Positions 1 through 64,000 of a stretch of DNA of 64,000 nucleotides are shown here, in pieces (within the stretch, counting starts at the first letter, position 1; each line of letters starts with the position of its first letter). Source of the DNA: an uncultured Gemmatimonadaceae bacterium. Its GTDB lineage: Bacteria > Gemmatimonadota > Gemmatimonadetes > Gemmatimonadales > Gemmatimonadaceae. A program made the position numbers and the translations under genes. Location of the stretch: contig CAWFQK010000002.1 of the NCBI GenBank assembly GCA_963817955.1, forward strand, positions 736,001-800,000, in the 5' to 3' direction. The notes beneath the pieces were generated by a model that did not search any database, was not told the origin of the DNA, and saw only the letters and a list, made by a program, of their open reading frames with translations.

Positions 1-1
1 G

Positions 2-514
2 TCCGCGGGCAGCGTCACGGAGAACCCGCTTCACGACGTGTATCAGCACCAACTCGCCGAGTCGTCGCGAACGCAGGAGTTGTTCGACCGCGCACGGGAG
101 CGCGGATATACCGTGATCGTCGACACGCCGCCCGGCCTAGGGCCGGTTGTCCATCGCGTCCTCGCTTGCAGCCAGCATGTGCTCGTGCCGTTGCAGTGCG
201 AACCCCTGGCGTTACAGACAACCACACAGATCCTGCGCGGCATTCGCGCCGCACTTGCGGAGAATCCCGGACTGACGCTCGACGGCATTCTTCTCACTAT
301 GTTCGAGCCGGGTAATCCGTCCTCGGAGCGCGTAGCCGCCTACGTGCGGGAACAGCTTCCGCGTGGGCTGGTATTGGATATGTCAGTACCGCGAACGCTG
401 GCGTCTGTCGATGCGTTCGCCGCGGGCCAGCCGGTGGTTCTGCGCTCGCCGGAGGATCCGGCTGCGCAGGTGTATCGCGCAGTGGCCGACTATCTCGCAG
501 GACGACTCGAGTGA
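2..514 (+). CDS. ParA/Soj family ATPase, 5'-truncated by the window edge
   Basis: Frame is open from position 2. Motifs VIVDTPPGLG, VLVPLQCEPLAL and LDGILLTMF match the ParA C-terminal half. Confidence 0.85.
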   Translation, partial: SAGSVTENPLHDVYQHQLAESSRTQELFDRARERGYTVIVDTPPGLGPVVHRVLACSQHVLVPLQCEPLALQTTTQILRGIRAALAENPGLTLDGILLTMFEPGNPSSERVAAYVREQLPRGLVLDMSVPRTLASVDAFAAGQPVVLRSPEDPAAQVYRAVADYLAGRLE

Positions 515-1305
515 TGCATCGGTTTGCCAGACCTGTGATGATCGCAGGCGCCGTCATTGGCGCGGCGTGCGTGGACATGTCCGCGCCGAAGGGACCGGCA
601 TCCATCTCGCTGCTGCAGCTTCCGTCGCCGTCGGTCGTAGTGGGCGACGTCATGCGCGACAGCACCGGTGCACCAGCTCCCCTGTCGGTCATCGCGTACG
701 ACGCGAAGAGCACCCCGCTCACGAACGTGACGCCCGTGTTCTTCATTACGGATTCGGTCAACGCCGCGCACCTCACCGCCACGAATCAGTTGCAGGGCGA
801 CAAGATCGGCGTGGTGCACGTACTCGGGCAGATCGGATCGCTGCAGACGCCAGTCGCCACGGTTCTCGTGACATTCGCACCCGCGGTGCTCCAGCTCGCG
901 GCCCCCGTGGACACGCTGCAGCCGCCAATCGGCGCCGACTCGGCGAGTTCGGTCGGCAGCGCCTCGATTGCCGTGACGCTGCTCTCGGCCAATGACTCGG
1001 CGTCGCAGGGTTTCATTGTGCGCTATGCGTTGACGAGTGCGCCAGCGACGATTTCGAGTTCGAAATCGCCCGCCGTGTACCTCGCCGATAAACTGGGGAA
1101 TATCTCAGGGATCGACACGACTGGCGCCACCGGTTCGTCGCGGCAGCTGATCGTGAACACGAAGTTTCTTGCGGATCAGGCGCTGCAGGCCGGCACGAAG
1201 GTAGACAGCGCAGTCGTCGTGGTAACCACGTCGTACAAGGGCGCGCTGGTGCCGGGCGCGCCGCTCCGGATTGTCGTTCCGATCAGACCCAAGCTGCCGT
1301 TCTGA
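511..1305 (+). CDS. hypothetical lipoprotein
   Basis: 264-aa ORF overlapping the parA stop. Signal peptide with lipobox-like GAAC; body rich in Ser/Thr/Val. Confidence 0.65.
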   Translation: MMHRFARPVMIAGAVIGAACVDMSAPKGPASISLLQLPSPSVVVGDVMRDSTGAPAPLSVIAYDAKSTPLTNVTPVFFITDSVNAAHLTATNQLQGDKIGVVHVLGQIGSLQTPVATVLVTFAPAVLQLAAPVDTLQPPIGADSASSVGSASIAVTLLSANDSASQGFIVRYALTSAPATISSSKSPAVYLADKLGNISGIDTTGATGSSRQLIVNTKFLADQALQAGTKVDSAVVVVTTSYKGALVPGAPLRIVVPIRPKLPF

Positions 1306-1392
1306 GTAGCCGTGCGCGGCGGCGCCGAGCGTTCGTCGCCCGTCACGTCACGGTGTACTGGGGCCTTACAGCTCCTGAACGAGAGGACGTCG

Positions 1393-3237
1393 ATGATCAC
1401 GACCGGTGGACCACGCAATTCCGCCCCGGGCACGTTGAATCAGCTCTTTTTCGACGCGGTGGCGACCTATCGTAAGCCCGATGCGCTGCAGGTGAAGCGC
1501 AATGGGCGGTACGAACCGATCTCGCACGACACCTATGCGGAACGCGTACGGCGTACTGCGCTCGGGCTATCAGAAGTAGGCGTGCGTCCCGGGGACCGCG
1601 TCGCGATCTTGTCGGAGAACCGGCCCGAATGGGCGATCGCCGACTACGCGTGCCTCATGCTGGGCGTGACGGACGTGCCCATCTATCCCAACCTGCCGGC
1701 CGATCAGGTCGCGTACATTCTGCGCGACTCGGGCGCCGTGGCCGCCTTCGTCTCGAATCCCGAGCAGGCCGCGAAGATCGCCAGTACACGCGGGGAGTGC
1801 CCGGCGCTCCGACAAGTGATCACGTTCGCGAACACCAACGCCGGCGTGGATCTCACCCTCGCGTCGGTCGAGCAGTCGGGCGCTGCAGTGGACACTGACG
1901 CGCGACAGGCCGAGTATCGTGCGCACGCGCTGTCCGTGCGGCCAGATGATCTCGCGACCATCATCTACACGTCGGGCACCACGGGCGAGCCAAAGGGTGT
2001 GATGCTGTCCCACGACAACATCTACTCGAATGTGTTCGCGGCCAAAGTCGCCATTCCGTTCAGCGGCCACGACACGTGCCTGAGCTTCCTGCCACTGTCC
2101 CATATTCTCGAACGCATGGCGGGACACTATCTCATGCTTGCCATGGGCTGCAGCATTGCGTACGCCGAATCGGTGGACACGGTGCCGACGAACATGGTGG
2201 AGGTACGCCCGACCCTGCTCATCTCCGTGCCGCGGCTGTACGAGAAGATGTACGCACGCGTCCTGGAGAACGCGCTGTCCGGGGGCGGGGTGAAGAAGCA
2301 GATCTTCTTCTGGGCCCGCGGTGTGGCCGACCGGTGGGCCGACGTGAAGCTCGCCGGCGGCACGCCGCAGGGGCTGCTGGCGCTGCAGTACTCGATCGCA
2401 CAGAAGTTGGTGTTTTCCAAACTCGCGGCGCGTACTGGCGGGCGGCTCCGGTACTTCGTGTCGGGCGGCGCCCCGCTGGCACCGGAAATCAACAAATTCT
2501 TCTACGCCGCCGGGCTGGTGATTCTCGAGGGTTATGGCCTCACCGAGACTTCCCCGGTCATCGCCGTGAACACACCGGAGAACTTCCGCATCGGCACCGT
2601 CGGTAAGCCGGTCGCCGGCGTGGAGGTGACGATCGCGGCCGACGGCGAGATCCTCACCCGCGGGCCACACGTGATGAAGGGCTACTTCGGCAAGCCGGCG
2701 GCAACCGCTGAGTCGATCGATGCGGCCGGCTGGTTTCACACCGGCGACATCGGCGATCTGCGCGATGGGTTCCTGGCCATCACCGATCGCAAGAAGGACA
2801 TCATCGTTACCGCGGGCGGAAAGAACATTGCGCCGCAGCCAATCGAAAACAAAATCAAGACGAACAAGTACGTGAGCCAGGCAGTGATGATCGGCGACAA
2901 GCGCAAATTCCCGATCGTGCTCGTCGTGCCAAATTGGGATTCGCTCGAGAAGTGGGCCAAGCTTCACAACATCCTGTGGACCGACCGCGCGCAGCTCCTG
3001 CACATGCCTACGATACGCGCCAAGATGGAGAAGGAGGTGCAGCGCGAAGTCGAGGGTCTGGCGCGCTTCGAGATGCCAAAGAAGATCGGCCTGCTCGAGA
3101 ACGACTTCTCCGTGGAGCGCGGCGAGCTGACACCAACGCTCAAGGTCAAACGGCGCGTGGTCGATCGCACGTACAAGCCGATGATCGACGAGCTATACAG
3201 CGCGGGCGAGCCGGAAGTCGAACCGGTGCACTCGTAG
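1393..3237 (+). CDS. fadD: long-chain fatty acid-CoA ligase (AMP-binding family)
   Basis: IIYTSGTTGEPKG, EGYGLTET and GWFHTGDIG motifs. ATG at 1393 follows a GAGAGG RBS. Confidence 0.9.
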   Translation: MITTGGPRNSAPGTLNQLFFDAVATYRKPDALQVKRNGRYEPISHDTYAERVRRTALGLSEVGVRPGDRVAILSENRPEWAIADYACLMLGVTDVPIYPNLPADQVAYILRDSGAVAAFVSNPEQAAKIASTRGECPALRQVITFANTNAGVDLTLASVEQSGAAVDTDARQAEYRAHALSVRPDDLATIIYTSGTTGEPKGVMLSHDNIYSNVFAAKVAIPFSGHDTCLSFLPLSHILERMAGHYLMLAMGCSIAYAESVDTVPTNMVEVRPTLLISVPRLYEKMYARVLENALSGGGVKKQIFFWARGVADRWADVKLAGGTPQGLLALQYSIAQKLVFSKLAARTGGRLRYFVSGGAPLAPEINKFFYAAGLVILEGYGLTETSPVIAVNTPENFRIGTVGKPVAGVEVTIAADGEILTRGPHVMKGYFGKPAATAESIDAAGWFHTGDIGDLRDGFLAITDRKKDIIVTAGGKNIAPQPIENKIKTNKYVSQAVMIGDKRKFPIVLVVPNWDSLEKWAKLHNILWTDRAQLLHMPTIRAKMEKEVQREVEGLARFEMPKKIGLLENDFSVERGELTPTLKVKRRVVDRTYKPMIDELYSAGEPEVEPVHS

Positions 3238-3260
3238 CGAACCGGCACAGCGCGCCGGCC

Positions 3261-3650
3261 TGTCATCCTGAGCGAAGCTTGTCATCCTGAGCGAAGCGAA
3301 GGATCTCGGTGACCGACAGAACAGCTTTTGAACGCAGAGGTCGCAGAGAACTGCAAGAGAGAACTGCAGAGGACTGCAAAAGAGAACTGCAAAAGAAGAC
3401 TGGAAAAGGGAACTGCAAGAGAGAACTGCAAGCGTACGGAAGAGGGAAGCGCGTATCGGTGGAATGAACTGTGATTGCCGAGTCCACAATCATTCCGCCT
3501 ATATCGTTGATGATCCCGACCTGGGCGATACCATCGGAGCGTCACGGCATCATCCACGACTTCCTGGCGAGACAATCCTTCACGGTCCTCTGCAGTTCTC
3601 TCTTTGCAGTTCTCTGCGACCTCTGCGTTCAAAGGCTGTTCTGTCGGTCA
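3261..3650. mobile_element. palindromic element copy A (non-autonomous, GxxExxY-deletion derivative)
   Basis: Two TGTCATCCTGAGCGAAGC units at the left end. Inverted arms 3310-3374 / 3585-3650 (1 mismatch, 1 gap). AACTGC tandem array. Core matches the 5' end of the GxxExxY gene (MIVDSAITVHS on the minus strand). Confidence 0.8.
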
Positions 3651-4286
3651 GTTCGACAGTCCCTTGGGCCGGCGCGCGAGCGGTACGGGTCGGCTGATCA
3701 CCCCGGCGGGGGCCTCGGCTACCCAGACATCGTTGTCGCGGGCGATCTCCATGAGATCGGCGGGCACGGGCATAGCCGTAGGTCCAAGCATACGGCCGCC
3801 CGGCTTGAGACTCGCACGCAACGACGCGATCATGGCGCTATCCGCCGCTGCGTCAACGGCAACGCCGTCCGCAGTGCCCGGCGCCACCGGCAAGCTATGT
3901 GATAAGACGATGGACACACCGTCGCCACTCACGACGCCGTCAGGCGGGTTGATCAGCAGCAGCTGGGCCGGCGACAGCCCACGCATGATCGGCGCTTGCA
4001 CGCCCCACGCTCCATGCAGCACGGCAGTCATGCGCGCCTCCGTGAGACCGAGCGCTGCGGCCAGGCGCATCGCGTCTGCCTCGGACGGATCGCTCCACGG
4101 AGCCCGGGGCACCGCCGGTGCGAATTCGACGATGCCGTGGTGAATCGGGTATTCGGCGAGACACGTGGGGCACCCGAGCGTACCCTCCTGAATGTCGCGA
4201 TCCTCGATGCGGTCCATCGACGCGACGAGCCATGTTTCCTCATGCACATTGAGACAACGAAGGAGGTCGACGAGCGGAATGAACAC
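3648..4286 (-). CDS. hypothetical protein: Trm112-like N-terminus plus degenerate methyltransferase-like C-terminus
   Basis: LLRC...EGTLGCPTCLAEYPIHHGI resembles Trm112; LRASLKPGGRML resembles a methyltransferase post-motif. GTG start at 4286. Confidence 0.55.
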   Translation of the reverse strand: MFIPLVDLLRCLNVHEETWLVASMDRIEDRDIQEGTLGCPTCLAEYPIHHGIVEFAPAVPRAPWSDPSEADAMRLAAALGLTEARMTAVLHGAWGVQAPIMRGLSPAQLLLINPPDGVVSGDGVSIVLSHSLPVAPGTADGVAVDAAADSAMIASLRASLKPGGRMLGPTAMPVPADLMEIARDNDVWVAEAPAGVISRPVPLARRPKGLSN

Positions 4287-4294
4287 GGTTCGGC

Positions 4295-5017
4295 TCAGCT
4301 GTGGGAAAGGCGAAGCTCGTCGACGTTCACGTCGTCCGGCTGCATGACCACGTAGCGGACGGCCGCGCCGACCGCCTCGGGCGAGAGCATCTGGCGCCGG
4401 GGCGTGAAGCCCGGTCGGACATCCGGATCGAACGCGTCCCAGAGCGCCGTGTCCACCGGCCCGGGCGAGACCAGCGTGGCACGCACGCCGCTGCCTCGCA
4501 GCTCGGCGCGCAGCACCTCGTGCAATGCCCGCACGCCGAACTTGCTCGCGGCATACGCGCCGTTCTCCGGAAACGTGGTGCGGTCGGCGACCGAACCGAT
4601 CGTGATCACGTGCCCGCTCTTGCGTGCTCGCATCTCGCTCAGAAACTCGTGAACGAGCAGAAAGGGCGCCACGAGATTCACATCGAGCGCGCCTCGCAAC
4701 GCGTCGGCAGATGTCTGTTCTACCGTGGCGAGCACAAAGCGCCCGGCATTGTTGACCAGTACATCCGGCGCGCCGCTGCACATGACGCGAATATCAGCGG
4801 CGGCGCGGTGCACCTCGCGTTCATCGGCGACGTCGCACGGGAGCGGCACGGCGCTCGCGCCGAGCGCGTTGGCGTGCGCGCGCAACGCGTCGCGGGAGCG
4901 TGCCAGCATGATCACGCGCAGTCCGGCGTCGACGAGCGCGCGCGCGATCTCGAGGCCGATGCCGCGCGATGCGCCGGTCACCACGGCCGTGCGGCTCGTG
5001 GGAAGGGGTGTCGTCAT
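4295..5017 (-). CDS. short-chain dehydrogenase/reductase (SDR)
   Basis: VVTGASRGIG, LVNNAG and YAASK motifs. Start overlaps the stop of the upstream PTPS gene. Confidence 0.9.
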   Translation of the reverse strand: MTTPLPTSRTAVVTGASRGIGLEIARALVDAGLRVIMLARSRDALRAHANALGASAVPLPCDVADEREVHRAAADIRVMCSGAPDVLVNNAGRFVLATVEQTSADALRGALDVNLVAPFLLVHEFLSEMRARKSGHVITIGSVADRTTFPENGAYAASKFGVRALHEVLRAELRGSGVRATLVSPGPVDTALWDAFDPDVRPGFTPRRQMLSPEAVGAAVRYVVMQPDDVNVDELRLSHS

Positions 5018-5427
5018 CGACCGTCGTATTCCGCGTAGTTGTTCGGCGTCTCCCACAACACGAGACGGGTGAGCCGCGCGGGTCCGATGGCGGGCTCGAG
5101 CACGCGCCACATCGCGACGACGATGTTTTCCGTCGTTGGAATGACGTTGCGCATGAAATCGACTTCAAGGTTGAAGTTCTTGTGGTCCACCTTGTCGACC
5201 ACTTCGCGCTCGATGATCGCTTTCAACGCGCGCAGATCGATGACGTAGCCGGTCTTCTCGTCGACCGGTCCCGTGATCGACACGTCGAGCATGTAGTTGT
5301 GCCCGTGCCAGTTCGGGTTGTTGCACTTTCCGAATAGCGCCGCGTTCTCCGCATCGGACAGCGCGGGGTTGTGGACGCGGTGCGCCGCGTTGAAGAGCAT
5401 GCGCTTGGTGATCGTGACGTTCGGCAT
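5014..5427 (-). CDS. 6-pyruvoyl-tetrahydropterin synthase (PTPS/QueD family, CX5HGH type)
   Basis: FNAAHR, GKCNNPNWHGHNY, DHKNFN, TTENI and WETPNN motifs. Confidence 0.9.
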   Translation of the reverse strand: MPNVTITKRMLFNAAHRVHNPALSDAENAALFGKCNNPNWHGHNYMLDVSITGPVDEKTGYVIDLRALKAIIEREVVDKVDHKNFNLEVDFMRNVIPTTENIVVAMWRVLEPAIGPARLTRLVLWETPNNYAEYDGR

Positions 5428-5460
5428 GCGCGGTCGACGGTTCAGGGATTACCGGAACGA

Positions 5461-5495
5461 AAGAACGAGCCCCGTGGGGTTAACCACGGGGCTCG
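5461..5495 (-). terminator. intrinsic terminator-like hairpin upstream of the PTPS gene
   Basis: 12-bp perfect stem CGAGCCCCGTGG / CCACGGGGCTCG (5466-5495), followed by TTCTTT on the minus strand. Confidence 0.55.
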
Positions 5496-5715
5496 AAAAT
5501 TCGGTCCGGAGAGGGTTTTGTGAAGCCCAGTCGAATAATGAGGCCCTCACCATCAACCTTCCGCCTTCCCCCGCACTGGGGGCATGACGTCGGTGATAGA
5601 TTATCGAACCCACCCGGTGGACTTGTTGGCTCAAAAACGGTTTTCTCCGTCCCGAGTAGCTTGCTTCTGTCGTCCTGAAACGCAACTTATAGCCCAACAA
5701 AGGACAGGTCAATAA

Positions 5716-5883
5716 ATGGATATCGGCTTGCTCGTAGGCATTGCGCTGGTGGTGATTTGGGGAATTGGCGCCTTGCTATTTAATGGTCCCGGGTGGATAC
5801 ATCTGCTGCTCACCGCAGGCGTGTTCATCATCATCTGGCGAATCGTCGTGCGCGGCGACCGCCGACATCCGGCGTCCAAGTAG
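5716..5883 (+). CDS. small membrane protein (lmo0937/DUF5670-like), not in the ORF track
   Basis: 55 aa, MDIGLLVGIALVVIWGIGALLFNGPGWIHLLLTAGVFIIIWRIVVRGDRRHPASK. Two hydrophobic helices with a G-W-I-H-L-L motif; AGGA/AGGT upstream. Confidence 0.75.
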   Translation: MDIGLLVGIALVVIWGIGALLFNGPGWIHLLLTAGVFIIIWRIVVRGDRRHPASK

Positions 5884-5902
5884 CCTCTGCGCCGTGCGCC
5901 GC

Positions 5903-7135
5903 TCAGCGCACGACGAGAATGAGTGTCATGATACCCCAGAGTAGAGTCAGGAGTGTCACCGGCACTCCCGCCTTGAGATAGTCGCCGAAGCTCATCCGTT
6001 CACCGCGCGCCTCCGCTCGCTCGGCGACGATCAAGTTCGCCATCGACCCGAGCAGCGTGAGATTGCCGGCGAATGTCGAACTCATCGCCATCACGAGCCA
6101 GACGAATGTCGGCGCCGCGACTTTCGGCACCACCGGAAGCCAGAGAATCACCGCCGGCACATTCGACACGATATTGGAGAGCGCTACCATCGCGGTCGAC
6201 GTCACGATCGCGTCGTGCACCGCCGCACCATGCAATTGCGCACCGGCGGCCGAGGTGAGCGACGCGACGACCGGCAGATCCCGCGCGCCGCGCATCACCA
6301 CGAACAACGCGCCAAAGAAGAGGAGCAACGACCACTCCACCTTCGCGAACGCTTCCGCCGGATCGCGTTGGGCAATTGCCACGAGGATTGCCGCCGCCGT
6401 GATCGCCACCAGCGGGAGCGATAAGCCGGCGAGCCAGCAGACGAGCGCGCCCGTGAACACGGCCAGCGACCGCATGACGAGTGTCCGATCGAATGGCGCA
6501 TCCGGCACGATCGCATGCTTGGGTAATGACACGCGCAGCGCGTCGCGATGCAGCCACGCCAGTACGCCAAACACGATCGCCAATCCGCCGAGCGACGGCA
6601 GCGCCAGCGACACGACGAAACGCGCGAACTGAATTCCGCTCGCCACGCCGATCAGCATGTTCTGCGGATTGCCCATTGGCGTCATGGCGCTGCCCACATT
6701 TGAACCCAGCGCAATCGCCAACAAGAATGGAAGCGGTCGAACGCCAAGCGGCCGCAGCACCGCCAGGATCAACGGCGTGAAGATCAGGCAAATCGTATCG
6801 TTCACGAAGAACGCCGACAACAGTCCGCTCGCGAATACGACGGCGGCGAGCAACGTGCGCGCCGATCCCGCACGCACGACGATATGCCGGGCCGCCCACT
6901 CGAAAAAGCCGCCGGCTTCGAGGAAGCCGGTCATCAGGAGCACACCGAGCAGGAACACCATGACGTCGAGGTCGATCGCCGCGTATGCATCGTGCAGCGG
7001 CAACCCGCCAAGCGTCACCATCGCCACCGCACCGAGCAATGCGGCGGCCGGTCGGTTCAGACGGAGAAACGGCACCTGCTGGATGGCGATCAGCAGGTAC
7101 GTGACGACGAGAATGACGAGTCGTGTGGTCGCCAA
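5903..7135 (-). CDS. ArsB/NhaD (CitMHS/SLC13-like) anion permease
   Basis: Highly hydrophobic; SAFFVNDT, SNVGSAMTPMGNPQN, SNIVSNVPA and STFAGNLTLLGSMANLIV motifs. Confidence 0.85.
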   Translation of the reverse strand: MATTRLVILVVTYLLIAIQQVPFLRLNRPAAALLGAVAMVTLGGLPLHDAYAAIDLDVMVFLLGVLLMTGFLEAGGFFEWAARHIVVRAGSARTLLAAVVFASGLLSAFFVNDTICLIFTPLILAVLRPLGVRPLPFLLAIALGSNVGSAMTPMGNPQNMLIGVASGIQFARFVVSLALPSLGGLAIVFGVLAWLHRDALRVSLPKHAIVPDAPFDRTLVMRSLAVFTGALVCWLAGLSLPLVAITAAAILVAIAQRDPAEAFAKVEWSLLLFFGALFVVMRGARDLPVVASLTSAAGAQLHGAAVHDAIVTSTAMVALSNIVSNVPAVILWLPVVPKVAAPTFVWLVMAMSSTFAGNLTLLGSMANLIVAERAEARGERMSFGDYLKAGVPVTLLTLLWGIMTLILVVR

Positions 7136-7198
7136 CTGGTGCTAATGGCCTTCGCGAAGGTTCGGTGACACGGGGGACACGGGTTACATGGGGGATGG

Positions 7199-7773
7199 GA
7201 CACGAGACACGCGAAGCGCTGTCATCCTGAGCGAAGCGAAGGATCTCTGGGAACGATAGACCAGCTTCTGAACGCAGAGGTCGCAGAGAACTGCAGGAGA
7301 ACTGCAAGAGAGAACTGCAAGAGAGAACTGCAAGAGCGAACTGCAAGAGCGAACTGCAAGAGCGAACTGCAAGAGAACTGGAAAAGGGAACGGCAAAGAC
7401 AACTGTAAGCGTACGGAGGACGGAAGCGCGTATCAGTGGAATGAACCGTGAATGCCAAGTCCACAATCATTCCGCCTGCAGCGTCAATGATCCCGACCTG
7501 GGCGATACCATCGGAGCGTCACGACGACATCAGCCCAGTCTTCCAGGCGAGACAATCCTTCGCAGTCCTCTGCAGTTCTCTTGCAGTTCTCTTCTCTGCG
7601 ACCTCTGCGTTCAAAAGCTGGTCTATCGTTCCCAGAGATCCTTCGCTTCGCTCAGGATGACAAGCTTCGCTCAGGATGACAAGCTTCGCTCTGGATGACA
7701 AGCTTCGCTCTGGATGACAGCGCTTCGCTCCGGATGACAGCGCTTCTCGTGTCTCGTGTCTCGTGTCTCGTGT
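7199..7773. mobile_element. palindromic element copy B (non-autonomous, GxxExxY-deletion derivative)
   Basis: 71-bp inverted arms 7220-7290 / 7592-7662 with 1 mismatch. About 10 AACTGC-type units, five 19-20 bp REP-half tandem units at 7645-7741, outer GACACGA/TCGTGTC 7-mers, and a GxxExxY 5' remnant. Confidence 0.85.
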
Positions 7774-8166
7774 TCAGGGCGGATCGCGAACGAACGCGCT
7801 GCTCTGATTCATTACCTGGGCGATTCTGAACTCGACGACCTGCCCGGGGTCAACGGTCAACCCGGACGTGACGGCGTTGCCGCGTCCACCGATGGGTGTC
7901 GCGACGATCACGACCTGCTGACCGTATACCAGCGACCAGGGCACCGAAAAACTGCCGGTCGAGTTTCCGTTGACCGAACCAAGCCGCCGCGACATGCTGC
8001 TCGCCACGAATGACAGATTCATGGCCAGAAAATTTTCGTTCTTTACATGCACGGTGATCGGTTCCGGGAGCGGCTCCTCATCCACACCCGGCTGATGCCG
8101 CGAACAGGCCGCAAGCGCCACGATCATGGCGATCGCCAACCGCCGAGGCGTGCGCCGCCGCATCAT
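7774..8166 (-). CDS. hypothetical lipoprotein
   Basis: MMRRRTPRRLAIAMIVALAAC is a basic-hydrophobic signal with a lipobox. Confidence 0.7.
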   Translation of the reverse strand: MMRRRTPRRLAIAMIVALAACSRHQPGVDEEPLPEPITVHVKNENFLAMNLSFVASSMSRRLGSVNGNSTGSFSVPWSLVYGQQVVIVATPIGGRGNAVTSGLTVDPGQVVEFRIAQVMNQSSAFVRDPP

Positions 8167-8167
8167 G

Positions 8168-9139
8168 TCAGATCTCCCAATTGGACAACACGAGCCCATG
8201 GTCCGGCCGCTGCTCTTCGAAGCCGCCGTACGACATGCGCAAATCCGTCCATCGGACATGCCCGCCGAGCGCCACCATGCGCTGGTACACGAATGGGAAT
8301 TCACCTTGCACGCGGACCGCGACTCGCCGCGTCCCGCTGCGCCGCGCGAAGTCGGCCACGGCGCGCAGCAGCGCGTCGAACCGCGACTCAGCGTCGACGA
8401 CCAGCTTCAGGACGCGCAGTTCCTCCCGAATGCGTCCCTCGACCAGCGGCGTCGTATGCGCCAGGGCAAACCCAGCGATGCGATCTCCGTCATAGAGCAA
8501 CACGGTGTCGCCCAGTGAAAGCTCGCTGGTCAGGTTGAGCTCCCGCGTATAGTCGTATCCCGAAAGCAACTGCTGCGCGAGAGCGTGACACTGGGCGATC
8601 GCGTCAGCCCTGGCTTGGGGCGATAAGCGGGAGAGCACCTTCGCGGGCATGTCGTCATACGCCGACTCCACGGTCACGGTGATCGTCAACCGCCCAGGAA
8701 GAAAGCCGAGGCGCGAATAGAAACCGATGTTGTCCATCGTGCGCGGCATCGTTTCCAGACCGATGACCGCTGCGCCATGCGCACGTAGCCACTCGACGCC
8801 GTGCTTCACGATCTCCTTCCCCGTTCCGCTGCCCTGGTACTCCGTGCGCACCGCCAGTGGTCCCATCCAGCCTTCGGTGCCCGAACGGTGCACCATGTTG
8901 AATGCGACAATGTGACCACGCTCATCGCGCCAGAGCATGGCCCCTTCGTCAGCGTCCTCGATGGCGTACCGCCAGATGGCCGGATTCAGGAAGGGAACGC
9001 GGACGCCCACCATGCCGTCGCGGCGATACCGCTCGGTGAATGAATCGCTGAAGACCTGATTCAGCTCGCCGATATTGTCGATCTGCGCGCGGAACGGTCC
9101 ATCCACCGTCTGTTGCCGCCAGGAACGTGAAGTCGCCAT
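8168..9139 (-). CDS. GNAT family N-acetyltransferase
   Basis: LAVRTEYQGSGTGK acetyl-CoA motif and FYSRLGF. Start overlaps the rad50 stop by one base. Confidence 0.8.
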   Translation of the reverse strand: MATSRSWRQQTVDGPFRAQIDNIGELNQVFSDSFTERYRRDGMVGVRVPFLNPAIWRYAIEDADEGAMLWRDERGHIVAFNMVHRSGTEGWMGPLAVRTEYQGSGTGKEIVKHGVEWLRAHGAAVIGLETMPRTMDNIGFYSRLGFLPGRLTITVTVESAYDDMPAKVLSRLSPQARADAIAQCHALAQQLLSGYDYTRELNLTSELSLGDTVLLYDGDRIAGFALAHTTPLVEGRIREELRVLKLVVDAESRFDALLRAVADFARRSGTRRVAVRVQGEFPFVYQRMVALGGHVRWTDLRMSYGGFEEQRPDHGLVLSNWEI

Positions 9140-11583
9140 CAGTCAGCCGCTCCCGCTTGAAGATCCAGCGCCACGCCACGCGCCGCGCTGTCCGTCTCGA
9201 CGCGCGAGACGCCCAACTCCTCGTTGTACTGCATCGATACCACGCGATCCAGACCTTCACGTACCGACTCGATATGCGTGATCAGAATGACCTGCTCGAA
9301 GCGGTCCTGCAGCCGGCGCAACAGATCCACGACGTTGTGCCGCCGCGTCTCGTCGAGCGAGCCGAAGACCTCGTCCAGAATGAGAAGCGAGAACGCCTGC
9401 CCCGCACGTTCCGCAATCATCTCTGAGATTGCAAGGCGGAGCACCAGGTTCGCCAGGTCCTCTTCGCCGCCGGAGATCACCGGCTTGGGAATCGCGTCCT
9501 CCACCATCGTCACATTGTACTGCTCGTCCAGCTCGATGCCACTGTACCGGCCGTCGGTGAGATCGCGGATGTATTGGCTGGCGCGATCGCAGATTTCCGG
9601 GCGCAGCTCCTGATTGAGGTCGGTGCGCAGGTCGCCGAAGGCGCGATCGAGCTCGTCGTGCAGCCGACGGTCGCGATCGAGCACCGCGAGCCGCTCCAAC
9701 CCACGCGCCAGATCCGCGCTCGCCTGGTTGGCGCTCTCGAGCGCCGCCCGGGCCGACGCCAACTCCGCTTCGGAGCTCACGGCCGCGAGTTCGGAGGTGC
9801 GCAGCTCCGCCGCGGCCGCCTCGTACAGGTCGCGCATCTGCCCGAAGCTCTGTTCGGAGAACGTCAGCAGCTGCCGTCGTTCGCCGAGTGCGGTGATACG
9901 CGCCGTCGCCTGCTCCAACGCGGTGCGAACGCGCTCCCGATCAGCAAGCAGCTGCGGCTCGCGCTCGAGTTGCCCGTTGAGACGCGCGCTGAGGTTTGCC
10001 AACGGCACCAATCGCTCGACCAGCGCTCTCACCTCAGCGTGCCTCGTGGCGTCGTATACGACGGAGATGCTCGCGAGCTCGCGTGCCAATGCCGTGTGGC
10101 GCTCCTCCTTCGTCACGATGTCACGAGTGATCGATGCGAGCTCCTGCACCGCCGTCTGTACCCTGACCAGACGGCGCTCCATCTTCGACGCGTTCTCAAA
10201 GGCCAAACGCCGCCGCTCGCCGAGCGCCTTGATCTCTGGCGGCATCTCCTGGAGCTGCTCGATACGGGCGCGATAGTACTTGCCATCCACAGTAATCGTG
10301 TCGATCTGGCTCTCGAACAGCTCGAGCACGGTGCGGAAGTGCGTCCCGAGCGGCCGCGCGCAGATGGGACAGATCCCGTTTTCGCCGAGGTCGATCACGT
10401 GATTGCGATTCTGTTCGGCCTCGCGGAGCTGATCGAGCAGAGCCTGCCGCTTGGTCTCGGCTTCCTGCTTGTCACGAATCCAATCGTTCTGTGCGGTTTC
10501 CAGGTCCCCCTGCACCTGAAACAGCTCGGCGCGCGCCTGCTCGAGGGCCGTCGCGGCGTCTGCCTCCAGCGTCGGGGCACTCTCGATCTTCGCGCGCCGC
10601 TCGCGAATCCGGTCGAGCTCTTCACACAAGGAGGCATCCATCTCGGCCAAGGTGCGGCGCCGCGAGTCCTCGTTGCAGCTCCGCTCGAGCTCTCGCAGCG
10701 CAGCCTGCAGTTGGGGTAGAGGGGCGAGATCCACCGACAGCCTCGCCAGCTCAGTGCGTGCCGCCGCGGTCTCGGTGAGCTCTCGCTCGATCCGGGACAG
10801 ATCGCGGTGAGTGGAGGCTCGCTCCGCCTCCGCGAGGCGGATCTCCGCGAGCAGCTGCTGCATGGCATCACGCGCGCGCTGGATCGTCTCCCATTGCGGA
10901 GTAAGCGCATCGAGTGCCTGGCGAGCGATGCCTCGCCGTGCCGTCATTGCCTCGGCGGCCGCGTGGGCTACCGTCAGACGCGTCGTGGCACCGGCGACCG
11001 CTCGCTTTACCATCTCGGCGTCGGGCATCGCGACCCGTACACCCGACGACTCCGCGATGATCGCCTTCTTTCGATCACGCACAAGCGTTTGCGCCGTCCG
11101 GAGCCGCTCGTAGCCGAGCACGCGCGACAGGAATTGCGCGCGCTCCGCCGGCCCCATCGCGGCCATGATGCTCAGTTCTTTCTGGCCGGTAAAGTACGTG
11201 TTGAAGAATTCCTGCTGCGTCATGCCGAGCCGGCGCCGCAGGAAGTCCGTCACGCCCGTGATGGAATTCGCGACCGGGGCCGAACCGCCGTCGAGATAGA
11301 CTTCGGCGCTCGTCAATCCACGCGCAACGAAATACCGGTGGCCGCCGAGCTCGAAATCGAGCTCCACCTTGACCTGCGCACGAGCCGGCGCGCGGTACGC
11401 GCGAATGGACTCGCGCGTGCCGCGCGCGGCGGACGTGCCATACAGCGCCCAGGCGATTGCTTCGAGGATCGTAGACTTTCCCGCGCCATTCGGCCCGATG
11501 ATGCCCGTAATGCCAACGTCGAACTCGATCCGGGTATCGAGGTGCTGCCGAAAGTTGCAGAGCCGCAAACTGATGAGGCGCAT
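9139..11583 (-). CDS. sbcC: Rad50/SbcC SMC-family ATPase
   Basis: Walker A GPNGAGKS, long coiled coil, zinc hook CPIC, signature ISGGE, Walker B LILDEVFGSLD, ILITH. Confidence 0.92.
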   Translation of the reverse strand: MRLISLRLCNFRQHLDTRIEFDVGITGIIGPNGAGKSTILEAIAWALYGTSAARGTRESIRAYRAPARAQVKVELDFELGGHRYFVARGLTSAEVYLDGGSAPVANSITGVTDFLRRRLGMTQQEFFNTYFTGQKELSIMAAMGPAERAQFLSRVLGYERLRTAQTLVRDRKKAIIAESSGVRVAMPDAEMVKRAVAGATTRLTVAHAAAEAMTARRGIARQALDALTPQWETIQRARDAMQQLLAEIRLAEAERASTHRDLSRIERELTETAAARTELARLSVDLAPLPQLQAALRELERSCNEDSRRRTLAEMDASLCEELDRIRERRAKIESAPTLEADAATALEQARAELFQVQGDLETAQNDWIRDKQEAETKRQALLDQLREAEQNRNHVIDLGENGICPICARPLGTHFRTVLELFESQIDTITVDGKYYRARIEQLQEMPPEIKALGERRRLAFENASKMERRLVRVQTAVQELASITRDIVTKEERHTALARELASISVVYDATRHAEVRALVERLVPLANLSARLNGQLEREPQLLADRERVRTALEQATARITALGERRQLLTFSEQSFGQMRDLYEAAAAELRTSELAAVSSEAELASARAALESANQASADLARGLERLAVLDRDRRLHDELDRAFGDLRTDLNQELRPEICDRASQYIRDLTDGRYSGIELDEQYNVTMVEDAIPKPVISGGEEDLANLVLRLAISEMIAERAGQAFSLLILDEVFGSLDETRRHNVVDLLRRLQDRFEQVILITHIESVREGLDRVVSMQYNEELGVSRVETDSAARGVALDLQAGAAD

Positions 11584-12774
11584 TCAGCTATCGATGGCGG
11601 CGGGGGCGAGCTCGACCGCCTGCGCCTGCTCGATGTAGGCGATGGCGCGTTCGACGAATGCGGCGCGATCGATGTCGGCGTCGAGCGGACGCCCGGCGAG
11701 CTTCTCCCGCACGACGTCCTTCAGATCGAGCAGATACCGCTTGCCCGGTGCACCAGCCACACTGGGCCGCCGCTCCGGCGGACGCAGATCCAGATTGAAA
11801 TTGAGCGCGCGGCGCTTGTAGTCGCGGATGGACTTGTGATCGAGCTCGCGCACGATCGAGCGTGGAATCTCGCGAATCATCACGCGCACGATCTTGTCGT
11901 CAATGCCGCCGTCGCACGATTCGATCGTCGACCGGAGACGGTCGTCCACCTCGCCCGCCGTCAGCCCTCGCGCATTGATGGGAGGAAGATCGACGAGCGC
12001 GCGCGCGGCGGGGATGTGGTGGAATACGTGCTCGCCCGTGTCGAGGTCGCGCTCCACGAACCCTTTACCAGGCAGGCCGGCAACGCGCTCCTCGTACAAT
12101 TCGCCCCACGGATTCGTGCTCGTGTAGTCGATCGAGCCGGCGTAGTATGCGTTCGGCGTGATTTCGCGCTGGACGTGATAGTGCCCGAGCGCGATGTAGT
12201 CCCAGTCGGCCACGTGGAGATCTTCCTGCGAGATCTCGACGGCGGCGCGTTCGCTCGCGGCGATGGCCGCGGGCAGTACTCCCTGCACCTCACCGTGCAG
12301 CACCAACACGTTGTAGCGGGCTTTGGAATCCGGAGTCAGCGCCGGACGTACGAGCCCCAACACGTCGGGCACGGCGAGAATCGACAATTCCCGCTCGGGA
12401 AACGACAGTCGTTGCGCATCACGATCGACGACCGTTATGCCGAGCTGCGCAAAGAGCTGGAGTATGCCACCGGTCTCCGCCGACCGGGGCGTATCATGGT
12501 TTCCGGCGACCAGCACCGTGACAGCATTTGGCAGGGACCTTACCAGACGGGACAGCTGCAGAAATGCATGCAGGATCGCCTGGTTCGTTGGCCGTACTGA
12601 ATGAAAGACGTCGCCGGCAACAACGACGACATCGGGCGCCAGCGAAATCACCCGATCGATGACCGCGCGAAACGTCGCGGCGACGTCCGCCTCCCGCTGG
12701 TTGACCCCGCCGGGAGTGAGCCGCTGATACTGCCGGTAACCGAGATGTAGATCGGAGAGATGGACCAGGCGCAT
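11584..12774 (-). CDS. sbcD: Mre11/SbcD metallophosphoesterase nuclease
   Basis: HLSDLHLG, AGDVFH, AGNHD and ALGHYH motifs. ATG at 12774. Confidence 0.92.
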   Translation of the reverse strand: MRLVHLSDLHLGYRQYQRLTPGGVNQREADVAATFRAVIDRVISLAPDVVVVAGDVFHSVRPTNQAILHAFLQLSRLVRSLPNAVTVLVAGNHDTPRSAETGGILQLFAQLGITVVDRDAQRLSFPERELSILAVPDVLGLVRPALTPDSKARYNVLVLHGEVQGVLPAAIAASERAAVEISQEDLHVADWDYIALGHYHVQREITPNAYYAGSIDYTSTNPWGELYEERVAGLPGKGFVERDLDTGEHVFHHIPAARALVDLPPINARGLTAGEVDDRLRSTIESCDGGIDDKIVRVMIREIPRSIVRELDHKSIRDYKRRALNFNLDLRPPERRPSVAGAPGKRYLLDLKDVVREKLAGRPLDADIDRAAFVERAIAYIEQAQAVELAPAAIDS

Positions 12775-12806
12775 GCGGCGTTGTGGCTTCGCCGTAATGT
12801 AACGCG

Positions 12807-13640
12807 CTATCGCCGCTCGAGGGTGTGCATGTGCTGCGTGATGCGCATCTGCATGTGCATCGACGTCACGCCCGCGCCGGCCGGCGGCGTGACTGTGGAG
12901 GTCACCAGAATACTGAACCACGATTCGGTGAGCCATCCGCGGCGTTGATCGACCAGCATGGTGCCGTTCACGAATCCCTTCTCGAGCACCGCTCCCAACG
13001 CGGCCCCCGGACCGGTGGCCGGTTGCATTTCGCCGCGCATGGACACGAACGCCCAATCCCCGCCGTGCGTGAGCGAGTCGAGCCGGAAAGTGACATGCAG
13101 CCGGGCGGTGATCTGCGCGCCGAGCTGACCGCTCGTTGGCAGGGGCATCTCGCGGATCCAGCTTTCGCCAACCTTGATCCGTGCTTTGGGAAATGCCGCT
13201 GGCATGAGCGAAACCACTTGCGCCACCTCGCTCGGCGCGCCGTCTTCCGCGCCGCTCATGCCGACCATGCCGTCAGGCGCCACACGGAAGCGCACGCGCT
13301 GACCGCGCATCTGCTCGGCTGCGGCCGACGCCGCCGCTCGGGTTCGATCGTCCGTCGTGAACAACAGCACGGAGTCCGTTACCGCCAACAGCGTCGTGCT
13401 CTTCTCGGTTGCCGCCTCCACGATGGCGCGAGAGAACATCTTCATGCTGTTCACCATCATCGCGGCAGCTTCACCGTTCGGGGTGCGCTTCACGCCCGTC
13501 ATTTCGCTCTGCTGATCGAGACGCATGCGCAGCGTATCGCCGACGTGCGGCTTGATCTGCAACATCACGCTCTGGCCCCAGGCGCGTCCAGCGGCAAAGA
13601 CCAGCAAACCGGCGATGCGGCCGAGTCGTGCACGACGCAT
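12807..13640 (-). CDS. hypothetical secreted protein
   Basis: N-terminal signal peptide (MRRARLGRIAGLLVFAAGRAWG); beta-rich pattern. Confidence 0.65.
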   Translation of the reverse strand: MRRARLGRIAGLLVFAAGRAWGQSVMLQIKPHVGDTLRMRLDQQSEMTGVKRTPNGEAAAMMVNSMKMFSRAIVEAATEKSTTLLAVTDSVLLFTTDDRTRAAASAAAEQMRGQRVRFRVAPDGMVGMSGAEDGAPSEVAQVVSLMPAAFPKARIKVGESWIREMPLPTSGQLGAQITARLHVTFRLDSLTHGGDWAFVSMRGEMQPATGPGAALGAVLEKGFVNGTMLVDQRRGWLTESWFSILVTSTVTPPAGAGVTSMHMQMRITQHMHTLERR

Positions 13641-13646
13641 ACGGTA

Positions 13647-15653
13647 TCAGAACCCGTACGGGTCGTCTACCGGAGCCGAGCGAACGGGAGCCACCACGGG
13701 TGGTGTAACGGTCTGCGCCGCAACCATGGGGCGGAGCTGCGACAAGAAGAACTTCCGTACATCGGCCGGGCGCTCGCGCACCGTCGCGTTGCGCGCACGT
13801 ACGATTTCGTCTTCCTCGCGGATCCCGATCGTGGCCTGCACCCAGCCAAGGGTAATGGTCGGATCGAGCGCGCGCAGACTACGCACGACCGCCGCCTCGA
13901 GATCGATGTCTACCGCTTGTGGGTACTGCTCCGCGCCATCGCGCCCGCGCATGATCGCCGGCCGCGGAAAACGCACGAAGATCGGCTGCGTGAAATGTGG
14001 ATGTCGCACCATGAGCTGGCCTTTCCCCAGCGTCGCGAGTTTCGTCTTCACGGCCGGACTCAGCACCGCGTACCCCGGCGTGGCCAACTCGTCGCCGTCC
14101 ATGCGACCGTAGAGCGCCGTGCCCGAGTTCCCAACGACGCGCCGATGGACCTGCGAGCGAAATTGCTGCGCACTGAACAGCACGAGTCCGAGATACCGGC
14201 CCCGCTCGGCAAGGTCGAGCAGCATCTTTCGGACGTAGGTGTCCTGCCCATCGTTCGGCGCATACTTGTTCAGCTCGTCAACGAAGACCACGACGTGATT
14301 CACGCCGAGATCGCGCTTCTCGAGGTGTTCGCGAAGTTTGGTGACGACACGCGCAAAGATCAGATCTTGCGCGGCCTCCTCGAGCGAGGCGACGTCGATG
14401 ACGTACACCGTGCGGTCCTGAAAGCTCCCGAATGGTAGATCGCTCACCGCTCCGTCATCGGTAACCAGCCCGGCACACCGAGTCGAGATGTTCGAGAGGC
14501 GGTTCCGCACCTTTCGGATCGTGGCCACGTGGTGCGTACGCCAGCCTTCGTTGCCTTTGTTCTCCATGGCGGAGAGCACATCGCGGAACCATTCCTCGAG
14601 GTCGGCAAACGAGCGAACGAGGTACCGCTTGTTGCCCAGGAGTTGGTCGCTGAAATCACGATCGACGACACGCTCGCGAATGAAGTCGATGAGCGCGTCG
14701 GCCTTGGCGTCCACGTCATCCTTGTTGAGCAGCACTTCCGCGTACTGCAGCACCTCGCGCAGCCCCCAGGTGAGCGACGACACGTTGTGCAACAGCGCGT
14801 CATTGGAGCGCAAGGTGTTCAACGAGAAGCCGTCGGCCTTGTACGGCGCAAAATATTGAACGTTCTCGAACGGCCCGGCGGGAACACCACATTGCTCGTA
14901 CAGCTCTCGGTCCTCCACACCGATCTCACCTGGTTGATCGAGAAAGCAGAGGTCCGGCCCCTTCACATTGAAGCACACGGCAGCGACGGATCCCTTCTGC
15001 TCTGGAAAGTGGGCGAAGATCGATGACAGGATCCACTCGATGGCACTCGTCTTCGTGGCGAGACCGGAAACACCCGTGATGTTCAGGTGGGCCGCCTCGG
15101 GACCGAGCAGAAAATCCGCGTCGAGGTAGATCGGAGCGTCCGTGCCCCCTGCGCGATACACACCGACCGGAATTCCCGTCCGCGACTCTTCCTTCAGATA
15201 ACTGTCCATTCGCAGCGCAACGGCAACGTCGTCGGTTGTCGCGAGAAACACCTGACCCATTGGCACCGGCTGTAGGGGCTCTTCCGGCAATTGCCGGAGG
15301 ACGGCCGCCGAGTACAGACGGATCTCGGCGCGCTGCGTGGCGGCGAGCGACGCACGGGCCGGCGTGCCGTCGTGGCCCAGGACGTCGTGCAGTGGGGTCT
15401 GAAGATCCGTGTAGCTGAACCCTTCCACCACGATGCCGAAGATCTGCGGGATTTGCCCACTCACGGGCTGCGAGCCCTCTACGCGCACGATCGTCCCGAT
15501 TCCAACCGGCGAATCGAGCGCTGTCCAAAAATGGAATTCGTGCGGCGTATTCGGCTTGCGCTCGGTGGCAACGACACGCCCAAGGGGAGTGGCGACTGGC
15601 GCGTCTTCAGCAATGCCCATTGGCTCTCTCACCTCGGATGTCCGTTCGTCCAT
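13647..15653 (-). CDS. herA: HerA/FtsK-family ATPase (HerA-like)
   Basis: N-terminal HAS-barrel-like region, variant Walker A HLNITGVSGLATKT, Walker B VVFVDELNKYAP, ERGRYLG and SAQQ. Confidence 0.8.
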   Translation of the reverse strand: MDERTSEVREPMGIAEDAPVATPLGRVVATERKPNTPHEFHFWTALDSPVGIGTIVRVEGSQPVSGQIPQIFGIVVEGFSYTDLQTPLHDVLGHDGTPARASLAATQRAEIRLYSAAVLRQLPEEPLQPVPMGQVFLATTDDVAVALRMDSYLKEESRTGIPVGVYRAGGTDAPIYLDADFLLGPEAAHLNITGVSGLATKTSAIEWILSSIFAHFPEQKGSVAAVCFNVKGPDLCFLDQPGEIGVEDRELYEQCGVPAGPFENVQYFAPYKADGFSLNTLRSNDALLHNVSSLTWGLREVLQYAEVLLNKDDVDAKADALIDFIRERVVDRDFSDQLLGNKRYLVRSFADLEEWFRDVLSAMENKGNEGWRTHHVATIRKVRNRLSNISTRCAGLVTDDGAVSDLPFGSFQDRTVYVIDVASLEEAAQDLIFARVVTKLREHLEKRDLGVNHVVVFVDELNKYAPNDGQDTYVRKMLLDLAERGRYLGLVLFSAQQFRSQVHRRVVGNSGTALYGRMDGDELATPGYAVLSPAVKTKLATLGKGQLMVRHPHFTQPIFVRFPRPAIMRGRDGAEQYPQAVDIDLEAAVVRSLRALDPTITLGWVQATIGIREEDEIVRARNATVRERPADVRKFFLSQLRPMVAAQTVTPPVVAPVRSAPVDDPYGF

Positions 15654-15656
15654 CGT

Positions 15657-16679
15657 TCACATCACCGCTCTCAAGAACTCCTCACAATCACGAATTCCAT
15701 AAACCATCTTGTCCCAGCGCGAATCAGGGAGAGCGTTCGGAGCGGATTCGGCGAGAATCCAGCGCGTCACCTCTTCGGCCCGTGCCGCGATATTCCGCTC
15801 GTTCAGCTCAGGCGGACTGGCAACTTCCACGCGCACCAGCCCCCACATCGGATCGTGTCCCGCCGGATCGCGTAGTCGCATGTACCAGCTGGCGACCGGC
15901 GTACGCTTGGGCGACGTAATCTGAAACACGCTCGTCCGCTCGCCCGCGCGCAGCCGAAAGACCACCTGCAATCCCTCCCCCTCGGCATAGAGCGTACGAT
16001 GGCTCTTCACGACACCGACGACACAGCGCTCGGTAGCCACGCGGTCGTTGGCGCTTATGCCACCGTCAATGAACAGCGGCTCTCCCACAGTGCTGCACCA
16101 TTCTTCAGCCAACCGATGCTCGGCGCGCTCCCGGTCCTCCTGCACTTTGTGAATCGCGGCGTCGCGCACGGCAAACGGATGTTCGGCGGCCGCGGCCGAT
16201 GTGGTAGCGGCGCTGGTGTCGACGATCCCGGCGCCGAGCGCGTCGAGCGCCGAGTTCCACTGATCGGATAGCAGCTGGCGTGGCGCATACACCCGCATCG
16301 ACACTTCGTGCCGCCAGGTCGTCATGCGCCGGGCTTTTCGCACACGCACGACGGCTGCGACCTTTCCGACGATGAGCGGCAACCCGTTGGCGTACTGCAG
16401 GACGCGACTTTCCTGGGTGCCATCCAGAAAAGCGCAGAACCCGGTAGTTTCGCCGGCCTCTTGCGGCTCCACAGCCGACGCTCGCAACGCCGATCCCTCG
16501 ATCACTGCGGCGCTGATGAGACGCGCCGGCTCCGTCTGTGTTCTGGCGGCCTCGAGCGAGGGACCGTCCCCAACAGTACCGCTCACGCCCGCGTCGGGCA
16601 GCAGCGTCGCCAACTGACGCTGCAATGCTCGCAGGCTGAGTCCCGGCGTGGATGTGAGTTGGGTGGAAACGACCGACAT
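15657..16679 (-). CDS. nurA: NurA-like nuclease
   Basis: AFLDGTQ, LFIDGG and VVGVVKSH motifs (RNase H-like NurA pattern). Lies immediately upstream of herA. Confidence 0.65.
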   Translation of the reverse strand: MSVVSTQLTSTPGLSLRALQRQLATLLPDAGVSGTVGDGPSLEAARTQTEPARLISAAVIEGSALRASAVEPQEAGETTGFCAFLDGTQESRVLQYANGLPLIVGKVAAVVRVRKARRMTTWRHEVSMRVYAPRQLLSDQWNSALDALGAGIVDTSAATTSAAAAEHPFAVRDAAIHKVQEDRERAEHRLAEEWCSTVGEPLFIDGGISANDRVATERCVVGVVKSHRTLYAEGEGLQVVFRLRAGERTSVFQITSPKRTPVASWYMRLRDPAGHDPMWGLVRVEVASPPELNERNIAARAEEVTRWILAESAPNALPDSRWDKMVYGIRDCEEFLRAVM

Positions 16680-16714
16680 TGCGAAGGATGCTAACGTCGG
16701 CGCCGGCCCAAGCG

Positions 16715-16993
16715 CTATTCCACCCCGATGTCCCACGCCTGCTGCAGGTCTTTCCTGGAGTACGCGCGGAATGCGGTGAGCGTCTGGGTGCGTTGAATGC
16801 CGGGAACGGTGGGGAAAACCTCCGTCACCACATGCGCGATCTGATCGTACTGCGGCACCCGCACGATGGCGACGAGATCCCAATCGCCCGACACGGAGTA
16901 CACCTCAGCCACCCCCTCGACGCCGGCGAGCATGTTCGCGGCGGAGGGAATGAGCGTCGGGTCGACACGAATGAGCACGATGGTTGTGATCAC
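16715..16993 (-). CDS. Lrp/AsnC ligand-binding-domain protein (no HTH)
   Basis: 92 aa; EVYSVSGDWDLVAIVRV and GIQRTQT match the RAM domain. Confidence 0.85.
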   Translation of the reverse strand: MITTIVLIRVDPTLIPSAANMLAGVEGVAEVYSVSGDWDLVAIVRVPQYDQIAHVVTEVFPTVPGIQRTQTLTAFRAYSRKDLQQAWDIGVE

Positions 16994-17084
16994 GACTCAG
17001 TGAGACTAGAGGGAACGTTGAGCAGCCACAGACCTGAAACCTGGCTCATCTCATCTACATGGAGAAGCAGACCGCGGGCAAGCG

Positions 17085-18275
17085 CTAAGATATATGGGCA
17101 GCAATGATCCGCCGCACCCCCTCATTCACTTGTTCCTCGGGGGCGGCGTAGGACACGCGAATCCACTCCGGCGACCGGAAGGCGACCCCAGGCACGACGG
17201 CGACTGCGTGGTCGTCGAGGAGTCGCCGAGCGAAAGTCGTTCCGGGCTCGGCGTTCTCCGCCGTTACATCGCCAACACGGATGTACAAGTAGAACGCGCC
17301 CTGCGGTTGGATGACTTCCATCCCCGCCTGCCGGAGACAGGCGAGCGCGGAATCACGCCGCTGCTTGAATTCGGTCACCATCCGCTGCGTCGAGACGCTC
17401 GCCTCGGTTTCTGAGGAAAGCGCGGCCAACACTGCGTGTTGCGACAATGTTGCTGCATTGGACGTCGTGTGCGACTGTAACGCCGTCATGGCGCGAGACA
17501 GCCATACGGGCGCAATAGACCAACCGATTCGCCATCCCGTCATGGCGAACGATTTGGCTACTCCGTCCACCACCACCAACCGGTCCAGGTTCAGCGCAAT
17601 CGACAGCAGCGAGGGCGCTTCGCCATCGTACGAGATGGCCCGGTAGATCTCGTCGCTCACGATCCACCAGCCACGCTCTTCCGCGCAGGCGACGATGTCC
17701 CGCAACTCATCGCTCGAATACACGGCGCCCGTCGGATTGCACGGGGAGTTCAGCATGATCCCGCGCGTTCTCGGTGTGGCCGCCTTCACCAGATCTGTTG
17801 GCGAAACCTTCAATTGGCGCGCGCGCGAGCCGCGCACGATCACCGGAACCGCGCGGGCGAGGGCGATCATCTCGTAGTAGCTCGTCCATGCGGGCGTCGG
17901 CACGAGCACCTCGTCGCCCCCCGCGAACAGCGAGAAGCAGGCGTTGAACAGTGCCTGCTTGGTGCCGGCGGTCACGACCACCTGATCCGCCACGATCGGT
18001 GGCCCTGAGTGGAGGGCCGTGGCGCGTTCGGCGATACGCTGACGCAGCGGAAGAATGCCTTCCACCTGCGTGTAGCGCGTCGCCCCGGCATCCAGGGCGC
18101 GCTGAGCTGCCTCCATGACGAAAGGAGGCGTCGGAAAATCCGGTTCGCCGGCGCCAAGGTCGATCACGGAACGACCGGACGCGCGCATCGCCTTGGCCCG
18201 AGCGGACACGGCGATCGTCGCCGATTCGCGCAGGTCGGCGACGTTCGCGGAGAGTTTGTCTTGTTTGGTAGCCAT
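17085..18275 (-). CDS. aspC: PLP-dependent aspartate aminotransferase (class I)
   Basis: GAGEPDF, NSPCNPTG, SDEIY and AKSFAMTGWRIG motifs. Confidence 0.88.
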   Translation of the reverse strand: MATKQDKLSANVADLRESATIAVSARAKAMRASGRSVIDLGAGEPDFPTPPFVMEAAQRALDAGATRYTQVEGILPLRQRIAERATALHSGPPIVADQVVVTAGTKQALFNACFSLFAGGDEVLVPTPAWTSYYEMIALARAVPVIVRGSRARQLKVSPTDLVKAATPRTRGIMLNSPCNPTGAVYSSDELRDIVACAEERGWWIVSDEIYRAISYDGEAPSLLSIALNLDRLVVVDGVAKSFAMTGWRIGWSIAPVWLSRAMTALQSHTTSNAATLSQHAVLAALSSETEASVSTQRMVTEFKQRRDSALACLRQAGMEVIQPQGAFYLYIRVGDVTAENAEPGTTFARRLLDDHAVAVVPGVAFRSPEWIRVSYAAPEEQVNEGVRRIIAAHIS

Positions 18276-18356
18276 TATTGGGACCGGGAACGGCAGCGGA
18301 CTATACTTCACGGCGGTCTCGCCAATCATAACGAGAGGCTATGGGGCCACGCCACA

Positions 18357-19940
18357 ATGACGGGGATGGGGGTGCTGGTGGAACAGGAAGGACGTGAAAT
18401 CGCAGGAGTATCTCGGGGTCAGAACGCGGTCTATGTGATGCCGCACGACTGGGCATCGATGTCCCAGTTCCTTTCTCCGTTGGTCGAACGAATCGACGAG
18501 CAGACGCACGCCGTGCAGCTCCTCGTGCTCACCCCCGACTCGGAGGTCGCCACCGCGGTGACGGCCGCCGCGGTGCGGCTCACCGAAGGACGCGACGTCG
18601 GCATTCTCGCCGCCACATCCACGCGACGTTCGGCGCGTCTGGTTCGGTTACGTCCGCCGCATGTCATTGCGGGTCCTGCTGACATCATTCTCGAGCTCGT
18701 CCGCGCCGCTGCCATCAAGCTCGACACGGTTCGCATGCTTTGCATTGCCTGGGCCGACGAGCTCATGACCCAGGCGACGCCGGAGTCGCTGGAAGCGCTG
18801 ATGACCGAGCTTCCGAAGGACGGAGCGCGCATCGTCGTCACGTCGGAGCTCACGCCGGCCGTCGAGGCCCTCATCGAGCGGTACGCACGCCGCGGCCGCC
18901 GAGTCGGGCTGCCGATCAGCGAAGCGGATCAGCCGACGCCCGTCGGCTACGTCACCGTGTCGCCACAATCGCGCCTGTCAGCGCTACGGCGTCTGCTCGA
19001 TGAAGTCGATCCTGCGTCGGCGCTGGTATTCGTGCGGGACAGCGTCAGTGCGTCGGAAGTCGGCAATCTGCTGCGCGCTTTGGGCTACAGTGGGAGCGAC
19101 GCGCCGATTCGAGTCGGGCTCACTGCCACGCCGGGCATGGACCTCGTCGTGCTGTTCGACCTGCCAGCGTCCCGCGAGGAACTCCGCGGAGCTGTCGGCG
19201 CTGCTCCGCGCAGCATTGCACTCATTCAGCCACGCCAATTGGCCAGTTTGCGAGCGCTGGCAGCTGGTGGAACCGTTTCCTCGTTCACGTTATCCGAATC
19301 GGGAACCCGGGTTCGGGAGCGCGAAGCTCGCATGCGCGCCGAACTGCGCGATGCGCTGGCGCAGGGACAGTACGGTCGCGAGCTCCTCGCGCTCGAGCCA
19401 TTGCTCGAGGAATACGACGGCATCGAGATCGCCGCCGCCGCGCTGCAGTTGCGCGATCGCGATCGCGCAACGCATGCCGCGGCCGCACAAAGCGCGGCGC
19501 CGGCTCCGCGCGAGCGGAGTACAGAGCGGAGCGCCGAACGGGGCAACGACCGTGATTCGGCCGGTATGGTGCGCCTGTTTGTGAGTGTGGGCTCCCGCGA
19601 CAATGTACGTCCGGGCGATCTTGTTGGCGCGATCGCGAATCAGGGCGGCGTAACGAGCGCTGAAGTCGGGAAGATCGACGTGCGCGAATCGCACTCGATC
19701 GTCGAAGTCGCGTCGAGTGTCGCCGATTCAGTGATCGAGCGGGTCACGGGCGTTTCGATCAAAGGCCGGCGCGCGGTACTCCGCCGCGACGAGGAGCGCC
19801 CGCCGCGCTCCGGACCGTCCCGCAGTAGCGATCGCGCCGGCGGCGCTCGGCCGCGAGGCGCACGATCGGATTCGACTCGCGAGTCGCGCCCGAGAAGTGG
19901 ACCGCCCCGGGGCCGGCCGCGGCGCGGAGATGGCGAGTGA
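18357..19940 (+). CDS. degenerate DEAD-box-like protein with C-terminal DbpA RNA-binding domain
   Basis: Collinear with DeaD/CsdA but the catalytic motifs are lost. [23 protein letters not shown] is the DbpA RBD; Arg/Gly-rich tail. Start uncertain (18357-18378). Confidence 0.75.
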
Positions 19941-20557
19941 TCTCCGACGGCTACTTCTCGGGAGGAGCCGCTGGTTGGATCGAGGTGATCTGCGGCGTGA
20001 TGTTCAGCGGCAAGAGCGAAGAGCTCATTCGCCGCGTACGCCGCGCGATCATCGCGAAGAGAAAAGTGCAAGTGTTCAAGTCCCATCTCGACGAGCGGTA
20101 CGCCGGTATCTATCACATCTCCAGCCACGATGGGCGCTCGGTGGAGGCGGTGCCAATCGACACACCTGAGCAGATCGGACAGCTCATCGAGTCCGACACG
20201 CAGGTGGTGGCGATTGACGAGGCGCAATTCCTCGACGCCACGATCGTAGATCTGGTGACGTCGCTCGCGAACCGAGGTGTCCGCGTCATCGTCGCCGGCA
20301 CGGACAATGACTTTCGCGGGGAGCCATTCGGCCCCATGCCACAGCTCCTCGCTATCGCGGAGGTCGTAGACAAGCTCCATGCGATTTGCGTGATCTGTGG
20401 CAATCCGGCCAGCCGCAACCAGCGCCTCATTGCCGGGAAACCGGCACGGTACGATTCGCCGACCATCATGGTGGGCAGCACCGAGTCATACGAAGCCCGG
20501 TGTCGCGCCTGCCATTCGGTGCCGCGACGCGACGAAGACCAGGTCCGGCTGCTCTGA
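19937..20557 (+). CDS. tdk: thymidine kinase
   Basis: [22 protein letters not shown] and YEARCRAC motifs. Confidence 0.95.
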
Positions 20558-21065
20558 CACGAGACACGGGATGCCCGTCGCCCCGAGCGATGTCTGTCAT
20601 CCTGAGCGAAGCGTGTCATCCTGCGCGAAGCCTGTCATCCTGAGCGAAGCGAAGGATCTCTGCGACCAAAAGAACAGCATTTACCACAGAGCGGCCCAAC
20701 AGCTTTTAACGCAGAGGTCGCAGAGAACTGCAGAGAACCGCAGAGGACCGTGAAGGATTGTCTCGCCTGGAAGTCTTGGATGATGCCGTCGTGATGCTCC
20801 GATGGTATCGCCCAGGTCGGGATCATTTAACGATATGGCGGAATGATTGTGGACTCTGCAATCACGGTTCATTCCACCAATACGAGCTTCCCTCTTCCGT
20901 ACGCTTGCAGTTCTCTATTGCAGTTCTCTTCTGCAGTTCTCTTGCAGTTCTCCTGCAGTTCTCTGCGACCTCTGCGTTCAAAAGCTGTTCTGCCGGCCAC
21001 AGAGATCCTTCGCTTCGCTCAGGATGACAGGCTTCGCGCAGGATGACAGACACCTCGTGTCTCGT
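20556..21065. mobile_element. palindromic element copy C (non-autonomous, opposite orientation to A, B and D)
   Basis: Tandem TGTCATCCTG(A/C)GCGAAGC units at 20595-20660, mirrored at 21002-21048. AACGCAGAGGTCGCAGAG arms. GxxExxY remnant on the + strand (ATG 20843, MIVDSAITVHS). Outer GACACGA 7-mers. Confidence 0.85.
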
Positions 21066-21106
21066 ATCGCAGGCCGGTGACCGCTACGGAGCAGTTGTAA
21101 CAGGCG

Positions 21107-23059
21107 TCAGGAATTGGGCGTCAGACTCCGATACAACTGCCGTACGTTGAAACGAACCGGATCCAGCTCGTAGTAGCGATTGTCCTGGAAGCGGCCCGTC
21201 GTCGGGAAGTACGGCGGTGGATTCACCACCGCGCACCGATCGTAGCTGTATCGCTTGACGTAGCCGGTGCCTGTCGACGTGCCCACTGCGCCTCGCGTAT
21301 TCTGAATGAGCCCGCCAGTCAGGTACAGGCAGCCACGCCCGTCGGTCGAGCCCTGGCACCCGATTGCGTTCGTCGGACCGGTGCTGTAACCCTGCACGCC
21401 GAACGAAGTCCCGAGCGCCATGATGACCGCGTGGATGTACATGTCCGGGGTGTCGTCCAGGCTACGGACGATCTGGGGACTGCTGGTCTTCACGTATTGC
21501 GGCGAATTCAGGTCGTTGTCAGCGACGACCGTGTTCGCCCCCGATATGAGCCCCAGAATGTCCACGCATACTCCACGCGACGGATCGTTCGCGTACCGCA
21601 AGTCGTCGAGAATGACGATGGTATTCGGCGAGTACAGCGTGACGTCGCCGCGCAACACACCACTCACACCCACCGTACCGGCCACGTACATCACACCTTT
21701 GGTACTGGTGTTGTACCCCCGATAGAGCGGATAGAGATATTTGGCGTCCCACGTTCGGGCCGCCGCGACCGTGCCGTTCGGCGTATTCGAATAGAGACGC
21801 CACGATCCGAGCGAATCGGCGGGCGTAAACGTGGTGTCGGTGCCTCCGATGTGCATCTGGGCGGCCGTGTAGCCGTGTCCCGCATCGCGCATCACCGCCG
21901 CAAGATGTGGATCGCCGCCAAGGTAGCAGCGCGCGCCGGAATGCTGCATGATGGTCGTCACGCTCGAGGCGCCTTCGGTATGTGCGGCCGAGATGTTTGC
22001 CGTGGTCGCTCCCCCAGCCATGCCGCGTGCAGTCACTGTGTCGAACCAGCGCTGTGTGTGCACGGCGCCCGGGAAGAACTTCGACACACCCGTCGCATCG
22101 TTGTGCCAGTCGCCGCAGTTGAGCAATTGCGCGGATGTCGGCAGGGATGAGGCACTACCAGGCCAGTCCGCACGCAGCCAGGCGGTCTTGTTCGCGTTCG
22201 CCGTATACACCCGGAAGAATCCTTCGTTCGTGCCGAGCGAGTCGCCATTGAGATCGATGTCCGCCGCCACGAACTCGATGCGCGTGCGGACGGTGGTTTC
22301 GTCTCCGGTGGTCGGTGCCGTGAAGCTCATGCCTCCGGTGGCCGCCAGCGCACTGAGGCCGCTGAGCGACGACAGCGACGGCAGCGTGATCGCCCGCTGA
22401 TGCGTCTGAAAGCCGCGGCTGAAGCTACCGTACTGCGACCCCGTGATCGTTCCGGCCGTGCCGACCTGATCATGAAATGTCGCACCGCTCGACAGAATGT
22501 CGATGTCGTCGTTCGACCAGACCGGCCCCCACAATTGGTCTCCCCCACCGAACGAGATGTTCGTGCCCTCGCTGTTCGTCCAGTACGCGAACTTGGCGAA
22601 GCTCTCCTGCGTCAATTCGAGGCGCCTCACGAAGCCGGTCCCATTGGCATCGCGCGCCTCGGCAACGATGCTGGCGAAGCGCCCGAATTGGCCGCTCGTC
22701 GACCCGGTGGGACCCACGTAGAGATTCACCGTGATACCCTTGAGCGCCTGATAGTCGGCCGACACCAGGGTCTTTTGCGTCATCAGCGCCACGTAGCTCG
22801 TATTTGGCAGCGTCGCGGGATTGAAGTTGAGCTCCGCCTTGCCGATGGCGAGCGCCGCTTCGGACGTGTACTTGAGATCATCTTCTTTCTCGTATGCCTT
22901 GCCGAGAAGCGTGGCATTCGCGGTGAGAAAGATCGCCGACAGGGCGAGCGCACCGACGCCGGCCACAAAGAATATTGCAACGAAGAGCGCAATGCCGCGG
23001 CGCGCACGCGCCGCCCCAGCGGCGCCGAATGTGTGGCGCCGACAACGTGTAGTAGTCAT
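21107..23059 (-). CDS. large PilX-like minor pilin / pilus-associated protein
   Basis: RRGIALFVAIFFVAGVGALAL is a PilX-type leader; last gene of the pilin cluster; about 650 aa. Confidence 0.65.
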   Translation of the reverse strand: MTTTRCRRHTFGAAGAARARRGIALFVAIFFVAGVGALALSAIFLTANATLLGKAYEKEDDLKYTSEAALAIGKAELNFNPATLPNTSYVALMTQKTLVSADYQALKGITVNLYVGPTGSTSGQFGRFASIVAEARDANGTGFVRRLELTQESFAKFAYWTNSEGTNISFGGGDQLWGPVWSNDDIDILSSGATFHDQVGTAGTITGSQYGSFSRGFQTHQRAITLPSLSSLSGLSALAATGGMSFTAPTTGDETTVRTRIEFVAADIDLNGDSLGTNEGFFRVYTANANKTAWLRADWPGSASSLPTSAQLLNCGDWHNDATGVSKFFPGAVHTQRWFDTVTARGMAGGATTANISAAHTEGASSVTTIMQHSGARCYLGGDPHLAAVMRDAGHGYTAAQMHIGGTDTTFTPADSLGSWRLYSNTPNGTVAAARTWDAKYLYPLYRGYNTSTKGVMYVAGTVGVSGVLRGDVTLYSPNTIVILDDLRYANDPSRGVCVDILGLISGANTVVADNDLNSPQYVKTSSPQIVRSLDDTPDMYIHAVIMALGTSFGVQGYSTGPTNAIGCQGSTDGRGCLYLTGGLIQNTRGAVGTSTGTGYVKRYSYDRCAVVNPPPYFPTTGRFQDNRYYELDPVRFNVRQLYRSLTPNS

Positions 23060-23067
23060 GTTGGTCC

Positions 23068-24237
23068 TCACGGAATGGAGACCGATGATGTGTTGCCGAC
23101 CGGTGAGCTTGCGGGCGTGCAATCCTGCGCCGCCACGCCGTATACCCACACCTGCCCGCTCGTCACATCGGTGTCCTGGAACGAATACGTGGCTGAGCCG
23201 GCAGGCACGCTGGCGAACGGTTGGTCGAACGAAGCCACGCTCTGCAGGCGACGGTAGATCGCGTACCGTTCCACGTCCTTTTCCCCTGCACCGTCGTCCA
23301 CACTCGCGGTCCACGAAATCGTGACGAACGTCTGCGGCACGCTACTGCCGTTGGCCGCCGTGACGGTTGCGGCGGGTGTGACGCCAATTGGCGCTGCACC
23401 ACATGTGGTATGGTGAATGAGACCGGCGTTCATCAGCCGGATCGTCGTCTGCATTCGGCGATAGGTATCGCTGTTCGTGCGCTTGTCATGATACACGCTC
23501 GTGAACTGCACCTTCACCTGACGAATGCTGTCGACGAGCGCAGCTCGGCCCGTATCCGCCTGGGCGCCGTGAATGGGCGCCGAGTGCACGAGCGGCAGCA
23601 GCGATGACGGGATAGCGGTGAGCGCGCCCGTAGTGTCGCTCTTGAAGTACTGGAAGATCGTATCGCCTGTGTTGTAGATGATGCCGCGCGCCACGACCTT
23701 CGCCGGACGCGCGTTCAACCGGCGGAACAGGATGTACTCGTTGCTCCGCGAACTCGTGGAATCGTGTGACAGCCAGTACGAGATCGTCTCGGCATTGCTC
23801 GGTACGCCGACGTTCTGCAGGTAGGTGGTATCGGGGTACTGTCTCGCCATGCCGGGCAGTGTGATCTTGTTCGAGGTGCGCATCACGCTCACGCCGGCGG
23901 AGTCGGCATCGGGATTGATGTAGACGGCGCCAAGATCGCCCGTGTCGAGCGCCACGAGGTCCGCGTTGAACGTCAACGCCACCGCACCCGCTTGAACGAG
24001 CAGGGGCTGGACGTCGGCCACGCCCACACCGGCCACGCGCAGCTCGCGGTCGAGCATCGACAGCGCAAACCGGGAATTCGACTGTGCGTCGAGCCGTCCC
24101 GCCTGCGTAGAAACGGAACTGGACTGTTTCTGAAAGAGCTGCACGCTCAGGCCGACGAGCGTGAGCATCAAGGACATGGCGAGCACCATTTCGGCCAGGG
24201 TGAAGCCGCGGCGCACGCGAAGCGAGGATGGCTGCAC
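23068..24237 (-). CDS. PilW-like prepilin with C-terminal FN3-like domain
   Basis: RRGFTLAEM prepilin motif and DRELRVAG. The C-terminal ISWTAS...YAIYRR...YSFQD...YGVAAQD pattern is FN3-like. Confidence 0.75.
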   Translation of the reverse strand: MQPSSLRVRRGFTLAEMVLAMSLMLTLVGLSVQLFQKQSSSVSTQAGRLDAQSNSRFALSMLDRELRVAGVGVADVQPLLVQAGAVALTFNADLVALDTGDLGAVYINPDADSAGVSVMRTSNKITLPGMARQYPDTTYLQNVGVPSNAETISYWLSHDSTSSRSNEYILFRRLNARPAKVVARGIIYNTGDTIFQYFKSDTTGALTAIPSSLLPLVHSAPIHGAQADTGRAALVDSIRQVKVQFTSVYHDKRTNSDTYRRMQTTIRLMNAGLIHHTTCGAAPIGVTPAATVTAANGSSVPQTFVTISWTASVDDGAGEKDVERYAIYRRLQSVASFDQPFASVPAGSATYSFQDTDVTSGQVWVYGVAAQDCTPASSPVGNTSSVSIP

Positions 24238-24247
24238 GAGGTCTCCG

Positions 24248-24637
24248 TCAGTAGGGTGCGATGACGGTGGTCTTTCGCACGGGCCCCGCCAATTGACTGT
24301 TCGTGACCTGCACGGTGACGATCTTGTAGTCAATCGTGTCGGTGACTTGCCCTCCGACGTGTGTCACCCATGTCTGGCGCGAATAGTGGGGGTATCCGGT
24401 CAGCGTCGCCTCGGTGGCCACGTACAGGCTTTCGATTGCCGAATAGCGCGGCGACGCTTTCACGACCTCGAGCCGTTCTGCCGTGAGCTGCGCTGCCGTG
24501 ACGCGCATGCGCGACGATGTGGTCTGCTGCGACAATCGCACGGAGAACAGGCCCAGGCCGAGCATCACACTGCCGAGGATCGATAGCGCGACAATGACTT
24601 CGACGAGTGTCAAACCGCTGCGCGCGGCGCGCATCAT
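24248..24637 (-). CDS. PilV-like prepilin
   Basis: RSGLTLVEVIVALSIL type IV prepilin motif. Confidence 0.8.
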   Translation of the reverse strand: MMRAARSGLTLVEVIVALSILGSVMLGLGLFSVRLSQQTTSSRMRVTAAQLTAERLEVVKASPRYSAIESLYVATEATLTGYPHYSRQTWVTHVGGQVTDTIDYKIVTVQVTNSQLAGPVRKTTVIAPY

Positions 24638-25233
24638 TGATTGGCGAGAACCCATTGTCCGGTGCCTGCGTTGAGGCGGTACCAGTCGACGCGCCCCGTC
24701 GCCTGCGTCAGCGTGATGGCGCGATACCAGGGCGGCCCGTGGGCCGCCACCTTGATGTAGATCTCGGCGTCAGAACTCGCCGATCCGTCGCGGTGGAACG
24801 TGACCGTGGGATAGCCGTTCAGCGTGGCGATAGCAGATCCGGTCACCGGAAGGTGGATCGCCGTGCCCGAGACGCCGTGAACCGCTGGATCGGTGAAGAG
24901 AATGCCGACATCCAGCCCTCGCCACGTCAGGTGCTCGGTGGTCGTGGGGAGTCCATCGTTGTTCGCGTCCCAGAACGTACGAATTCGTTCGCCCGTCGTG
25001 TCGAAGCTCACGACCATGTCGTGCTGGCGCGTGATCGCCTGGCGCTGGGCGTACTGCAGTGTGGTACGCACGATCTGCGCGACGGCGTCTGCCCTATACT
25101 TCGTCGTGTCGATGCGCGGAATGGCCAGCGCCAGCGTGATGCCGGTAATGACCAATACGGTCATCGTTTCGATGAGCGTGAATGCGGATCGTGCTGTTCG
25201 GCCGTCGTTTGGGTGCGTGACGATCTGTCTCAT
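24634..25233 (-). CDS. FimT/GspH-like prepilin
   Basis: RSAFTLIETMTVLVI, AQRQAI and VTFHRDG motifs. Confidence 0.8.
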   Translation of the reverse strand: MRQIVTHPNDGRTARSAFTLIETMTVLVITGITLALAIPRIDTTKYRADAVAQIVRTTLQYAQRQAITRQHDMVVSFDTTGERIRTFWDANNDGLPTTTEHLTWRGLDVGILFTDPAVHGVSGTAIHLPVTGSAIATLNGYPTVTFHRDGSASSDAEIYIKVAAHGPPWYRAITLTQATGRVDWYRLNAGTGQWVLANQ

Positions 25234-25428
25234 GACGAATTCCAGTAAGCGCTCACATCCAGGACGACAGGATTGCCTGAGAGGCTATCCGGGCCTGTGA
25301 TGGAGATCGTCATGACAGCGGCATGAATCGTCATATTCTGTGGCCTCTCGCCTTGCAAGTAATGCCCGTTTGGGCCTAACCTCTCTTTCACGTATCGCCA
25401 CGCTCCGTCTTTTCGCCGGGCAACTGAC

Positions 25429-26250
25429 ATGGGTGTAATCGCCACGCTGCTCCCGAACGCGACACAATTGCAGCGCCTCCGAACCGCCATTCGCGACCGC
25501 CATCAGTTGGTGGCGTGCGATGACTGGGCAGAACTGCTGCAAGTGTGCGAACGACAACCGGTTCGACTCGCCGTGGTCGACCTATTCGCCGGTGGCAATG
25601 CGAGCTTCGAACGTGTGCGCCACATGAAGCAGCGTCTGCCCCGGCTCACGCTGATTGCGTACGTCACCTTTACGGCAGATCGCGCGCACGAATTGTTCGA
25701 TGCGGGACGCCAGGGAATGGACGGGCTGATCATCGCCGATCAGGACGATGCACCACGCGCGCTGCTCGCCCTCGTCGAGCACGCCGAGTCCAAGAGCCTT
25801 GGCGCGGTTGTCCGGCAATCGCTCGATGACGTCGAACCGACGATTCGCGATGCGGTGCTGCTCGCGGTCACTCGTGCGCATGAGCGTCTATCACCCGAGG
25901 GCCTGGCGCGCCTCCTGGCCCTGCCCCGCCGAACCGTCTCACAACGGCTCTCCGCGGCCGGATACCCGCCGCCACAGCGACTGCTCACGTGGGGTCGATT
26001 GATCGTCGCGGCACATCTCCTCGAAGACCGCCACCGCAGCGCCGACCGCATCGCGCTCGCGCTCGAATTTCCCTCGGGGAGCGCCTTTCGTAACACCTGC
26101 CAGCGGTACCTGCACGCGACACCCCACGACATTCGCGCGCGTGGCGGCGCGGCGTACGTCATCCGCAGTCTGCTCCGGCAAGTCGGTCCCGCCGAGCGAG
26201 CGCATCCCAGCGGGCGCCCCGGAAAACGCACGCTGGCCCTCGCTGTCTGA
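25429..26250 (+). CDS. AraC-like HTH transcriptional regulator with receiver-like N-terminus
   Basis: LARLLALPRRTVSQRL and ADRIALALEFPSGSAFRNTCQRY form a double-HTH pattern. Divergent from the pilin cluster. Confidence 0.75.
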   Translation: MGVIATLLPNATQLQRLRTAIRDRHQLVACDDWAELLQVCERQPVRLAVVDLFAGGNASFERVRHMKQRLPRLTLIAYVTFTADRAHELFDAGRQGMDGLIIADQDDAPRALLALVEHAESKSLGAVVRQSLDDVEPTIRDAVLLAVTRAHERLSPEGLARLLALPRRTVSQRLSAAGYPPPQRLLTWGRLIVAAHLLEDRHRSADRIALALEFPSGSAFRNTCQRYLHATPHDIRARGGAAYVIRSLLRQVGPAERAHPSGRPGKRTLALAV

Positions 26251-26325
26251 CCCAGTTCGTTCCTCCCGCGGCCACCGACATCGGTTACCGCGCGCGTGCT
26301 TCACCTTCTCCCGAGGTCCAATATC

Positions 26326-26886
26326 ATGATGCGACGCCGCTTCACTCCCCTCGCTATACTGCTGTTCATCGGCGCGTGCAGCCTGTCCGATTCCACGGCG
26401 CCGGCGCGTGCAACCGGCACGGCGAATCGGGCGATCAGCGGAGACGACGAACACGATGGCCGTGTGATCCCCGGCTCGATTGGCAAGGCCGGCAGCGCGT
26501 CTGCCAACGGCCAGGACCAGCGTCTCGCCTGCAACGTCCCGGCTCAGCTTTCCGGGTCGGCGATCGTCGGGCCTTCCGGCGGCGAGCTGGACATCGGACC
26601 ACACCGGCTCATCATTCCCCCTGGAGCATTGACGCGGGACACTTTGATTTCCGGCACCGTGCCCCAAGGAGCCAGCATCGAGATCCACCTGGAACCACAC
26701 GGCCTGCGTTTCAACAAGCCGGCTGGGCTCATTCTCGACGTATCGAGCTGCGGCAAGGTGCCGGACATCATCTACATCGATGAGCAGGGCACCATCTCAC
26801 AGCGGATTCGCGCCGTATTCAGCACCTGGTGGCATACAATTGCTGCGCCCATTGACCACTTCTCCATTTACGCGCTGGACGTCTGA
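26326..26886 (+). CDS. hypothetical lipoprotein
   Basis: Lipobox IGAC. GPSGGEL...LIIPPGAL...LEPHGLRFNKP...IDHFSIY resembles ZU5-like modules. Confidence 0.65.
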   Translation: MMRRRFTPLAILLFIGACSLSDSTAPARATGTANRAISGDDEHDGRVIPGSIGKAGSASANGQDQRLACNVPAQLSGSAIVGPSGGELDIGPHRLIIPPGALTRDTLISGTVPQGASIEIHLEPHGLRFNKPAGLILDVSSCGKVPDIIYIDEQGTISQRIRAVFSTWWHTIAAPIDHFSIYALDV

Positions 26887-26901
26887 CATTTCAGCGCGGC
26901 G

Positions 26902-27885
26902 ATGAGCGGAATCGACGCGATAAAGACTGGAGAGGCATCAGAGCTCGCGGGCGAATTTCTCGATGCCTCTGCAGCGTATCAATCGGCGCTCACCGACGCC
27001 GATCCACTCGTCGTCGCCGATGCACGCTTTCACCTCGGGCGGGTCAGCTGGCGCCAGGGCCGATACGACGAAGCGGTGACGCACTATGACGCCGCGCGCA
27101 TCGTCACCATGCAGTTGGGCGCGAACAACCTTCGCGCGCGTGTGGAGAACGGACTCGGGGTGGTCCACCACGCGCGCGGTGCGTATGCGCAGGCACGCGC
27201 CAGCTACGCGGTAGCGCTGGACATGACCAGCGACCCGGTACAGCGCGGACGCGTCATGCTCAACCTGGGCGCCATCGCCAACATTGAAGGCGACCTCGAG
27301 AGCGCGCGGCTTCACTACGCGAGGAGTCGCGCGCTCTTTCAAGAGTCCGGATACCGCCGCGGGGAGGCACTTGCCCTGCACAATATCGGTATGCTGCACG
27401 CCGACCAGCAGTCGTGGGACGAAGCCGAAGAAGCCTATCGCCGCTGCCTCGAGCTGCTCGAGCAGGAGGGCGACCGGCAAATGATCGCCAACGTGCTGCT
27501 CAACCGCTCGGAGGTGAGCTGTGCACGAACGCGGTACGACGAGGCGATCGCAAACTGCGATCTCGCGCTATCGATCTACTCCGAGATCGGCGATGAGGTG
27601 GGCCGCGGCGAGGCGCTCCGATGGAAGGGCCATGCGCTTTGGCACCTACCGCGGTTCGAAGAGGCCGACCGAGCGATATCCGATGCCATCCGGATCGCGC
27701 ATCGGACGCAGGTCAAGCTGCTCGAAGCGGAAGCGTCCCGCGACCTCGGCGCCAGCCGCGCGGCGCAACGGAATTGGTCGGGTGCCCGCAAGGCGCTCAC
27801 GCGCGCGCTGGTACTGTTCGAGGAGCTCGGCGCGCAGCGCGAAGTCGCGGACGTGCGGGCCGAGTTGGGGCAGCTTGGCTCCTGA
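26902..27885 (+). CDS. tetratricopeptide repeat protein
   Basis: Repeated NLG/NIG-x-A-x-Y helical repeats. Its TGA stop lies inside the left arm of element D. Confidence 0.85.
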   Translation: MSGIDAIKTGEASELAGEFLDASAAYQSALTDADPLVVADARFHLGRVSWRQGRYDEAVTHYDAARIVTMQLGANNLRARVENGLGVVHHARGAYAQARASYAVALDMTSDPVQRGRVMLNLGAIANIEGDLESARLHYARSRALFQESGYRRGEALALHNIGMLHADQQSWDEAEEAYRRCLELLEQEGDRQMIANVLLNRSEVSCARTRYDEAIANCDLALSIYSEIGDEVGRGEALRWKGHALWHLPRFEEADRAISDAIRIAHRTQVKLLEAEASRDLGASRAAQRNWSGARKALTRALVLFEELGAQREVADVRAELGQLGS

Positions 27886-28610
27886 GAGAAGCGAAGGATC
27901 TCGATGAACGGCGCAACAGCTTTTGAACGCAGAGGTCGCAGAGAACTGCAGGAGAACTGCAGAGAACTGAAAAAGAGAGCTGAAGGGGGAAGTGTGGGGG
28001 GGCGCTAGAGGCGATTCGCCACGCGGATGATCCCATCTTTCAGTTGCGCAACGTGGAAGTTGATCAACAGGCCAACCTGCCGATTGCTCAGTTTGAGTTG
28101 GGACAGCAATTGGGCTTTGTGGACCAGCAGGATCTTCGCGGCCGCCTTGACCTCGACGATGACACATTCCTCGACCAGCAGATCTATCCGATAGGCCAGG
28201 TCGAGTTCCACGCCGTCGTACACGAGGGGCATGGGAACCTCGCTGCGAACGTTCAGCCCGCGTTTCCGTAGCTCGTGCGCGAGGCAGACGTGGTATGCGC
28301 GCTCCAGCAACCCGGGGCCCAGCGCGGAATGAACCTTGATTGCCGAGTCCACAATCATTCCGCTCACCTCGTTGATGGTCACGACACGAGCGATACCATC
28401 CGAGCGTCACGAGAGCGTCATCCAAGAATTCCAGGCGATACAATCCTTCACGGTCCTTTGCAGTTCTCTGCAGTTCTCCTGCAGTTCTCTGCGACCTCTG
28501 CGTTAAAAAGCTGTCGCGCCGTTCATCGAGATCCTTCGCTCCGCTCAGGATGACAGGCCTCGGAGATCCTTCGCTTCGCTCAGGATGACAGGCATCATGT
28601 GTCCCGTGTC
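27880..28610. mobile_element. palindromic element copy D, full-length, carrying a GxxExxY gene
   Basis: 90-bp inverted arms 27880-27969 / 28461-28550 with 4 mismatches. Extra REP unit at 28563-28590, then GTGTCCCGTGTC. Confidence 0.85.
28005..28382 (-). CDS. GxxExxY protein (PD-(D/E)xK nuclease-like)
   Basis: VHSALGPGLLERAY gives the GxxExxY motif; RIDLLVEECVIVEVK; GLLINF. Confidence 0.93.
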   Translation of the reverse strand: MTINEVSGMIVDSAIKVHSALGPGLLERAYHVCLAHELRKRGLNVRSEVPMPLVYDGVELDLAYRIDLLVEECVIVEVKAAAKILLVHKAQLLSQLKLSNRQVGLLINFHVAQLKDGIIRVANRL

Positions 28611-28669
28611 GCCCTGCGGAGCATGCCCTCGAGCTTGTGACTCCTGTCCAGCACTATTTCAACAGGCTG

Positions 28670-29335
28670 CTAACCGCGCGTCGTATACGCCAGGGTGAGG
28701 AATTCCTCTCGCGTACGCGGATCGGAGCGGAAGAGGCCCCGTAGCGCGCTCGTGATGGTCTTGGAGCTCTGCTTCTCCACGCCGCGCATCATCATGCACA
28801 GGTGGTAGGCCTCGATCACCACGCCCACACCCATGGGGTTGAGCACGTCCTGGATTGCCGTGGCGACCTGCTCGGTGAGTCGCTCCTGCACCTGAAGTCG
28901 CCGGGCGAACACTTCGATCAGCCGCGGAATCTTGCTCAGGCCGACGATCTTGCCGTTCGGGATGTAGGCAATGTGCGCGCGGCCGTAAAATGGCAGCATG
29001 TGGTGCTCGCAGAGGCTGTACAGCTCAATGTCGCGCACCATGACCATGTTGCTCGCGCCATCCGCGTCGAACAGCGCTCCATCGACGATATGAGCGACGT
29101 CCATCTCGTAGCCCCGCGTGAGCCACGCCAGCGACGTCGCGACACGGTCTGGCGTGCGCAACAACCCCTCGCGGTCGGGATCCTCGCCAAGTAGCTCGAG
29201 CTGGCGCCGCACCAGATCGCGAAACTCGTGGTTCGAGGACCCACTCTCAATGAACTCCTCGGGGGAAGCGGTCACGGAATCTCCGGTGAGGGGCATTGAA
29301 TCTTGCATGGTTTCTCGAGGGACGTGGCTGCTCAT
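28670..29335 (-). CDS. folE: GTP cyclohydrolase I
   Basis: [39 protein letters not shown] and HLCMMMRGV motifs. Start may be 29308. Confidence 0.95.
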
Positions 29336-29433
29336 AAACAGTTGTGGTCGCTATAGCGTTGACGGCTTCTCAATGAGACCCTACCTTGGGCCGCCGGGTC
29401 CAGCCGATATGCGTCGCCAACGAGGAAAATGTC

Positions 29434-30063
29434 ATGCTCTTGGTAGGACTCACCGGTAACATCGGCAGTGGCAAGTCGACCGTGGCGCAGCTGCTATCTG
29501 AGCGCGGCGCAACGATAATCGATGCCGACGTGCTGGCCCGCCGCGCCATGGAATGCGGGACAGCCGGATACGATAAGATCGTCGCCCGTTGGGGAGAGGC
29601 GGTGCTGGCGCCGGACGGTCATATTGACCGGCCCGCGTTGCGGCGCATCGTCTTCGCCGACCAGGAGCAACTCGAAGAACTTAATCAGATCGTTCATCCT
29701 GAGGTCGAGCGCCTCCGGGCGCGTCTCGTGGAGCAGGCGCGGAAGCGCGGCGATCGAATCGTCATTTGCGATATTCCACTGCTCTTTGAACGGCACATTA
29801 CGGACCGCTTCGATCGCATCATCCTCGTGGATGCTCACCGTGCCGTTCGGCTCGAGCGTCTGGTGAAGCATCGCGGGCTACGAGAAACGGAAGCAATGGA
29901 CATGATCGCCGCCCAGATGCCGGCGGAGCTGAAGCGCGCCCGCGCCGACTTCGTCATTGAGAACGGCGGCACGTTGACGCAGCTCCAACGGCGCGTCCAG
30001 GACGTATGGGCGGCGCTGAATAACGAGCTCTCCTCGCCAAGGAACGCGGCGATCGTTCCTTGA
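29434..30063 (+). CDS. coaE: dephospho-CoA kinase
   Basis: GLTGNIGSGKSTV, IIDAD, IVHP and DIPLLFE motifs. Confidence 0.95.
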   Translation: MLLVGLTGNIGSGKSTVAQLLSERGATIIDADVLARRAMECGTAGYDKIVARWGEAVLAPDGHIDRPALRRIVFADQEQLEELNQIVHPEVERLRARLVEQARKRGDRIVICDIPLLFERHITDRFDRIILVDAHRAVRLERLVKHRGLRETEAMDMIAAQMPAELKRARADFVIENGGTLTQLQRRVQDVWAALNNELSSPRNAAIVP

Positions 30064-30130
30064 CAGTGTTTTTGAAGACGGATAGACTCCGCCGCGCACC
30101 TCCATTCTGTCACTGACTACGGAGCGCGTC

Positions 30131-30532
30131 GTGTCCGAGATCCCGAAGGACCTGCTGTATACCGAAGATCACGAATACGTGACGCCGGCAGACGACAAGA
30201 ACGTCGTCGCGATCGGCATCACAGAGTTTGCGCAGGGCGAGCTCGGCGACATCGTCTACATCGAGCTGCCAAAGGTGGGCGCCACGTTCGGCAAGCACGA
30301 TGTCTTCGGTACCGTCGAAGCCGTGAAGGCCGTGTCGGAGCTCTACACCCCGCTGGCCGGCGAAGTCGTCGCGGTCAACGACCGCCTCGACAAGGAACCG
30401 GCCCTCGTGAACTCGTCGCCATACGGCGACGGCTGGATGATCAAGCTGAAGGTAAAGAATGCGTCGGAGAAGAGCGCGCTGATGAACGCCGACGCCTATG
30501 CGTTGCATCTGGGCACCAGCAGTCATCACTAG
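30131..30532 (+). CDS. gcvH: glycine cleavage system H protein
   Basis: YTEDHEY, GITEFAQGELGDIVY, VEAVKAV (lipoyl Lys) and PYGDGW motifs. Confidence 0.95.
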   Translation: MSEIPKDLLYTEDHEYVTPADDKNVVAIGITEFAQGELGDIVYIELPKVGATFGKHDVFGTVEAVKAVSELYTPLAGEVVAVNDRLDKEPALVNSSPYGDGWMIKLKVKNASEKSALMNADAYALHLGTSSHH

Positions 30533-30580
30533 GCGAACAAGAAGGCGCTGGACAAACAACTAGACGGTGAACGCCAGTAG

Positions 30581-30629
30581 ATCAGGAAAAGGGCGGTGCG
30601 ACACAGAGTCGCACCGCCCTTTTCCTGAT
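30581..30629. terminator. bidirectional intrinsic terminator between convergent gcvH and gcvP
   Basis: 22-bp perfect inverted repeat ATCAGGAAAAGGGCGGTGCGAC / GTCGCACCGCCCTTTTCCTGAT with a 5-nt loop. Confidence 0.85.
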
Positions 30630-30658
30630 TCATCGAGCCTCTAGCGCCTGATGAGCCG

Positions 30659-33562
30659 CTATTTCACCACGTCCACCCCGATCTCCGCATACGTATCAAC
30701 GGGCGGGCAGGAGCAGATCAGGTTGCGATCGCCGTACGCGCTCTCCACGCGGCCCACCATCGGCCAGAACTTGTGCGCGCGTGTCCAGTACGTCGGGAAG
30801 ACTGCCCGCTCGCGGCTGTAAGCGTGCTCCCAGTTATCCGATATGACACGGCTCATGGGGAATGGCGCGTGTTTGAGCACATTGTCCGCACGATCGGCGA
30901 GCCCCAGTTCGATCTCTCGGATCTCCTCACGGATGGCGATCAGCGCGTCACAGAACCGGTCGAGCTCTGCCTTCGATTCGCTCTCCGTTGGCTCGATCAT
31001 CAACGTGCCGGCCACAGGGAACGAAAGTGTGGGCGCGTGGAAGCCGTAGTCCATCAGGCGCTTGGAAATGTCCTCCGCCTCGACACCGGATGACGTCTTC
31101 ACCGGGCGTGGGTCCACGATGCACTCGTGAGCCACCGTCCCGTTCGTCCCCTTGTAGAGCACAGGGTAATGAGGATCCAGCCGCTTGGCGACGTAATTGG
31201 CATTCAGGATCGCCACCTTCGTCGCCAGTGTCAGCCCCTCGCTGCCCAACATGTCGATGTACATCATCGAGATCGGCAGAATGCTCGCGCTTCCCCAGGG
31301 TGCCGCCGATACAACGCCCGCGCTCTGCTTGCCGCCCACCGCCACCACCGGGTTCGTCGGCAGATGATCGACGAGATGTTTGGCCACGCCAATCGGCCCC
31401 ACACCCGGGCCACCACCACCATGCGGAATGGCGAAGGTCTTGTGCAAGTTCAGGTGGCAGACGTCGGCGCCAATGTCACCCGGGCGCGCCAGACCAACCA
31501 TCGCGTTCATGTTCGCGCCATCGAGATAGACCTGGCCGCCATACCGATGCACGATGCGGCAGATATCGGTGATCGCTTCCTCGAATACGCCATGCGTCGA
31601 GGGATATGTCACCATCAGCGCCGCCAACTTGTCGGCGTTGGCTTTCGCCTTCGCCTCGAGATCGGCGACGTCGATGTTGCCATGCTCGTCAGTCTCGACC
31701 ACCACCACCGTCATGCCCGCCATCACCGCGCTCGCCGGATTCGTACCGTGCGCCGAATGCGGGATGAGGCAGACATCGCGATGCGCATCGTCGTGGCACT
31801 CGTGATACTTGCGAATCACCAGCAGCCCGGTGTACTCGCCTTGCGATCCGGCGTTCGGCTGCAGCGATACCGCAGCGAAACCGGTGATTTCCGCCAGCGC
31901 GGTCTCGAGCCGCTTGAATAGCTCGTGATATCCCTTCGCCTGATCGACCGGCGCGAACGGATGAAGCTTGCCGAATTCCGGCCAGGACACCGGAAACATC
32001 TCCGACGTGGCATTGAGCTTCATCGTACACGAGCCGAGCGGAATCATCGACGTCGTGAGCGACAGGTCTTTCGACTCGAGACGCTTGAGATACCGCAGCA
32101 TCTCGGTTTCCGAGTGGTAGCTGTTGAACACCGGGTGCGTCAGGAACGGCGTCGTGCGCGCAAAGCGCTCGTCGAACCGCGCATCCACCGCCGATGCACT
32201 GACCGTCGGCACCGGGCCGTGACCCGCGGCGAAGATCTCCAGCAGCTCGGTCACATCGGCGGCCGTCACGGTCTCGTCGAGCGCCACGATCACGCGCGAG
32301 TCGCCGGACGACCGCAGGTTGATATTGCGCGCGCGCGCCGCACCGATGATGTCCGTCGCCGGACGATCGCCCAACTCAACGCTGATCGTGTCGAAGTAGT
32401 CGCTGCTCGTCAACGTGTAGCCGAGCGCCTCGACGCCGGCACCGAGCGTGGTCGCCATCCGGTGGATCTGGCGCGCGATCGCCTTCAGGCGCTCCGGGCC
32501 ATGCCACACCGCGTACATGCCGGCCATCACCGCCAGCAGCACCTGCGCCGTGCACACGTTGCTCGTCGCCTTCTCGCGCCTGATGTGCTGCTCGCGCGTC
32601 TGAAGGGCCATGCGCAGCGCCGGTTTGCCATCCGCGTCACGCGACACGCCGATGACCCGGCCAGGCATCTGCCGCTTGAATTCATCCTTCGTCGCGAAGA
32701 ACGCGGCGTGCGGGCCGCCGTACCCTAGCGGAACGCCGAATCGCTGCGAGTTGCCGACACAGATATCGGCGCCCCACTCGCCCGGCGGCGCGAGCAGCAC
32801 GAGACTCATCAGATCAGCCGCCACCGTGACAACGGCCTTCACCGCGTGCGCGCGATCGCAGAACTGCCGGTAGTCGTGTACCGCGCCGTCAGTCGTCGGA
32901 TACTGCAGCAGCGTGCCGAACACGTCTTCCCCGAGCGCCGCCTTGCGCCAATCGCCGACGACCACCTTCACCCCGCGCACCGTCGCCCGCGTCTGCACGA
33001 CCGCGATCGTCTGCGGGTGGCATTCGTCGGACACGAAGAAGGTGTCCTTCCCCGCCTTGCCAGCCAAAGCATGCGCCATGTGCATCGCCTCGGCTGCTGC
33101 GGTGCCCTCGTCGAGCAGGGACGCATTCGCGATCTCGAGGCCAGTCAGATCCATCACCATCGTCTGGAAGGTGAGCAGCGCCTCGAGACGTCCCTGTGAG
33201 ATCTCTGCCTGATACGGCGTGTACGACGTATACCAGCCCGGGTTCTCGAACACGTTCCGCTGAATGACAGCCGGCGTGATCGTGTCGTGATATCCAAGCC
33301 CAAGGTATGACCGGCAGATCTGGTTGCGCTGGGCGATCGACCGAATGTTGGTGAGCGCTTCGTACTCGGACATCGGCGCGTGAATCGCGAGTGGGCGCTT
33401 CAGGCGAATGGCCGTCGGTACAGTGGCGTCGATGAGCGAATCGAGCGAGTCATAGCCCAATAGTTCGAGCATTGCCGCCATGTCGGCCTCCGACGGACCG
33501 ATGTGGCGCGGAATGAAGCTCGCCGCCTGCGCGGCCGACATCTCGTGGCTCTGGTTGGTCAT
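30659..33562 (-). CDS. gcvP: glycine dehydrogenase (decarboxylating), single-chain P protein
   Basis: [26 protein letters not shown] and HLNLHKTF motifs; 967 aa. Confidence 0.97.
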
Positions 33563-33721
33563 GCGGTCCTCTAAAGGGGCCAGGTGCGGCCCGGATCGTC
33601 GATAGAAGTGTGGCCAGATGGACTGGCCGTGGCGCCCGTTGCGAAATACCGGGCGCGATTGAAGTGACTTGAATCTATGTTTGGGTCAAGGCACGCGCCT
33701 CATTCCTCACCTCGATATCCG

Positions 33722-34525
33722 ATGTCCATCCCCCTCCCCACAAGCGCGCTCGCCACTCGGTGGCGGGTCGTCCTCACGCCGGCCGCCAGCGGCGCCGAAA
33801 ACATGGCGCTCGACCAAGCGCTGATGGATCGCGCACGGCAGAGCGGGGAATGGGTCCTGCGCGTGTATTCATGGGCGACGCCAACCATCTCCCTCGGGCG
33901 CAATCAGACCGCGCGTGGGCGGTACGACCTCGGTCGCATCAAAGAACTTGGCCTCGACGTCGTGCGCCGGCCAACGGGCGGGCGCGCCATTCTGCACGAT
34001 CGCGAGATCACGTACAGTGTGACGGCACCCGTGGACGACGCGGGTGACCTGCGACAATCCTACGATCGCATCAATCGCCTGCTCCTCGCCGCGCTGCAGG
34101 CCATGGGCGTCCAGGCAATGCTCGCCGCGCCCGCGCACCGCACGCCGTCGCCCGGGATGTCCCCCTGTTTCGACGAACCGTCAGCCGGCGAGCTCACGCT
34201 TGGCGGCCGGAAGCTTGCCGGGAGCGCACAATGGCGCGTCGATGGCGCGCTGCTCCAGCACGGCTCCATTCTCGTGGAGGACGACCAGTCGTTGCTGGCC
34301 GGCATCGCGCTCGGCGGAGGAGCGGCCATTCCGGCACCCGCCACCCTCGCGCAGGCTCTCGGCCGCACGCCACAGCCCTGCGACGTCGCGCAGGCGCTAA
34401 CTGCCGCCATCACTCTCCTGGAGGGTACGGTCCCGGTCGAGTTATCGGTCGATACTGAAGTCCGTGCCCGCGCCGAGGCCCTCGTCGTCCAATACACGGA
34501 TGATGCCTGGACCTGGCGTCGCTGA
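33722..34525 (+). CDS. LplA/LipM-family lipoate ligase or octanoyltransferase (single domain)
   Basis: NMALDQAL, RRPTGGRAILH, RKLAGSAQ and LLQHGSI motifs. Confidence 0.85.
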   Translation: MSIPLPTSALATRWRVVLTPAASGAENMALDQALMDRARQSGEWVLRVYSWATPTISLGRNQTARGRYDLGRIKELGLDVVRRPTGGRAILHDREITYSVTAPVDDAGDLRQSYDRINRLLLAALQAMGVQAMLAAPAHRTPSPGMSPCFDEPSAGELTLGGRKLAGSAQWRVDGALLQHGSILVEDDQSLLAGIALGGGAAIPAPATLAQALGRTPQPCDVAQALTAAITLLEGTVPVELSVDTEVRARAEALVVQYTDDAWTWRR

Positions 34526-34564
34526 GCCAGCCGGTCACTCGCGCTTGTCTTTCCCCCAGCCCTC

Positions 34565-36232
34565 ATGATGCGCAATTCCCGCTTGCTGATCGCGTCGGTC
34601 GCCGTGCTTGCCGCCTGCAGCTCAAAGGAAACCCCCAGTTCCTCCGGCACGACAGGCGGAACACTCATCATCGCCGGGCCTGGCGATCCGGTGGACGTGT
34701 TCCCGCCGTATGTGACCGATCAGAACGGCCGCATGGTGCAGGATCTCGTGTTCGACCGGCTGGCCGATATCAGCCCGGACCTCACGACGATTGGCGACAA
34801 AGGGTTCAAGCCCGCGCTCGCGCAGAAGTGGACGTGGGCGCCCGATTCGCTCTCGATCGCCTTCTCGATCGATCCCCGTGCGCGATGGCATGACGGCAAA
34901 CCGGTCACGGCAAATGACGTGCGCTACAGCGTGAGAGTGTTCACCGATCCCAAGGTCGGATCGCCAACCGCGCCACTCTTAGGTAACATCGATTCCGTCT
35001 CGGTACGCGACTCGCTCACAGCGGTGGTGTTCTTCAAGAAACACACGCCCGAGCAATTCTACGATCTCGTCTATCAGGTGGCGATCGTGCCCGAGCATGT
35101 CTACGGCGCCATTCCGTTCGATCAATTGCACACGTCGCCGATCACGCGCACACCGATCGGGAGCGGCCGGTTTCGCTTCGTGAAGTGGGAGCCTGGCACG
35201 CGGCTCGAGCTCATCGCCGATACATCCAACTATCGCGGCCGCGCGAAGCTCGACCGGCTCATCTTCACCCCGACCGATCCGTCGACCGCGATGACGCAGG
35301 TGCTCGGCGGACAGGCCGATTTCATGGATGCCTTCCCGATCGACCAGGTGCCGAAGCTCGACAGCAGCACCGTGGCGCGCCCGCTCGTGATCACGAACTT
35401 CGGTTACGCGTTCATGGCCTTGAATCCGTACGCCGGAAAGTCGAAGACTCCTCATCCCATCTTCGGCGATGTGCGCGTCCGCCGAGCGCTGTCGATGGGG
35501 GTCGACCGCATGGCGATGTTGCACAACGTGTACGGCAACGTCGGCAAGATCAGCCACGGGCCATTCCCCATGAGCGTTCCATACGCCGACAGCACGATCA
35601 AGCTGCCGCCGTTCGACACCACGGCCGCCAGGGCAATGCTCGATACGGCTGGTTGGCGCGTCGGCGCCGACGGCATCCGCGTGAGGAATGGTAAGCCGCT
35701 GCGTTTCTCGCTCGCGACGCCCACTTCGAGCCTGTTTCGACGCCGCTATGCTGTGCTGCTCCAGGAACAACTCCGAAAGCTTGGCGCGCAGGTCGACGTC
35801 GATGAGATGGACAACAAGACGCTCATCAACAAGGAGCAGACGTACGACTTCGACGCCGTGCTCGCGTCGTTCTCGTACGATCCGAGTCCTGGTGGCGTGA
35901 AACAGAATTGGTCCACGTCGGGCATTGGTGCGGCGGGTCAGAACTGGCTCCGCTACTCCAACGTCAAGGTGGACGCGCTGCTCGACAGCGCCACAACGGC
36001 GTTCGACGCCGGAAAGTCGCGCTCGTACTCGACGCGCGCCTTCCAGCAGATTGCCGACGACGTGCCGGCGATCTGGCTCTACGACGTGGTACTCGTGGAC
36101 GCGGTGAATCGGCGCGTGACTACGCAGCAGCTGCGACCCGATGGCTGGTGGGTGACCCTTCCCGACTGGTCGATTCCCGCCGACAAGCGCATCGACCGCG
36201 ATCGTATCGGCCTCACGTCGTCCAAGCGCTGA
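34565..36232 (+). CDS. peptide ABC transporter substrate-binding lipoprotein (OppA/DppA family)
   Basis: Lipobox LAAC; ARWHDGKPVTANDV, PIGSGRF and DVRVRRAL motifs. Confidence 0.9.
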   Translation: MMRNSRLLIASVAVLAACSSKETPSSSGTTGGTLIIAGPGDPVDVFPPYVTDQNGRMVQDLVFDRLADISPDLTTIGDKGFKPALAQKWTWAPDSLSIAFSIDPRARWHDGKPVTANDVRYSVRVFTDPKVGSPTAPLLGNIDSVSVRDSLTAVVFFKKHTPEQFYDLVYQVAIVPEHVYGAIPFDQLHTSPITRTPIGSGRFRFVKWEPGTRLELIADTSNYRGRAKLDRLIFTPTDPSTAMTQVLGGQADFMDAFPIDQVPKLDSSTVARPLVITNFGYAFMALNPYAGKSKTPHPIFGDVRVRRALSMGVDRMAMLHNVYGNVGKISHGPFPMSVPYADSTIKLPPFDTTAARAMLDTAGWRVGADGIRVRNGKPLRFSLATPTSSLFRRRYAVLLQEQLRKLGAQVDVDEMDNKTLINKEQTYDFDAVLASFSYDPSPGGVKQNWSTSGIGAAGQNWLRYSNVKVDALLDSATTAFDAGKSRSYSTRAFQQIADDVPAIWLYDVVLVDAVNRRVTTQQLRPDGWWVTLPDWSIPADKRIDRDRIGLTSSKR

Positions 36233-36235
36233 GCC

Positions 36236-37198
36236 GTGCGGCGACAGCTCGCCGCCCGGCTCTTCCAGTCGCTGATCGTCGTCCTGATCGTGACGATGAT
36301 CAGCTTCTTCGTAATTCGCTCGGCACCGGGTGATCCGTTCTCCTACGAATCGACCACCATCACCCCCGCTGTACGCGAGCACTGGCGCCAACAATTCGGG
36401 TACGACAAACCGCTCGTCGAGCAGTTCGGGCGGTATGTCGCGAGCGTGGCGCACGGTGACTTTGGATACTCCGTTCAGATGCATGAACCCGTGTCCACCG
36501 CGCTCGCTGCGGCGGTGCCAAGAACGCTCCTGTTGGCCGGGGTCGCCATTGGCCTGAGCTTTCTCGTCGGTGTGATCATTGGCGTGCTCCAGGCCACGCA
36601 CCGCGACGGCTGGTTCGATCGCCTGAGCTCCACGGTCCTGCTGCTCTTCTATTCGCTCCCGGATTTCTGGGCGGCGCTGATGTTGCTGCTCGTGTTTGCG
36701 TACTGGGTGCCCATCCTGCCGGCGGGAAACATCGTCGACCCAGTAATGCACGCCTACATGGGCGGATGGGCGGCGTTCGCCGACCGGCTGAAGCATCTCG
36801 TGTTGCCCGCCGGCACACTGACGCTGCTCACCATGGCTGGGGTCACACGCTACCAGCGCGGCGCCATGCTCGAGGTGCTCCCGTCGGACTACGTTCGCAC
36901 CGCGCGCGCCAAAGGTGTGCCGGAGCGGCAGATCATCTGGCGTCACGCGCTGCGCACGGCACTCACGCCAATGATCGCGCTCCTTGGCCTCTTCCTCCCC
37001 GCGCTGCTCGGCGGGGCGCTGTTTGTCGAGAAGGTCTTCGCCTGGCCGGGAATGGGCATGCTGGCCGCCGGCGCCATCGACGGACGCGATTATGACCTCG
37101 TCACGGCAACGGTGGTCGTCGGTTCGATCATGGTCGTGATCGGCAATCTGTTCGCCGATCTCCTGCACATGGCCCTCGATCCGCGCATTCGTGAGTAG
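36236..37198 (+). CDS. peptide ABC transporter permease (OppB family)
   Basis: APGDP, GDFGYS, DYVRTARAKG and EKVFAWPGMG motifs. Confidence 0.92.
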   Translation: MRRQLAARLFQSLIVVLIVTMISFFVIRSAPGDPFSYESTTITPAVREHWRQQFGYDKPLVEQFGRYVASVAHGDFGYSVQMHEPVSTALAAAVPRTLLLAGVAIGLSFLVGVIIGVLQATHRDGWFDRLSSTVLLLFYSLPDFWAALMLLLVFAYWVPILPAGNIVDPVMHAYMGGWAAFADRLKHLVLPAGTLTLLTMAGVTRYQRGAMLEVLPSDYVRTARAKGVPERQIIWRHALRTALTPMIALLGLFLPALLGGALFVEKVFAWPGMGMLAAGAIDGRDYDLVTATVVVGSIMVVIGNLFADLLHMALDPRIRE

Positions 37199-38117
37199 CG
37201 GGGTATTCGTTCCGGCGTCCACCCTCAGACGACTGTTCCGGCATCGCTCGGCGCGCTGGGCACTCGGGGTGATCGCGCTGCTGATCATCGCCGCGATCGT
37301 GGGACCCTGGCTCGTGTCGTACACAGGGAACGAGCAGCTCGACATCATCGGGATGAAGAATCGGCCGCCCTCCTGGCAACATCCCTTCGGGACCGACCAA
37401 TACAGCCGCGATCTGCTGACGCGGGTGCTGATCGGTGCGCGCATCTCGCTCGCCGTGTCGACACTCGCCGTCGTGCTCTCGATGACACTCGGCACCGCGT
37501 ACGGGCTCGTGGCCGGCTACGTGGGCGGTCGCGTCGACGGTGTGATGATGCGCCTTCTGGACGGTTGCCTGTCGATTCCCCGCGTGCTGCTGCTCGTCGC
37601 CGTGCTCACGTTGTGGCACCCTGTTCCGCTCTCGGGTCTCATCGTCCTCATCGGTGTGACGGGTTGGTTTGGCATGTCGCGCCTGGTTCGAGCTGAAACG
37701 CTGTCCGCGCGAAAACAGGACTACGTGGACGCCGCCCGTGCCCTGGGCGCTTCTGATGCACGCGTCCTGTGGCGACATCTTCTGCCAAATGTGACCGGTC
37801 CGGTGATCGTCACAGCCACGCTTGCCGTAGGCAACGTCATCGCGCTCGAGGCGGGATTGTCGTATCTCGGCGTGGGGACGCACGAGCCGACGCCGAGTTG
37901 GGGATCGATCTTTCTCGACGGCGTCTCGTTCTTTGCGGGAAACTGGTGGGTGGTATTCTTCCCTGGAGTTGCCATCGTCGCCACCGTGCTGGCCTTCAAT
38001 GTGCTCGGCGACGCCTTGCGCGACGTCCTCGATCCGCGGCAGCTTCACGGGTCCGCGACGCTGCCGGCGACTCTGTTGGCAACCACGACCAGGCCCCAAT
38101 CGATCGAGAATGGCTGA
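37191..38117 (+). CDS. peptide ABC transporter permease (OppC family)
   Basis: [26 protein letters not shown] and [10 protein letters not shown] motifs. Confidence 0.92.
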
Positions 38118-39162
38118 TCCGCTGCTGCGCGTCCACGAGCTACGCACCTATTTCTACACCGAAGGTGGCGTCGCCAAGGCGGTGGATGGAGTGAGCTTCG
38201 AGATCGGCGCCGGCGAAACAGTCGGGCTCGTCGGGGAGTCGGGATGCGGCAAGTCCGTGACGGCGCTGTCGCTGCTGCGGCTCGTGCGACCGCCGGGACG
38301 AATCGAGCCCGGCAGTGAGATCACCTTCGACGGACAGGATCTCGTCACGCTCGACGAAAAGTCGATGCGAAAGATCCGTGGCGCTCGCATCGCCATGGTG
38401 TTCCAAGAGCCAATGACGGCGCTCAATCCCGTTTTCACGATTGGCGATCAGGTGGCCGAAGTGGTGCGCGTGCATCACGGCGGATCGAGAAAGGAGGCGT
38501 GGGCGCGCGCCGTGAAGATGCTGGAAACAGTCGGCATCGCGTCGCCCGAGCAACGCGCCAACGACTACCCGCATCAACTCTCCGGCGGTATGCGTCAGCG
38601 GGTCGTGATCGCGATGGCCCTCGTCATGAACCCGGCCCTCGTGATCGCCGACGAACCGACCACCGCACTCGACGTCACCATCCAGGCGCAGATTCTCGAA
38701 CTGCTTCGCGAATTGCAGCAGCAGTTCGGCACGTCCATTCTGCTCATCACTCATGATCTTGGCGTTGTCGCGGAAACCGCCTCGCGCGTCATCGTCATGT
38801 ACGGCGGCGAGATCGTCGAAGAGGCGGCGGTGGCCGAATTGTTCGCGGCAGCGCATCATCCGTACACCGAGGGACTGCTGAACGCGATGCCGCAGGTTGG
38901 TCACGAGCGCGAGCGATTGGCAACGATTCCCGGCTCAGTGCCGCCACCCACGGCATGGCCAACGGGCTGCCGCTTTCACGATCGTTGCCCCTACGCGTGG
39001 GCTCGGTGCATCACCGAACATCCACCGCTCTATCCGATCGGCAACGGCCATATATCGCGGTGCCATCTCGCCGATGAACCGCGGCGACGCGCGGACAAAC
39101 ATGAGCCGTTCGTGGTAAGTGGCGAGCGCGGAGCGGCGAGTGGCGAGGCACCCCCCGCATGA
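38110..39162 (+). CDS. peptide ABC transporter ATP-binding protein (OppD family)
   Basis: [24 protein letters not shown] and HPYT motifs. Confidence 0.92.
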
Positions 39163-40241
39163 CGACGCCACGCGTCCCCCAAGACTCGCCGCTCCTGAGT
39201 GTCCGCGAGCTCACCAAGCACTTCCCCATCAAGAAAGGGTTGTTCGGCAGGTCTGCCGGTGCCGTGCGCGCGGTAGATGGCGTGTCGTTCGACGTCATGC
39301 CGGGCGAAACGCTCGGTCTCGTTGGCGAATCGGGGTGCGGAAAGACCACGACGGGTCGCATGATCCTGCGACTCATCGAGCCGACGTCGGGCACCGTTGC
39401 GTTCGAGGGCGTTGATCTCGTGACACTCGATTCGCGCTCCATGCGCCAACTGCGTCGCAGGATCCAGGTGATCTTTCAGGATCCGTTCTCGTCGCTCAAT
39501 CCGCGCATGACCGTTGGCGCGATCGTGCGCGAAGGCCTCACCATCCACAAGATCGCCGAGGGTGCCGCCGCGGACGCGCGTGTGCGCCGGCTGCTCGACG
39601 AAGTAGGGCTTCGCGCCGAGTACATGTCGCGCTACCCGCACGAGTTTTCCGGAGGACAGCGGCAACGCATCGGTATTGCACGCGCATTGGCGGTGGAACC
39701 CAGTTTCATCGTCTGTGACGAACCCGTGTCGGCGCTCGACGTGTCCGTGCAGGCGCAGGTGATCAACCTCATGCAGGATCTGCAACGCGATCGCGGGCTA
39801 GCCTATCTGTTCATTGCACACGATCTCTCCGTCGTGGAGCACATCGCCGATCGCGTCGCCGTGATGTACCTGGGCAAGATCGTCGAACGCGCGTCGGCAA
39901 ACGATCTCTATCGGGAACCGCTCATGCCGTACACGCAGGCGCTCCTGTCTGCCGTGCCGGTGCCTGATCCAACGATCAAGAAGTCACGCGTCGCGTTACG
40001 CGGTGACGTGCCGTCGCCTGCCAATCCCCCGTCGGGGTGCGTGTTTCATCCCCGCTGCCAACATCCGGCCAAGGACGCGGCGTGCGCCAAGATCGTTCCG
40101 CCTCTCGAGGAAAAAGCCCCCGGTCACTGGGTCGCTTGTATCAAACAGCCGCCAACGAGTGTAGAGTGGGGCGCTCAGCAGGCTGCAGGAGCCACCAACC
40201 CGCCCACCCGGTACCTCCCAATTCTCGGACCATCGGCGTAG
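39159..40241 (+). CDS. peptide ABC transporter ATP-binding protein (OppF family)
   Basis: [16 protein letters not shown] and DEPVSALD motifs. Confidence 0.92.
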
Positions 40242-40296
40242 TTATCGTCAGTACGCCCACGCCGCCCATCTCCCCATCGCCCATCTCCCATCTTCC

Positions 40297-41862
40297 ATGT
40301 CGTCAATAATCGACATCGCCACTACTGCCACCGATCGCCCGCCGGTGCTCGACGATCGATCGCTGCTCGGACACCCGCGCGGACTTGGGCTGCTATTCGT
40401 GACCGAGATGTGGGAGCGGTTCTCCTACTACGGCATGCGAGCGCTCCTGGTGCTTTACCTCGTCAACGCGCTCAAGTGGGACACGGCCGCCGCGGCGAAC
40501 CTGTACGGCACGTACACAATGCTGGTGTATCTCACGCCGGTCATTGGGGGCTACCTCGCGGACCGATTCATCGGAACACGACGTTCGCTCGTCGCGGGCA
40601 GCATCGTGATCTCGCTGGGTCACTTCGCGCTTGCGTTCCCAGGGATGACGGCGTTCTACCTCGGGCTGGCGTTGATCATCATCGGCACAGGCTTCTTCAA
40701 GTCGAACGTGTCCACGATGGTCGGGCAGATCTATCGCGAGGGCGATGCGCGACGTGATTCAGGATTCACCATCTTCTACATGGGCATCAACCTCGGCGCC
40801 CTGCTCGGCCCGCTCGTCTGCGGCAGTCTGGCGCAGAATCCTCGCTTCGGATGGCATTATGGTTTTGCGGCAGCCGGCGTGGGCATGGTGTTCGGACTCC
40901 TCGTCTACCTCTGGGGACGCGACCGCTATCTCCCAGGCATTGGAGTAAAGGTCAGCCGGACTGTCGACACGACCCTGGAGTCTTCGGCGGCGGCTATCCT
41001 CGCCGACCAGGGCACCAACCCCGTGTTGAACGGCGGGATCGGTGCAGTCGTGGGAGCGGTGCTGGGCTACTTCCTGGGCAGCGGCAACCTGCTCGGTCTC
41101 ATGATGGGCACCGTCATTGGCGCCGCAATCGGTATCACCATTCTCGGCACGCACGGCGAGGAACGCCGCCGCGTCATCGCGCTGTTCATCGTCGTCTTCT
41201 TCGTGATCTTCTTCTGGGCCGCCTACGAACAGGCTGGAAGCTCCATGAACCTGTTCGCCGACAAGAACACGAACCTGCAGCTCGGAACCTTCCACGTTCC
41301 GTCGACTTGGTTTCAGTCGGTGAACCCCGCGGTCATCCTGATCTTTGCACCGGTGTTCGCTGGGATGTGGACGTCGTTGGGAGGAAAGAACCGCGAGCCC
41401 TCCACCGCGTTGAAGATGGTGCTCGGCCTCGCCCTGCTCGCCACTGGATTCATCTTCATGGTGCTCGGCGGTTCGCGCGCCGATCAGGGTGTGCTCGTCA
41501 GCCCCCTCTGGCTCGTGGCCGCATACACCTTCCACACCTGGGGCGAGCTCTGTCTCTCTCCGGTAGGGCTGTCTTACGTGACGAAGGTGGCACCCGTGAA
41601 GTTCGCCTCCCTTCTCATGGGCGTCTGGTTCCTCGCGAACGCCGCCGCCAACAAGATTGCCGGCTCGCTCGCCGCGTACACGCCCACGCCGGGCCAGGCA
41701 CCGAAAGCGCCAGCCGGCGGCATCGGCGGCTTCGTCCAATCGATCAGCGCAACGAACCACGGCTTCTACATGATCTTCGTGGTGGCGGGATTCAGCGCGG
41801 CGGCGGTGATGCTCCTGTTTGTGCCGCTGTTGAAGAAGCTGACGGCGAGCGTGAAGGCGTAG
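40297..41862 (+). CDS. POT/PTR proton-dependent oligopeptide transporter
   Basis: EMWERFSYYG, GGYLADRFIG, FYMGINLG and GELCLSPVGLS motifs. Confidence 0.93.
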   Translation: MSSIIDIATTATDRPPVLDDRSLLGHPRGLGLLFVTEMWERFSYYGMRALLVLYLVNALKWDTAAAANLYGTYTMLVYLTPVIGGYLADRFIGTRRSLVAGSIVISLGHFALAFPGMTAFYLGLALIIIGTGFFKSNVSTMVGQIYREGDARRDSGFTIFYMGINLGALLGPLVCGSLAQNPRFGWHYGFAAAGVGMVFGLLVYLWGRDRYLPGIGVKVSRTVDTTLESSAAAILADQGTNPVLNGGIGAVVGAVLGYFLGSGNLLGLMMGTVIGAAIGITILGTHGEERRRVIALFIVVFFVIFFWAAYEQAGSSMNLFADKNTNLQLGTFHVPSTWFQSVNPAVILIFAPVFAGMWTSLGGKNREPSTALKMVLGLALLATGFIFMVLGGSRADQGVLVSPLWLVAAYTFHTWGELCLSPVGLSYVTKVAPVKFASLLMGVWFLANAAANKIAGSLAAYTPTPGQAPKAPAGGIGGFVQSISATNHGFYMIFVVAGFSAAAVMLLFVPLLKKLTASVKA

Positions 41863-41877
41863 TGCGAGTGTCTGGTC

Positions 41878-43575
41878 CTATCGCGGCCACCGGAACACGC
41901 TCGATGGCACCGTCCGCTCTCGCGTCGCTTCGATGTCCGTTGGTTCCGGCAGAAAGTACGTCGTCTTGTCCGTATTGCCGAGCCGCACCTCGAAACGGTG
42001 CCCATTGGCCTCCGGGGTTGTGGCGATCGCAAAGTCCAGGCGCCACAGCCTCGCCGATGCCGACGGCACGGTTGCGAGCAGGCTGAAGCCAACAGACTCC
42101 CGCAGGGGCGTGGTGACACCGTAAGGAATGTCGCCCGCCCACAGCCGGCCAGCATCGGCGAACCCGCCGAGCCCGAAATCGCCAAAGTTGAAGGCTCGGC
42201 CCACGAACACGCGATGTTCCAGGCGTCCCACCAGACGCTGTCCGCCCGGCGTGTTCGACGATGCGTAACCCCGTACGCCGCCGACGGGGTCGCTCAGCGT
42301 GAGGTTGAATGGCATCCGCTGACGCCATCCGCCGCTGAACTCCAGCGAGAGCGTTGTCGTGTTCCGCGTCGAAGCCTTGAAGTATTCAAGCGCGTGTGCC
42401 GACGTGAGAATACCATCCCACAATCCGCTGTCGTTGCTTCGCCGGCCCTCCCCTTCCAGTTGAAATCGCAGTGCAGTCGTGCGTCCCACCGCGCCAACGT
42501 ACAGGTCCCCTGCCATGAAGATGTCGTCATCGCGCGAGCCGAGAACCGCCAGGCTACGGCCAAACATGGTGCCGAGCTGAAATCCGATCGGCAAATCCTG
42601 CGTCGCGGTGAGTGCATCGAATCCGACAACCTGCCTGAAGCCGAGGTCCCGAACACCCCACAGCGCATTCACGCGCGCAATCCGGTGCACGACGTATCGA
42701 TTGAGAAGCGCCGATTGCGTATCTGGAGCGAATCCGTTCCTCGTCACCAGCACCTGCTGCGTTCCTGGCTGCTCATCGTCGCCCGACACCGATGCGCCAA
42801 AGAGGCTCAACCTGCCCGGCGGTCCCAGTCGAACGATGCCGCCAAGGTCGAAATAGTTCCGGACCACGCGTAGCGCGTGGCTCGAGTTCACGTCGTTCAT
42901 GAACTGCACGTAATCGTCGCTGGCGCCCGCCTGCGCGCGCCAGGCGATGCGCTGGACATCGGTGTAGAACGGATGCGACGCATCCACCCGCCAATCGTTC
43001 CCCAGCGGCGTCTGGTGCCCCTCGGCGATGAAGATGTACGGCCGCCCGAGGAGCTGGCTGTCCATGTACCGCGCACCATAGCCATTACGGAACGCGCCAC
43101 CGGCCCGCCAGTCGGCCGCGAAATAGATCCCCTCGCCACCAATGTTCTCGTCACCGGCGCGTATGAACCGCACGGCAGGATTTCCCCCGCCAGCCGCGAC
43201 GCCGAGCACGAGCGCCACTTCGTCCGTGGTACGCACATCCAGCTCGACGCCCCCTGCCGAACCCCGAACCACACGCACTGACGCGTCGGCGATAAACGGC
43301 TGCGCGCGAAGGATGCGTTCGGACTCCGTGCGCCGCAGCTCGTCGCAGCGGTCGCCTGTGCGCAACAGCAGAAAGCGCCTGACGACTTCGGGATTGGTCG
43401 TCGTATGTACGGCGCCAACGATGCGCGCCAATGTCGGCACGTGCCGAAACGCTGCGACCGTCGGTGCCGACGTGCGGATCACGACGCCGTCAATGTGTTG
43501 ACCGGCGCATGCCACGAACGTCGTGTCCTGTGCGCCAGATATGTGCGCGACAGCCATCATCGGCACCGTCGCCAC
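41878..43575 (-). CDS. Omp85/BamA-TamA-like outer membrane protein (putative)
   Basis: POTRA-like VVRRFLLLRTGD...ESERILR, VRGY motif, FADAGRLW. Start uncertain. Confidence 0.6.
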   Translation of the reverse strand: MATVPMMAVAHISGAQDTTFVACAGQHIDGVVIRTSAPTVAAFRHVPTLARIVGAVHTTTNPEVVRRFLLLRTGDRCDELRRTESERILRAQPFIADASVRVVRGSAGGVELDVRTTDEVALVLGVAAGGGNPAVRFIRAGDENIGGEGIYFAADWRAGGAFRNGYGARYMDSQLLGRPYIFIAEGHQTPLGNDWRVDASHPFYTDVQRIAWRAQAGASDDYVQFMNDVNSSHALRVVRNYFDLGGIVRLGPPGRLSLFGASVSGDDEQPGTQQVLVTRNGFAPDTQSALLNRYVVHRIARVNALWGVRDLGFRQVVGFDALTATQDLPIGFQLGTMFGRSLAVLGSRDDDIFMAGDLYVGAVGRTTALRFQLEGEGRRSNDSGLWDGILTSAHALEYFKASTRNTTTLSLEFSGGWRQRMPFNLTLSDPVGGVRGYASSNTPGGQRLVGRLEHRVFVGRAFNFGDFGLGGFADAGRLWAGDIPYGVTTPLRESVGFSLLATVPSASARLWRLDFAIATTPEANGHRFEVRLGNTDKTTYFLPEPTDIEATRERTVPSSVFRWPR

Positions 43576-43595
43576 AACAAGAAGGCGACGGATGT

Positions 43596-44156
43596 CTACT
43601 TCCCCATTCGGCGTTTGAGCTCGTCCAAGCGCCGCGCGGCATCCGCCTCGCGGTCGGCGCGCATCCGCGCACGTCCGAGCGAGTCGATTTCATCGCGCAG
43701 TGCCGACGGTTCGGTATCGGGACCCTCGGCACCGCCGTCGAGCGCGGCCGACGCCGTGTGCGTGTCGCCGCCGGCAATCGCCGCCCTGAGCTCCGACGAC
43801 ATCGCATCGACGTCGCGTTCGCCCAGCGCGACCTCCGCCTCCTGTGCACTCACTTTCTGTCGCAGCACGTCGACGCGTTGGACGTGCATCTCCTCGTACT
43901 TCGCGGCAATGTCCACCGTTTCCTGATCGCCAATCCCCTCTGCGAGGTGCTTGCGCCGGCGCACCGTTTCGAGCTCATGCTCCTCGAGGGCAAGCCGCTG
44001 GCGTGCCTTCGCGAGCGCGTCGCGCAGATCGTCGAGACCCAATCGCGCCTGCACCAGCGTCTCCTTCATGCGCGACGCGACGGCGCGTCGCTCCTCGGGA
44101 CGTGTCGCGCGGCTCAGCAGTTCATCGAACGATCGTCGAAACCCGTCCAAGACCAT
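43596..44156 (-). CDS. coiled-coil hypothetical protein (PspA/IM30-like)
   Basis: Helical heptads and C-terminal RRLDELKRRMGK. ATG at 44156. Confidence 0.55.
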   Translation of the reverse strand: MVLDGFRRSFDELLSRATRPEERRAVASRMKETLVQARLGLDDLRDALAKARQRLALEEHELETVRRRKHLAEGIGDQETVDIAAKYEEMHVQRVDVLRQKVSAQEAEVALGERDVDAMSSELRAAIAGGDTHTASAALDGGAEGPDTEPSALRDEIDSLGRARMRADREADAARRLDELKRRMGK

Positions 44157-44230
44157 GGGCGTTGGCTCGTGTGTGCAGACCCGTGTACGATACAGATTGC
44201 ATCGGTAGCCACGCAACCACACACTGATCG

Positions 44231-44953
44231 ATGAGCTTCGCTCCATTCGTTGTCGTCACAGCAACCACCGAGGTCATTCGCGACGTTTCCCGAGTCCGAG
44301 TGAACGAGGCGTACACCAATGCGCTCGCCGCGTCGGGTCTCATTCCCCTGGTTCTGCCGCCCCTCGCGGTGGACGTGGCGATCGCCGCGCTCGACCAGTT
44401 CGCGGGCCTCGTGCTTACGGGAGGCGAAGACGTCGACCCCTCGCTATTTGGCCAGCCTGCCCACGCGGCCACCGGCGCGCCGCACGCCAGGCGCGACTCA
44501 TACGAGATCGCGCTCGCTCGTGCCGCGTTCGAGCGTCGCGTGCCGACCCTGGCAATCTGCCGCGGCGCGCAGGTCATTAACGTTGCACACGGCGGCACGT
44601 TGCTGCAGGACATTCCATCGCAACACCCTGGTGCGCTCGAGCACGATCCGCTCAAACGAGCCGAACGCGTTCACCGCGTACTCATCACCCCCAACTCACG
44701 ACTCGCCCGTATCACCGGAGCGACGTCTATCTCCACCAACTCCTCGCATCACCAGTCGATCGACACCCTCGGCGCAAACCTCTGCGTCACCGCGAGAAGC
44801 GACGACGGGATCGTTGAGGCCGTAGAATCGGTCGACCACGCTTGGTGGATGGTGGCGGTGCAATGGCATCCGGAAGAGCTGACGACCACGGCAGAGGATT
44901 GGGACCGTCGAATATTCACCGCGTTCGCAGACGCCGTGCGCGGGCGCGATTGA
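44231..44953 (+). CDS. peptidase C26 / PuuD-like glutamine amidotransferase
   Basis: GLVLTGGEDV, AICRGAQ, NSSHHQ and VQWHPE motifs. Confidence 0.9.
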   Translation: MSFAPFVVVTATTEVIRDVSRVRVNEAYTNALAASGLIPLVLPPLAVDVAIAALDQFAGLVLTGGEDVDPSLFGQPAHAATGAPHARRDSYEIALARAAFERRVPTLAICRGAQVINVAHGGTLLQDIPSQHPGALEHDPLKRAERVHRVLITPNSRLARITGATSISTNSSHHQSIDTLGANLCVTARSDDGIVEAVESVDHAWWMVAVQWHPEELTTTAEDWDRRIFTAFADAVRGRD

Positions 44954-44969
44954 GCGTGGCCTAGTCAGC

Positions 44970-45698
44970 TCACGTGGACCGCCACCGTGTGTCGTCCCGC
45001 ACTTGCCGCATGAGTCGCTCGGGCGTGTGCACGTTCGGAAAGAACAGCGCGTCGCTCACCCCATTGAGGGCAGTCCGGAGCAACCCGAAGCGCTCCGCGG
45101 CGCTGGCGTACAGCACCGATAAGCCGTGCTCTTCGGCCAGACGGTGGTCGGCGGCGAGCTGAAAACCACGCCGTCCCATGTCCTCGTAGTACTCCATGTC
45201 CGGGCCGCCGCGGCGCCACCGCCGCTGCTCGATGTAATCCGGAAAGATGCCGCTCAGCCAGAGCGCGTAATTTCCAAGATGGGCCCGTACGAGGAAACTC
45301 CGCCGCGGGTCGCGATCGTCCAGGTCGTCGCAGAGGGCCACGATCGCATCGTATACCTCGTCGTCAAATTCATCGATCCGTCGAGCGCGATCGCGAACCC
45401 CAAAGTTGACGACAATGGCTGTCACATAATCGGCGAGCGCGCGATCGTTCTCCCCGGCCTTCCGCAACGCATTGCGGATCATCACATACGCAAACAGGCT
45501 GAGTGATGCTTGCGCGGCCCGTGGGTGGCGCAGAAGGGCGGCGGGTAATCGCGGATCGTCCAGAACGGCATCGATGCCCTGGTTGGCAAGCTTCGCCTCC
45601 AGTTCCGCGAGGTCGACCGCGGAATCGAGGGCCAGGAGTCGAGCAGCGAGTTGCGCATCGTCTCTGGTCAAGCGATGACGAGTGTCGGCGAGAATCAT
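44970..45698 (-). CDS. conserved hypothetical protein
   Basis: 242-aa ORF with protein-like composition (HLGNYALWLSGIFPDYI, YYEDMGRRGF); GGAGAG RBS. Confidence 0.7.
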   Translation of the reverse strand: MILADTRHRLTRDDAQLAARLLALDSAVDLAELEAKLANQGIDAVLDDPRLPAALLRHPRAAQASLSLFAYVMIRNALRKAGENDRALADYVTAIVVNFGVRDRARRIDEFDDEVYDAIVALCDDLDDRDPRRSFLVRAHLGNYALWLSGIFPDYIEQRRWRRGGPDMEYYEDMGRRGFQLAADHRLAEEHGLSVLYASAAERFGLLRTALNGVSDALFFPNVHTPERLMRQVRDDTRWRST

Positions 45699-45811
45699 CT
45701 CTCCTCCATTTCACCGAGTCATAGCGGATCGCTGCCGCGGCCGGCGCGAGCCGTTGCCGCTCGCAAAAGCAGCAATCGTTCCGCCCGGCGGCAGCGTTTA
45801 CCATTCCCTAT

Positions 45812-45979
45812 TCGGGAGACGAACTCGGCAACACAGTGCCACAAAACCGGCAGCACTCTGGCAGTGTGATTGCCAGCCGCAACGCGCCACCCAGGGACTT
45901 GGAAGGATCCACACCGACCGACGAGATAGGCCGAGTGTAGCAGGACGGGTGGCTCACCGGTCGCCCCGTCCCTAACTTT
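45812..45979 (+). ncRNA. candidate structured RNA or leader (unclassified)
   Basis: TACCAT -10-like hexamer at 45799, several stems, and a GC hairpin at 45943-45971. No family recognised. Confidence 0.3.
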
Positions 45980-46021
45980 GGACACAGCGGCCGCGGTCGC
46001 TGCCCCTTCGAAGGATCCTCG

Positions 46022-46759
46022 GTGCTGTACATCTGCATTCCCGCATACAACGAAGCTCAAACGATCGGCGTGTTACTCTGGCGCATCCGCAAGGTGTTCC
46101 AGGAGTACTCGCGCGAGTATGAGATACTCGTCTACAACGACGGTAGCACCGACGCGACGGTGGAGACCCTCCAGCCGTATGGCGACGTGCTCCCGCTCGC
46201 CGTGCTCGGTGGCCCGGAACACGTCGGCTACGATCGGGCGCTCGATGCCTTGTGCCGCGCCGTGTCGGCGCGTACCAAGTATCCGCGCCGCGATGCCATG
46301 ATCACCCTGCAGGCCGACTTCACAGACCAGCCCGAGCATCTCCCGGAGCTCATCAAGCGCTTTGAAGGCGGCGCCGATCTCGTCGTCGGCGAACGCACTG
46401 TTTCCGCCACCACACCGGCGCCGGTCCGGCGCCTCCGATGGATTGCCTCATTGGCGGCACGGACGGGGGGCAATGTGCCCGGCGTGAGCGACCCGTTCGG
46501 GGCCATGCGACTCTATCGCATCACGCTCATCCGCGATCTCCTCAAGGAATCGGGTGACGCGCCGATCGTGCAGGGGCAGCCGTGGGCGGCGAACCTTGCG
46601 TTACTGCGCCGCGCCGCGCCCCTCGCCCGCCGCCTGGAGACCGTCGCGCTCGATCAGCGGTACGACGTTCGCGAGCGCGAGACGCGGATCCGCCCATGGT
46701 CTGACGGCCTTGCGCTGTTCCGCGTTCGCCGGGTGGCGGCGCGCAAGGCGACGTTGTGA
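46022..46759 (+). CDS. glycosyltransferase family 2
   Basis: ICIPAYNEA, YNDGSTDAT and QADFTDQP motifs. Confidence 0.85.
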   Translation: MLYICIPAYNEAQTIGVLLWRIRKVFQEYSREYEILVYNDGSTDATVETLQPYGDVLPLAVLGGPEHVGYDRALDALCRAVSARTKYPRRDAMITLQADFTDQPEHLPELIKRFEGGADLVVGERTVSATTPAPVRRLRWIASLAARTGGNVPGVSDPFGAMRLYRITLIRDLLKESGDAPIVQGQPWAANLALLRRAAPLARRLETVALDQRYDVRERETRIRPWSDGLALFRVRRVAARKATL

Positions 46760-47541
46760 ACCAGTGGGTGCGGCGCGCGGCCCTCACGGCGCTGCTGGTC
46801 ACGCCCCCCCTGAGCGCGCAGGAGCCGTCACCGTCCGGTGCGGCACGGGTGCCGTTCGGCGTCGGCGAGCGCCTCGAGTACGACATTCGCTTCGGCAGCA
46901 TCCATGTCGGATCGGGCAACATGGAAGTGCTGCCCATGGACACCGTGCGCGGTCGTGATACCTGGCACACCATCTTTCGTCTGAGCGGCGGCATCCCGTT
47001 CTACCATGTCAACGATCGCTACGAAAGCTGGATCGACACGCACACGCTTGCATCGCTGCGCTACTGGCAGGACATCGACGAAGGCACGTACGAGCCCAAA
47101 CGCCACTACGAGATCTATCCCGAGCGGCGAGAGTACATCGAAAGCGACAAGGCACCGCAGCCCAGTGTCGATCGACCGCTGGACGATGGCTCATTCGTGT
47201 ATTTCCTGCGCACCATCCCGCTGCGCATCGGTCTCGACACGACGTTCAACAACTATTTCAGGTTGGACCGCAACCCAGTGCGGATTCGCGTCATTCGTCG
47301 TGAAACCGTAACGGTGCCGGCTGGCACTTTCATGGCCCTCGTCGTACAACCAGTGATCAACGCCAAGGGCATCTTCAGTGAAGGCGGCGACGCACAGGTC
47401 TGGCTTTCCGACGATGCCAACCGCATCATGCTGCAGATGAAGTCGAACGTGAAGTTTGGGTCCCTCAACCTATACCTCAAATCGTACCACCCCGCCCCCA
47501 CAGCCCCAGCAGCGGTCCCACGCAAGCCGCCGACCCGCTGA
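46756..47541 (+). CDS. DUF3108-like secreted protein
   Basis: Signal peptide; PFGVGERLEY, ETVTVPAGTF and VWLSDD motifs. Confidence 0.7.
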   Translation: MNQWVRRAALTALLVTPPLSAQEPSPSGAARVPFGVGERLEYDIRFGSIHVGSGNMEVLPMDTVRGRDTWHTIFRLSGGIPFYHVNDRYESWIDTHTLASLRYWQDIDEGTYEPKRHYEIYPERREYIESDKAPQPSVDRPLDDGSFVYFLRTIPLRIGLDTTFNNYFRLDRNPVRIRVIRRETVTVPAGTFMALVVQPVINAKGIFSEGGDAQVWLSDDANRIMLQMKSNVKFGSLNLYLKSYHPAPTAPAAVPRKPPTR

Positions 47542-47582
47542 CTCCGCGAGAGGCGGATCTCTCCGCCATTCGAACCGTTCCG

Positions 47583-48500
47583 GTGGCGCGGCGTCCCAAC
47601 AAGGTGAGCGCCGTCGAATTCGCGCACCCGCCGCGTGACGATCGCTCGTTCGCCGCATTCATCGACTCGTTGCCCCACGTGCTGGTCGCGCGCGACTTTC
47701 GCGCCGTCGTGGACGCCATCGTTGCGGCCACTCGCGCCCATCGAGGCGTCATCGTCATGCTCGGCGGGCATGTCGTAAAAACCGGGCTCGCCCCGCTCCT
47801 CATCGATCTCATGCGCCGCGGCATCGTGACGCACCTCGCGATGAACGGCTCCGCGGCAATCCACGACTACGAGATCGCCCGGTTCGGCGCCACATCGGAA
47901 GACGTCGCTGCAGGGCTGCGCGACGGAACCTTCGGTATGGCCGACGAAACCGGGCGCGAAATGAACACCGCGTTCGTCCAAGGGATGGGAGAAGGCTACG
48001 GCATGGGCGAAGCCCTGGGTCGCGCGCTCCACGCGCGCTCCGACCTGGCGAACCCCGAGCTCTCGCTCTTGCTCAATGCCAACCAGTTGGGCGTCACGAC
48101 CACCGTTCACGCCGCCATTGGCGCCGAGATCATCCATCAGCATCCCGCGGCCAATGGCGCAGCGATTGGCGACACCAGCCATCGCGATTTCCGTCGCATG
48201 GCCGCGGCGCTCGTCGACATCGACGATGGCGGCGTGGTCCTCAACCTCGGCAGCGCCGTCATCATGCCCGAGGTATTTCTCAAGGCGCTCACCATCGCCC
48301 GAAATCTGAACGCCGGAAAACCGCAGAATTTCGTGACCGTAGATCTGGACATGCAACGGCATTACCGGCCGCGCATGAACGTCGTGCAACGCCCAACGCT
48401 CCACAGCGGCAGAGGCTACGAGATCACGGGTCACCACGAGATCATGGTGCCGCTACTGGCTTGGGCTGTGGTGGATCAGCTGATGCACGACACGAAATGA
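47583..48500 (+). CDS. deoxyhypusine-synthase-like hypothetical protein
   Basis: GGHVVKTG, HLAMNG, GSAVIMPEVFLKAL and GHHEIMVP motifs. Confidence 0.6.
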   Translation: MARRPNKVSAVEFAHPPRDDRSFAAFIDSLPHVLVARDFRAVVDAIVAATRAHRGVIVMLGGHVVKTGLAPLLIDLMRRGIVTHLAMNGSAAIHDYEIARFGATSEDVAAGLRDGTFGMADETGREMNTAFVQGMGEGYGMGEALGRALHARSDLANPELSLLLNANQLGVTTTVHAAIGAEIIHQHPAANGAAIGDTSHRDFRRMAAALVDIDDGGVVLNLGSAVIMPEVFLKALTIARNLNAGKPQNFVTVDLDMQRHYRPRMNVVQRPTLHSGRGYEITGHHEIMVPLLAWAVVDQLMHDTK

Positions 48501-48536
48501 AGACGGCGGACGCAAAGCGTCCGCCGTCTTCATTTC
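48494..48536. terminator. bidirectional terminator hairpin
   Basis: 20-bp perfect stem GAAATGAAGACGGCGGACGC / GCGTCCGCCGTCTTCATTTC between convergent genes. Confidence 0.8.
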
Positions 48537-48572
48537 TCGAGCGGCCAGGAACCAGTGCCTAGCGTCCAGCTC

Positions 48573-48797
48573 TCACATCGCCGAGCCCGACCACCGCTCG
48601 CGCAAACGCCGCGCGGTTTCCGGACTGACGATTCGAATGATGAAATAGAGTACGAGTACGGCGATCGCGACCTTGATGGCGATGAACAACAGCCCCATGA
48701 ACAGGGCGATCGCGAAGCTGAAAATTCCAAAGATGAACTTGAGCGCGATGAGACCGAGCACAGCGAACAGCCCGATCGTAAAGATTGTGCGGAGCAT
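48573..48797 (-). CDS. small membrane protein
   Basis: 74 aa, strongly hydrophobic; GGAGA RBS. Confidence 0.75.
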   Translation of the reverse strand: MLRTIFTIGLFAVLGLIALKFIFGIFSFAIALFMGLLFIAIKVAIAVLVLYFIIRIVSPETARRLRERWSGSAM

Positions 48798-48927
48798 GCT
48801 GAGGTCTCCCGTATGTCGAAGGTCCTACTTAATCGGTCCTACGGCGTGCCGCGCGCGGAGGTTTCAGCGGCTGCCATCCGGTCGAACGATACATGACGAA
48901 CCCGGCTTTGAGGCGTCCCGCATCTCC

Positions 48928-49017
48928 GCAGCAGTAATCGGCGACGGTCTGATCGGTCTGTCAACCGCTCGCCCCGAAAGCTGCATTCCCATGGAATTAG
49001 CGCGAGATCGCGGCTAA
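48928..49017 (+). pseudogene. possible N-terminal remnant of an FAD-dependent oxidoreductase
   Basis: AAVIGDGLIGLSTA...MELARDRG then stop; resembles the GxGxxG start of DAO/ThiO-family enzymes. Confidence 0.35.
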
Positions 49018-49168
49018 CTGTCTACCGCTGATGCAGCGGGTTAAGCGGTGCTACCCCTACTTGGCCATGGGGATAGATTATGCGTTCTCAATGGGCTCCG
49101 CCTCGTCACCGCTCGGTTCGCCGACGCGCACGTGCGTTCGCACGCCAACTTTTTCGCCTCCAGGACAC

Positions 49169-50086
49169 ATGGGCGATACCCTATATCAGATCACTGGCCG
49201 CCACCGCGCTGAACCGCTGCCGAACCGCAAGCCAGGCTGGCTGAAGGTCAAGGCACCCGGCGGCTCGCAGTACCTCCAGATCAAGCACATGATGCGCGAG
49301 CTCAAGCTCCACACCGTCTGCGAGGAGGCCCACTGCCCGAATGTCGGCGAGTGCTGGGATCACGGCACCGCCACCTTCATGATCCTTGGAGACGTCTGTA
49401 CGCGGAACTGCGCCTATTGCGCTGTGTCCCACGGGCGGCCGCCGAAGTACGATATCGAAGAGCCGAATCGCGTCGCTCACGCCATTGGCGAGATGCGCCT
49501 CAAGCACGCGGTCATCACGTCAGTGGACCGCGACGACCTTTCCGACTATGGCGCGTACATCTTCGCCGAGACGATCCGGCAGATCAAGCATCGCCTTCCC
49601 GACTGCTCGGTGGAGGTGCTCGTCCCTGACTTCCAGGGAAACGAAGACTCCATCCGGACCGTACTCGAAGCCGAGCCCGACATCTATAACCACAACACCG
49701 AGACCGTTCCGCGACTCTACAAGCGCTGTCGGCCCGGCGGTCGGTACGAGCGGGTGATGCAGATCTTCCGTACCGCCAAACGCATCGCGCCGCACATTCC
49801 GACCAAGTCGGGCATCATTCTCGGGATGGGTGAGACGCTCGAGGAGGTCGAGATCGTGATGCGCGATCTCCGCGACGTGGACGTGGACATTCTGACACTT
49901 GGCCAGTACCTCCGCCCATCGGATTCACACATTCCGATCGACCGGTACGTGACGCCAGAGGAGTTCCGCCGCATGCATGATTTCGGCATGTCGATCGGGT
50001 TCAAACACGTGGAGGCGGCACCGCTCGTGCGCTCGAGCTACCACGCCTGGGAGCAGATACAGGCGGCGCGACAGCCCACCGCGTAA
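49169..50086 (+). CDS. lipA: lipoyl synthase
   Basis: CEEAHCPNVGEC, CTRNCAYC and RSSYHA motifs. ATG at 49169 follows AGGA. Confidence 0.96.
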   Translation: MGDTLYQITGRHRAEPLPNRKPGWLKVKAPGGSQYLQIKHMMRELKLHTVCEEAHCPNVGECWDHGTATFMILGDVCTRNCAYCAVSHGRPPKYDIEEPNRVAHAIGEMRLKHAVITSVDRDDLSDYGAYIFAETIRQIKHRLPDCSVEVLVPDFQGNEDSIRTVLEAEPDIYNHNTETVPRLYKRCRPGGRYERVMQIFRTAKRIAPHIPTKSGIILGMGETLEEVEIVMRDLRDVDVDILTLGQYLRPSDSHIPIDRYVTPEEFRRMHDFGMSIGFKHVEAAPLVRSSYHAWEQIQAARQPTA

Positions 50087-51099
50087 TGGCAAAGAAGAAA
50101 CCGAATTCCGGCGGGGCACCCGACACGAAATCGAACGCGGAGCTCGACCGCGAGCTGCTGCATTCCATGCTCCTGCAGCGCCGCTTCGAAGAGCGCACGG
50201 CAGAAGCGTACGCGCTCGGCAAGATCGGCGGCTTCTGTCATCTGTACATTGGCCAGGAAGCGGTGAGCACCGGCGCACTATCGGTGCTGCGCCCGGACGA
50301 CTACGTCATTACCACCTATCGCGACCACGGGCAGGCGTTGGCGCGAGGCATGAAGCCGCGCACGGTGATGTCCGAGCTATTCGGCCGCATCGACGGGTGT
50401 GCGCATGGCAAGGGCGGCTCCATGCACATGTTCGACAAGAGCATCAACTTCCTCGGCGGACATGGCATCGTCGGCGCAAACGTGCCGCTCGCAACGGGCG
50501 TGGGCTTCGCGATCAAGTACCGCGGCGGGGATCAAGTCATTGCCTGCTTCATGGGCGAGTCGGTCGCCAACACGGGCGCGTTCCACGAGTCGCTGAACAT
50601 GGCGGGACTCTGGAAGCTCCCCGTCATCTACGTGATCGAGAATAACCGATACGGCATGGGCACGGCTCTCGAGCGTGCCTCCGCCATTCACGACGTGTAC
50701 CAGCGCGGGGCATCATACAACATTCCGCGGGGCCAGTGCGACGGTCAGGACGTGTTCGCCGTGCGCGCCGCGATGGCCGAAGCCGTCGACCGCGCGCGCA
50801 CGCAGTCGCTCCCCACACTCCTCGAGGTACGCACCTACCGCTTCATGGGACACTCGATGTCCGACGCGGTGAGCGGCACCTATCGCTCCAAGGCTGAGCT
50901 CGACGAATACATGAAGCGCGACCCGATCGTGCTGCTGCGGATGCACATGCACGAGCAAGGCGAGATCACCGACGAGCAGATCCAGAAACTCGATGAGGAG
51001 ATCAAGGCCACCGTGCAGGACGCCTGGGACTTCGCCGAAGCCAGTCCCGAACCGCCGCTGGAAGCGCTCTTTGAAGATGTGCTCGTCGACACCCAGTAA
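50086..51099 (+). CDS. pdhA: pyruvate dehydrogenase E1 alpha
   Basis: GFCHLYIGQEA, GKGGSMHMF and TYRFMGHSMSD motifs. Confidence 0.93.
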   Translation: MAKKKPNSGGAPDTKSNAELDRELLHSMLLQRRFEERTAEAYALGKIGGFCHLYIGQEAVSTGALSVLRPDDYVITTYRDHGQALARGMKPRTVMSELFGRIDGCAHGKGGSMHMFDKSINFLGGHGIVGANVPLATGVGFAIKYRGGDQVIACFMGESVANTGAFHESLNMAGLWKLPVIYVIENNRYGMGTALERASAIHDVYQRGASYNIPRGQCDGQDVFAVRAAMAEAVDRARTQSLPTLLEVRTYRFMGHSMSDAVSGTYRSKAELDEYMKRDPIVLLRMHMHEQGEITDEQIQKLDEEIKATVQDAWDFAEASPEPPLEALFEDVLVDTQ

Positions 51100-51116
51100 C
51101 CATTGACCAGCCGCCC

Positions 51117-52097
51117 GTGCCTGTAATCACCTACCGAGACGCCCTCAATCAGGCGCTGCGCGAAGAAATGCAGCGCGACGATCGCGTCTTCCTCATGGGC
51201 GAGGAAGTCGCGGTCTACCAGGGCGCTTACAAGGTCTCCAAAGGCCTGCTCCAGGAGTTCGGCGAGATGCGCGTGGTGGACACGCCGATCACCGAGCTCG
51301 GGTTCGCCGGCGTCGGCGTCGGGGCGGCCATGGTCGGTCTGCGCCCGATCATCGAGTTCATGACGTGGAATTTCGCGGTGCTCGCGCTCGATCAGGTCAT
51401 CAACTCCGCAGCCAAGTTGCTGTACATGTCGGGGGGGCAGTTCAACATCCCGATCGTCTTCCGCGGTCCCAATGGCGCAGCGCTGCAGCTCTCCGCGCAG
51501 CACTCACAAGCCTTCGAATCGTGGCTTGCCCACATCCCTGGCCTGAAGGTGGTCGCGCCGGGTACGCCGTACGACGCCAAGGGCCTGCTCAAGGCCGCAA
51601 TAAGGGACGACAATCCCGTCTGCTTTCTCGAGGGAGAGATGTTGTACAACACCAAGGGCGAAGTGCCCGAGGAAGAGTACGTCATCCCCCTTGGCAAGGC
51701 CGACCTCAAGCGTGAAGGCGACGCCTGCTCGATCATCACCAGCGGCAAGATGGCGCTCGTCGCCATGCAGGCTGCCGATCAGCTCGCGAAGGACGGCATC
51801 AAGGTTGACGTCGTGGATCTGCGCACGATTCGTCCCATGGATGTACAAGCAATCAAGGCATCGGTGGAGAAGACGAACCGTGCCGTGGTGCTCGAGGAAG
51901 GATGGGAGCTCTGCGGCATCGGCGCACAGGTGGTGGACTACATTCAGCGCGACTGCTTCGACAGCCTCGATGCCCCGGTCATCCGCGTGCACCAGGCCGA
52001 CGTGCCAATGCCGTATGCCAAGAACCTGGAACGGGCGGCGAAGCCCGATGCCGCAAAGACAATCGCGGCGATCCGCAAAGTCATGTACCTCGACTGA
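51117..52097 (+). CDS. pdhB: pyruvate dehydrogenase E1 beta
   Basis: GEEV, DTPITE, EFMTWNF and AQHSQ motifs. Confidence 0.93.
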
Positions 52098-52098
52098 T

Positions 52099-53343
52099 AT
52101 GGCGACGAAAGTGTTCATGGAGGCGCTCTCTCCCACGATGGAAGAGGGACGTCTCGTCAAGTGGCTGAAGAACGAAGGCGACGTGGTGAAGAACGGCGAG
52201 CCACTCGCCGAAGTCGAGACCGACAAGGCGATCATGGAGCTCGTGGCGCGCGGCGACGGTGTGCTGCGCAAGCGACTCGTGCCCGAGGGTGAATCGCGTC
52301 CCGTTGGTCAGCTCGTTGGCGTGATCGCGGCAGCCGACGAGAACATCGACGCGCTCATTTCAGGTACAGCTTCGCCAGGGGCGCCGGCCCCGGCCCCAGC
52401 CGCGAAGCCCGCCGAGTCTCAGGGCGAAGCGTCCGTCCCGCCACCACCGAAAGAGCAATCTGCTGGAGACGGTGGCCACGTGCGCTCCTCGCCGCTCGCG
52501 CGCCGCATGGCGTCGGAGCGCGGAGTCGACCTGGCGCATCTCCAGGGCTCTGGCCCCGGTGGTCGCATCATCAAGCGCGACATCGAGAGCGCGGCAAGCG
52601 GTCCGGCAGCCACCGCCGTGAGTCGCCCATCGCCGATCACGCCGCGCCCAGCGGTCACTGGCGACTACCAGGACGTCGCGCTCACGCAGATCCGCAAGAC
52701 GATCGCCAAGCGTCTCTCGGAGTCCATCGGCCCCATTCCGACATTCTATCTCACCGCGGAATTCGATCTGTCGCGCGTCACCGAGATGCGCGCCGCGATG
52801 GCCGAGTTGGGTGACGAGTTCAAGGTCTCGGTCAACGACATCCTCATGAAGGCCGTGGCCACCGCGCTGGCGCAGCATCCAGAGGTCAACGCGCACTGGC
52901 TGGGCGACAAGATCCGCCATCACCATCGCGTACACCTCGGCATGGCCGTGGCCACGAATGATGGCCTCATCGTGCCGGTCATCTTCGACGCCGATCAGAA
53001 GCGGATGAGCGAGATCTCGCGGGATGCCAAGGAGCTCGCCAAGCGAGCGCGCGACCGGAAGCTCACGCCCGAGGAGTACACCGGCTCGACCTTCTCGATC
53101 TCGAACCTCGGCATGTTCGGCATCGAGCAATTCACGGCAATCATCAATCCGCCCGAGGTGGCGATCCTCGCCATCGGTACCGCCGAGGATGTCGTCGTGC
53201 CCAATGGTGATGAGCTCGCGATCCGCAAGCGCGTGCGCGTGACAATGAGCTGCGACCATCGCGCCGTGGACGGCGCCGTCGGCGCGAGATTCCTGCAGAC
53301 GCTGCGACGACTTGTTGAGAATCCACTGATGTTGGTGTTCTAG
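52099..53343 (+). CDS. pdhC: dihydrolipoamide acetyltransferase E2
   Basis: Lipoyl domain VETDKA, E3-binding SPLARRMA...GSGPGGRI, catalytic DHRAVDG. Confidence 0.93.
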
Positions 53344-53443
53344 ATCCCTTCAGCAATCTCGCCGCGCTTCCAAACCTCGGTATCTTTCGTGTTTGTCGCT
53401 CGGTCGAGCGTCCTTCTACTGCCTGGTACGCAATCAAGAATTT

Positions 53444-54865
53444 ATGGCTTCCTTTGACGTGATCTTCATCGGCGGCGGCCCCGCCGGATACGTCGGCGCG
53501 ATCCGCTGCGCCCAGCTCGGGCTGTCCACCGCTGTCGTCGAACGTGAAGCGCTCGGCGGTACCTGCGTCATCTGGGGCTGCATTCCGGCCAAGGCCCTGC
53601 TCGAGGCCGCATCCATTGCCAACCGCGTCAAGCACGCAGCCGACTTCGGCGTGAACGTCGGCGAGGTGAAGACCGACTATGGCGTCGCCATGAAACGGTC
53701 CCGCGCCGTCAGTAATCAGAACTCCAAAGGCGTGGAATTCCTCTTCAAGAAGAACAAGATCACCTACATCAAGGGGACGGCAAAGCTGATCCCTGCGACG
53801 CCTGGTAAGACCGCGACGAGCGTCACCGTCCGCCTGGCGGATGGCAAAGAGGAGACACATGACGCCAAGAAAGCCGTCGTGATCGCTACTGGTTCCCGGG
53901 TTCGCGGTTTGCCGCAGGTCGGACTCGAGCTGAACAAGACGACGATCATCTCCTCTGACGAAGCGCTGGTGCTCGAGAAGGCCCCGACGTCGATAGCCAT
54001 CGTCGGTGCCGGCGCCGTGGGCTGCGAGTTCGCCGACGTGTTCAACGCCTTCGGCTCGCAGGTGACGCTCATCGATGTCATGCCGAACGTGCTGCCGCTC
54101 GAGGATATCGACGCGTCCAAGGAAGTGGAGCGCGCGTTCAAAAAGCGCGGCATCACCATCGTGACCGGCGCCAAGATCTCCAACGTCAAGGCGGCCAAGG
54201 ATTCCGTCGCCATGACCATCGAGTCCGGCGGCGAGAAGAAGGACGTCAAGGTGGATGTGGTGCTCGTTGCCGCCGGCCGCGCACCCAACATCGAGGAGAT
54301 CGCGCTCAAGGAGCAGGGCGTGCAGCTCACCGATCGCGGTTTCGTGAAGATCAACGAACGTATGGAGACGACGGCAAAAGGTATCTACGCCGTCGGCGAC
54401 GTCGCCGGCCCGCCAATGCTCGCCCACAAGGCCGAGCACGAGGCCATCGTCCTGGCCGAGTTGCTCGCCGGCAAGGCTGGGCATGGGATGAACTACAACA
54501 ACATCCCGAATGCAACGTACTGCCACCCGGAGGTCGCGTCGATCGGCATGACCGAGCAGCAGTGCAAGGACAAGAAGCTCGAGTACAAGGTCGGCAAGTT
54601 CCCCTTCTCGGCCAACGGCCGTGCCCGCACTTCGGGTGAAACCGAGGGTTTCGTCAAGATCATCCGCGACGCGAAATACGGCGAGATCCTCGGTGCGCAC
54701 ATCGTAGGCGCGCACGCGACGGAACTGATCCACGAGCTCGTCGTCGCCCGCGCCAATGAATTCACGGTCGAGGAGGTGGATCTGGCGATCCACGCGCACC
54801 CCACACTCGCCGAGGCGATCGCAGAAGCGGCGCTGGATTCAATGGGGAAGATGATCCACGCGTGA
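53444..54865 (+). CDS. lpdA: dihydrolipoamide dehydrogenase E3
   Basis: GGGPAGY, GGTCVIWGCIPAK and HAHPTLAE motifs. Confidence 0.95.
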   Translation: MASFDVIFIGGGPAGYVGAIRCAQLGLSTAVVEREALGGTCVIWGCIPAKALLEAASIANRVKHAADFGVNVGEVKTDYGVAMKRSRAVSNQNSKGVEFLFKKNKITYIKGTAKLIPATPGKTATSVTVRLADGKEETHDAKKAVVIATGSRVRGLPQVGLELNKTTIISSDEALVLEKAPTSIAIVGAGAVGCEFADVFNAFGSQVTLIDVMPNVLPLEDIDASKEVERAFKKRGITIVTGAKISNVKAAKDSVAMTIESGGEKKDVKVDVVLVAAGRAPNIEEIALKEQGVQLTDRGFVKINERMETTAKGIYAVGDVAGPPMLAHKAEHEAIVLAELLAGKAGHGMNYNNIPNATYCHPEVASIGMTEQQCKDKKLEYKVGKFPFSANGRARTSGETEGFVKIIRDAKYGEILGAHIVGAHATELIHELVVARANEFTVEEVDLAIHAHPTLAEAIAEAALDSMGKMIHA

Positions 54866-54867
54866 GT

Positions 54868-54963
54868 GGGATACGGGACACGGGACACGGGACACGGGAC
54901 AACGGGACAACGGGACAACGGGACAACGGGATGCCTGTCATCCTGAGCGAAGCGAAGGATCTC
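54868..54963. repeat. half element E: tandem CGGGACA(A) array plus one REP unit
   Basis: About seven CGGGACA/CGGGACAA units followed by TGTCATCCTGAGCGAAGCGAAGGATCTC (54936-54963). Confidence 0.85.
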
Positions 54964-54964
54964 T

Positions 54965-55636
54965 GTGACCGGTGAGCTGTGGGTCAATCGCCTCGGCATC
55001 ATGCCCTACGCCCAGGCGCTGGATCTTCAGCGGGAGACAGCGCGGGCCCGAATATCGGGCGAAATACCAGAAGACGTCCTGTTGCTGGTGGAGCATCCCC
55101 CCGTGGTCACCATGGGCCGATCGGCCAAGCAGCAGCATCTGCTCGCCTCGCCGGAGTTGCTCGCGGCGCGTGGAGTAGAGTTGTTCGACGTCGAGCGCGG
55201 CGGCGACGTGACTTTCCATGGCCCGGGTCAGCTGGTCGGCTACCCGATCATCGATCTCAAGCGGCACAAGCAGGACCTGCACTGGTACCTCAGGCAGGTC
55301 GAGCAAGCCCTCATCCTTGCGCTGGGCCACGTCGGTATTCCCGCCGGTCGGAGTGCAGGCTACACGGGCGTGTGGACCCAAGACGGGGCACGCAAGATCG
55401 CCTCGATCGGCGTACACGCACGTGATTGGGTCACCTGGCACGGGTTTGCCCTCAACATCTCCACCGATCTACGCTATTTCGACCTCATCGTGCCCTGTGG
55501 CATCGACCAGGTAAGCATGACGTCAGTGGACCGTGAGCGTGGCGACAAGACCGTCACCTTAGAGCGCATGTCAGACCTCGTGGCCCAGACGTTCGGCGAG
55601 GTGTTCACGCTCTCGCCGCGCGAAACTATGAGCTAG
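54965..55636 (+). CDS. lipB: octanoyltransferase
   Basis: EHPPVVTMG, RGGDVTFHGPGQLVGYP, KIASIG and IVPCG motifs. Confidence 0.95.
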   Translation: MTGELWVNRLGIMPYAQALDLQRETARARISGEIPEDVLLLVEHPPVVTMGRSAKQQHLLASPELLAARGVELFDVERGGDVTFHGPGQLVGYPIIDLKRHKQDLHWYLRQVEQALILALGHVGIPAGRSAGYTGVWTQDGARKIASIGVHARDWVTWHGFALNISTDLRYFDLIVPCGIDQVSMTSVDRERGDKTVTLERMSDLVAQTFGEVFTLSPRETMS

Positions 55637-55721
55637 CGGGCGATCCTTTCAACATCGCGCGACCATAACGCTCCGCGGAATCCCGTATGGACCGAAGGTG
55701 CCCCGAAGCTATATTGCCCCC

Positions 55722-57827
55722 ATGCCGGATTCAGCTCCTCCGCCGTCCCCGCCCGTCATCTATCCGGCGCGCGATCGTACCGTTGCCAGCCCCCCGCGCG
55801 ACCTCGCCGCGGAGCTCAACGCCGAGCAGGGCGCCGCAGCCACGCACGGCGATGGCCCGCTGCTCATCATCGCCGGCGCCGGCACCGGCAAGACGCGGAC
55901 GCTCGTCTATCGAGTGGCCTACCTCATTGATAAAGGTGTTCCCCCAGAGCGCATCCTCCTGCTGACGTTTACTCGGCGCGCTGCCCACGAAATGCTGAGT
56001 CGCGCCGAGCGGCTGGTTGGGTCGGCCTCGACGCGCGTCCAGGGCGGCACCTTTCACGCGACGGGCCACAAACTGCTCCGACAATTCGGACCCGAAGCGG
56101 GCCTGCCACGCGATTTCTCCATCATGGATCAGGGCGACGCCGAGGACCTCATGCAGCTCGCCCGAGCCAACCTCGGCTACGGCAAGCAGGAGAAACGCTT
56201 CCCGAAAAAGGAATCGTTGCACTACGTCTATTCCAGATTTCTCAACACGGACCGGCCGGTCGAGCAGATCCTCGAGCAGGAATACCCGCAGTTCGTCCAG
56301 TTCGCCACGGAGATCACGAGGATCTTCGCCGAGTACACCAGCCGGAAGTCGGAACGCAATCTCGTCGATTACGACGACCTGCTCCTCTTCTGGGCGCTGA
56401 TGCTCGAGCAGGCGCCGTCGCTCGCCGACCGGATCACGGGGCAGTACGACCATCTGCTCGTGGACGAATACCAGGACACGAACCTGCTCCAGGCGCGCAT
56501 TCTCCGCGGCATGTGCCGGCGCCACCACAACATCAGCGTGGTCGGCGACGACGCGCAGAGCATCTACTCGTTCCGCGGCGCGAACTTCCGGAACATCCTG
56601 GATTTCCCAAAGCAGTTCGCCGACACGAAGATCGTGGCGCTCGAGCAGAACTACCGCTCCACGCAGCCGATCCTCGACGTCACCAACACGCTGATCTCCC
56701 GCGCACTCGAACGCTTCACCAAGAGCCTCTGGACCGTACGCGGTGGCTCCGAGGCGCCCTGGCTCGTGACCACACGCGACGAGCAGCAGCAGACACGCTT
56801 CGTGGTCGACCGGATTCTCGAGCTACACGAAGAGGGCACACCGCTCAAGGAGATCGCCGTGCTCGTGCGCGCCGGCTACATGTCGGCCGACCTCGAGATC
56901 GAGCTCACCAACCGCAACATCCCGTTCGAGAAGTGGGGCGGACTGAAATTCCTCGAGGCGGCGCACGTGAAAGACGTGCTGGCCTTTCTGCGTGTGCTCG
57001 AGAACCCGCGCGACGAGGTGAGCTGGTATCGCATCCTCCTGCTCATGCCGGGAATAGGCGACGTCACCGCCCGTGCGATGATGAACACCATGGCCGAACG
57101 CTCGTGGGATCCGGACGCGTTCTCGCAATTCGTGCCTCCGCCCCGCGCGCGCGACGCCCATCGCGACCTCGCCGCGCTCCTCCGACGCCTGCGCGGCGTC
57201 CGCAGCGAAGAGGCCAGCGTCGGCGAAGACATCGATGAAATTCGAGCGCTCTACGACGCCGTGCTCACCGAGCGCTACGACCGGTCCGAGCCACGCCTGG
57301 CCGACCTCGATCAGCTCCGCGTGATCGCGGCGGGCTACCCGAGCCGCTCAGCGTTTCTCGCCGCGCTCGCGCTTGAGCCACCGTCGAATACGCAGGACCT
57401 CGCCGGAGGGTCCGAGTCGGATGACGACGCGCTCGTCATCAGCACCGTTCACAGCGCCAAGGGCAAGGAATGGGACGCGGTGTTCGTGATCTGGGCGGTG
57501 GACGGCTTCTTTCCATCGTCGCGTTCCATGCAGGACGAGGATCAGCTCGAGGAGGAACGCCGCCTCATGTACGTGGCGATGACGCGGGCGCGGAATCATC
57601 TCGCGGTGACCTACCCGCTCAATGTGTACGCCACCCGCCGCGGCTCGGATTATTCCATCGATCAGCTTTCCCGGTTCATCGATCGCGGCGTCCGCGAGAA
57701 GATGCAGCGCGTGGTGCCGCAGGAAGCCGCAGCGCCGGCACCGGCCGAAGAACAGTTGCCAGAGCCGCTCGGGCCGGCAATCGATCTGCGGGCGTTGCTC
57801 AGGGGACGGTTTGGAGGTGGGGCATAG
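55722..57827 (+). CDS. UvrD/PcrA-family SF1 helicase
   Basis: AGAGTGKT, VDEYQDTN, VGDDAQSIYSFRGA, NYRS, HSAKGKEW and YVAMTRA motifs. Confidence 0.92.
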   Translation: MPDSAPPPSPPVIYPARDRTVASPPRDLAAELNAEQGAAATHGDGPLLIIAGAGTGKTRTLVYRVAYLIDKGVPPERILLLTFTRRAAHEMLSRAERLVGSASTRVQGGTFHATGHKLLRQFGPEAGLPRDFSIMDQGDAEDLMQLARANLGYGKQEKRFPKKESLHYVYSRFLNTDRPVEQILEQEYPQFVQFATEITRIFAEYTSRKSERNLVDYDDLLLFWALMLEQAPSLADRITGQYDHLLVDEYQDTNLLQARILRGMCRRHHNISVVGDDAQSIYSFRGANFRNILDFPKQFADTKIVALEQNYRSTQPILDVTNTLISRALERFTKSLWTVRGGSEAPWLVTTRDEQQQTRFVVDRILELHEEGTPLKEIAVLVRAGYMSADLEIELTNRNIPFEKWGGLKFLEAAHVKDVLAFLRVLENPRDEVSWYRILLLMPGIGDVTARAMMNTMAERSWDPDAFSQFVPPPRARDAHRDLAALLRRLRGVRSEEASVGEDIDEIRALYDAVLTERYDRSEPRLADLDQLRVIAAGYPSRSAFLAALALEPPSNTQDLAGGSESDDDALVISTVHSAKGKEWDAVFVIWAVDGFFPSSRSMQDEDQLEEERRLMYVAMTRARNHLAVTYPLNVYATRRGSDYSIDQLSRFIDRGVREKMQRVVPQEAAAPAPAEEQLPEPLGPAIDLRALLRGRFGGGA

Positions 57828-57841
57828 CGGTCGAAGTTTGG

Positions 57842-58936
57842 CTACGGCCTCGCCGCAGTCACCCAATCTTTGATTGCCCCGAACGGATCCTTCGGCCGTC
57901 CTTTCGCCAGCTCGATGATCTTCACCACGCTCGCGCGCAGGTTGCCATGCTCCTTCACCCATAGCTCATCGAATAGATCGAGGTCGGTCGCATAGATGCG
58001 ACGCGCCAGCAACGCCGCGTTGTCCAACCGCATGTGCTCGAGCGCGCGCGGACCAATGGTACGAAGCTGTGGACCGAGCACCTCCACGAGCTCCTGCCGC
58101 GCGCGGGAATAGATCGTATCGCGCGCCACGAGGCGTGCCGTGGAGTCCGACGGGTGGGCTTTGAACGCCGAGTCGACGCTGTAATACAGACGTCCCCAGA
58201 AGCGGGCCATGAGCTTGTCGTCCGACCATCGTGCGTCGGCTTCGTCGGCCGCAACTGGGGATCCGCGCGTGCGGAAGAACCAGGCCGATCCCCGCGCGCC
58301 CACAAAACTGGCGAATGACTCGTTGAATACCGCCTGCCCCGACGCGTAGAACGTGTTGTGCGTCAGCTCGTGAATCACCGTGTTCGCCAGATCGATCGAA
58401 TCGGCGGCGAGTGACGTGGAGAGCAAGGGATCGTTGAACCAGCCTAGCGTGCTGAATGCCGGCGACGGACGGAGGTAGACGTCGAACCCCGCGGCGTCCA
58501 GATCCTTAGCCGCCCGCTTCGCCAGCGCAAAATCGAAATAGCCCTTGTACGGCACCCAGCCGACGATCGGAAACCACCAGGTGTAGGGCACGAGCCTGTC
58601 CCGGTATGCGGCGGACAGCACCAGGACCAACGTGTCCCGATCGAGCTGGCTATATGTCGTAAAGCTCTTCCTCGTCTTGAGGCCCACCGAGTCCGCGGCG
58701 AATGCCCGAGCCGCGAGCACCAGCCGCAACTTGGCGGCGACACGCGGCTTCGTTGCCAAATCCCCAATCATCGCCTCGATCGGGCGGCGCTTGGCGAGAA
58801 TACGCCCCTCCGCCCAGGCCGCCCGCAGCAGGTAGCGGCCGGTGGGTGCGAGAACGAGATAGGCAATCACGATTACGGCGAGCCCACCGAGGGCTCGCCG
58901 TACCCAGCGCCATTTAATGCGTTGATACCAAAACAC
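57842..58936 (-). CDS. putative zinc aminopeptidase
   Basis: HELTH...FNESFA zincin motif, FSTLGWFNDP, N-terminal membrane anchor. Confidence 0.8.
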   Translation of the reverse strand: MFWYQRIKWRWVRRALGGLAVIVIAYLVLAPTGRYLLRAAWAEGRILAKRRPIEAMIGDLATKPRVAAKLRLVLAARAFAADSVGLKTRKSFTTYSQLDRDTLVLVLSAAYRDRLVPYTWWFPIVGWVPYKGYFDFALAKRAAKDLDAAGFDVYLRPSPAFSTLGWFNDPLLSTSLAADSIDLANTVIHELTHNTFYASGQAVFNESFASFVGARGSAWFFRTRGSPVAADEADARWSDDKLMARFWGRLYYSVDSAFKAHPSDSTARLVARDTIYSRARQELVEVLGPQLRTIGPRALEHMRLDNAALLARRIYATDLDLFDELWVKEHGNLRASVVKIIELAKGRPKDPFGAIKDWVTAARP

Positions 58937-59004
58937 TTACAGTATTCGTCCGCGTCCGGGTTTCTTTTGACACCGTTGGGGCCGGGCCACTATGTTCAAC
59001 CAAG

Positions 59005-62000
59005 ATGTCCTTCGTCCACCTGCATTGCCACTCGGAGTACTCACTCCTCGACGGCGCCAACCGGATCGACGACCTGATCCGCCGTGCCCAGGAGTTCGAG
59101 CAACCCGCCCTGGCAATCACCGACCACGGTAACCTTCACGCCGCCTGGGAGTTCCAGGAAAAGGCCAAGAAGGCGAAAGTGAAACCGATCATCGGGATGG
59201 AGGCGTACGTCGCCCCCGGTGACCGACGGGCTCGTACACGTCCCGCTCCAGGTGCTAAAGCGTACTACCACCTGGTATTGCTCGCCCGCGACATGGTGGG
59301 CTACAAGAATCTCGTCAAGCTCTCCTCGCTTGCCTATACCGAGGGCTTCTACTCAAAGCCGCGCGTCGACCGCGAGCTGCTCGCCCAATACGGCGAAGGA
59401 CTCATCGTTTCATCTGCCTGCCTGGCCGGCGAAGTCGCCCAGCATTTGATGGCCGAACGGGTCGATGAAGCGCGTGAGGTTGCGGCATGGTACGCCGAGC
59501 TGTTCAAGGGCCGGTACTACCTCGAGGTGCAGGCACACGAATCCCAGGGCCAAGCCAAGCTCAATCAGCGGATCTTTGCGCTCGCCGAGGAGCTCGGATT
59601 GCCCGTGATCGCGACGAACGATGCGCATTTTCTGCGCAGCGAGGATCACGACTCGCACGACGTTCTCCTCTGCATCGGCCTCGGCAAGGACCGGAGCGAC
59701 GCAGACCGCATGAAGTACGACCGCGGCTTGTACTTCAAGAGCGCGCCGGAGATCGCGAACCATTTCAAGTCGCGTCCCGACGTACTCGAGACCACGCTCA
59801 AGATCGCCGACGAGATTTCCGTCGAATTCGGCAAGACGTACCACGTGCCGGCCTTCCCGCTGCCACCCGGTGTGCCGAGCGAGAATGAGCTGCTGATGCG
59901 GATGGCGACGGCGGGCGCCAAGGAGCGCTACGGTGATCCGCTGTCCGCCCAGGTGCAGGAACGGCTCGATTATGAGCTCGGCGTCATCACCAAGACGGGA
60001 TACGCCGGCTACTTCCTCATCGTCTCCGATTTCATCAAGGCGGCGCGCGACCGCGGCATTCCAGTCGGACCGGGCCGCGGTTCGGCGGCAGGCTCGCTCG
60101 TGGCGTACGCGCTCAAGATCACGAACGTCTGCCCGCTCACGTACGATCTCCTGTTCGAGCGCTTTCTGAATCCGGAACGCGTCTCCATGCCGGACGTCGA
60201 CGTGGACTTCTGCTTCGAGCGGCGTGGCGAAGTGATCGAATACGTGCGGCAGAAGTACGGCAGGCAATCCGTCTGTCAGATCGTGACGTTCGGAACCATG
60301 AAGTCGCGGGCCGCGGTGAAGGACGTAGGCCGCACGCTCGGCTTCACGCCGGCGGAAACCGACGCGCTGGCCAAGCTCATCCCGAACGCGCCGAACTTTT
60401 CGCTCACCGTGAGCGAAGCCATCGAACAGGTGCCGGACGTCGGCAAGCTGTATCGAACGGATGAGCGCTACCGGCAGCTGTTGGACTACGCAAAAGCGCT
60501 CGAGGGCCTGTCGCGTCATACGGGCGTACACGCCGCGGGGGTGGTGATCGCGCCAGGCCCGGTGGATGAGTACGTGCCAGTCTGCACGCAGTCATCGAAG
60601 GGCGCGGGCTCGAATGGCGAAGAGTCGGTGATCGTCAGCCAGTACGACATGAACTGTCTCGAGCATGCGGGAATGCTCAAGATGGACTTCCTGGGGCTGA
60701 CGACGCTCACCGTGATCCACGACGCCCTCGTCTCGATCGAACAACGGACGGGTGAGCGCATCGACATCGACGCGATTCCCCTCGACGACGAGAAGGTCTA
60801 TCAGATGCTGCGCGCCGGCCGCACCATCGGCGTGTTCCAGTTCGAGTCGGCGTTGGCCACGGACATCTTGCGCAGCATGCGATGCGATCGGTTCGACGAT
60901 CTCGTGGCGTCGAATGCGCTGATGCGCCCCGGGCCGCTCGACGCCGGCATGCATCGCGTCTATCAGCGGCGCAAGCGCGGCGAAGAGCCGGTGACGTACG
61001 CGCTGCCCGAGCTCGAGGCCATTCTCGAGTCGACGTACGGGGTCATCACCTATCAGGAGCAGGTGATGCGTATCGCGCAGGTGCTCGCCGGACTCTCGCT
61101 CGCCGAAGCCGACGTGCTCCGCAAAGCGGTCGGCAAGAAGGACGCGGAGCTCATCCGGAAGGAGCTGGGCAAGTTCACCGAGAAGTCGGTGGCCCGCGGG
61201 TACAACCGCAAGATCATCGAGGAGCTCGCGGGGCAGATCGAGACGTTCGGCCGCTACGGGTTCAACAAGTCCCACGCGGTGGCGTACTCGGTCATCTCGT
61301 ATCAGACCGCCTGGCTCAAGGCGCACCATCCCGCCGATTTCATCGCGGCGTTGCTGTCGTCGTCGATCGGCGATACAGACAACGTGGTCAAGTTCATCAA
61401 CGAAGCGCGCGAAATCGGCATCGAAGTGCTGGCCCCCGATGTGAACGAGTCCGGCTACAAGTTCACGGTGATCGGCGAGAAGAAGATTCGCTTCGGCCTC
61501 GGCGCCATCCGCAACGTCGGTCGTTCGGCGATCGATTCGATTCTCTCGGCGCGGCGCGAGCGGCCGTTCTCGTCGTTCTATGATCTCTGCGAACACATCG
61601 ACCTGCGCGTCTGCAACAAGCGCGTCTTCGAGGCATTGATCGCCTCGGGGGCGCTCGACAATCTCGGTGGCCATCGCGCGCAGTTCTTCGCCGTGCTCGA
61701 CTCCGCGCTGCAGGAGGCGTCGCTCAAGCAGCAGGAAGCGGCAGTGGGTCAATTTTCGTTGCTCGGCGGCGACGACGCCGCCCCCGGCGCCCAGGCACCG
61801 CGCATCCTGCCCAACCTGCCGGAGATGAACGAGTCGGAGCGGTTGACGAAGGAAAAGGAGATCCTCGGCTTCTATATCTCCGGTCATCCGCTCGAGCCGT
61901 TCCGGCTGGAGTGCGAGCTGTTTGCCAGCCATACCGTGTCCCAACTCGGCAAGTGGACGGATCAGGCTGTGTCGCTCGGCGTGGTGGTGACGGCGATCAA

Positions 62001-62493
62001 GCGTCAGACCAGCAAACGGTCGGGCGCAGAGTTCGCACGGTTGACAGTTGAGGATTTTTCGGGATCTTCCGAAGTTCTGGTCTTCCCCGAAGCCTGGACG
62101 ATGTTGGGGGATCGGGTGAAGACGGATGTCCCTGTCTTGTTGAAGGGCAGCTATTCGCGGCGCGATCAGGACGTGGAGAGCCCGACGTTCATCGTCGAGT
62201 CACTCACGCCTTTCGTGGAAATGCGGCTCACGGGACAGGTAGCGGTCGCAATCGACTTGACGTCGGGCGCGCCGCTCTCGCCCGACGTGATGCTGGATGT
62301 ACGCGCAGTAGTCGAGACGCACGCCACGGCGCAGTCGTCGTCGCCGCTGCTCGAAGTGCAGTGGAGTGATGGAAACGGCGCGCGCGCCCGCTTGCGGTCG
62401 CGTTCGTTGAGAATTGCGGCTTCACAGGCCGCCTTAACGGATCTGCGTGCGCTGCTCGGCGCGGATCGTGTTCGTCTCGTTCGCGGGAGCTGA
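59005..62493 (+). CDS. dnaE: DNA polymerase III alpha subunit
   Basis: PHP domain [21 protein letters not shown], catalytic PDVDVDF, KMDFLGL and FNKSHA motifs. Confidence 0.97.
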
Positions 62494-62494
62494 C

Positions 62495-63463
62495 GTGGGG
62501 ACGTCCGTAGCCATGGATTTCGAAAAGCCGATTCTCGAGCTGGAACGCCAGATCGAGGAGTTGAAGCGTCTGGCGGGCGGCCAACAGTTGGACGTCGAGA
62601 AGGAGATCGCGCCGCTGCAGAAGAAGCTCGCCGGCCTGCGCGAGGAGATTTACAGAAATCTCACGCCCTGGCAGCGCGTGCAGGTGGCGCGGAGCACCAA
62701 GCGCCCCTTCACGCTGGACTACATCCAGATGGCGTTCACCGACTTCATCGAGCTGCACGGCGATCGTGCGTTCCGTGAGGACGCGGCGATCGTCGGCGGA
62801 TGGGCGCGCCTGGATGGCGAGACCGTGATGGTCATTGGCCAGCAGCGCGGCCGCGACACGAAGGAGATCGTGCGGCGCAACTTCGGCATGCCGCATCCGG
62901 AGGGCTATCGCAAGGCGCTGCGACTGATGAAGCTCGCCGAGAAGTTCCATGTCCCGGTGCTCACGTTCATCGACACGATGGGCGCGTGGGCGGGGCTCGG
63001 TGCCGAGGAACGAGGCCAGTCGGAAGCGATCGCGCGGAATCTGTTCGAGATGAGCCGGCTCGAAGTGCCGATCATCGCCACCGTGATTGGCGAGGGTGGC
63101 TCCGGCGGCGCGCTCGCGCTCGGTGTCTCCGACCGCACGAACATGCTGGAGAATGCGATCTACTCGGTGATCACCGTCGAGGGCTGCGCGTCGATCCTGT
63201 GGAAGGACGGCAAGAGCCAGGAACTGCGCGAGAAGGCCGCGGCGGCACTACACATTACCGCGCAGGACCTCCTCGACCTGCGTGTCGTGGACGAGATCAT
63301 CCCCGAGCCGCCCGGCGGTGCCCACGCGAATCACGAAGGCACCGCAGCCGCCGTGCACGACACGCTGGTGAGGCAGATCGAGGACCTCCGCCGCTACAAG
63401 CCGGATAAGCTCGTGCGGCGGCGGCGGGATAAGTTTCTGAGAATGGGACAGTATCTCGAATAG
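62495..63463 (+). CDS. accA: acetyl-CoA carboxylase carboxyltransferase alpha
   Basis: [29 protein letters not shown] and GEGGSGGA motifs. Start is 62495 (GTG) or 62513 (ATG). Confidence 0.95.
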
Positions 63464-63465
63464 AC

Positions 63466-64000
63466 GTGCCGCATCTGATTGAAGTCGCCTTCAAAGGCAA
63501 CCGAAAGGATTTCTTCCTCTGGGAGTACGACGAGACGCCCGCTGTGAACGCGGCCGTCATCGTCGAGGCCGACCGAGGAGAAGATCTGGGCATCGTGCAT
63601 GCCGTCGGTGAGCTCGCGCAGAAGCGCAACGCCGGGACGCCGCACGGATACGGCGCGGCGGGCACGACGAAAGTGGCGCGGCGGCTGGCGACGGACGAAG
63701 AGGTGCAGCGCGCGAACGAGTTGCGCGCGCAGGATGAAGATGCTCGCCGGCGCGCCATGGAGCGCGTCAAGGCCAACCACCTCGTCATGAAACTGTCCGA
63801 CGCCGAGTGGCAGCTGGATCGCAAGAAGCTCACGCTGTACTTCACGGCGGAAAAGCGCGTCGACTTTCGCACACTCGTGCGCGAGCTCGCATCGATGTTC
63901 CGGACGCGCATCGAGTTGAAGCAGATCGGTGTGCGCGACGAGGCAAAGCGGCTCGACGGCATCGGGCGGTGCGGACGGCAGTACTGTTCCGCATCCTGGC
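63466..64000 (+). CDS. ricT: PSP1/YaaT (RicT) family protein, 3'-truncated; not in the ORF track
   Basis: Hand translation from GTG 63466: PHLIEVAFKGNRK...VEADRGEDLG...YFTAEKRVDFRTLVRELA...RIELKQIGVRDEAKRLDGIGRCGRQYC. Confidence 0.88.
   Translation, partial: MPHLIEVAFKGNRKDFFLWEYDETPAVNAAVIVEADRGEDLGIVHAVGELAQKRNAGTPHGYGAAGTTKVARRLATDEEVQRANELRAQDEDARRRAMERVKANHLVMKLSDAEWQLDRKKLTLYFTAEKRVDFRTLVRELASMFRTRIELKQIGVRDEAKRLDGIGRCGRQYCSASW

Follow-up and report, generated by a model that had tools for sequence, protein, structure and literature searches.

What raises the question at this locus is a piece of a gene found without the rest of it. The window, a 64,000-nt stretch of the genome of an uncultured soil bacterium of the Gemmatimonadaceae, holds three dispersed, hairpin-armed elements that each begin a GxxExxY gene and then break off at the same point, so that we must ask both how they descend from the gene and what copied them. 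The three, which we call class-1 short elements A, B and C, are as follows.

3261..3650, minus strand: copy A, class-1 short element, with a 156-nt core at 3431-3586 and its junction between 3460 and 3461
7199..7773, minus strand: copy B, class-1 short element, with its core at 7408-7561 and its junction between 7437 and 7438
20556..21065, plus strand: copy C, class-1 short element, with its core at 20747-20905 and its junction between 20875 and 20876

Common to all three are an upstream region of ~85 nt and the first 19 codons of the gene, ending GTTCATTCC; there GTTCATTCC is joined to ACCGATACG, and past the junction each copy reads ACCGATACGCGCTTCC..CGTACGCTTGCAGTT with a few substitutions of its own. 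The original prediction had described just such a shared 5' part followed by a shared switch, and both are seen in all three copies. It had also placed C in inverted orientation relative to A, B and the full-length copy D, which agrees with the strands (C plus; A, B and D minus), and had noted GGG in A, B and C at the position of D's GTG start codon; GGG is likewise the reading in 32 of the 40 short copies aligned genome-wide, the others having GTG (four), GAG (three) or GGA (one). Copy A runs from outer 18-mer modules (3261-3297) through GAAGGATCTC, the inner inverted repeat and arrays of AACTGCA words to the core, and its 5' arm is without its outer module. In copy B the arms, of ~110 nt and near-perfect, hold heptad runs and the inner repeat, with five outer 18-mers in the 5' arm versus one in the 3' arm; this copy occupies the whole spacer between two co-directional genes. 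Copy C is flanked by convergent genes.

The intact gene lies further along the window, within the same kind of arms.

27895..28590, minus strand: copy D, full-length cassette, in which an intact gene is enclosed by modular inverted-repeat arms of the same kind
28005..28382, minus strand: GxxExxY / PD-(D/E)XK nuclease ORF of copy D, 125 aa, GTG start

This ORF is the only one in the ~700 bp cassette. It matches the TIGR04256 profile with E 2.7e-39 (134.1 bits; curated cut-off 35) and the PF13366 (PDDEXK_3) profile with E 8.8e-38 (129.7 bits; cut-off 22). Only two intact GxxExxY ORFs occur in the genome, those of D and a second cassette, E, and both proteins have G24, E27, Y30, D67, E77 and K79, of which E27, D67, E77 and K79 are the catalytic residues in D. 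Among 21 homologues from the genus, G24, E27, D67, E77 and K79 are invariant and Y30 is nearly so (≥90%). The two genes differ at 22 of 378 nt, 17 of the changes synonymous and five nonsynonymous, a pattern by which both genes are evidently under purifying selection. The fold predicted for the D protein is confident and Cas4/RecB-like, with a PD-(D/E)XK core. Foldseek matched it weakly to SSO0001 (4ic1) and Pcal_0546 (4r5q) (E 1.3e-3, TM 0.54), with the I-Bth0305I catalytic domain (3r3p) only at rank 45 (E 0.23); the PADLOC Cas4 profile gave E 0.006, and a search of the PDB with the protein sequence gave no match. At 125 aa the nuclease is minimal, with no evident DNA-binding or strand-transfer domain. 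We rejected a classical IS or transposon, the full-length cassette encoding no DDE, HUH, serine or tyrosine recombinase. A scan for promoter and terminator consensus sequences around D found none. The available text of PMC3424549 describes GxxExxY / PDDEXK_3 as a widespread protein family and lists its function as unknown, and our literature search found no paper linking the GxxExxY / PDDEXK_3 / TIGR04256 family to mobility.

The 156-nt core of A, used as a query, found 48 places in the genome. By the junction motif, 42 of the copies across the genome belong to class 1 (40 aligned and near-complete, one truncated and one split by an IS3 element), in line with the high copy number that had been predicted from the window. 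The breakpoint, which might have differed between copies on proper alignment, is identical in all 40 aligned copies. These copies also carry common substitutions that separate them from both full-length genes, and they diverge from the family consensus by 6.4% on average; together with the single junction, this bears out the proposal that one deletion was followed by multiplication and divergence.

A second deletion family, class 2, numbers 10 copies with a common junction of their own, so that the balance of full-length to deleted forms, which the original prediction had proposed counting, is two intact genes to 42 class-1 and 10 class-2 copies. Class-2 copies retain the final ~16 codons of the gene together with its 3' UTR, and their deletion is evidently independent of that of class 1. 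Their 3' UTR, TTCCACC.ATACGCGCTTCCC, is the class-1 post-junction sequence, making clearer the earlier suggestion that this sequence resembles the 3' UTR of D, and it places the far end of the class-1 deletion just past the stop codon; as judged from these alignments, codon 20 is where that deletion starts, and a TTCC word lies at either end of it. Both families, in short elements of ~300-640 bp, retain the arms together with ~55 nt inward of the 5' arm and ~25 nt inward of the 3' arm, and we read these parts as putative cis-acting sequences. Neither D nor E is, on this evidence, the direct parent of class 1, because each has at least seven fixed differences from the short family near its start codon and is without the ancestral 3' UTR. 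We did not find the direct parent in the public collections searched.

The presence of a gene piece and of one common junction in copies without the gene proves, at the level of sequence, their descent from a gene-carrying cassette and their subsequent multiplication. The remnants are non-coding: the GTG start is missing in 36 of 40, and the synonymous share of core substitutions is 25%, against 25% expected at random, so the substitutions appear neutral. A hidden small ORF was rejected on that share and on reading frames that break at variable places. Being non-coding, the remnants were therefore copied by a function supplied in trans; the evidence carries the original prediction of mobilization in trans this far and not to the identity of the function responsible.

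The flanks of the copies are unique. No second match was found for 86 of 96 flanking 800-nt segments, the other 10 having only paralogue-level matches (64-75%) elsewhere, so the copies are not segmental duplications that include neighboring genes. All 52 loci lie between protein-coding ORFs and none inside one; among the 32 loci with both neighbors within 300 nt, a crude gene caller gave 16 convergent, 14 tandem and two divergent arrangements, so that the sites are mostly at gene 3' ends. Presence and absence at orthologous sites were compared between species, a check that the original prediction had recommended for the fadD, permease and tdk junctions, and the sites of A, B and C prove to be empty in congeners: that of A in congeneric genomes, that of B in five of the five relatives examined (a spacer of ≤20 nt), and that of C in 14 congeners. 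The D site is empty in three. At the A, B and C sites the entire composite is missing in congeners, outer modules included, and therefore the arms had to arrive too. A search of 40 other genomes, 24 from the same genus, did not find the short core; among 185,579 species genomes the junction pattern had only two chance matches, in unrelated coding DNA, and metagenome contigs gave no match. We conclude that the remnant multiplied in this species only, into unrelated intergenic sites. The inner-repeat word pattern did occur at 15 metagenome loci, where the likeness covers only 24-50 nt and neither the core nor a related gene is present. Among the sequencing runs listed as holding the words none was of RNA; in two runs of soil DNA, 6-10% of the words are found, in short contigs ~2-3x deep, and apparent joints in these runs, considered as excisions, turned out to be hairpins of other organisms that carry the same outer module.

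The likeness among the repeats of the window is far beyond chance, the outer-arm 18-mer having 16 occurrences where 0.06 would be expected. Arms of 80-150 nt are built of nested tandem modules, with AACTGCA words spaced one helical turn apart; arm alignments confirm them as inverted terminal repeats, and they fold into extremely stable stems (z-scores -19.9 and -14.3). The spreading unit is the inner palindromic cassette, found in at least four outer contexts. Outer modules also occur in other settings, two of them in the window.

28620..28680, minus strand: outermost Z module beside D, AGCAGCCTGTTGAAATAG plus TGCTGGACAGGAGTCA...
54880..54965, plus strand: solo outer module, a (CGGGACA)n run then TGTCATCCTGAGCGAAGCGAAGGATCTC, with the inner cassette absent

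Z is an 18-bp terminal repeat, AACAGACTGTTGAA(A/C)TA. The nested modules blur the element ends, and no target-site duplication was found at inner-repeat, outer-module or Z ends, which are ambiguous and at which a 2-bp duplication might escape. The two arms of one element differ by 7.6 mismatches versus 8.6 between elements, a value as low in seven of 5000 permutations; this excess likeness is too weak for hairpin-templated concerted evolution of the arms, which we set aside. A conserved core RNA was likewise rejected: for neither strand did RNAalifold (-14 kcal/mol) gain from covariation, and a z-score of only -1.7 was reached by the single sequence.

What, then, was the function in trans? The explanation that we favor, and consider somewhat probable taken as a whole, is that the 42 gene-less, hairpin-armed GxxExxY cassettes, A, B and C among them, were copied in trans, most likely by the PD-(D/E)XK nuclease. 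The sequences show that one ancestral cassette was shortened by a single deletion between TTCC words that removed codon 20 to the stop codon, and that the non-coding remnant then multiplied, as did the second, independent derivative (10 copies). For the copying itself we propose that the long palindromic arms are the substrate of the nuclease of full-length copies, whether folded into a hairpin or cruciform or read through their AACTGCA words; a new copy would then come either from break-induced, homing-like copying or from transposition of the inner palindromic cassette. Among candidate drivers of the spread, the GxxExxY nuclease is the one best supported.

A competitor, which we think unlikely, is host homologous recombination or gene conversion that copies the inner cassette between hairpins through their common arms, with no dedicated enzyme and with the GxxExxY gene as cargo only. 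It could draw on the ~40 solo outer modules and the 80 matches to the outer 28-mer in the genome, on the lack of any detected target-site duplication, and on the clustering of copies (20 adjacent pairs ≤25 kb apart versus 12.0 expected, P 0.0036). There are also mosaic copies, the closest pair having cores 99.5% identical in different outer modules, with the switch point inside the 5' arm; recombination between copies therefore occurs, and some of the spread may be gene conversion between arm-bearing sites. Yet conversion between standing hairpins does not account for the A, B and C sites, where congeners lack the whole composite with its outer modules, nor for the eight of 40 class-1 copies without the outer OX module on either side, and purifying selection on the two genes would be unexplained for idle cargo. 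Distinctly less probable, in our estimation, is an unrelated transposase, encoded elsewhere or now lost, that mobilizes the composites via other terminal repeats such as Z and takes the gene remnant as a passenger. Z does stand on both sides of nine of the 40 class-1 copies and on one side of seven, one pair of copies is alike over the entire Z-to-Z unit, and a small "empty" Z-to-Z element lies at contig 4:1672102; the flank beside Z is mostly T-A, a possible resemblance to TA-duplicating families. But for 24 of the 40 copies, which lie in other outer contexts, the nearest 450 nt hold no Z; Z pairs span ~0.85 kb at most, so that the assembly holds no autonomous Z element; and no Y1/RAYT gene was found in it. 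Moreover, two independent deletion derivatives of one cassette were both amplified, which points to the cassette's own ends.

The hairpins might instead be kept for host use, as REP-like terminators, mRNA stabilizers, protein-binding sites or structured RNA, the gene remnant being incidental. The great stability of the stems, the avoidance of ORFs at all 52 loci with the convergent and tandem settings described above (from the crude gene caller), and the conservation of the outer 28-mer across families of the order all speak for some such role; it would leave the origin of the copies unexplained, and is thus compatible with the other readings, and as a replacement for them we regard it as very improbable. 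The core has no consensus structure or covariation and its substitutions appear neutral, Rfam has no match in the window at gathering score and none up to E 1 for 3200-7800, no canonical terminator tail was found around D, and since the sites are empty in congeners the host does without the copies. We give almost no credence to segmental duplication, or to a hotspot at which many full-length copies underwent the same deletion. Repeated deletion might in principle be favored by the TTCC microhomology, but the flanks are unique, relatives have empty sites, full-length copies number only two, and all the short copies have substitutions in common that are absent from both full-length genes.

Copying in trans by the cassette's own nuclease, as we favor, invites comparison with several known systems. 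The original prediction called the elements MITE-like, and as a description of behavior this fits: according to the portions available of PMC11602168, PMC3189936 and PMC6382973, MITEs are likewise small, non-coding, bounded by inverted repeats and dispersed in many intergenic copies. The elements here share these traits, with terminal inverted repeats and 42 + 10 dispersed copies in unrelated flanks; as in MITEs, the middle has been lost from a gene-carrying element, here giving two deletion families with common ends. The short copies have their ends and subterminal parts in common with two gene-carrying copies, whose gene is a predicted nuclease. The name fits less well in that no known transposase is encoded by the parent, whose only gene is for a 125-aa PD-(D/E)XK nuclease rather than a DDE, HUH, serine or tyrosine transposase, and in that the arms are 80-150 nt of nested tandem words with no target-site duplication found. 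The REPIN-RAYT system, in the parts of PMC3116915 and PMC3337134 available, is similar in its hairpin extragenic repeats, present in tens of copies, confined to a lineage and preferring gene 3' ends, and in its one or two protein genes flanked by the same repeats. Unlike REPINs, which are without pieces of the RAYT gene, the copies here carry the 5' end of a gene, and their arms are far longer than REP sequences (~20-25 nt). A search of the 94%-complete assembly for the Y1/RAYT transposase (PF01797) gave no match; the same search was positive in six of 14 control genomes.

The intervening sequences of 23S rRNA resemble the full-length cassettes in that a very long stem carries a small ORF in its loop, but our elements lie between protein-coding genes, their ORF is of another family, and Rfam matched no rRNA in the window. 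Homing endonuclease genes, including PD-(D/E)XK types, are free-standing or intron-borne. In the same way a solitary nuclease gene could spread if its product cut unoccupied sites and repair then used an occupied copy as template, which would explain both the missing target-site duplication and the mosaic copies; there is here, however, no defined empty target allele and no intron or intein context, and the targets are many and dispersed rather than one. Cas4 and RecB-type nucleases share the PD-(D/E)XK core fold and catalytic residues with the D protein, which differs in being ~60% of their length, with no Fe-S cluster domain and no CRISPR context.

Beyond these comparisons we raise, more tentatively than the explanation above and as something short of probable, the possibility that GxxExxY cassettes are a new class of mobile element, with a minimal Cas4/RecB-like nuclease as the only gene and with ends of nested palindromes made of phased short words, of which this genome would present an autonomous/non-autonomous pair. 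If so, the nuclease of two surviving full-length copies would have amplified two deletion derivatives to 42 and 10 copies, and the requirements in cis would be mapped to the arms and the ~55 nt 5' and ~25 nt 3' subterminal sequences, the second deletion family narrowing what must be retained. Homing-like copying of the inner cassette, induced by the nuclease, into intergenic DNA or into other palindromic repeats would then explain the "Russian-doll" nesting of the modules as well as the missing target-site duplication. GxxExxY function would become a question for the bench, with two natural proteins, two natural non-autonomous elements and known empty sites at hand. The elements also show the extent to which nested palindromes build the intergenic DNA of this genome, insertions inside operons (copy B) among them.

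Short, gene-less elements in this genome descend from a cassette carrying a GxxExxY gene; one deletion arose and the shortened form then multiplied, as the original prediction held. The gene-less copies multiplied in the source lineage at unrelated, formerly empty intergenic sites; a second deletion form (class 2) multiplied likewise, and two genes under selection survive between arms of the same kind. The copies that define the first form (class 1) and the two full-length cassettes are:

3261-3650, remnant on the minus strand: copy A, short element with the middle of the gene deleted
7199-7773, remnant on the minus strand: copy B, short element of the same form
20556-21065, remnant on the plus strand: copy C, short element of the same form
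27895-28590, gene on the minus strand (ORF 28005-28382): copy D, full-length cassette
contig 2:315.6 kb: copy E, full-length cassette outside the window

Read in the orientation of the remnant, A, B and C begin with an inverted-repeat arm, followed by about 85 nt matching the region upstream of D's GxxExxY gene and by the first 19 codons, ending GTTCATTCC; they continue after codon 19 as ACCGATACGCGCTTCC..CGTACGCTTGCAGTT and into the other arm. This agrees with the layout first described (upstream region, gene start, junction), including the opposite orientation of C. Differing breakpoints had been named as evidence against a single deletion; in a MAFFT alignment, one breakpoint is common to all 40 near-complete short copies. 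Where D starts with GTG, these copies have GGG (32), GTG (4), GAG (3) or GGA (1). The likeness drawn between the post-junction sequence and D's 3' UTR also holds: the class-2 3' UTR is the same sequence, of which D has a degenerate version.

Class 2 comprises 10 elements with class-1-like arms; they lost another internal part, and all of them share the resulting junction, GTGACGCTCGGAG joined to TCGCGCAGCTGAGAG. Between the arms there remain about 55 nt adjoining the 5' arm, the final ~16 gene codons, a degenerate stop codon and the 3' UTR. This 3' UTR, which reads TTCCACC.ATACGCGCTTCCCTCTT, is identical to the sequence after the class-1 junction; what class 1 lost is therefore everything from codon 20 to two bases past the stop codon. 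The endpoints of this loss, TTCC at codon 19 and TTCC immediately past the stop, are the signature of a microhomology-mediated deletion. The ancestral 3' UTR is lost in E, and judging by sequence neither D nor E is the direct parent of class 1; no such parent was found in the public species genomes or metagenome contigs searched. In class-2 copies (e.g. contig 7:63960-64350) the surviving 3' part of the gene includes one to three tandem repeats, depending on the copy, of the 15-nt unit TGAGAGATGGGATCA.

We searched the 4.53-Mb assembly to which the window belongs (9 contigs, 94% complete, 4% contamination) with the 156-nt core of copy A. The 48 places matched were 40 near-complete short copies, one 5'-truncated short copy, two halves of one short copy interrupted by an IS3-family insertion, the full-length D and E, and three short 5' pieces assigned to class 2. 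A high genome-wide copy number had been predicted, and the junction-spanning motif occurs 42 times. The interrupted class-1 copy lies at contig 8:4750-6187, and its insertion sequence has an HTH_Tnp_1 ORF and an rve integrase ORF. The mean divergence of copies from the consensus is 6.4% (range 2.7-12.6%), with 0.5% difference between the closest pair; clustering is moderate, with 20 adjacent copy pairs within 25 kb versus 12.0 +/- 2.7 expected. By our own crude gene caller, all 52 loci fall outside the ORFs that pass a crude GC3 filter. At 32 loci both neighbours are no more than 300 nt away; these neighbours are convergent at 16, tandem at 14 and divergent at 2, the own genes of D and E having been entered as neighbours. 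The class-1 gene remnant is non-coding.

A possible objection is that the copies were carried by segmental duplications. This is not borne out: 86 of the 96 flanking 800-nt segments have no second match, and the other 10 have only paralogue-level matches (64-75%) at places without any copy. The proposed orthologous-site comparison, made between species, found the sites of A, B, C and D empty in congeners. At site A, the spacer between the two convergent genes measures 5-93 nt in five genomes versus 399 nt here. At site B, all five genomes examined have at most 20 nt from the stop of the upstream gene to the next start, with no arm motif, placing B inside an apparent operon. Spacing at site C is 11-143 nt in 14 congeners versus about 560 here, and at site D 35-85 nt in three congeners with both neighbours adjacent versus about 830 here. 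The short core is absent from the 40 other genomes searched (24 of the same genus); the junction pattern had two matches in 185,579 species genomes, both chance matches in coding DNA, and none in metagenome contigs.

The intergenic site of copy A has been occupied repeatedly. Downstream of the fadD orthologue, three congeners (G017, G015, G046) have a different cassette there, with a distantly related GxxExxY (31-36% identity) and arms of CGGATTTCGCGGAG type, and in a fourth (G021) the site carries a small outer-module-type hairpin.

The D ORF belongs fully to both TIGR04256 and PF13366. By tblastn, the genome has two intact GxxExxY ORFs and no more, those of D and E. Over 378 nt they show 22 differences, of which 17 are synonymous and 5 are replacements, so that purifying selection acts on the protein. 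Codons 3-19, which class 1 retains, are identical in nucleotide sequence (window 28326-28376 versus contig 2:315996-316046), and codons 20-24 have five synonymous differences; with ~2 differences expected by chance in codons 3-19, the identity gives only a hint of nucleotide-level constraint. A hairpin, GGAATGATTGTG..CAAGGTTCATTCC, lies within the identical stretch. Residues E27, D67, E77 and K79 are invariant across 21 genus homologues. AlphaFold gives a confident model (pLDDT 94.8), which in structure comes closest to Cas4 (4ic1, E 1.3e-3, TM 0.54), lambda-exonuclease and RecB-type nucleases; a PDB sequence search with the protein gave zero matches and PADLOC only weak Cas4 matches. One passage of PMC3424549 gives the family's function as unknown, and a passage of PMC8934634 mentions GxxExxY merely in passing. 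D's closest relatives (71-72% identity) occupy one orthologous locus in three species (G017, G046, G024), with arms composed of GCAGAG/GCGGAG words; G017 and G046 have a gene-less hairpin of the same words immediately downstream. Evidently cassettes can also pass vertically over long periods.

Every element is a nested palindrome, with these layers:

Layer 1 (outermost): the 18-bp repeat Z, heptad runs (GGGACAC)n, or a third module
Layer 2: TGTCATCCTGAGCGAAGC, one to eight copies
Layer 3: GAAGGATCTC
Layer 4: ..AACAGCTTTTGAACGCAGAG.., one to three units
Layer 5 (innermost): arrays of A(A/G)CTGCA words, spacing mostly 10-13 nt, 0-6 words on the 5' arm and 1-11 on the 3' arm

A trans-acting function would be needed for the spread; since the cassette never carried any gene but that of the nuclease, the nuclease is the obvious candidate. 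The segments that both deletion families have kept are probably the cis-acting sites, and word spacing near the helical repeat suggests protein binding on one DNA face. Spread may have followed a homing-like route, a break being repaired from a filled copy; this would fit better than cut-and-paste because target-site duplication is missing and some copies are mosaic. The elements resemble MITEs in behaviour (as described in part of PMC11602168), but neither a target-site duplication nor a known transposase was found for them; they resemble REPINs in genome ecology (passages of PMC3116915 and PMC3337134), but unlike in REPIN-RAYT systems, no RAYT gene was found in the assembly.

The outer layers vary among the 40 class-1 copies: Z is on both sides in 9, one side in 7 and neither in 24, and the outer 18-mer plus GAAGGATCTC on both sides in 9, one in 23 and neither in 8. 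In the closest pair the core is shared but the outer context differs, the switch falling within the 5' arm; the spreading or exchanged unit is thus the inner cassette. Spread by host recombination alone we consider unlikely. It is less probable still that another transposase acts on the Z ends, and the assembly holds no long element with such ends. Least probable of these is that host selection keeps the hairpins (B folds as DNA at -185 kcal/mol, z -19.9; D as RNA at -375 kcal/mol, z -14.3); no conserved RNA structure and no Rfam match were found for the remnant.

Z, AACAGACTGTTGAA(A/C)TA, encloses composites of ~550-850 bp around many class-1 copies and one 'empty' mini-element of ~130 nt (contig 4:1672102-1672230). 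The outer 28-mer occurs 80 times in the genome (reversed control 0) and is patchy in the phylum (32 of 301 genomes, a tally that takes in the source genome and one unpublished genome). Solo outer modules, a heptad run then TGTCATCCTGAGCGAAGCGAAGGATCTC without the inner cassette, lie at window 54880-54965 and about 40 other places, many running on into a small GACCGG..CCGGTC hairpin. At no fewer than nine loci (e.g. contig 4:1532195, 1559632 and 1405963; contig 9:33886) the same outer module is followed by a different ~95-nt repeat family (GACCGGCTGGATGTCGCTGGCTGCTCCGTA..GAGTTGTGCGTTG) flanked by (CAACTCA)n runs; the outer module therefore heads several unrelated cargoes. In two soil metagenome runs the contig depths of the outer 18-mer (window 3261-3300) add up to several hundred versus ~2-3x for the organism itself, so the module is common in other soil organisms.

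What the first reader, a model, noticed from the sequence alone, without database searches (positions are those of the whole stretch)
27880..28610. GxxExxY nuclease gene boxed in 90-bp inverted arms: candidate autonomous member of an undescribed mobile system
Seen: an intact 125-aa GxxExxY ORF (28005-28382) is the only convincing gene between arms 27880-27969 and 28461-28550, which are reverse complements with 4 mismatches. The same arms recur at three other loci that carry only a remnant of this gene. Known: GxxExxY proteins are PD-(D/E)xK-fold nuclease-like proteins with no established function; REP/REPIN palindromes are maintained by a cognate nuclease (HUH-type RAYT); MITEs depend on a full-length partner. 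Inference: this is a RAYT/REPIN- or IS/MITE-like system driven by a PD-(D/E)xK enzyme. No recognisable transposase occurs in the window.
Basis: partly seen in the sequence, partly recalled or inferred. Interest (0 to 1): 0.9.

Follow-up and report, generated by a model that had tools for sequence, protein, structure and literature searches.

The report
Nuclease gene inside a spreading hairpin repeat
A small nuclease-like gene sits between two long mirror-image DNA arms, and this unit, mostly as gene-less copies that still carry a stub of the gene, has multiplied to about fifty places in this one bacterial genome, which points to a kind of selfish DNA element that does not seem to have been described.

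Summary
The arms 27880-27969 and 28461-28550 differ at 4 of 90 positions, and they enclose an intact 125-aa GxxExxY (PF13366) gene. Three other window loci carry the same arms plus a stub of the gene.

Genome-wide, the 25-nt arm core occurs 49 times forward and 49 times reverse here, and 0-2 times in each of 30 congeners. Only 2 copies hold the gene, and those are the genome's only PF13366 genes. Their differences fall mostly in synonymous codons (17 against 5). About 40 short copies share the leader and the first ~19 codons, and the 15 short copies printed share one deletion junction. So a gene-derived, non-coding derivative was amplified.

Both gene-carrying sites and two short-copy sites are empty in congeners. 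Related genes in more than 10 phyla are flanked by inverted arrays of the same GCAGAG(G) word spaced 9-10 nt (42 of 67 loci against 8 of 67 in the control).

There is no RAYT gene, no transposase in the window, no target duplication and no G·U excess in the arms.

Whether the nuclease drives copying therefore remains inferred.

This scan has noted the same motif before on other DNA. I found no published description.

The parts
28454..28550 (-). 5' arm in gene sense. It carries purine-rich GCAGAG words about 9-11 nt apart, then a ~18-nt segment matched in the other arm, then the GAAGGATCTC / CCTGAGCG outer module.
Evidence: Inverted repeat I1, 97 nt at 94%. Word positions. The 25-nt core occurs 49 times forward and 49 times reverse in the genome.
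28383..28453 (-). Leader between the 5' arm and the start codon. It is kept in the gene-less copies and contains a direct repeat of a (G/C)(A/G)TGACG motif.
   Evidence: 46 blastn matches in the genome at 76-100% identity, the window's own copy included. Conserved at 80-99% in the 37-copy alignment. A similar motif lies near relatives' genes. No sigma-70-like promoter was scored.
28005..28382 (-). Intact GxxExxY / PDDEXK_3 gene, 125 aa. Motif G24-x-x-E27-x-x-Y30, with D67, E77 and K79 invariant.
   Evidence: AF2 model pLDDT 85 with a restriction-endonuclease-like fold, VIA Z 7.9-7.0. One of only 2 PF13366 genes in the genome.
27880..27976 (-). 3' arm in gene sense, the complement of the 5' arm. 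Its outer end supplies the last codon and the stop of the TPR gene.
28528..28596 (.). Two tandem 34-35-nt outer units (GAGATCCTTCGCT.CGCTCAGGATGACAGGC). This is a separate, widespread module.
   Evidence: Direct repeat D1. The module also stands alone and beside other repeats in the genome, occurs in many congeners and has high summed depth in soil metagenome contigs.
3260..3690 (.). Gene-less copy 1: arms, leader, first ~19 codons and the common deletion junction.
   Evidence: The site is empty in G009, where about 13 nt separate the two convergent stop codons.
7186..7773 (.). Gene-less copy 2, with expanded 13-nt and 19-nt tandem units and outer heptamer runs.
   Evidence: The intergenic region is 584 nt shorter in G016 and about 500 nt shorter in G009.
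20556..21068 (.). Gene-less copy 3, in the opposite orientation.
54916..54972 (.). Solo outer module (heptamer run plus the 19-mer plus GAAGGATCTC) with no inner element.
26902..27885 (+). Flanking TPR gene, convergent with folE.
28670..29335 (-). Flanking GTP cyclohydrolase I gene (folE).

Best explanation
The window holds one of two gene-carrying ('master') copies of a hairpin-bounded selfish element that has multiplied within this lineage.

Shown:
- The element is inner inverted arms built of GCAGAG words about one helical turn apart, then a leader, then a GxxExxY gene.
- About 40 dispersed short copies keep the leader and the first ~19 codons. The 15 short copies I printed all share the same deletion junction. 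The short form therefore arose from a gene-carrying copy and was then copied many times.
- The family is private to this genome.
- Both gene-carrying copies and two of the short copies lie at sites that are empty in congeners.
- The two gene copies are under purifying selection.
- The same protein clade carries the same word arrays, in the same polarity, in more than 10 phyla.

Inferred:
- The GxxExxY protein, an intact PD-(D/E)xK nuclease, recognises its own word arrays, or the hairpin or cruciform that they form, at the DNA level.
- It cuts there, and the break is repaired or resolved so that the unit between the arms is copied. That could be homing-like gene conversion between arm-bearing sites, or excision and insertion without target duplication.
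- Gene-less copies would be served in trans.
- The elements settle mostly at gene 3' ends and nest inside other palindromic modules.
For: Copy number and privacy: the 25-nt arm core occurs 49 forward and 49 reverse in G000 against 0-2 in each of 30 congeners, and 0 for the reversed control.

Derivation from the gene:
- 38 of the 40 gene-probe matches outside the two full genes are 38-57-nt matches to gene nt 320/322-378.
- The junction after codon ~19 is shared by the 15 short copies printed and appears in the 37-copy consensus.
- One locus (C2:439814) is a second kind of deletion that keeps the gene's 3' end.

Gene count and selection: only 2 PF13366 genes are in the genome, and both lie inside the element. 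Of the 22 nt differences between them, 17 are in synonymous and 5 in non-synonymous codons.

Empty sites:
- TPR-folE are adjacent, with spacers of about 12 and about 1 nt, in G014 and G018, and 85 nt separate their matched stretches in G021.
- At the second full copy the flanking matches lie 111-390 nt apart in at least 13 congeners, against 810-850 nt here.
- Short copies 1 and 2 are absent in G009 and G016.

Link between protein and arms:
- In the genus, 21 of 40 genes have flanking inverted repeats of at least 30 bits, against 1 of 40 with mismatched flanks.
- Across phyla the figures are 42 of 67 against 8 of 67.
- Polarity is purine word upstream in 40 loci, reversed in 1 and unclear in 26. 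Word spacing is 9-10 nt in 152 of 203 cases.
- Within one host genus the words follow protein clades.

Arm co-evolution: at one orthologous locus in 8 genomes, only 6 of 40,320 pairings reach the observed match.

Catalytic residues are invariant and the fold is nuclease-like.

Other candidate enzymes: no Y1/RAYT gene, and no transposase among the 43 window ORFs scanned.

DNA rather than RNA level: G·U-compatible mismatches number 70 and A·C mismatches 63 on the sense strand.
Against: No activity of the protein is known, and nothing here shows that it binds or cuts the arms.

A non-nuclease family has the same design. In this genome 4 of 5 PF05635 four-helix-bundle genes are boxed in 48-122-nt inverted arms made of other words. 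Blastn with each of those four loci (gene plus flanks) gave 46 to 319 matches, stacked up to about 120 deep over the arms. The vehicle therefore does not need a nuclease inside it.

Gene-carrying and gene-less hairpins can stay at orthologous loci across species. That suggests long residence rather than frequent movement.

No target-site duplication appears at the symmetry boundary in 39 of 42 elements, and the ends are ragged and modular.

About half of the genus genes (19 of 40) and 25 of 67 cross-phylum genes show no arms at my threshold.

Copies are only about 85-90% alike, so the burst is not recent. No same-species genome was available to catch a fresh insertion.
Confidence: 0.5

Rival explanations
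1. Cargo model. The hairpin ('word-array') cassette is the mobile or self-propagating entity. It is copied by host processes or an unlinked enzyme, for example replication slippage or template switching at palindromes, SbcCD-type hairpin breakage followed by recombination between dispersed arms, or an unidentified recombinase. GxxExxY and four-helix-bundle genes would be interchangeable passengers that persist because they ride in it or give some benefit.
For: The same boxed design surrounds 4 of 5 PF05635 genes in this genome, whose arms reach about 120 stacked matches genome-wide.

Gene-less ~240-nt hairpins in congeners show no gene remnant.

The outer modules are mosaic and nest around different inner contents.

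No target duplication was found.

An SbcC-like gene is present in the window.
Against: Each gene lineage keeps its own word, in the same host genus and even across phyla, with fixed polarity. A single sequence-reading host factor would not explain that.

The burst of this arm type occurs only in the genome that holds the cognate gene.

Both gene copies are under purifying selection.

The short copies descend from the gene-carrying form, not the reverse.
Confidence: 0.3
2. RNA-level IVS-like cassette. The arms matter as a long double-stranded RNA stem. RNase III would cut it to release or insulate the enclosed mRNA from read-through transcripts, and gene-less copies would act as terminators or mRNA stabilisers at gene ends. 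Multiplication would be a by-product.
For: A ~95-bp terminal stem encloses the ORF (-374.8 kcal/mol, z -14.3).

No promoter-like site was scored inside the element.

The elements are enriched between convergent genes, 22 of 54 against 17% of intergenic gaps by my rough gene calls (p 3.5e-5).

ORF-bearing 23S rRNA IVSs have this design and are cut by RNase III (PMC4990558, passages read).
Against: There is no excess of G·U-compatible over A·C mismatches on the sense strand in three data sets: 26 vs 20, 26 vs 20 and 18 vs 23, total 70 vs 63, p 0.60.

Neither 23S rRNA gene holds a gene-sized insert.

A 9-10-nt word phasing with a conserved word is not something a stem alone requires.

This model does not explain how ~49 copies arose.
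Confidence: 0.15
3. Not an element at all: ordinary intergenic repeats, or segmental duplication that happens to flank a gene.
For: None beyond the abundance of other short tandem repeats in this genome.
Against: 98 arm cores against 0 for the reversed control. The junction and gene stub are shared at dispersed sites. Orthologous sites are empty. The pattern recurs across phyla.
Confidence: 0.02

Closest known systems
ORF-bearing intervening sequences (IVS) of 23S rRNA (Coxiella burnetii, Leptospira; PMC4990558, abstract and passages read)
   Same: A 400-700-nt unit with a single small ORF, bounded by terminal inverted repeats that form a long stem. It is sporadic, horizontally acquired and then vertically kept. 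Its origin and mobility are unexplained, and an old suggestion holds that the ORF serves mobility. In this same genome the IVS protein family (PF05635) is boxed in the same way.
   Different: The element here is intergenic, not in rRNA. The ORF is a PD-(D/E)xK GxxExxY protein, not S23p. The arms are about 95 nt and built of phased words. There are about 47 gene-less copies. No G·U signature of an RNA stem was seen. RNase III processing was not tested.
REPIN / RAYT systems (PMC3116915, abstract read; details of RAYT biochemistry recalled)
   Same: Inverted repeat doublets form hairpins. There are many non-coding copies and very few copies of an associated gene that is itself flanked by the repeats. 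The location is extragenic, and there is no target duplication.
   Different: No Y1/HUH (PF01797) gene is in the genome. The associated protein has a different fold. The arms are long arrays of phased words rather than ~20-nt REPs. The short copies contain a stub of the gene, which REPINs do not.
IS/MITE pairs (autonomous element plus internal-deletion derivatives; general knowledge, recalled)
   Same: Terminal inverted repeats. The short copies are internal-deletion derivatives of the coding copy and far outnumber it. There is insertion polymorphism between species.
   Different: No known transposase family is involved. No target-site duplication was found. The ends are ragged and modular. 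The arms are much longer than typical IS ends.
Homing endonuclease genes (recalled; some are PD-(D/E)xK)
   Same: A small free-standing nuclease gene embedded in sequence that could serve both as its recognition site and as homology for copying into 'empty' arm-bearing sites.
   Different: It is not in an intron or intein. Many dispersed targets would be needed. No cleavage specificity is known.

Membership tests
GxxExxY / PDDEXK_3 (TIGR04256, PF13366) | Profile match above the curated cut-off | tested here: met
   PF13366 scores 129.7 bits (cut-off 22) and TIGR04256 scores 134.1 bits (cut-off 35).
GxxExxY / PDDEXK_3 (TIGR04256, PF13366) | GxxExxY motif and PD-(D/E)xK acidic and lysine residues | tested here: met
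   G24, E27, Y30, D67, E77 and K79 are invariant in 23 sequences. Assigning them to the catalytic motif rests on knowledge of the superfamily (PMC3424549, table passages read, lists the family with function 'Unknown').
GxxExxY / PDDEXK_3 (TIGR04256, PF13366) | Restriction-endonuclease-like alpha/beta fold | tested here: met
   The AF2 model has pLDDT 85. The best VIA matches are all PD-(D/E)xK nucleases: TT1808 Z 7.9, BpuSI 7.8, BglII 7.7, Cas4 7.1-7.2 and Hjc 6.3. The best Foldseek match is Cas4 SSO0001 at E 9e-3. Z below 8 shows the fold only, not a function.
REPIN/RAYT system | A RAYT (Y1 HUH transposase, PF01797) gene in the genome | tested here: not met
   0 matches in G000, which is 94% complete. 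The control search rang in 6 of 14 named genomes.
REPIN/RAYT system | Inverted repeat doublets that form hairpins, extragenic and numerous | tested here: met
   42 adjacent +/- core pairs. By my rough gene calls, all 52 short copies are intergenic.
IS/MITE (DDE-type class II) | Target-site duplication | tested here: not met
   No direct repeat at the symmetry boundary in 39 of 42 elements; 2-3 nt in the other 3, which is chance level. The boundaries are fuzzy, so this is weak.
IS/MITE (DDE-type class II) | A coding partner with a recognised transposase | tested here: not met
   The only gene inside is PF13366. None of the 43 window ORFs scanned matched a transposase family.
IS/MITE (DDE-type class II) | Short copies are internal-deletion derivatives sharing the termini of the coding copy | tested here: met
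23S rRNA IVS | Inserted in helix 25 or 45 of the 23S rRNA gene | tested here: not met
   The element lies between TPR and folE. The two 23S genes are 2975 nt against a 2925-position model.
23S rRNA IVS | Terminal inverted repeats forming a stem around a small ORF | tested here: met
23S rRNA IVS | Excision of the stem by RNase III | not testable with these tools
   No RNA run holds the stretch. The indirect G·U test shows no RNA-stem signature.

The most novel reading that the evidence does not exclude
GxxExxY proteins are the nucleases of a widespread, undescribed class of prokaryotic mobile element. In this class, inverted arrays of a cognate 6-7-nt word spaced one helical turn apart form the element ends. 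The nuclease reads these arrays, or the cruciform they form, and triggers copying of whatever lies between them. Gene-less hairpins, of which this genome holds about 47, are its non-autonomous dependants. The classic ORF-bearing rRNA intervening sequences and the four-helix-bundle cassettes would be sister branches of the same element type.
Probability: 0.35. Interest if true: 0.85.

Novelty: new variant of a known kind. Interest (0 to 1): 0.72.

Why it matters
No function is recorded for it (PMC3424549).

This genome gives an unusually clean genetic argument that the gene and its word-array arms form one unit that multiplies:
- a private burst of the arm family;
- a shared deletion junction in the short copies;
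- empty sites in relatives;
- two coding copies that are selectively maintained.

If the nuclease is the driver, this would add a new enzyme class to bacterial mobile DNA. It would also explain a large share of the unexplained intergenic 'word' hairpins in many phyla, give a candidate origin for rRNA intervening sequences, and offer a small sequence- or structure-specific nuclease for study. If the gene is cargo, the open question moves to what copies long palindromes in bacteria that also carry SbcC.

Tried and rejected
- Rfam at gathering thresholds over the whole window: 0 matches.
- PDB sequence search with the protein: 0 hits at E <= 1.
- Sequencing runs: no RNA holder is listed. Only 3 DNA metagenome runs from one study hold small shares (0.06-0.11). 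Laying their contigs gave fragments only and no joints across the element, so they say nothing on excision or expression.
- Complex prediction for a homodimer was not available.
- Ungapped comparison of the 45 nt outside the arm core (intra 0.42 against inter 0.40) was uninformative. The cause was 1-nt shifts and mosaic outer modules.
- The reversed-pattern control is invalid, because the word CGCAGAGACGC reads the same backwards. I used that call only to locate hairpins.
- I tested whether one G000 gene copy sits at the locus of its nearest relatives (L023, L025, L028). It does not; only the gene matches.
- Sigma-70 promoter and intrinsic terminator scan of 27700-28800: none found.
- Literature searches for GxxExxY, PDDEXK_3/PF13366, IVS protein with inverted repeat, STRR/heptamer/nuclease, S23p, four-helix-bundle/PF05635 names, and endonuclease-like MITE hairpin. 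No listed paper describes GxxExxY genes boxed in inverted word arrays. Subscription journals are outside this library.
- Integron attC cassettes were considered and dropped. Here the arms flank the gene on both sides, and I did no test.
Full report
**1. The observation**

Positions 27880-27969 and the reverse complement of 28461-28550 differ at 4 of 90 positions. The repeat finder extends the pair to 97 nt at 94% complementarity. Between the arms lies one family-matched ORF, 28005-28382 on the minus strand, 125 aa. It matches PF13366 (PDDEXK_3, E 8.8e-38) and TIGR04256 (GxxExxY, E 2.7e-39).

The flanks are a TPR gene (26902-27885, +) and folE (28670-29335, -), which converge on the element. 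The last codon and the stop of the TPR gene lie inside the arm.

Three other window loci (3260-3690, 7186-7773, 20556-21068) share the arms, a 71-nt leader and the first ~19 codons of the gene. Rfam finds nothing in the window.

**2. The family in this genome**

The window is part of a 4.53-Mb, 9-contig, 64% G+C genome. blastn with the element gives 91 loci, of which 54 are at least 180 bp. The 25-nt inner arm core, allowing 3 mismatches, occurs 49 times forward and 49 times reverse, and the reversed control pattern gives 0. Forty-two are adjacent +/- pairs 150-700 nt apart.

Only two loci carry the whole gene: the window copy and C2:315558-316243. A whole-genome profile search finds exactly these two PF13366 genes. 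They differ at 22 of 378 nt, 17 in synonymous and 5 in non-synonymous codons, so both are under purifying selection.

The gene probe gave 40 matches. Two are the full genes and one is a 45-nt match to the gene's 3' end. Of the other 37, 36 are 38-57-nt matches starting at gene nt 322 and ending by nt 378, and one starts at nt 320. In the 15 short copies I printed, the stub runs into the same ~29-nt junction sequence before the 3' arm, and that junction also appears in the 37-copy consensus. One internal-deletion derivative of a gene-carrying element was therefore copied many times. One locus (C2:439814) is a different deletion that keeps the gene's 3' end.

**3. Layered, modular ends**

The element has layers. 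From the inside out they are:
- 13-nt tandem units;
- the GCAGAG-word core, starting near TTTNAAC;
- an ~18-nt segment that often matches between the two arms of one element but differs between elements;
- a GAAGGATCTC / 19-nt unit module;
- heptamer runs.

Only about 8 of 46 paired cores have symmetric outer parts, including both gene-carrying copies. The outer module also stands alone at 37 short loci and beside a different inner repeat. It is common in congeners.

At the symmetry boundary, 39 of 42 elements show no direct repeat. The flanks of copy 1 are themselves an inverted pair. The picture is of palindromes nested in palindromes.

**4. Insertion sites and mobility**

By my rough gene calls (2,949 ORFs covering 74% of the genome), all 52 short copies are intergenic. 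Of all 54 elements, 22 lie between convergent genes, where 17% would be expected (p 3.5e-5), and 5 lie between divergent genes.

No same-species genome is held, so comparisons are with congeners at 70-84% identity.
- TPR-folE site: in G014 and G018 the two genes abut, with spacers of about 12 and about 1 nt. In G021 their matched stretches lie 85 nt apart.
- Second gene-carrying site: the flanking gene matches lie 111-390 nt apart in at least 13 congeners, against 810-850 nt here. None of those congeners has a GxxExxY match there.
- Short copy 1 is absent in G009. The region of short copy 2 is 584 nt shorter in G016.

The arm core is absent from 27 of 30 congeners and occurs once or twice in the other three. 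The nearest protein relatives (75% aa identity; L023, L025, L028) sit at another locus. So the gene-carrying form reached two new sites, and the short form about 47, in this lineage alone. The divergence is too great to read exact ends.

**5. Does the design generalise?**

All 31 genomes of the genus have 1-9 PF13366 genes. I took the 42 best hits outside G000, dropped 2 that lay too near a contig start, and fetched the other 40. Of these, 21 have an inverted repeat of at least 30 bits closely bracketing the gene, against 1 of 40 when left and right flanks are paired across loci. The arms are inverted arrays of short words (GCAGAG, GCGGAG, CACAGAG, GCAAAG; in other protein clades CACGGA, GCGGAT, GCAGAT). 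In a tree, the clade that holds the window protein (17 rows, support 100/100) carries the NCAGAG-type words, and the other clade carries other words or none.

Eight loci are one orthologous site in eight genomes. There the two arms of a genome match each other better than arms of different genomes (mean local score 37 against 27). Only 6 of 40,320 pairings reach the observed sum. The arms therefore co-evolve, and a cassette can also be inherited vertically for a long time.

Across phyla, a profile-guided scan returned 80 loci at 54-66% identity. They come from Gemmatimonadota, Acidobacteriota, Chloroflexota, Cyanobacteriota, Planctomycetota, Bacteroidota, Verrucomicrobiota, several Pseudomonadota, Desulfobacterota-type MAGs, Synergistales, Bdellovibrionales and one Methanosarcinales MAG.
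- Of the 67 loci with both flanks, 42 have a flanking inverted repeat of at least 30 bits, against 8 of 67 in the mismatched control. The control hits arise because different loci share the same words.
- Polarity: 40 loci have the purine word upstream on the sense strand, 1 is reversed and 26 are unclear.
- Spacing: successive words are 9 or 10 nt apart in 152 of 203 cases.

**6. RNA or DNA?**

The transcript would fold into a ~95-bp stem around the ORF. But stem mismatches compatible with G·U on the sense strand are no more common than A·C mismatches:
- 26 against 20 in 43 G000 elements;
- 26 against 20 in 21 genus loci;
- 18 against 23 in 42 cross-phylum loci;
- total 70 against 63, p 0.60.

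This argues against selection on a sense-strand RNA helix. It fits pairing, or homogenisation, at the DNA level. Neither 23S rRNA gene holds a gene-sized insert.

**7. The protein**

G24, E27, Y30, D67, E77 and K79 are invariant in 23 sequences. The AF2 model (pLDDT 85, pTM 0.82) has a restriction-endonuclease-like fold. The best VIA matches are TT1808 (Z 7.9), BpuSI, BglII, Cas4 and Hjc. The best Foldseek match is Cas4 SSO0001 at E 9e-3. These show the fold, not the function. No solved relative is found by sequence. Steczkiewicz et al. 2012 list the family's function as unknown, with multiple transfers (PMC3424549, table passages).

**8. Other candidate enzymes, and the main complication**

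There is no Y1/RAYT gene in the genome. None of the 43 window ORFs scanned against Pfam matched a transposase family.

However, 4 of the 5 PF05635 four-helix-bundle genes of this genome, the '23S rRNA IVS protein' family, are also boxed in 48-122-nt inverted arms at 92-97% complementarity, made of other phased words. Blastn with each of those four loci (gene plus 330-nt flanks) gave 46-319 matches, stacked up to about 120 deep over the arms. Two of these genes are 94% identical, just like the two GxxExxY copies. Congeners also hold ~240-nt gene-less hairpins with GCAGAGAC-word arms and no gene stub, and one pair is orthologous between two species.

The hairpin cassette is therefore a general vehicle that two unrelated small proteins occupy. 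This lowers the claim that the nuclease is the driver, though each protein lineage keeps its own word.

**9. Reading**

Shown: a private, roughly 49-member family derived from a gene-carrying hairpin element; insertion relative to congeners; a selectively maintained gene; and a conserved protein-word-polarity unit across phyla.

Inferred (confidence 0.5): the nuclease acts on its own arms at the DNA level and so promotes copying, serving gene-less copies in trans.

Rivals: the cargo model (0.3), an RNA-level IVS-like function (0.15), and no element at all (0.02).

**10. Known relatives and novelty**

By design, the closest known things are:
- ORF-bearing rRNA IVSs (PMC4990558);
- REPIN/RAYT systems (PMC3116915, abstract);
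- IS/MITE pairs.

It fails defining features of each: it is not in rRNA, it has no RAYT, and it has no known transposase or target duplication. Seven literature searches listed no paper on the boxed GxxExxY arrangement.

Earlier notes of this scan report the same motif on other DNA in many genomes. I re-tested the core claims here independently. This window adds five things:
- the shared deletion junction;
- the private burst;
- empty sites for both coding copies;
- the arm co-evolution test;
- the negative G·U test.

Noticed in passing
G000:C4:1054669-1054980, C4:1553199-1553510, C1:472315-472626, C4:1616850-1617152 (outside the window): Four of the five PF05635 four-helix-bundle ('23S rRNA IVS protein') genes are boxed in 48-122-nt inverted arms made of other phased words (7-, 11- and 17-nt units). 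Blastn with each locus gave 46-319 matches, stacked up to about 120 deep over the arms. Two of the genes are 94% identical.
   Followed up: partly
window 9139-11583 (-): This is an SbcC/Rad50-like ATPase gene (AAA_23, SMC_N, SbcC_Walker_B). The genome keeps well over a hundred long palindromes even though it encodes a hairpin-breaking complex subunit.
   Followed up: no
window 28528-28596, 54916-54972; many loci genome-wide: The outer 19/35-nt unit (…TGTCATCCTGAGCGAAGC… / GAAGGATCTC) is a separate repeat. It stands alone, flanks different inner elements, occurs in many congeners, and has very high summed depth (316) in contigs of a soil metagenome run.
   Followed up: partly
window 7186-7240, 7721-7773, 28597-28615; G000 loci listed: Runs of heptamers (GACACGG type, and CAGTTGT/GAGTTGT type) form the outermost inverted layer around many elements.
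   Followed up: no
L144 (G002:C13:112700-113400): At the site that holds short copy 1 here, another species has a different hairpin. Inverted GTCGTCA / GACAGTCGAC words surround a terminator-like G+C stem with a T run. The same intergenic spot is therefore occupied by unrelated hairpins in different species.
   Followed up: no
window 28395-28430; L014, L016, L018, L023, L025, L028, L030: A direct repeat of a (G/C)ATGACG motif about 12-13 nt apart, followed by TATC/TAAC, lies near clade-A genes. It sits inside the arm here and in L023/25/28, but outside the arm in L014/16/18/30. It may be a promoter or a binding site.
   Followed up: no
L114 (DAOURL010000135.1, Methanosarcinales MAG) and L055-L134: The protein is 54-66% identical across more than 10 bacterial phyla and one archaeal MAG. 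That is unusually high for a 125-aa protein and implies repeated horizontal transfer.
   Followed up: partly
window 27877-27885: The TPR gene ends inside the element's arm, with its last codon and TGA stop at 27880-27885. The C-terminal residues differ from those of congeners with the empty site, so the insertion appears to have replaced the gene's end.
   Followed up: partly
L139 / L140 (G017:C2:347105-347613, G020:C2:2467449-2467968): A ~240-nt gene-less hairpin sits at an orthologous site in two species (75% identity including flanks), immediately after a stop codon. Gene-less hairpins can therefore persist across speciation.
   Followed up: partly
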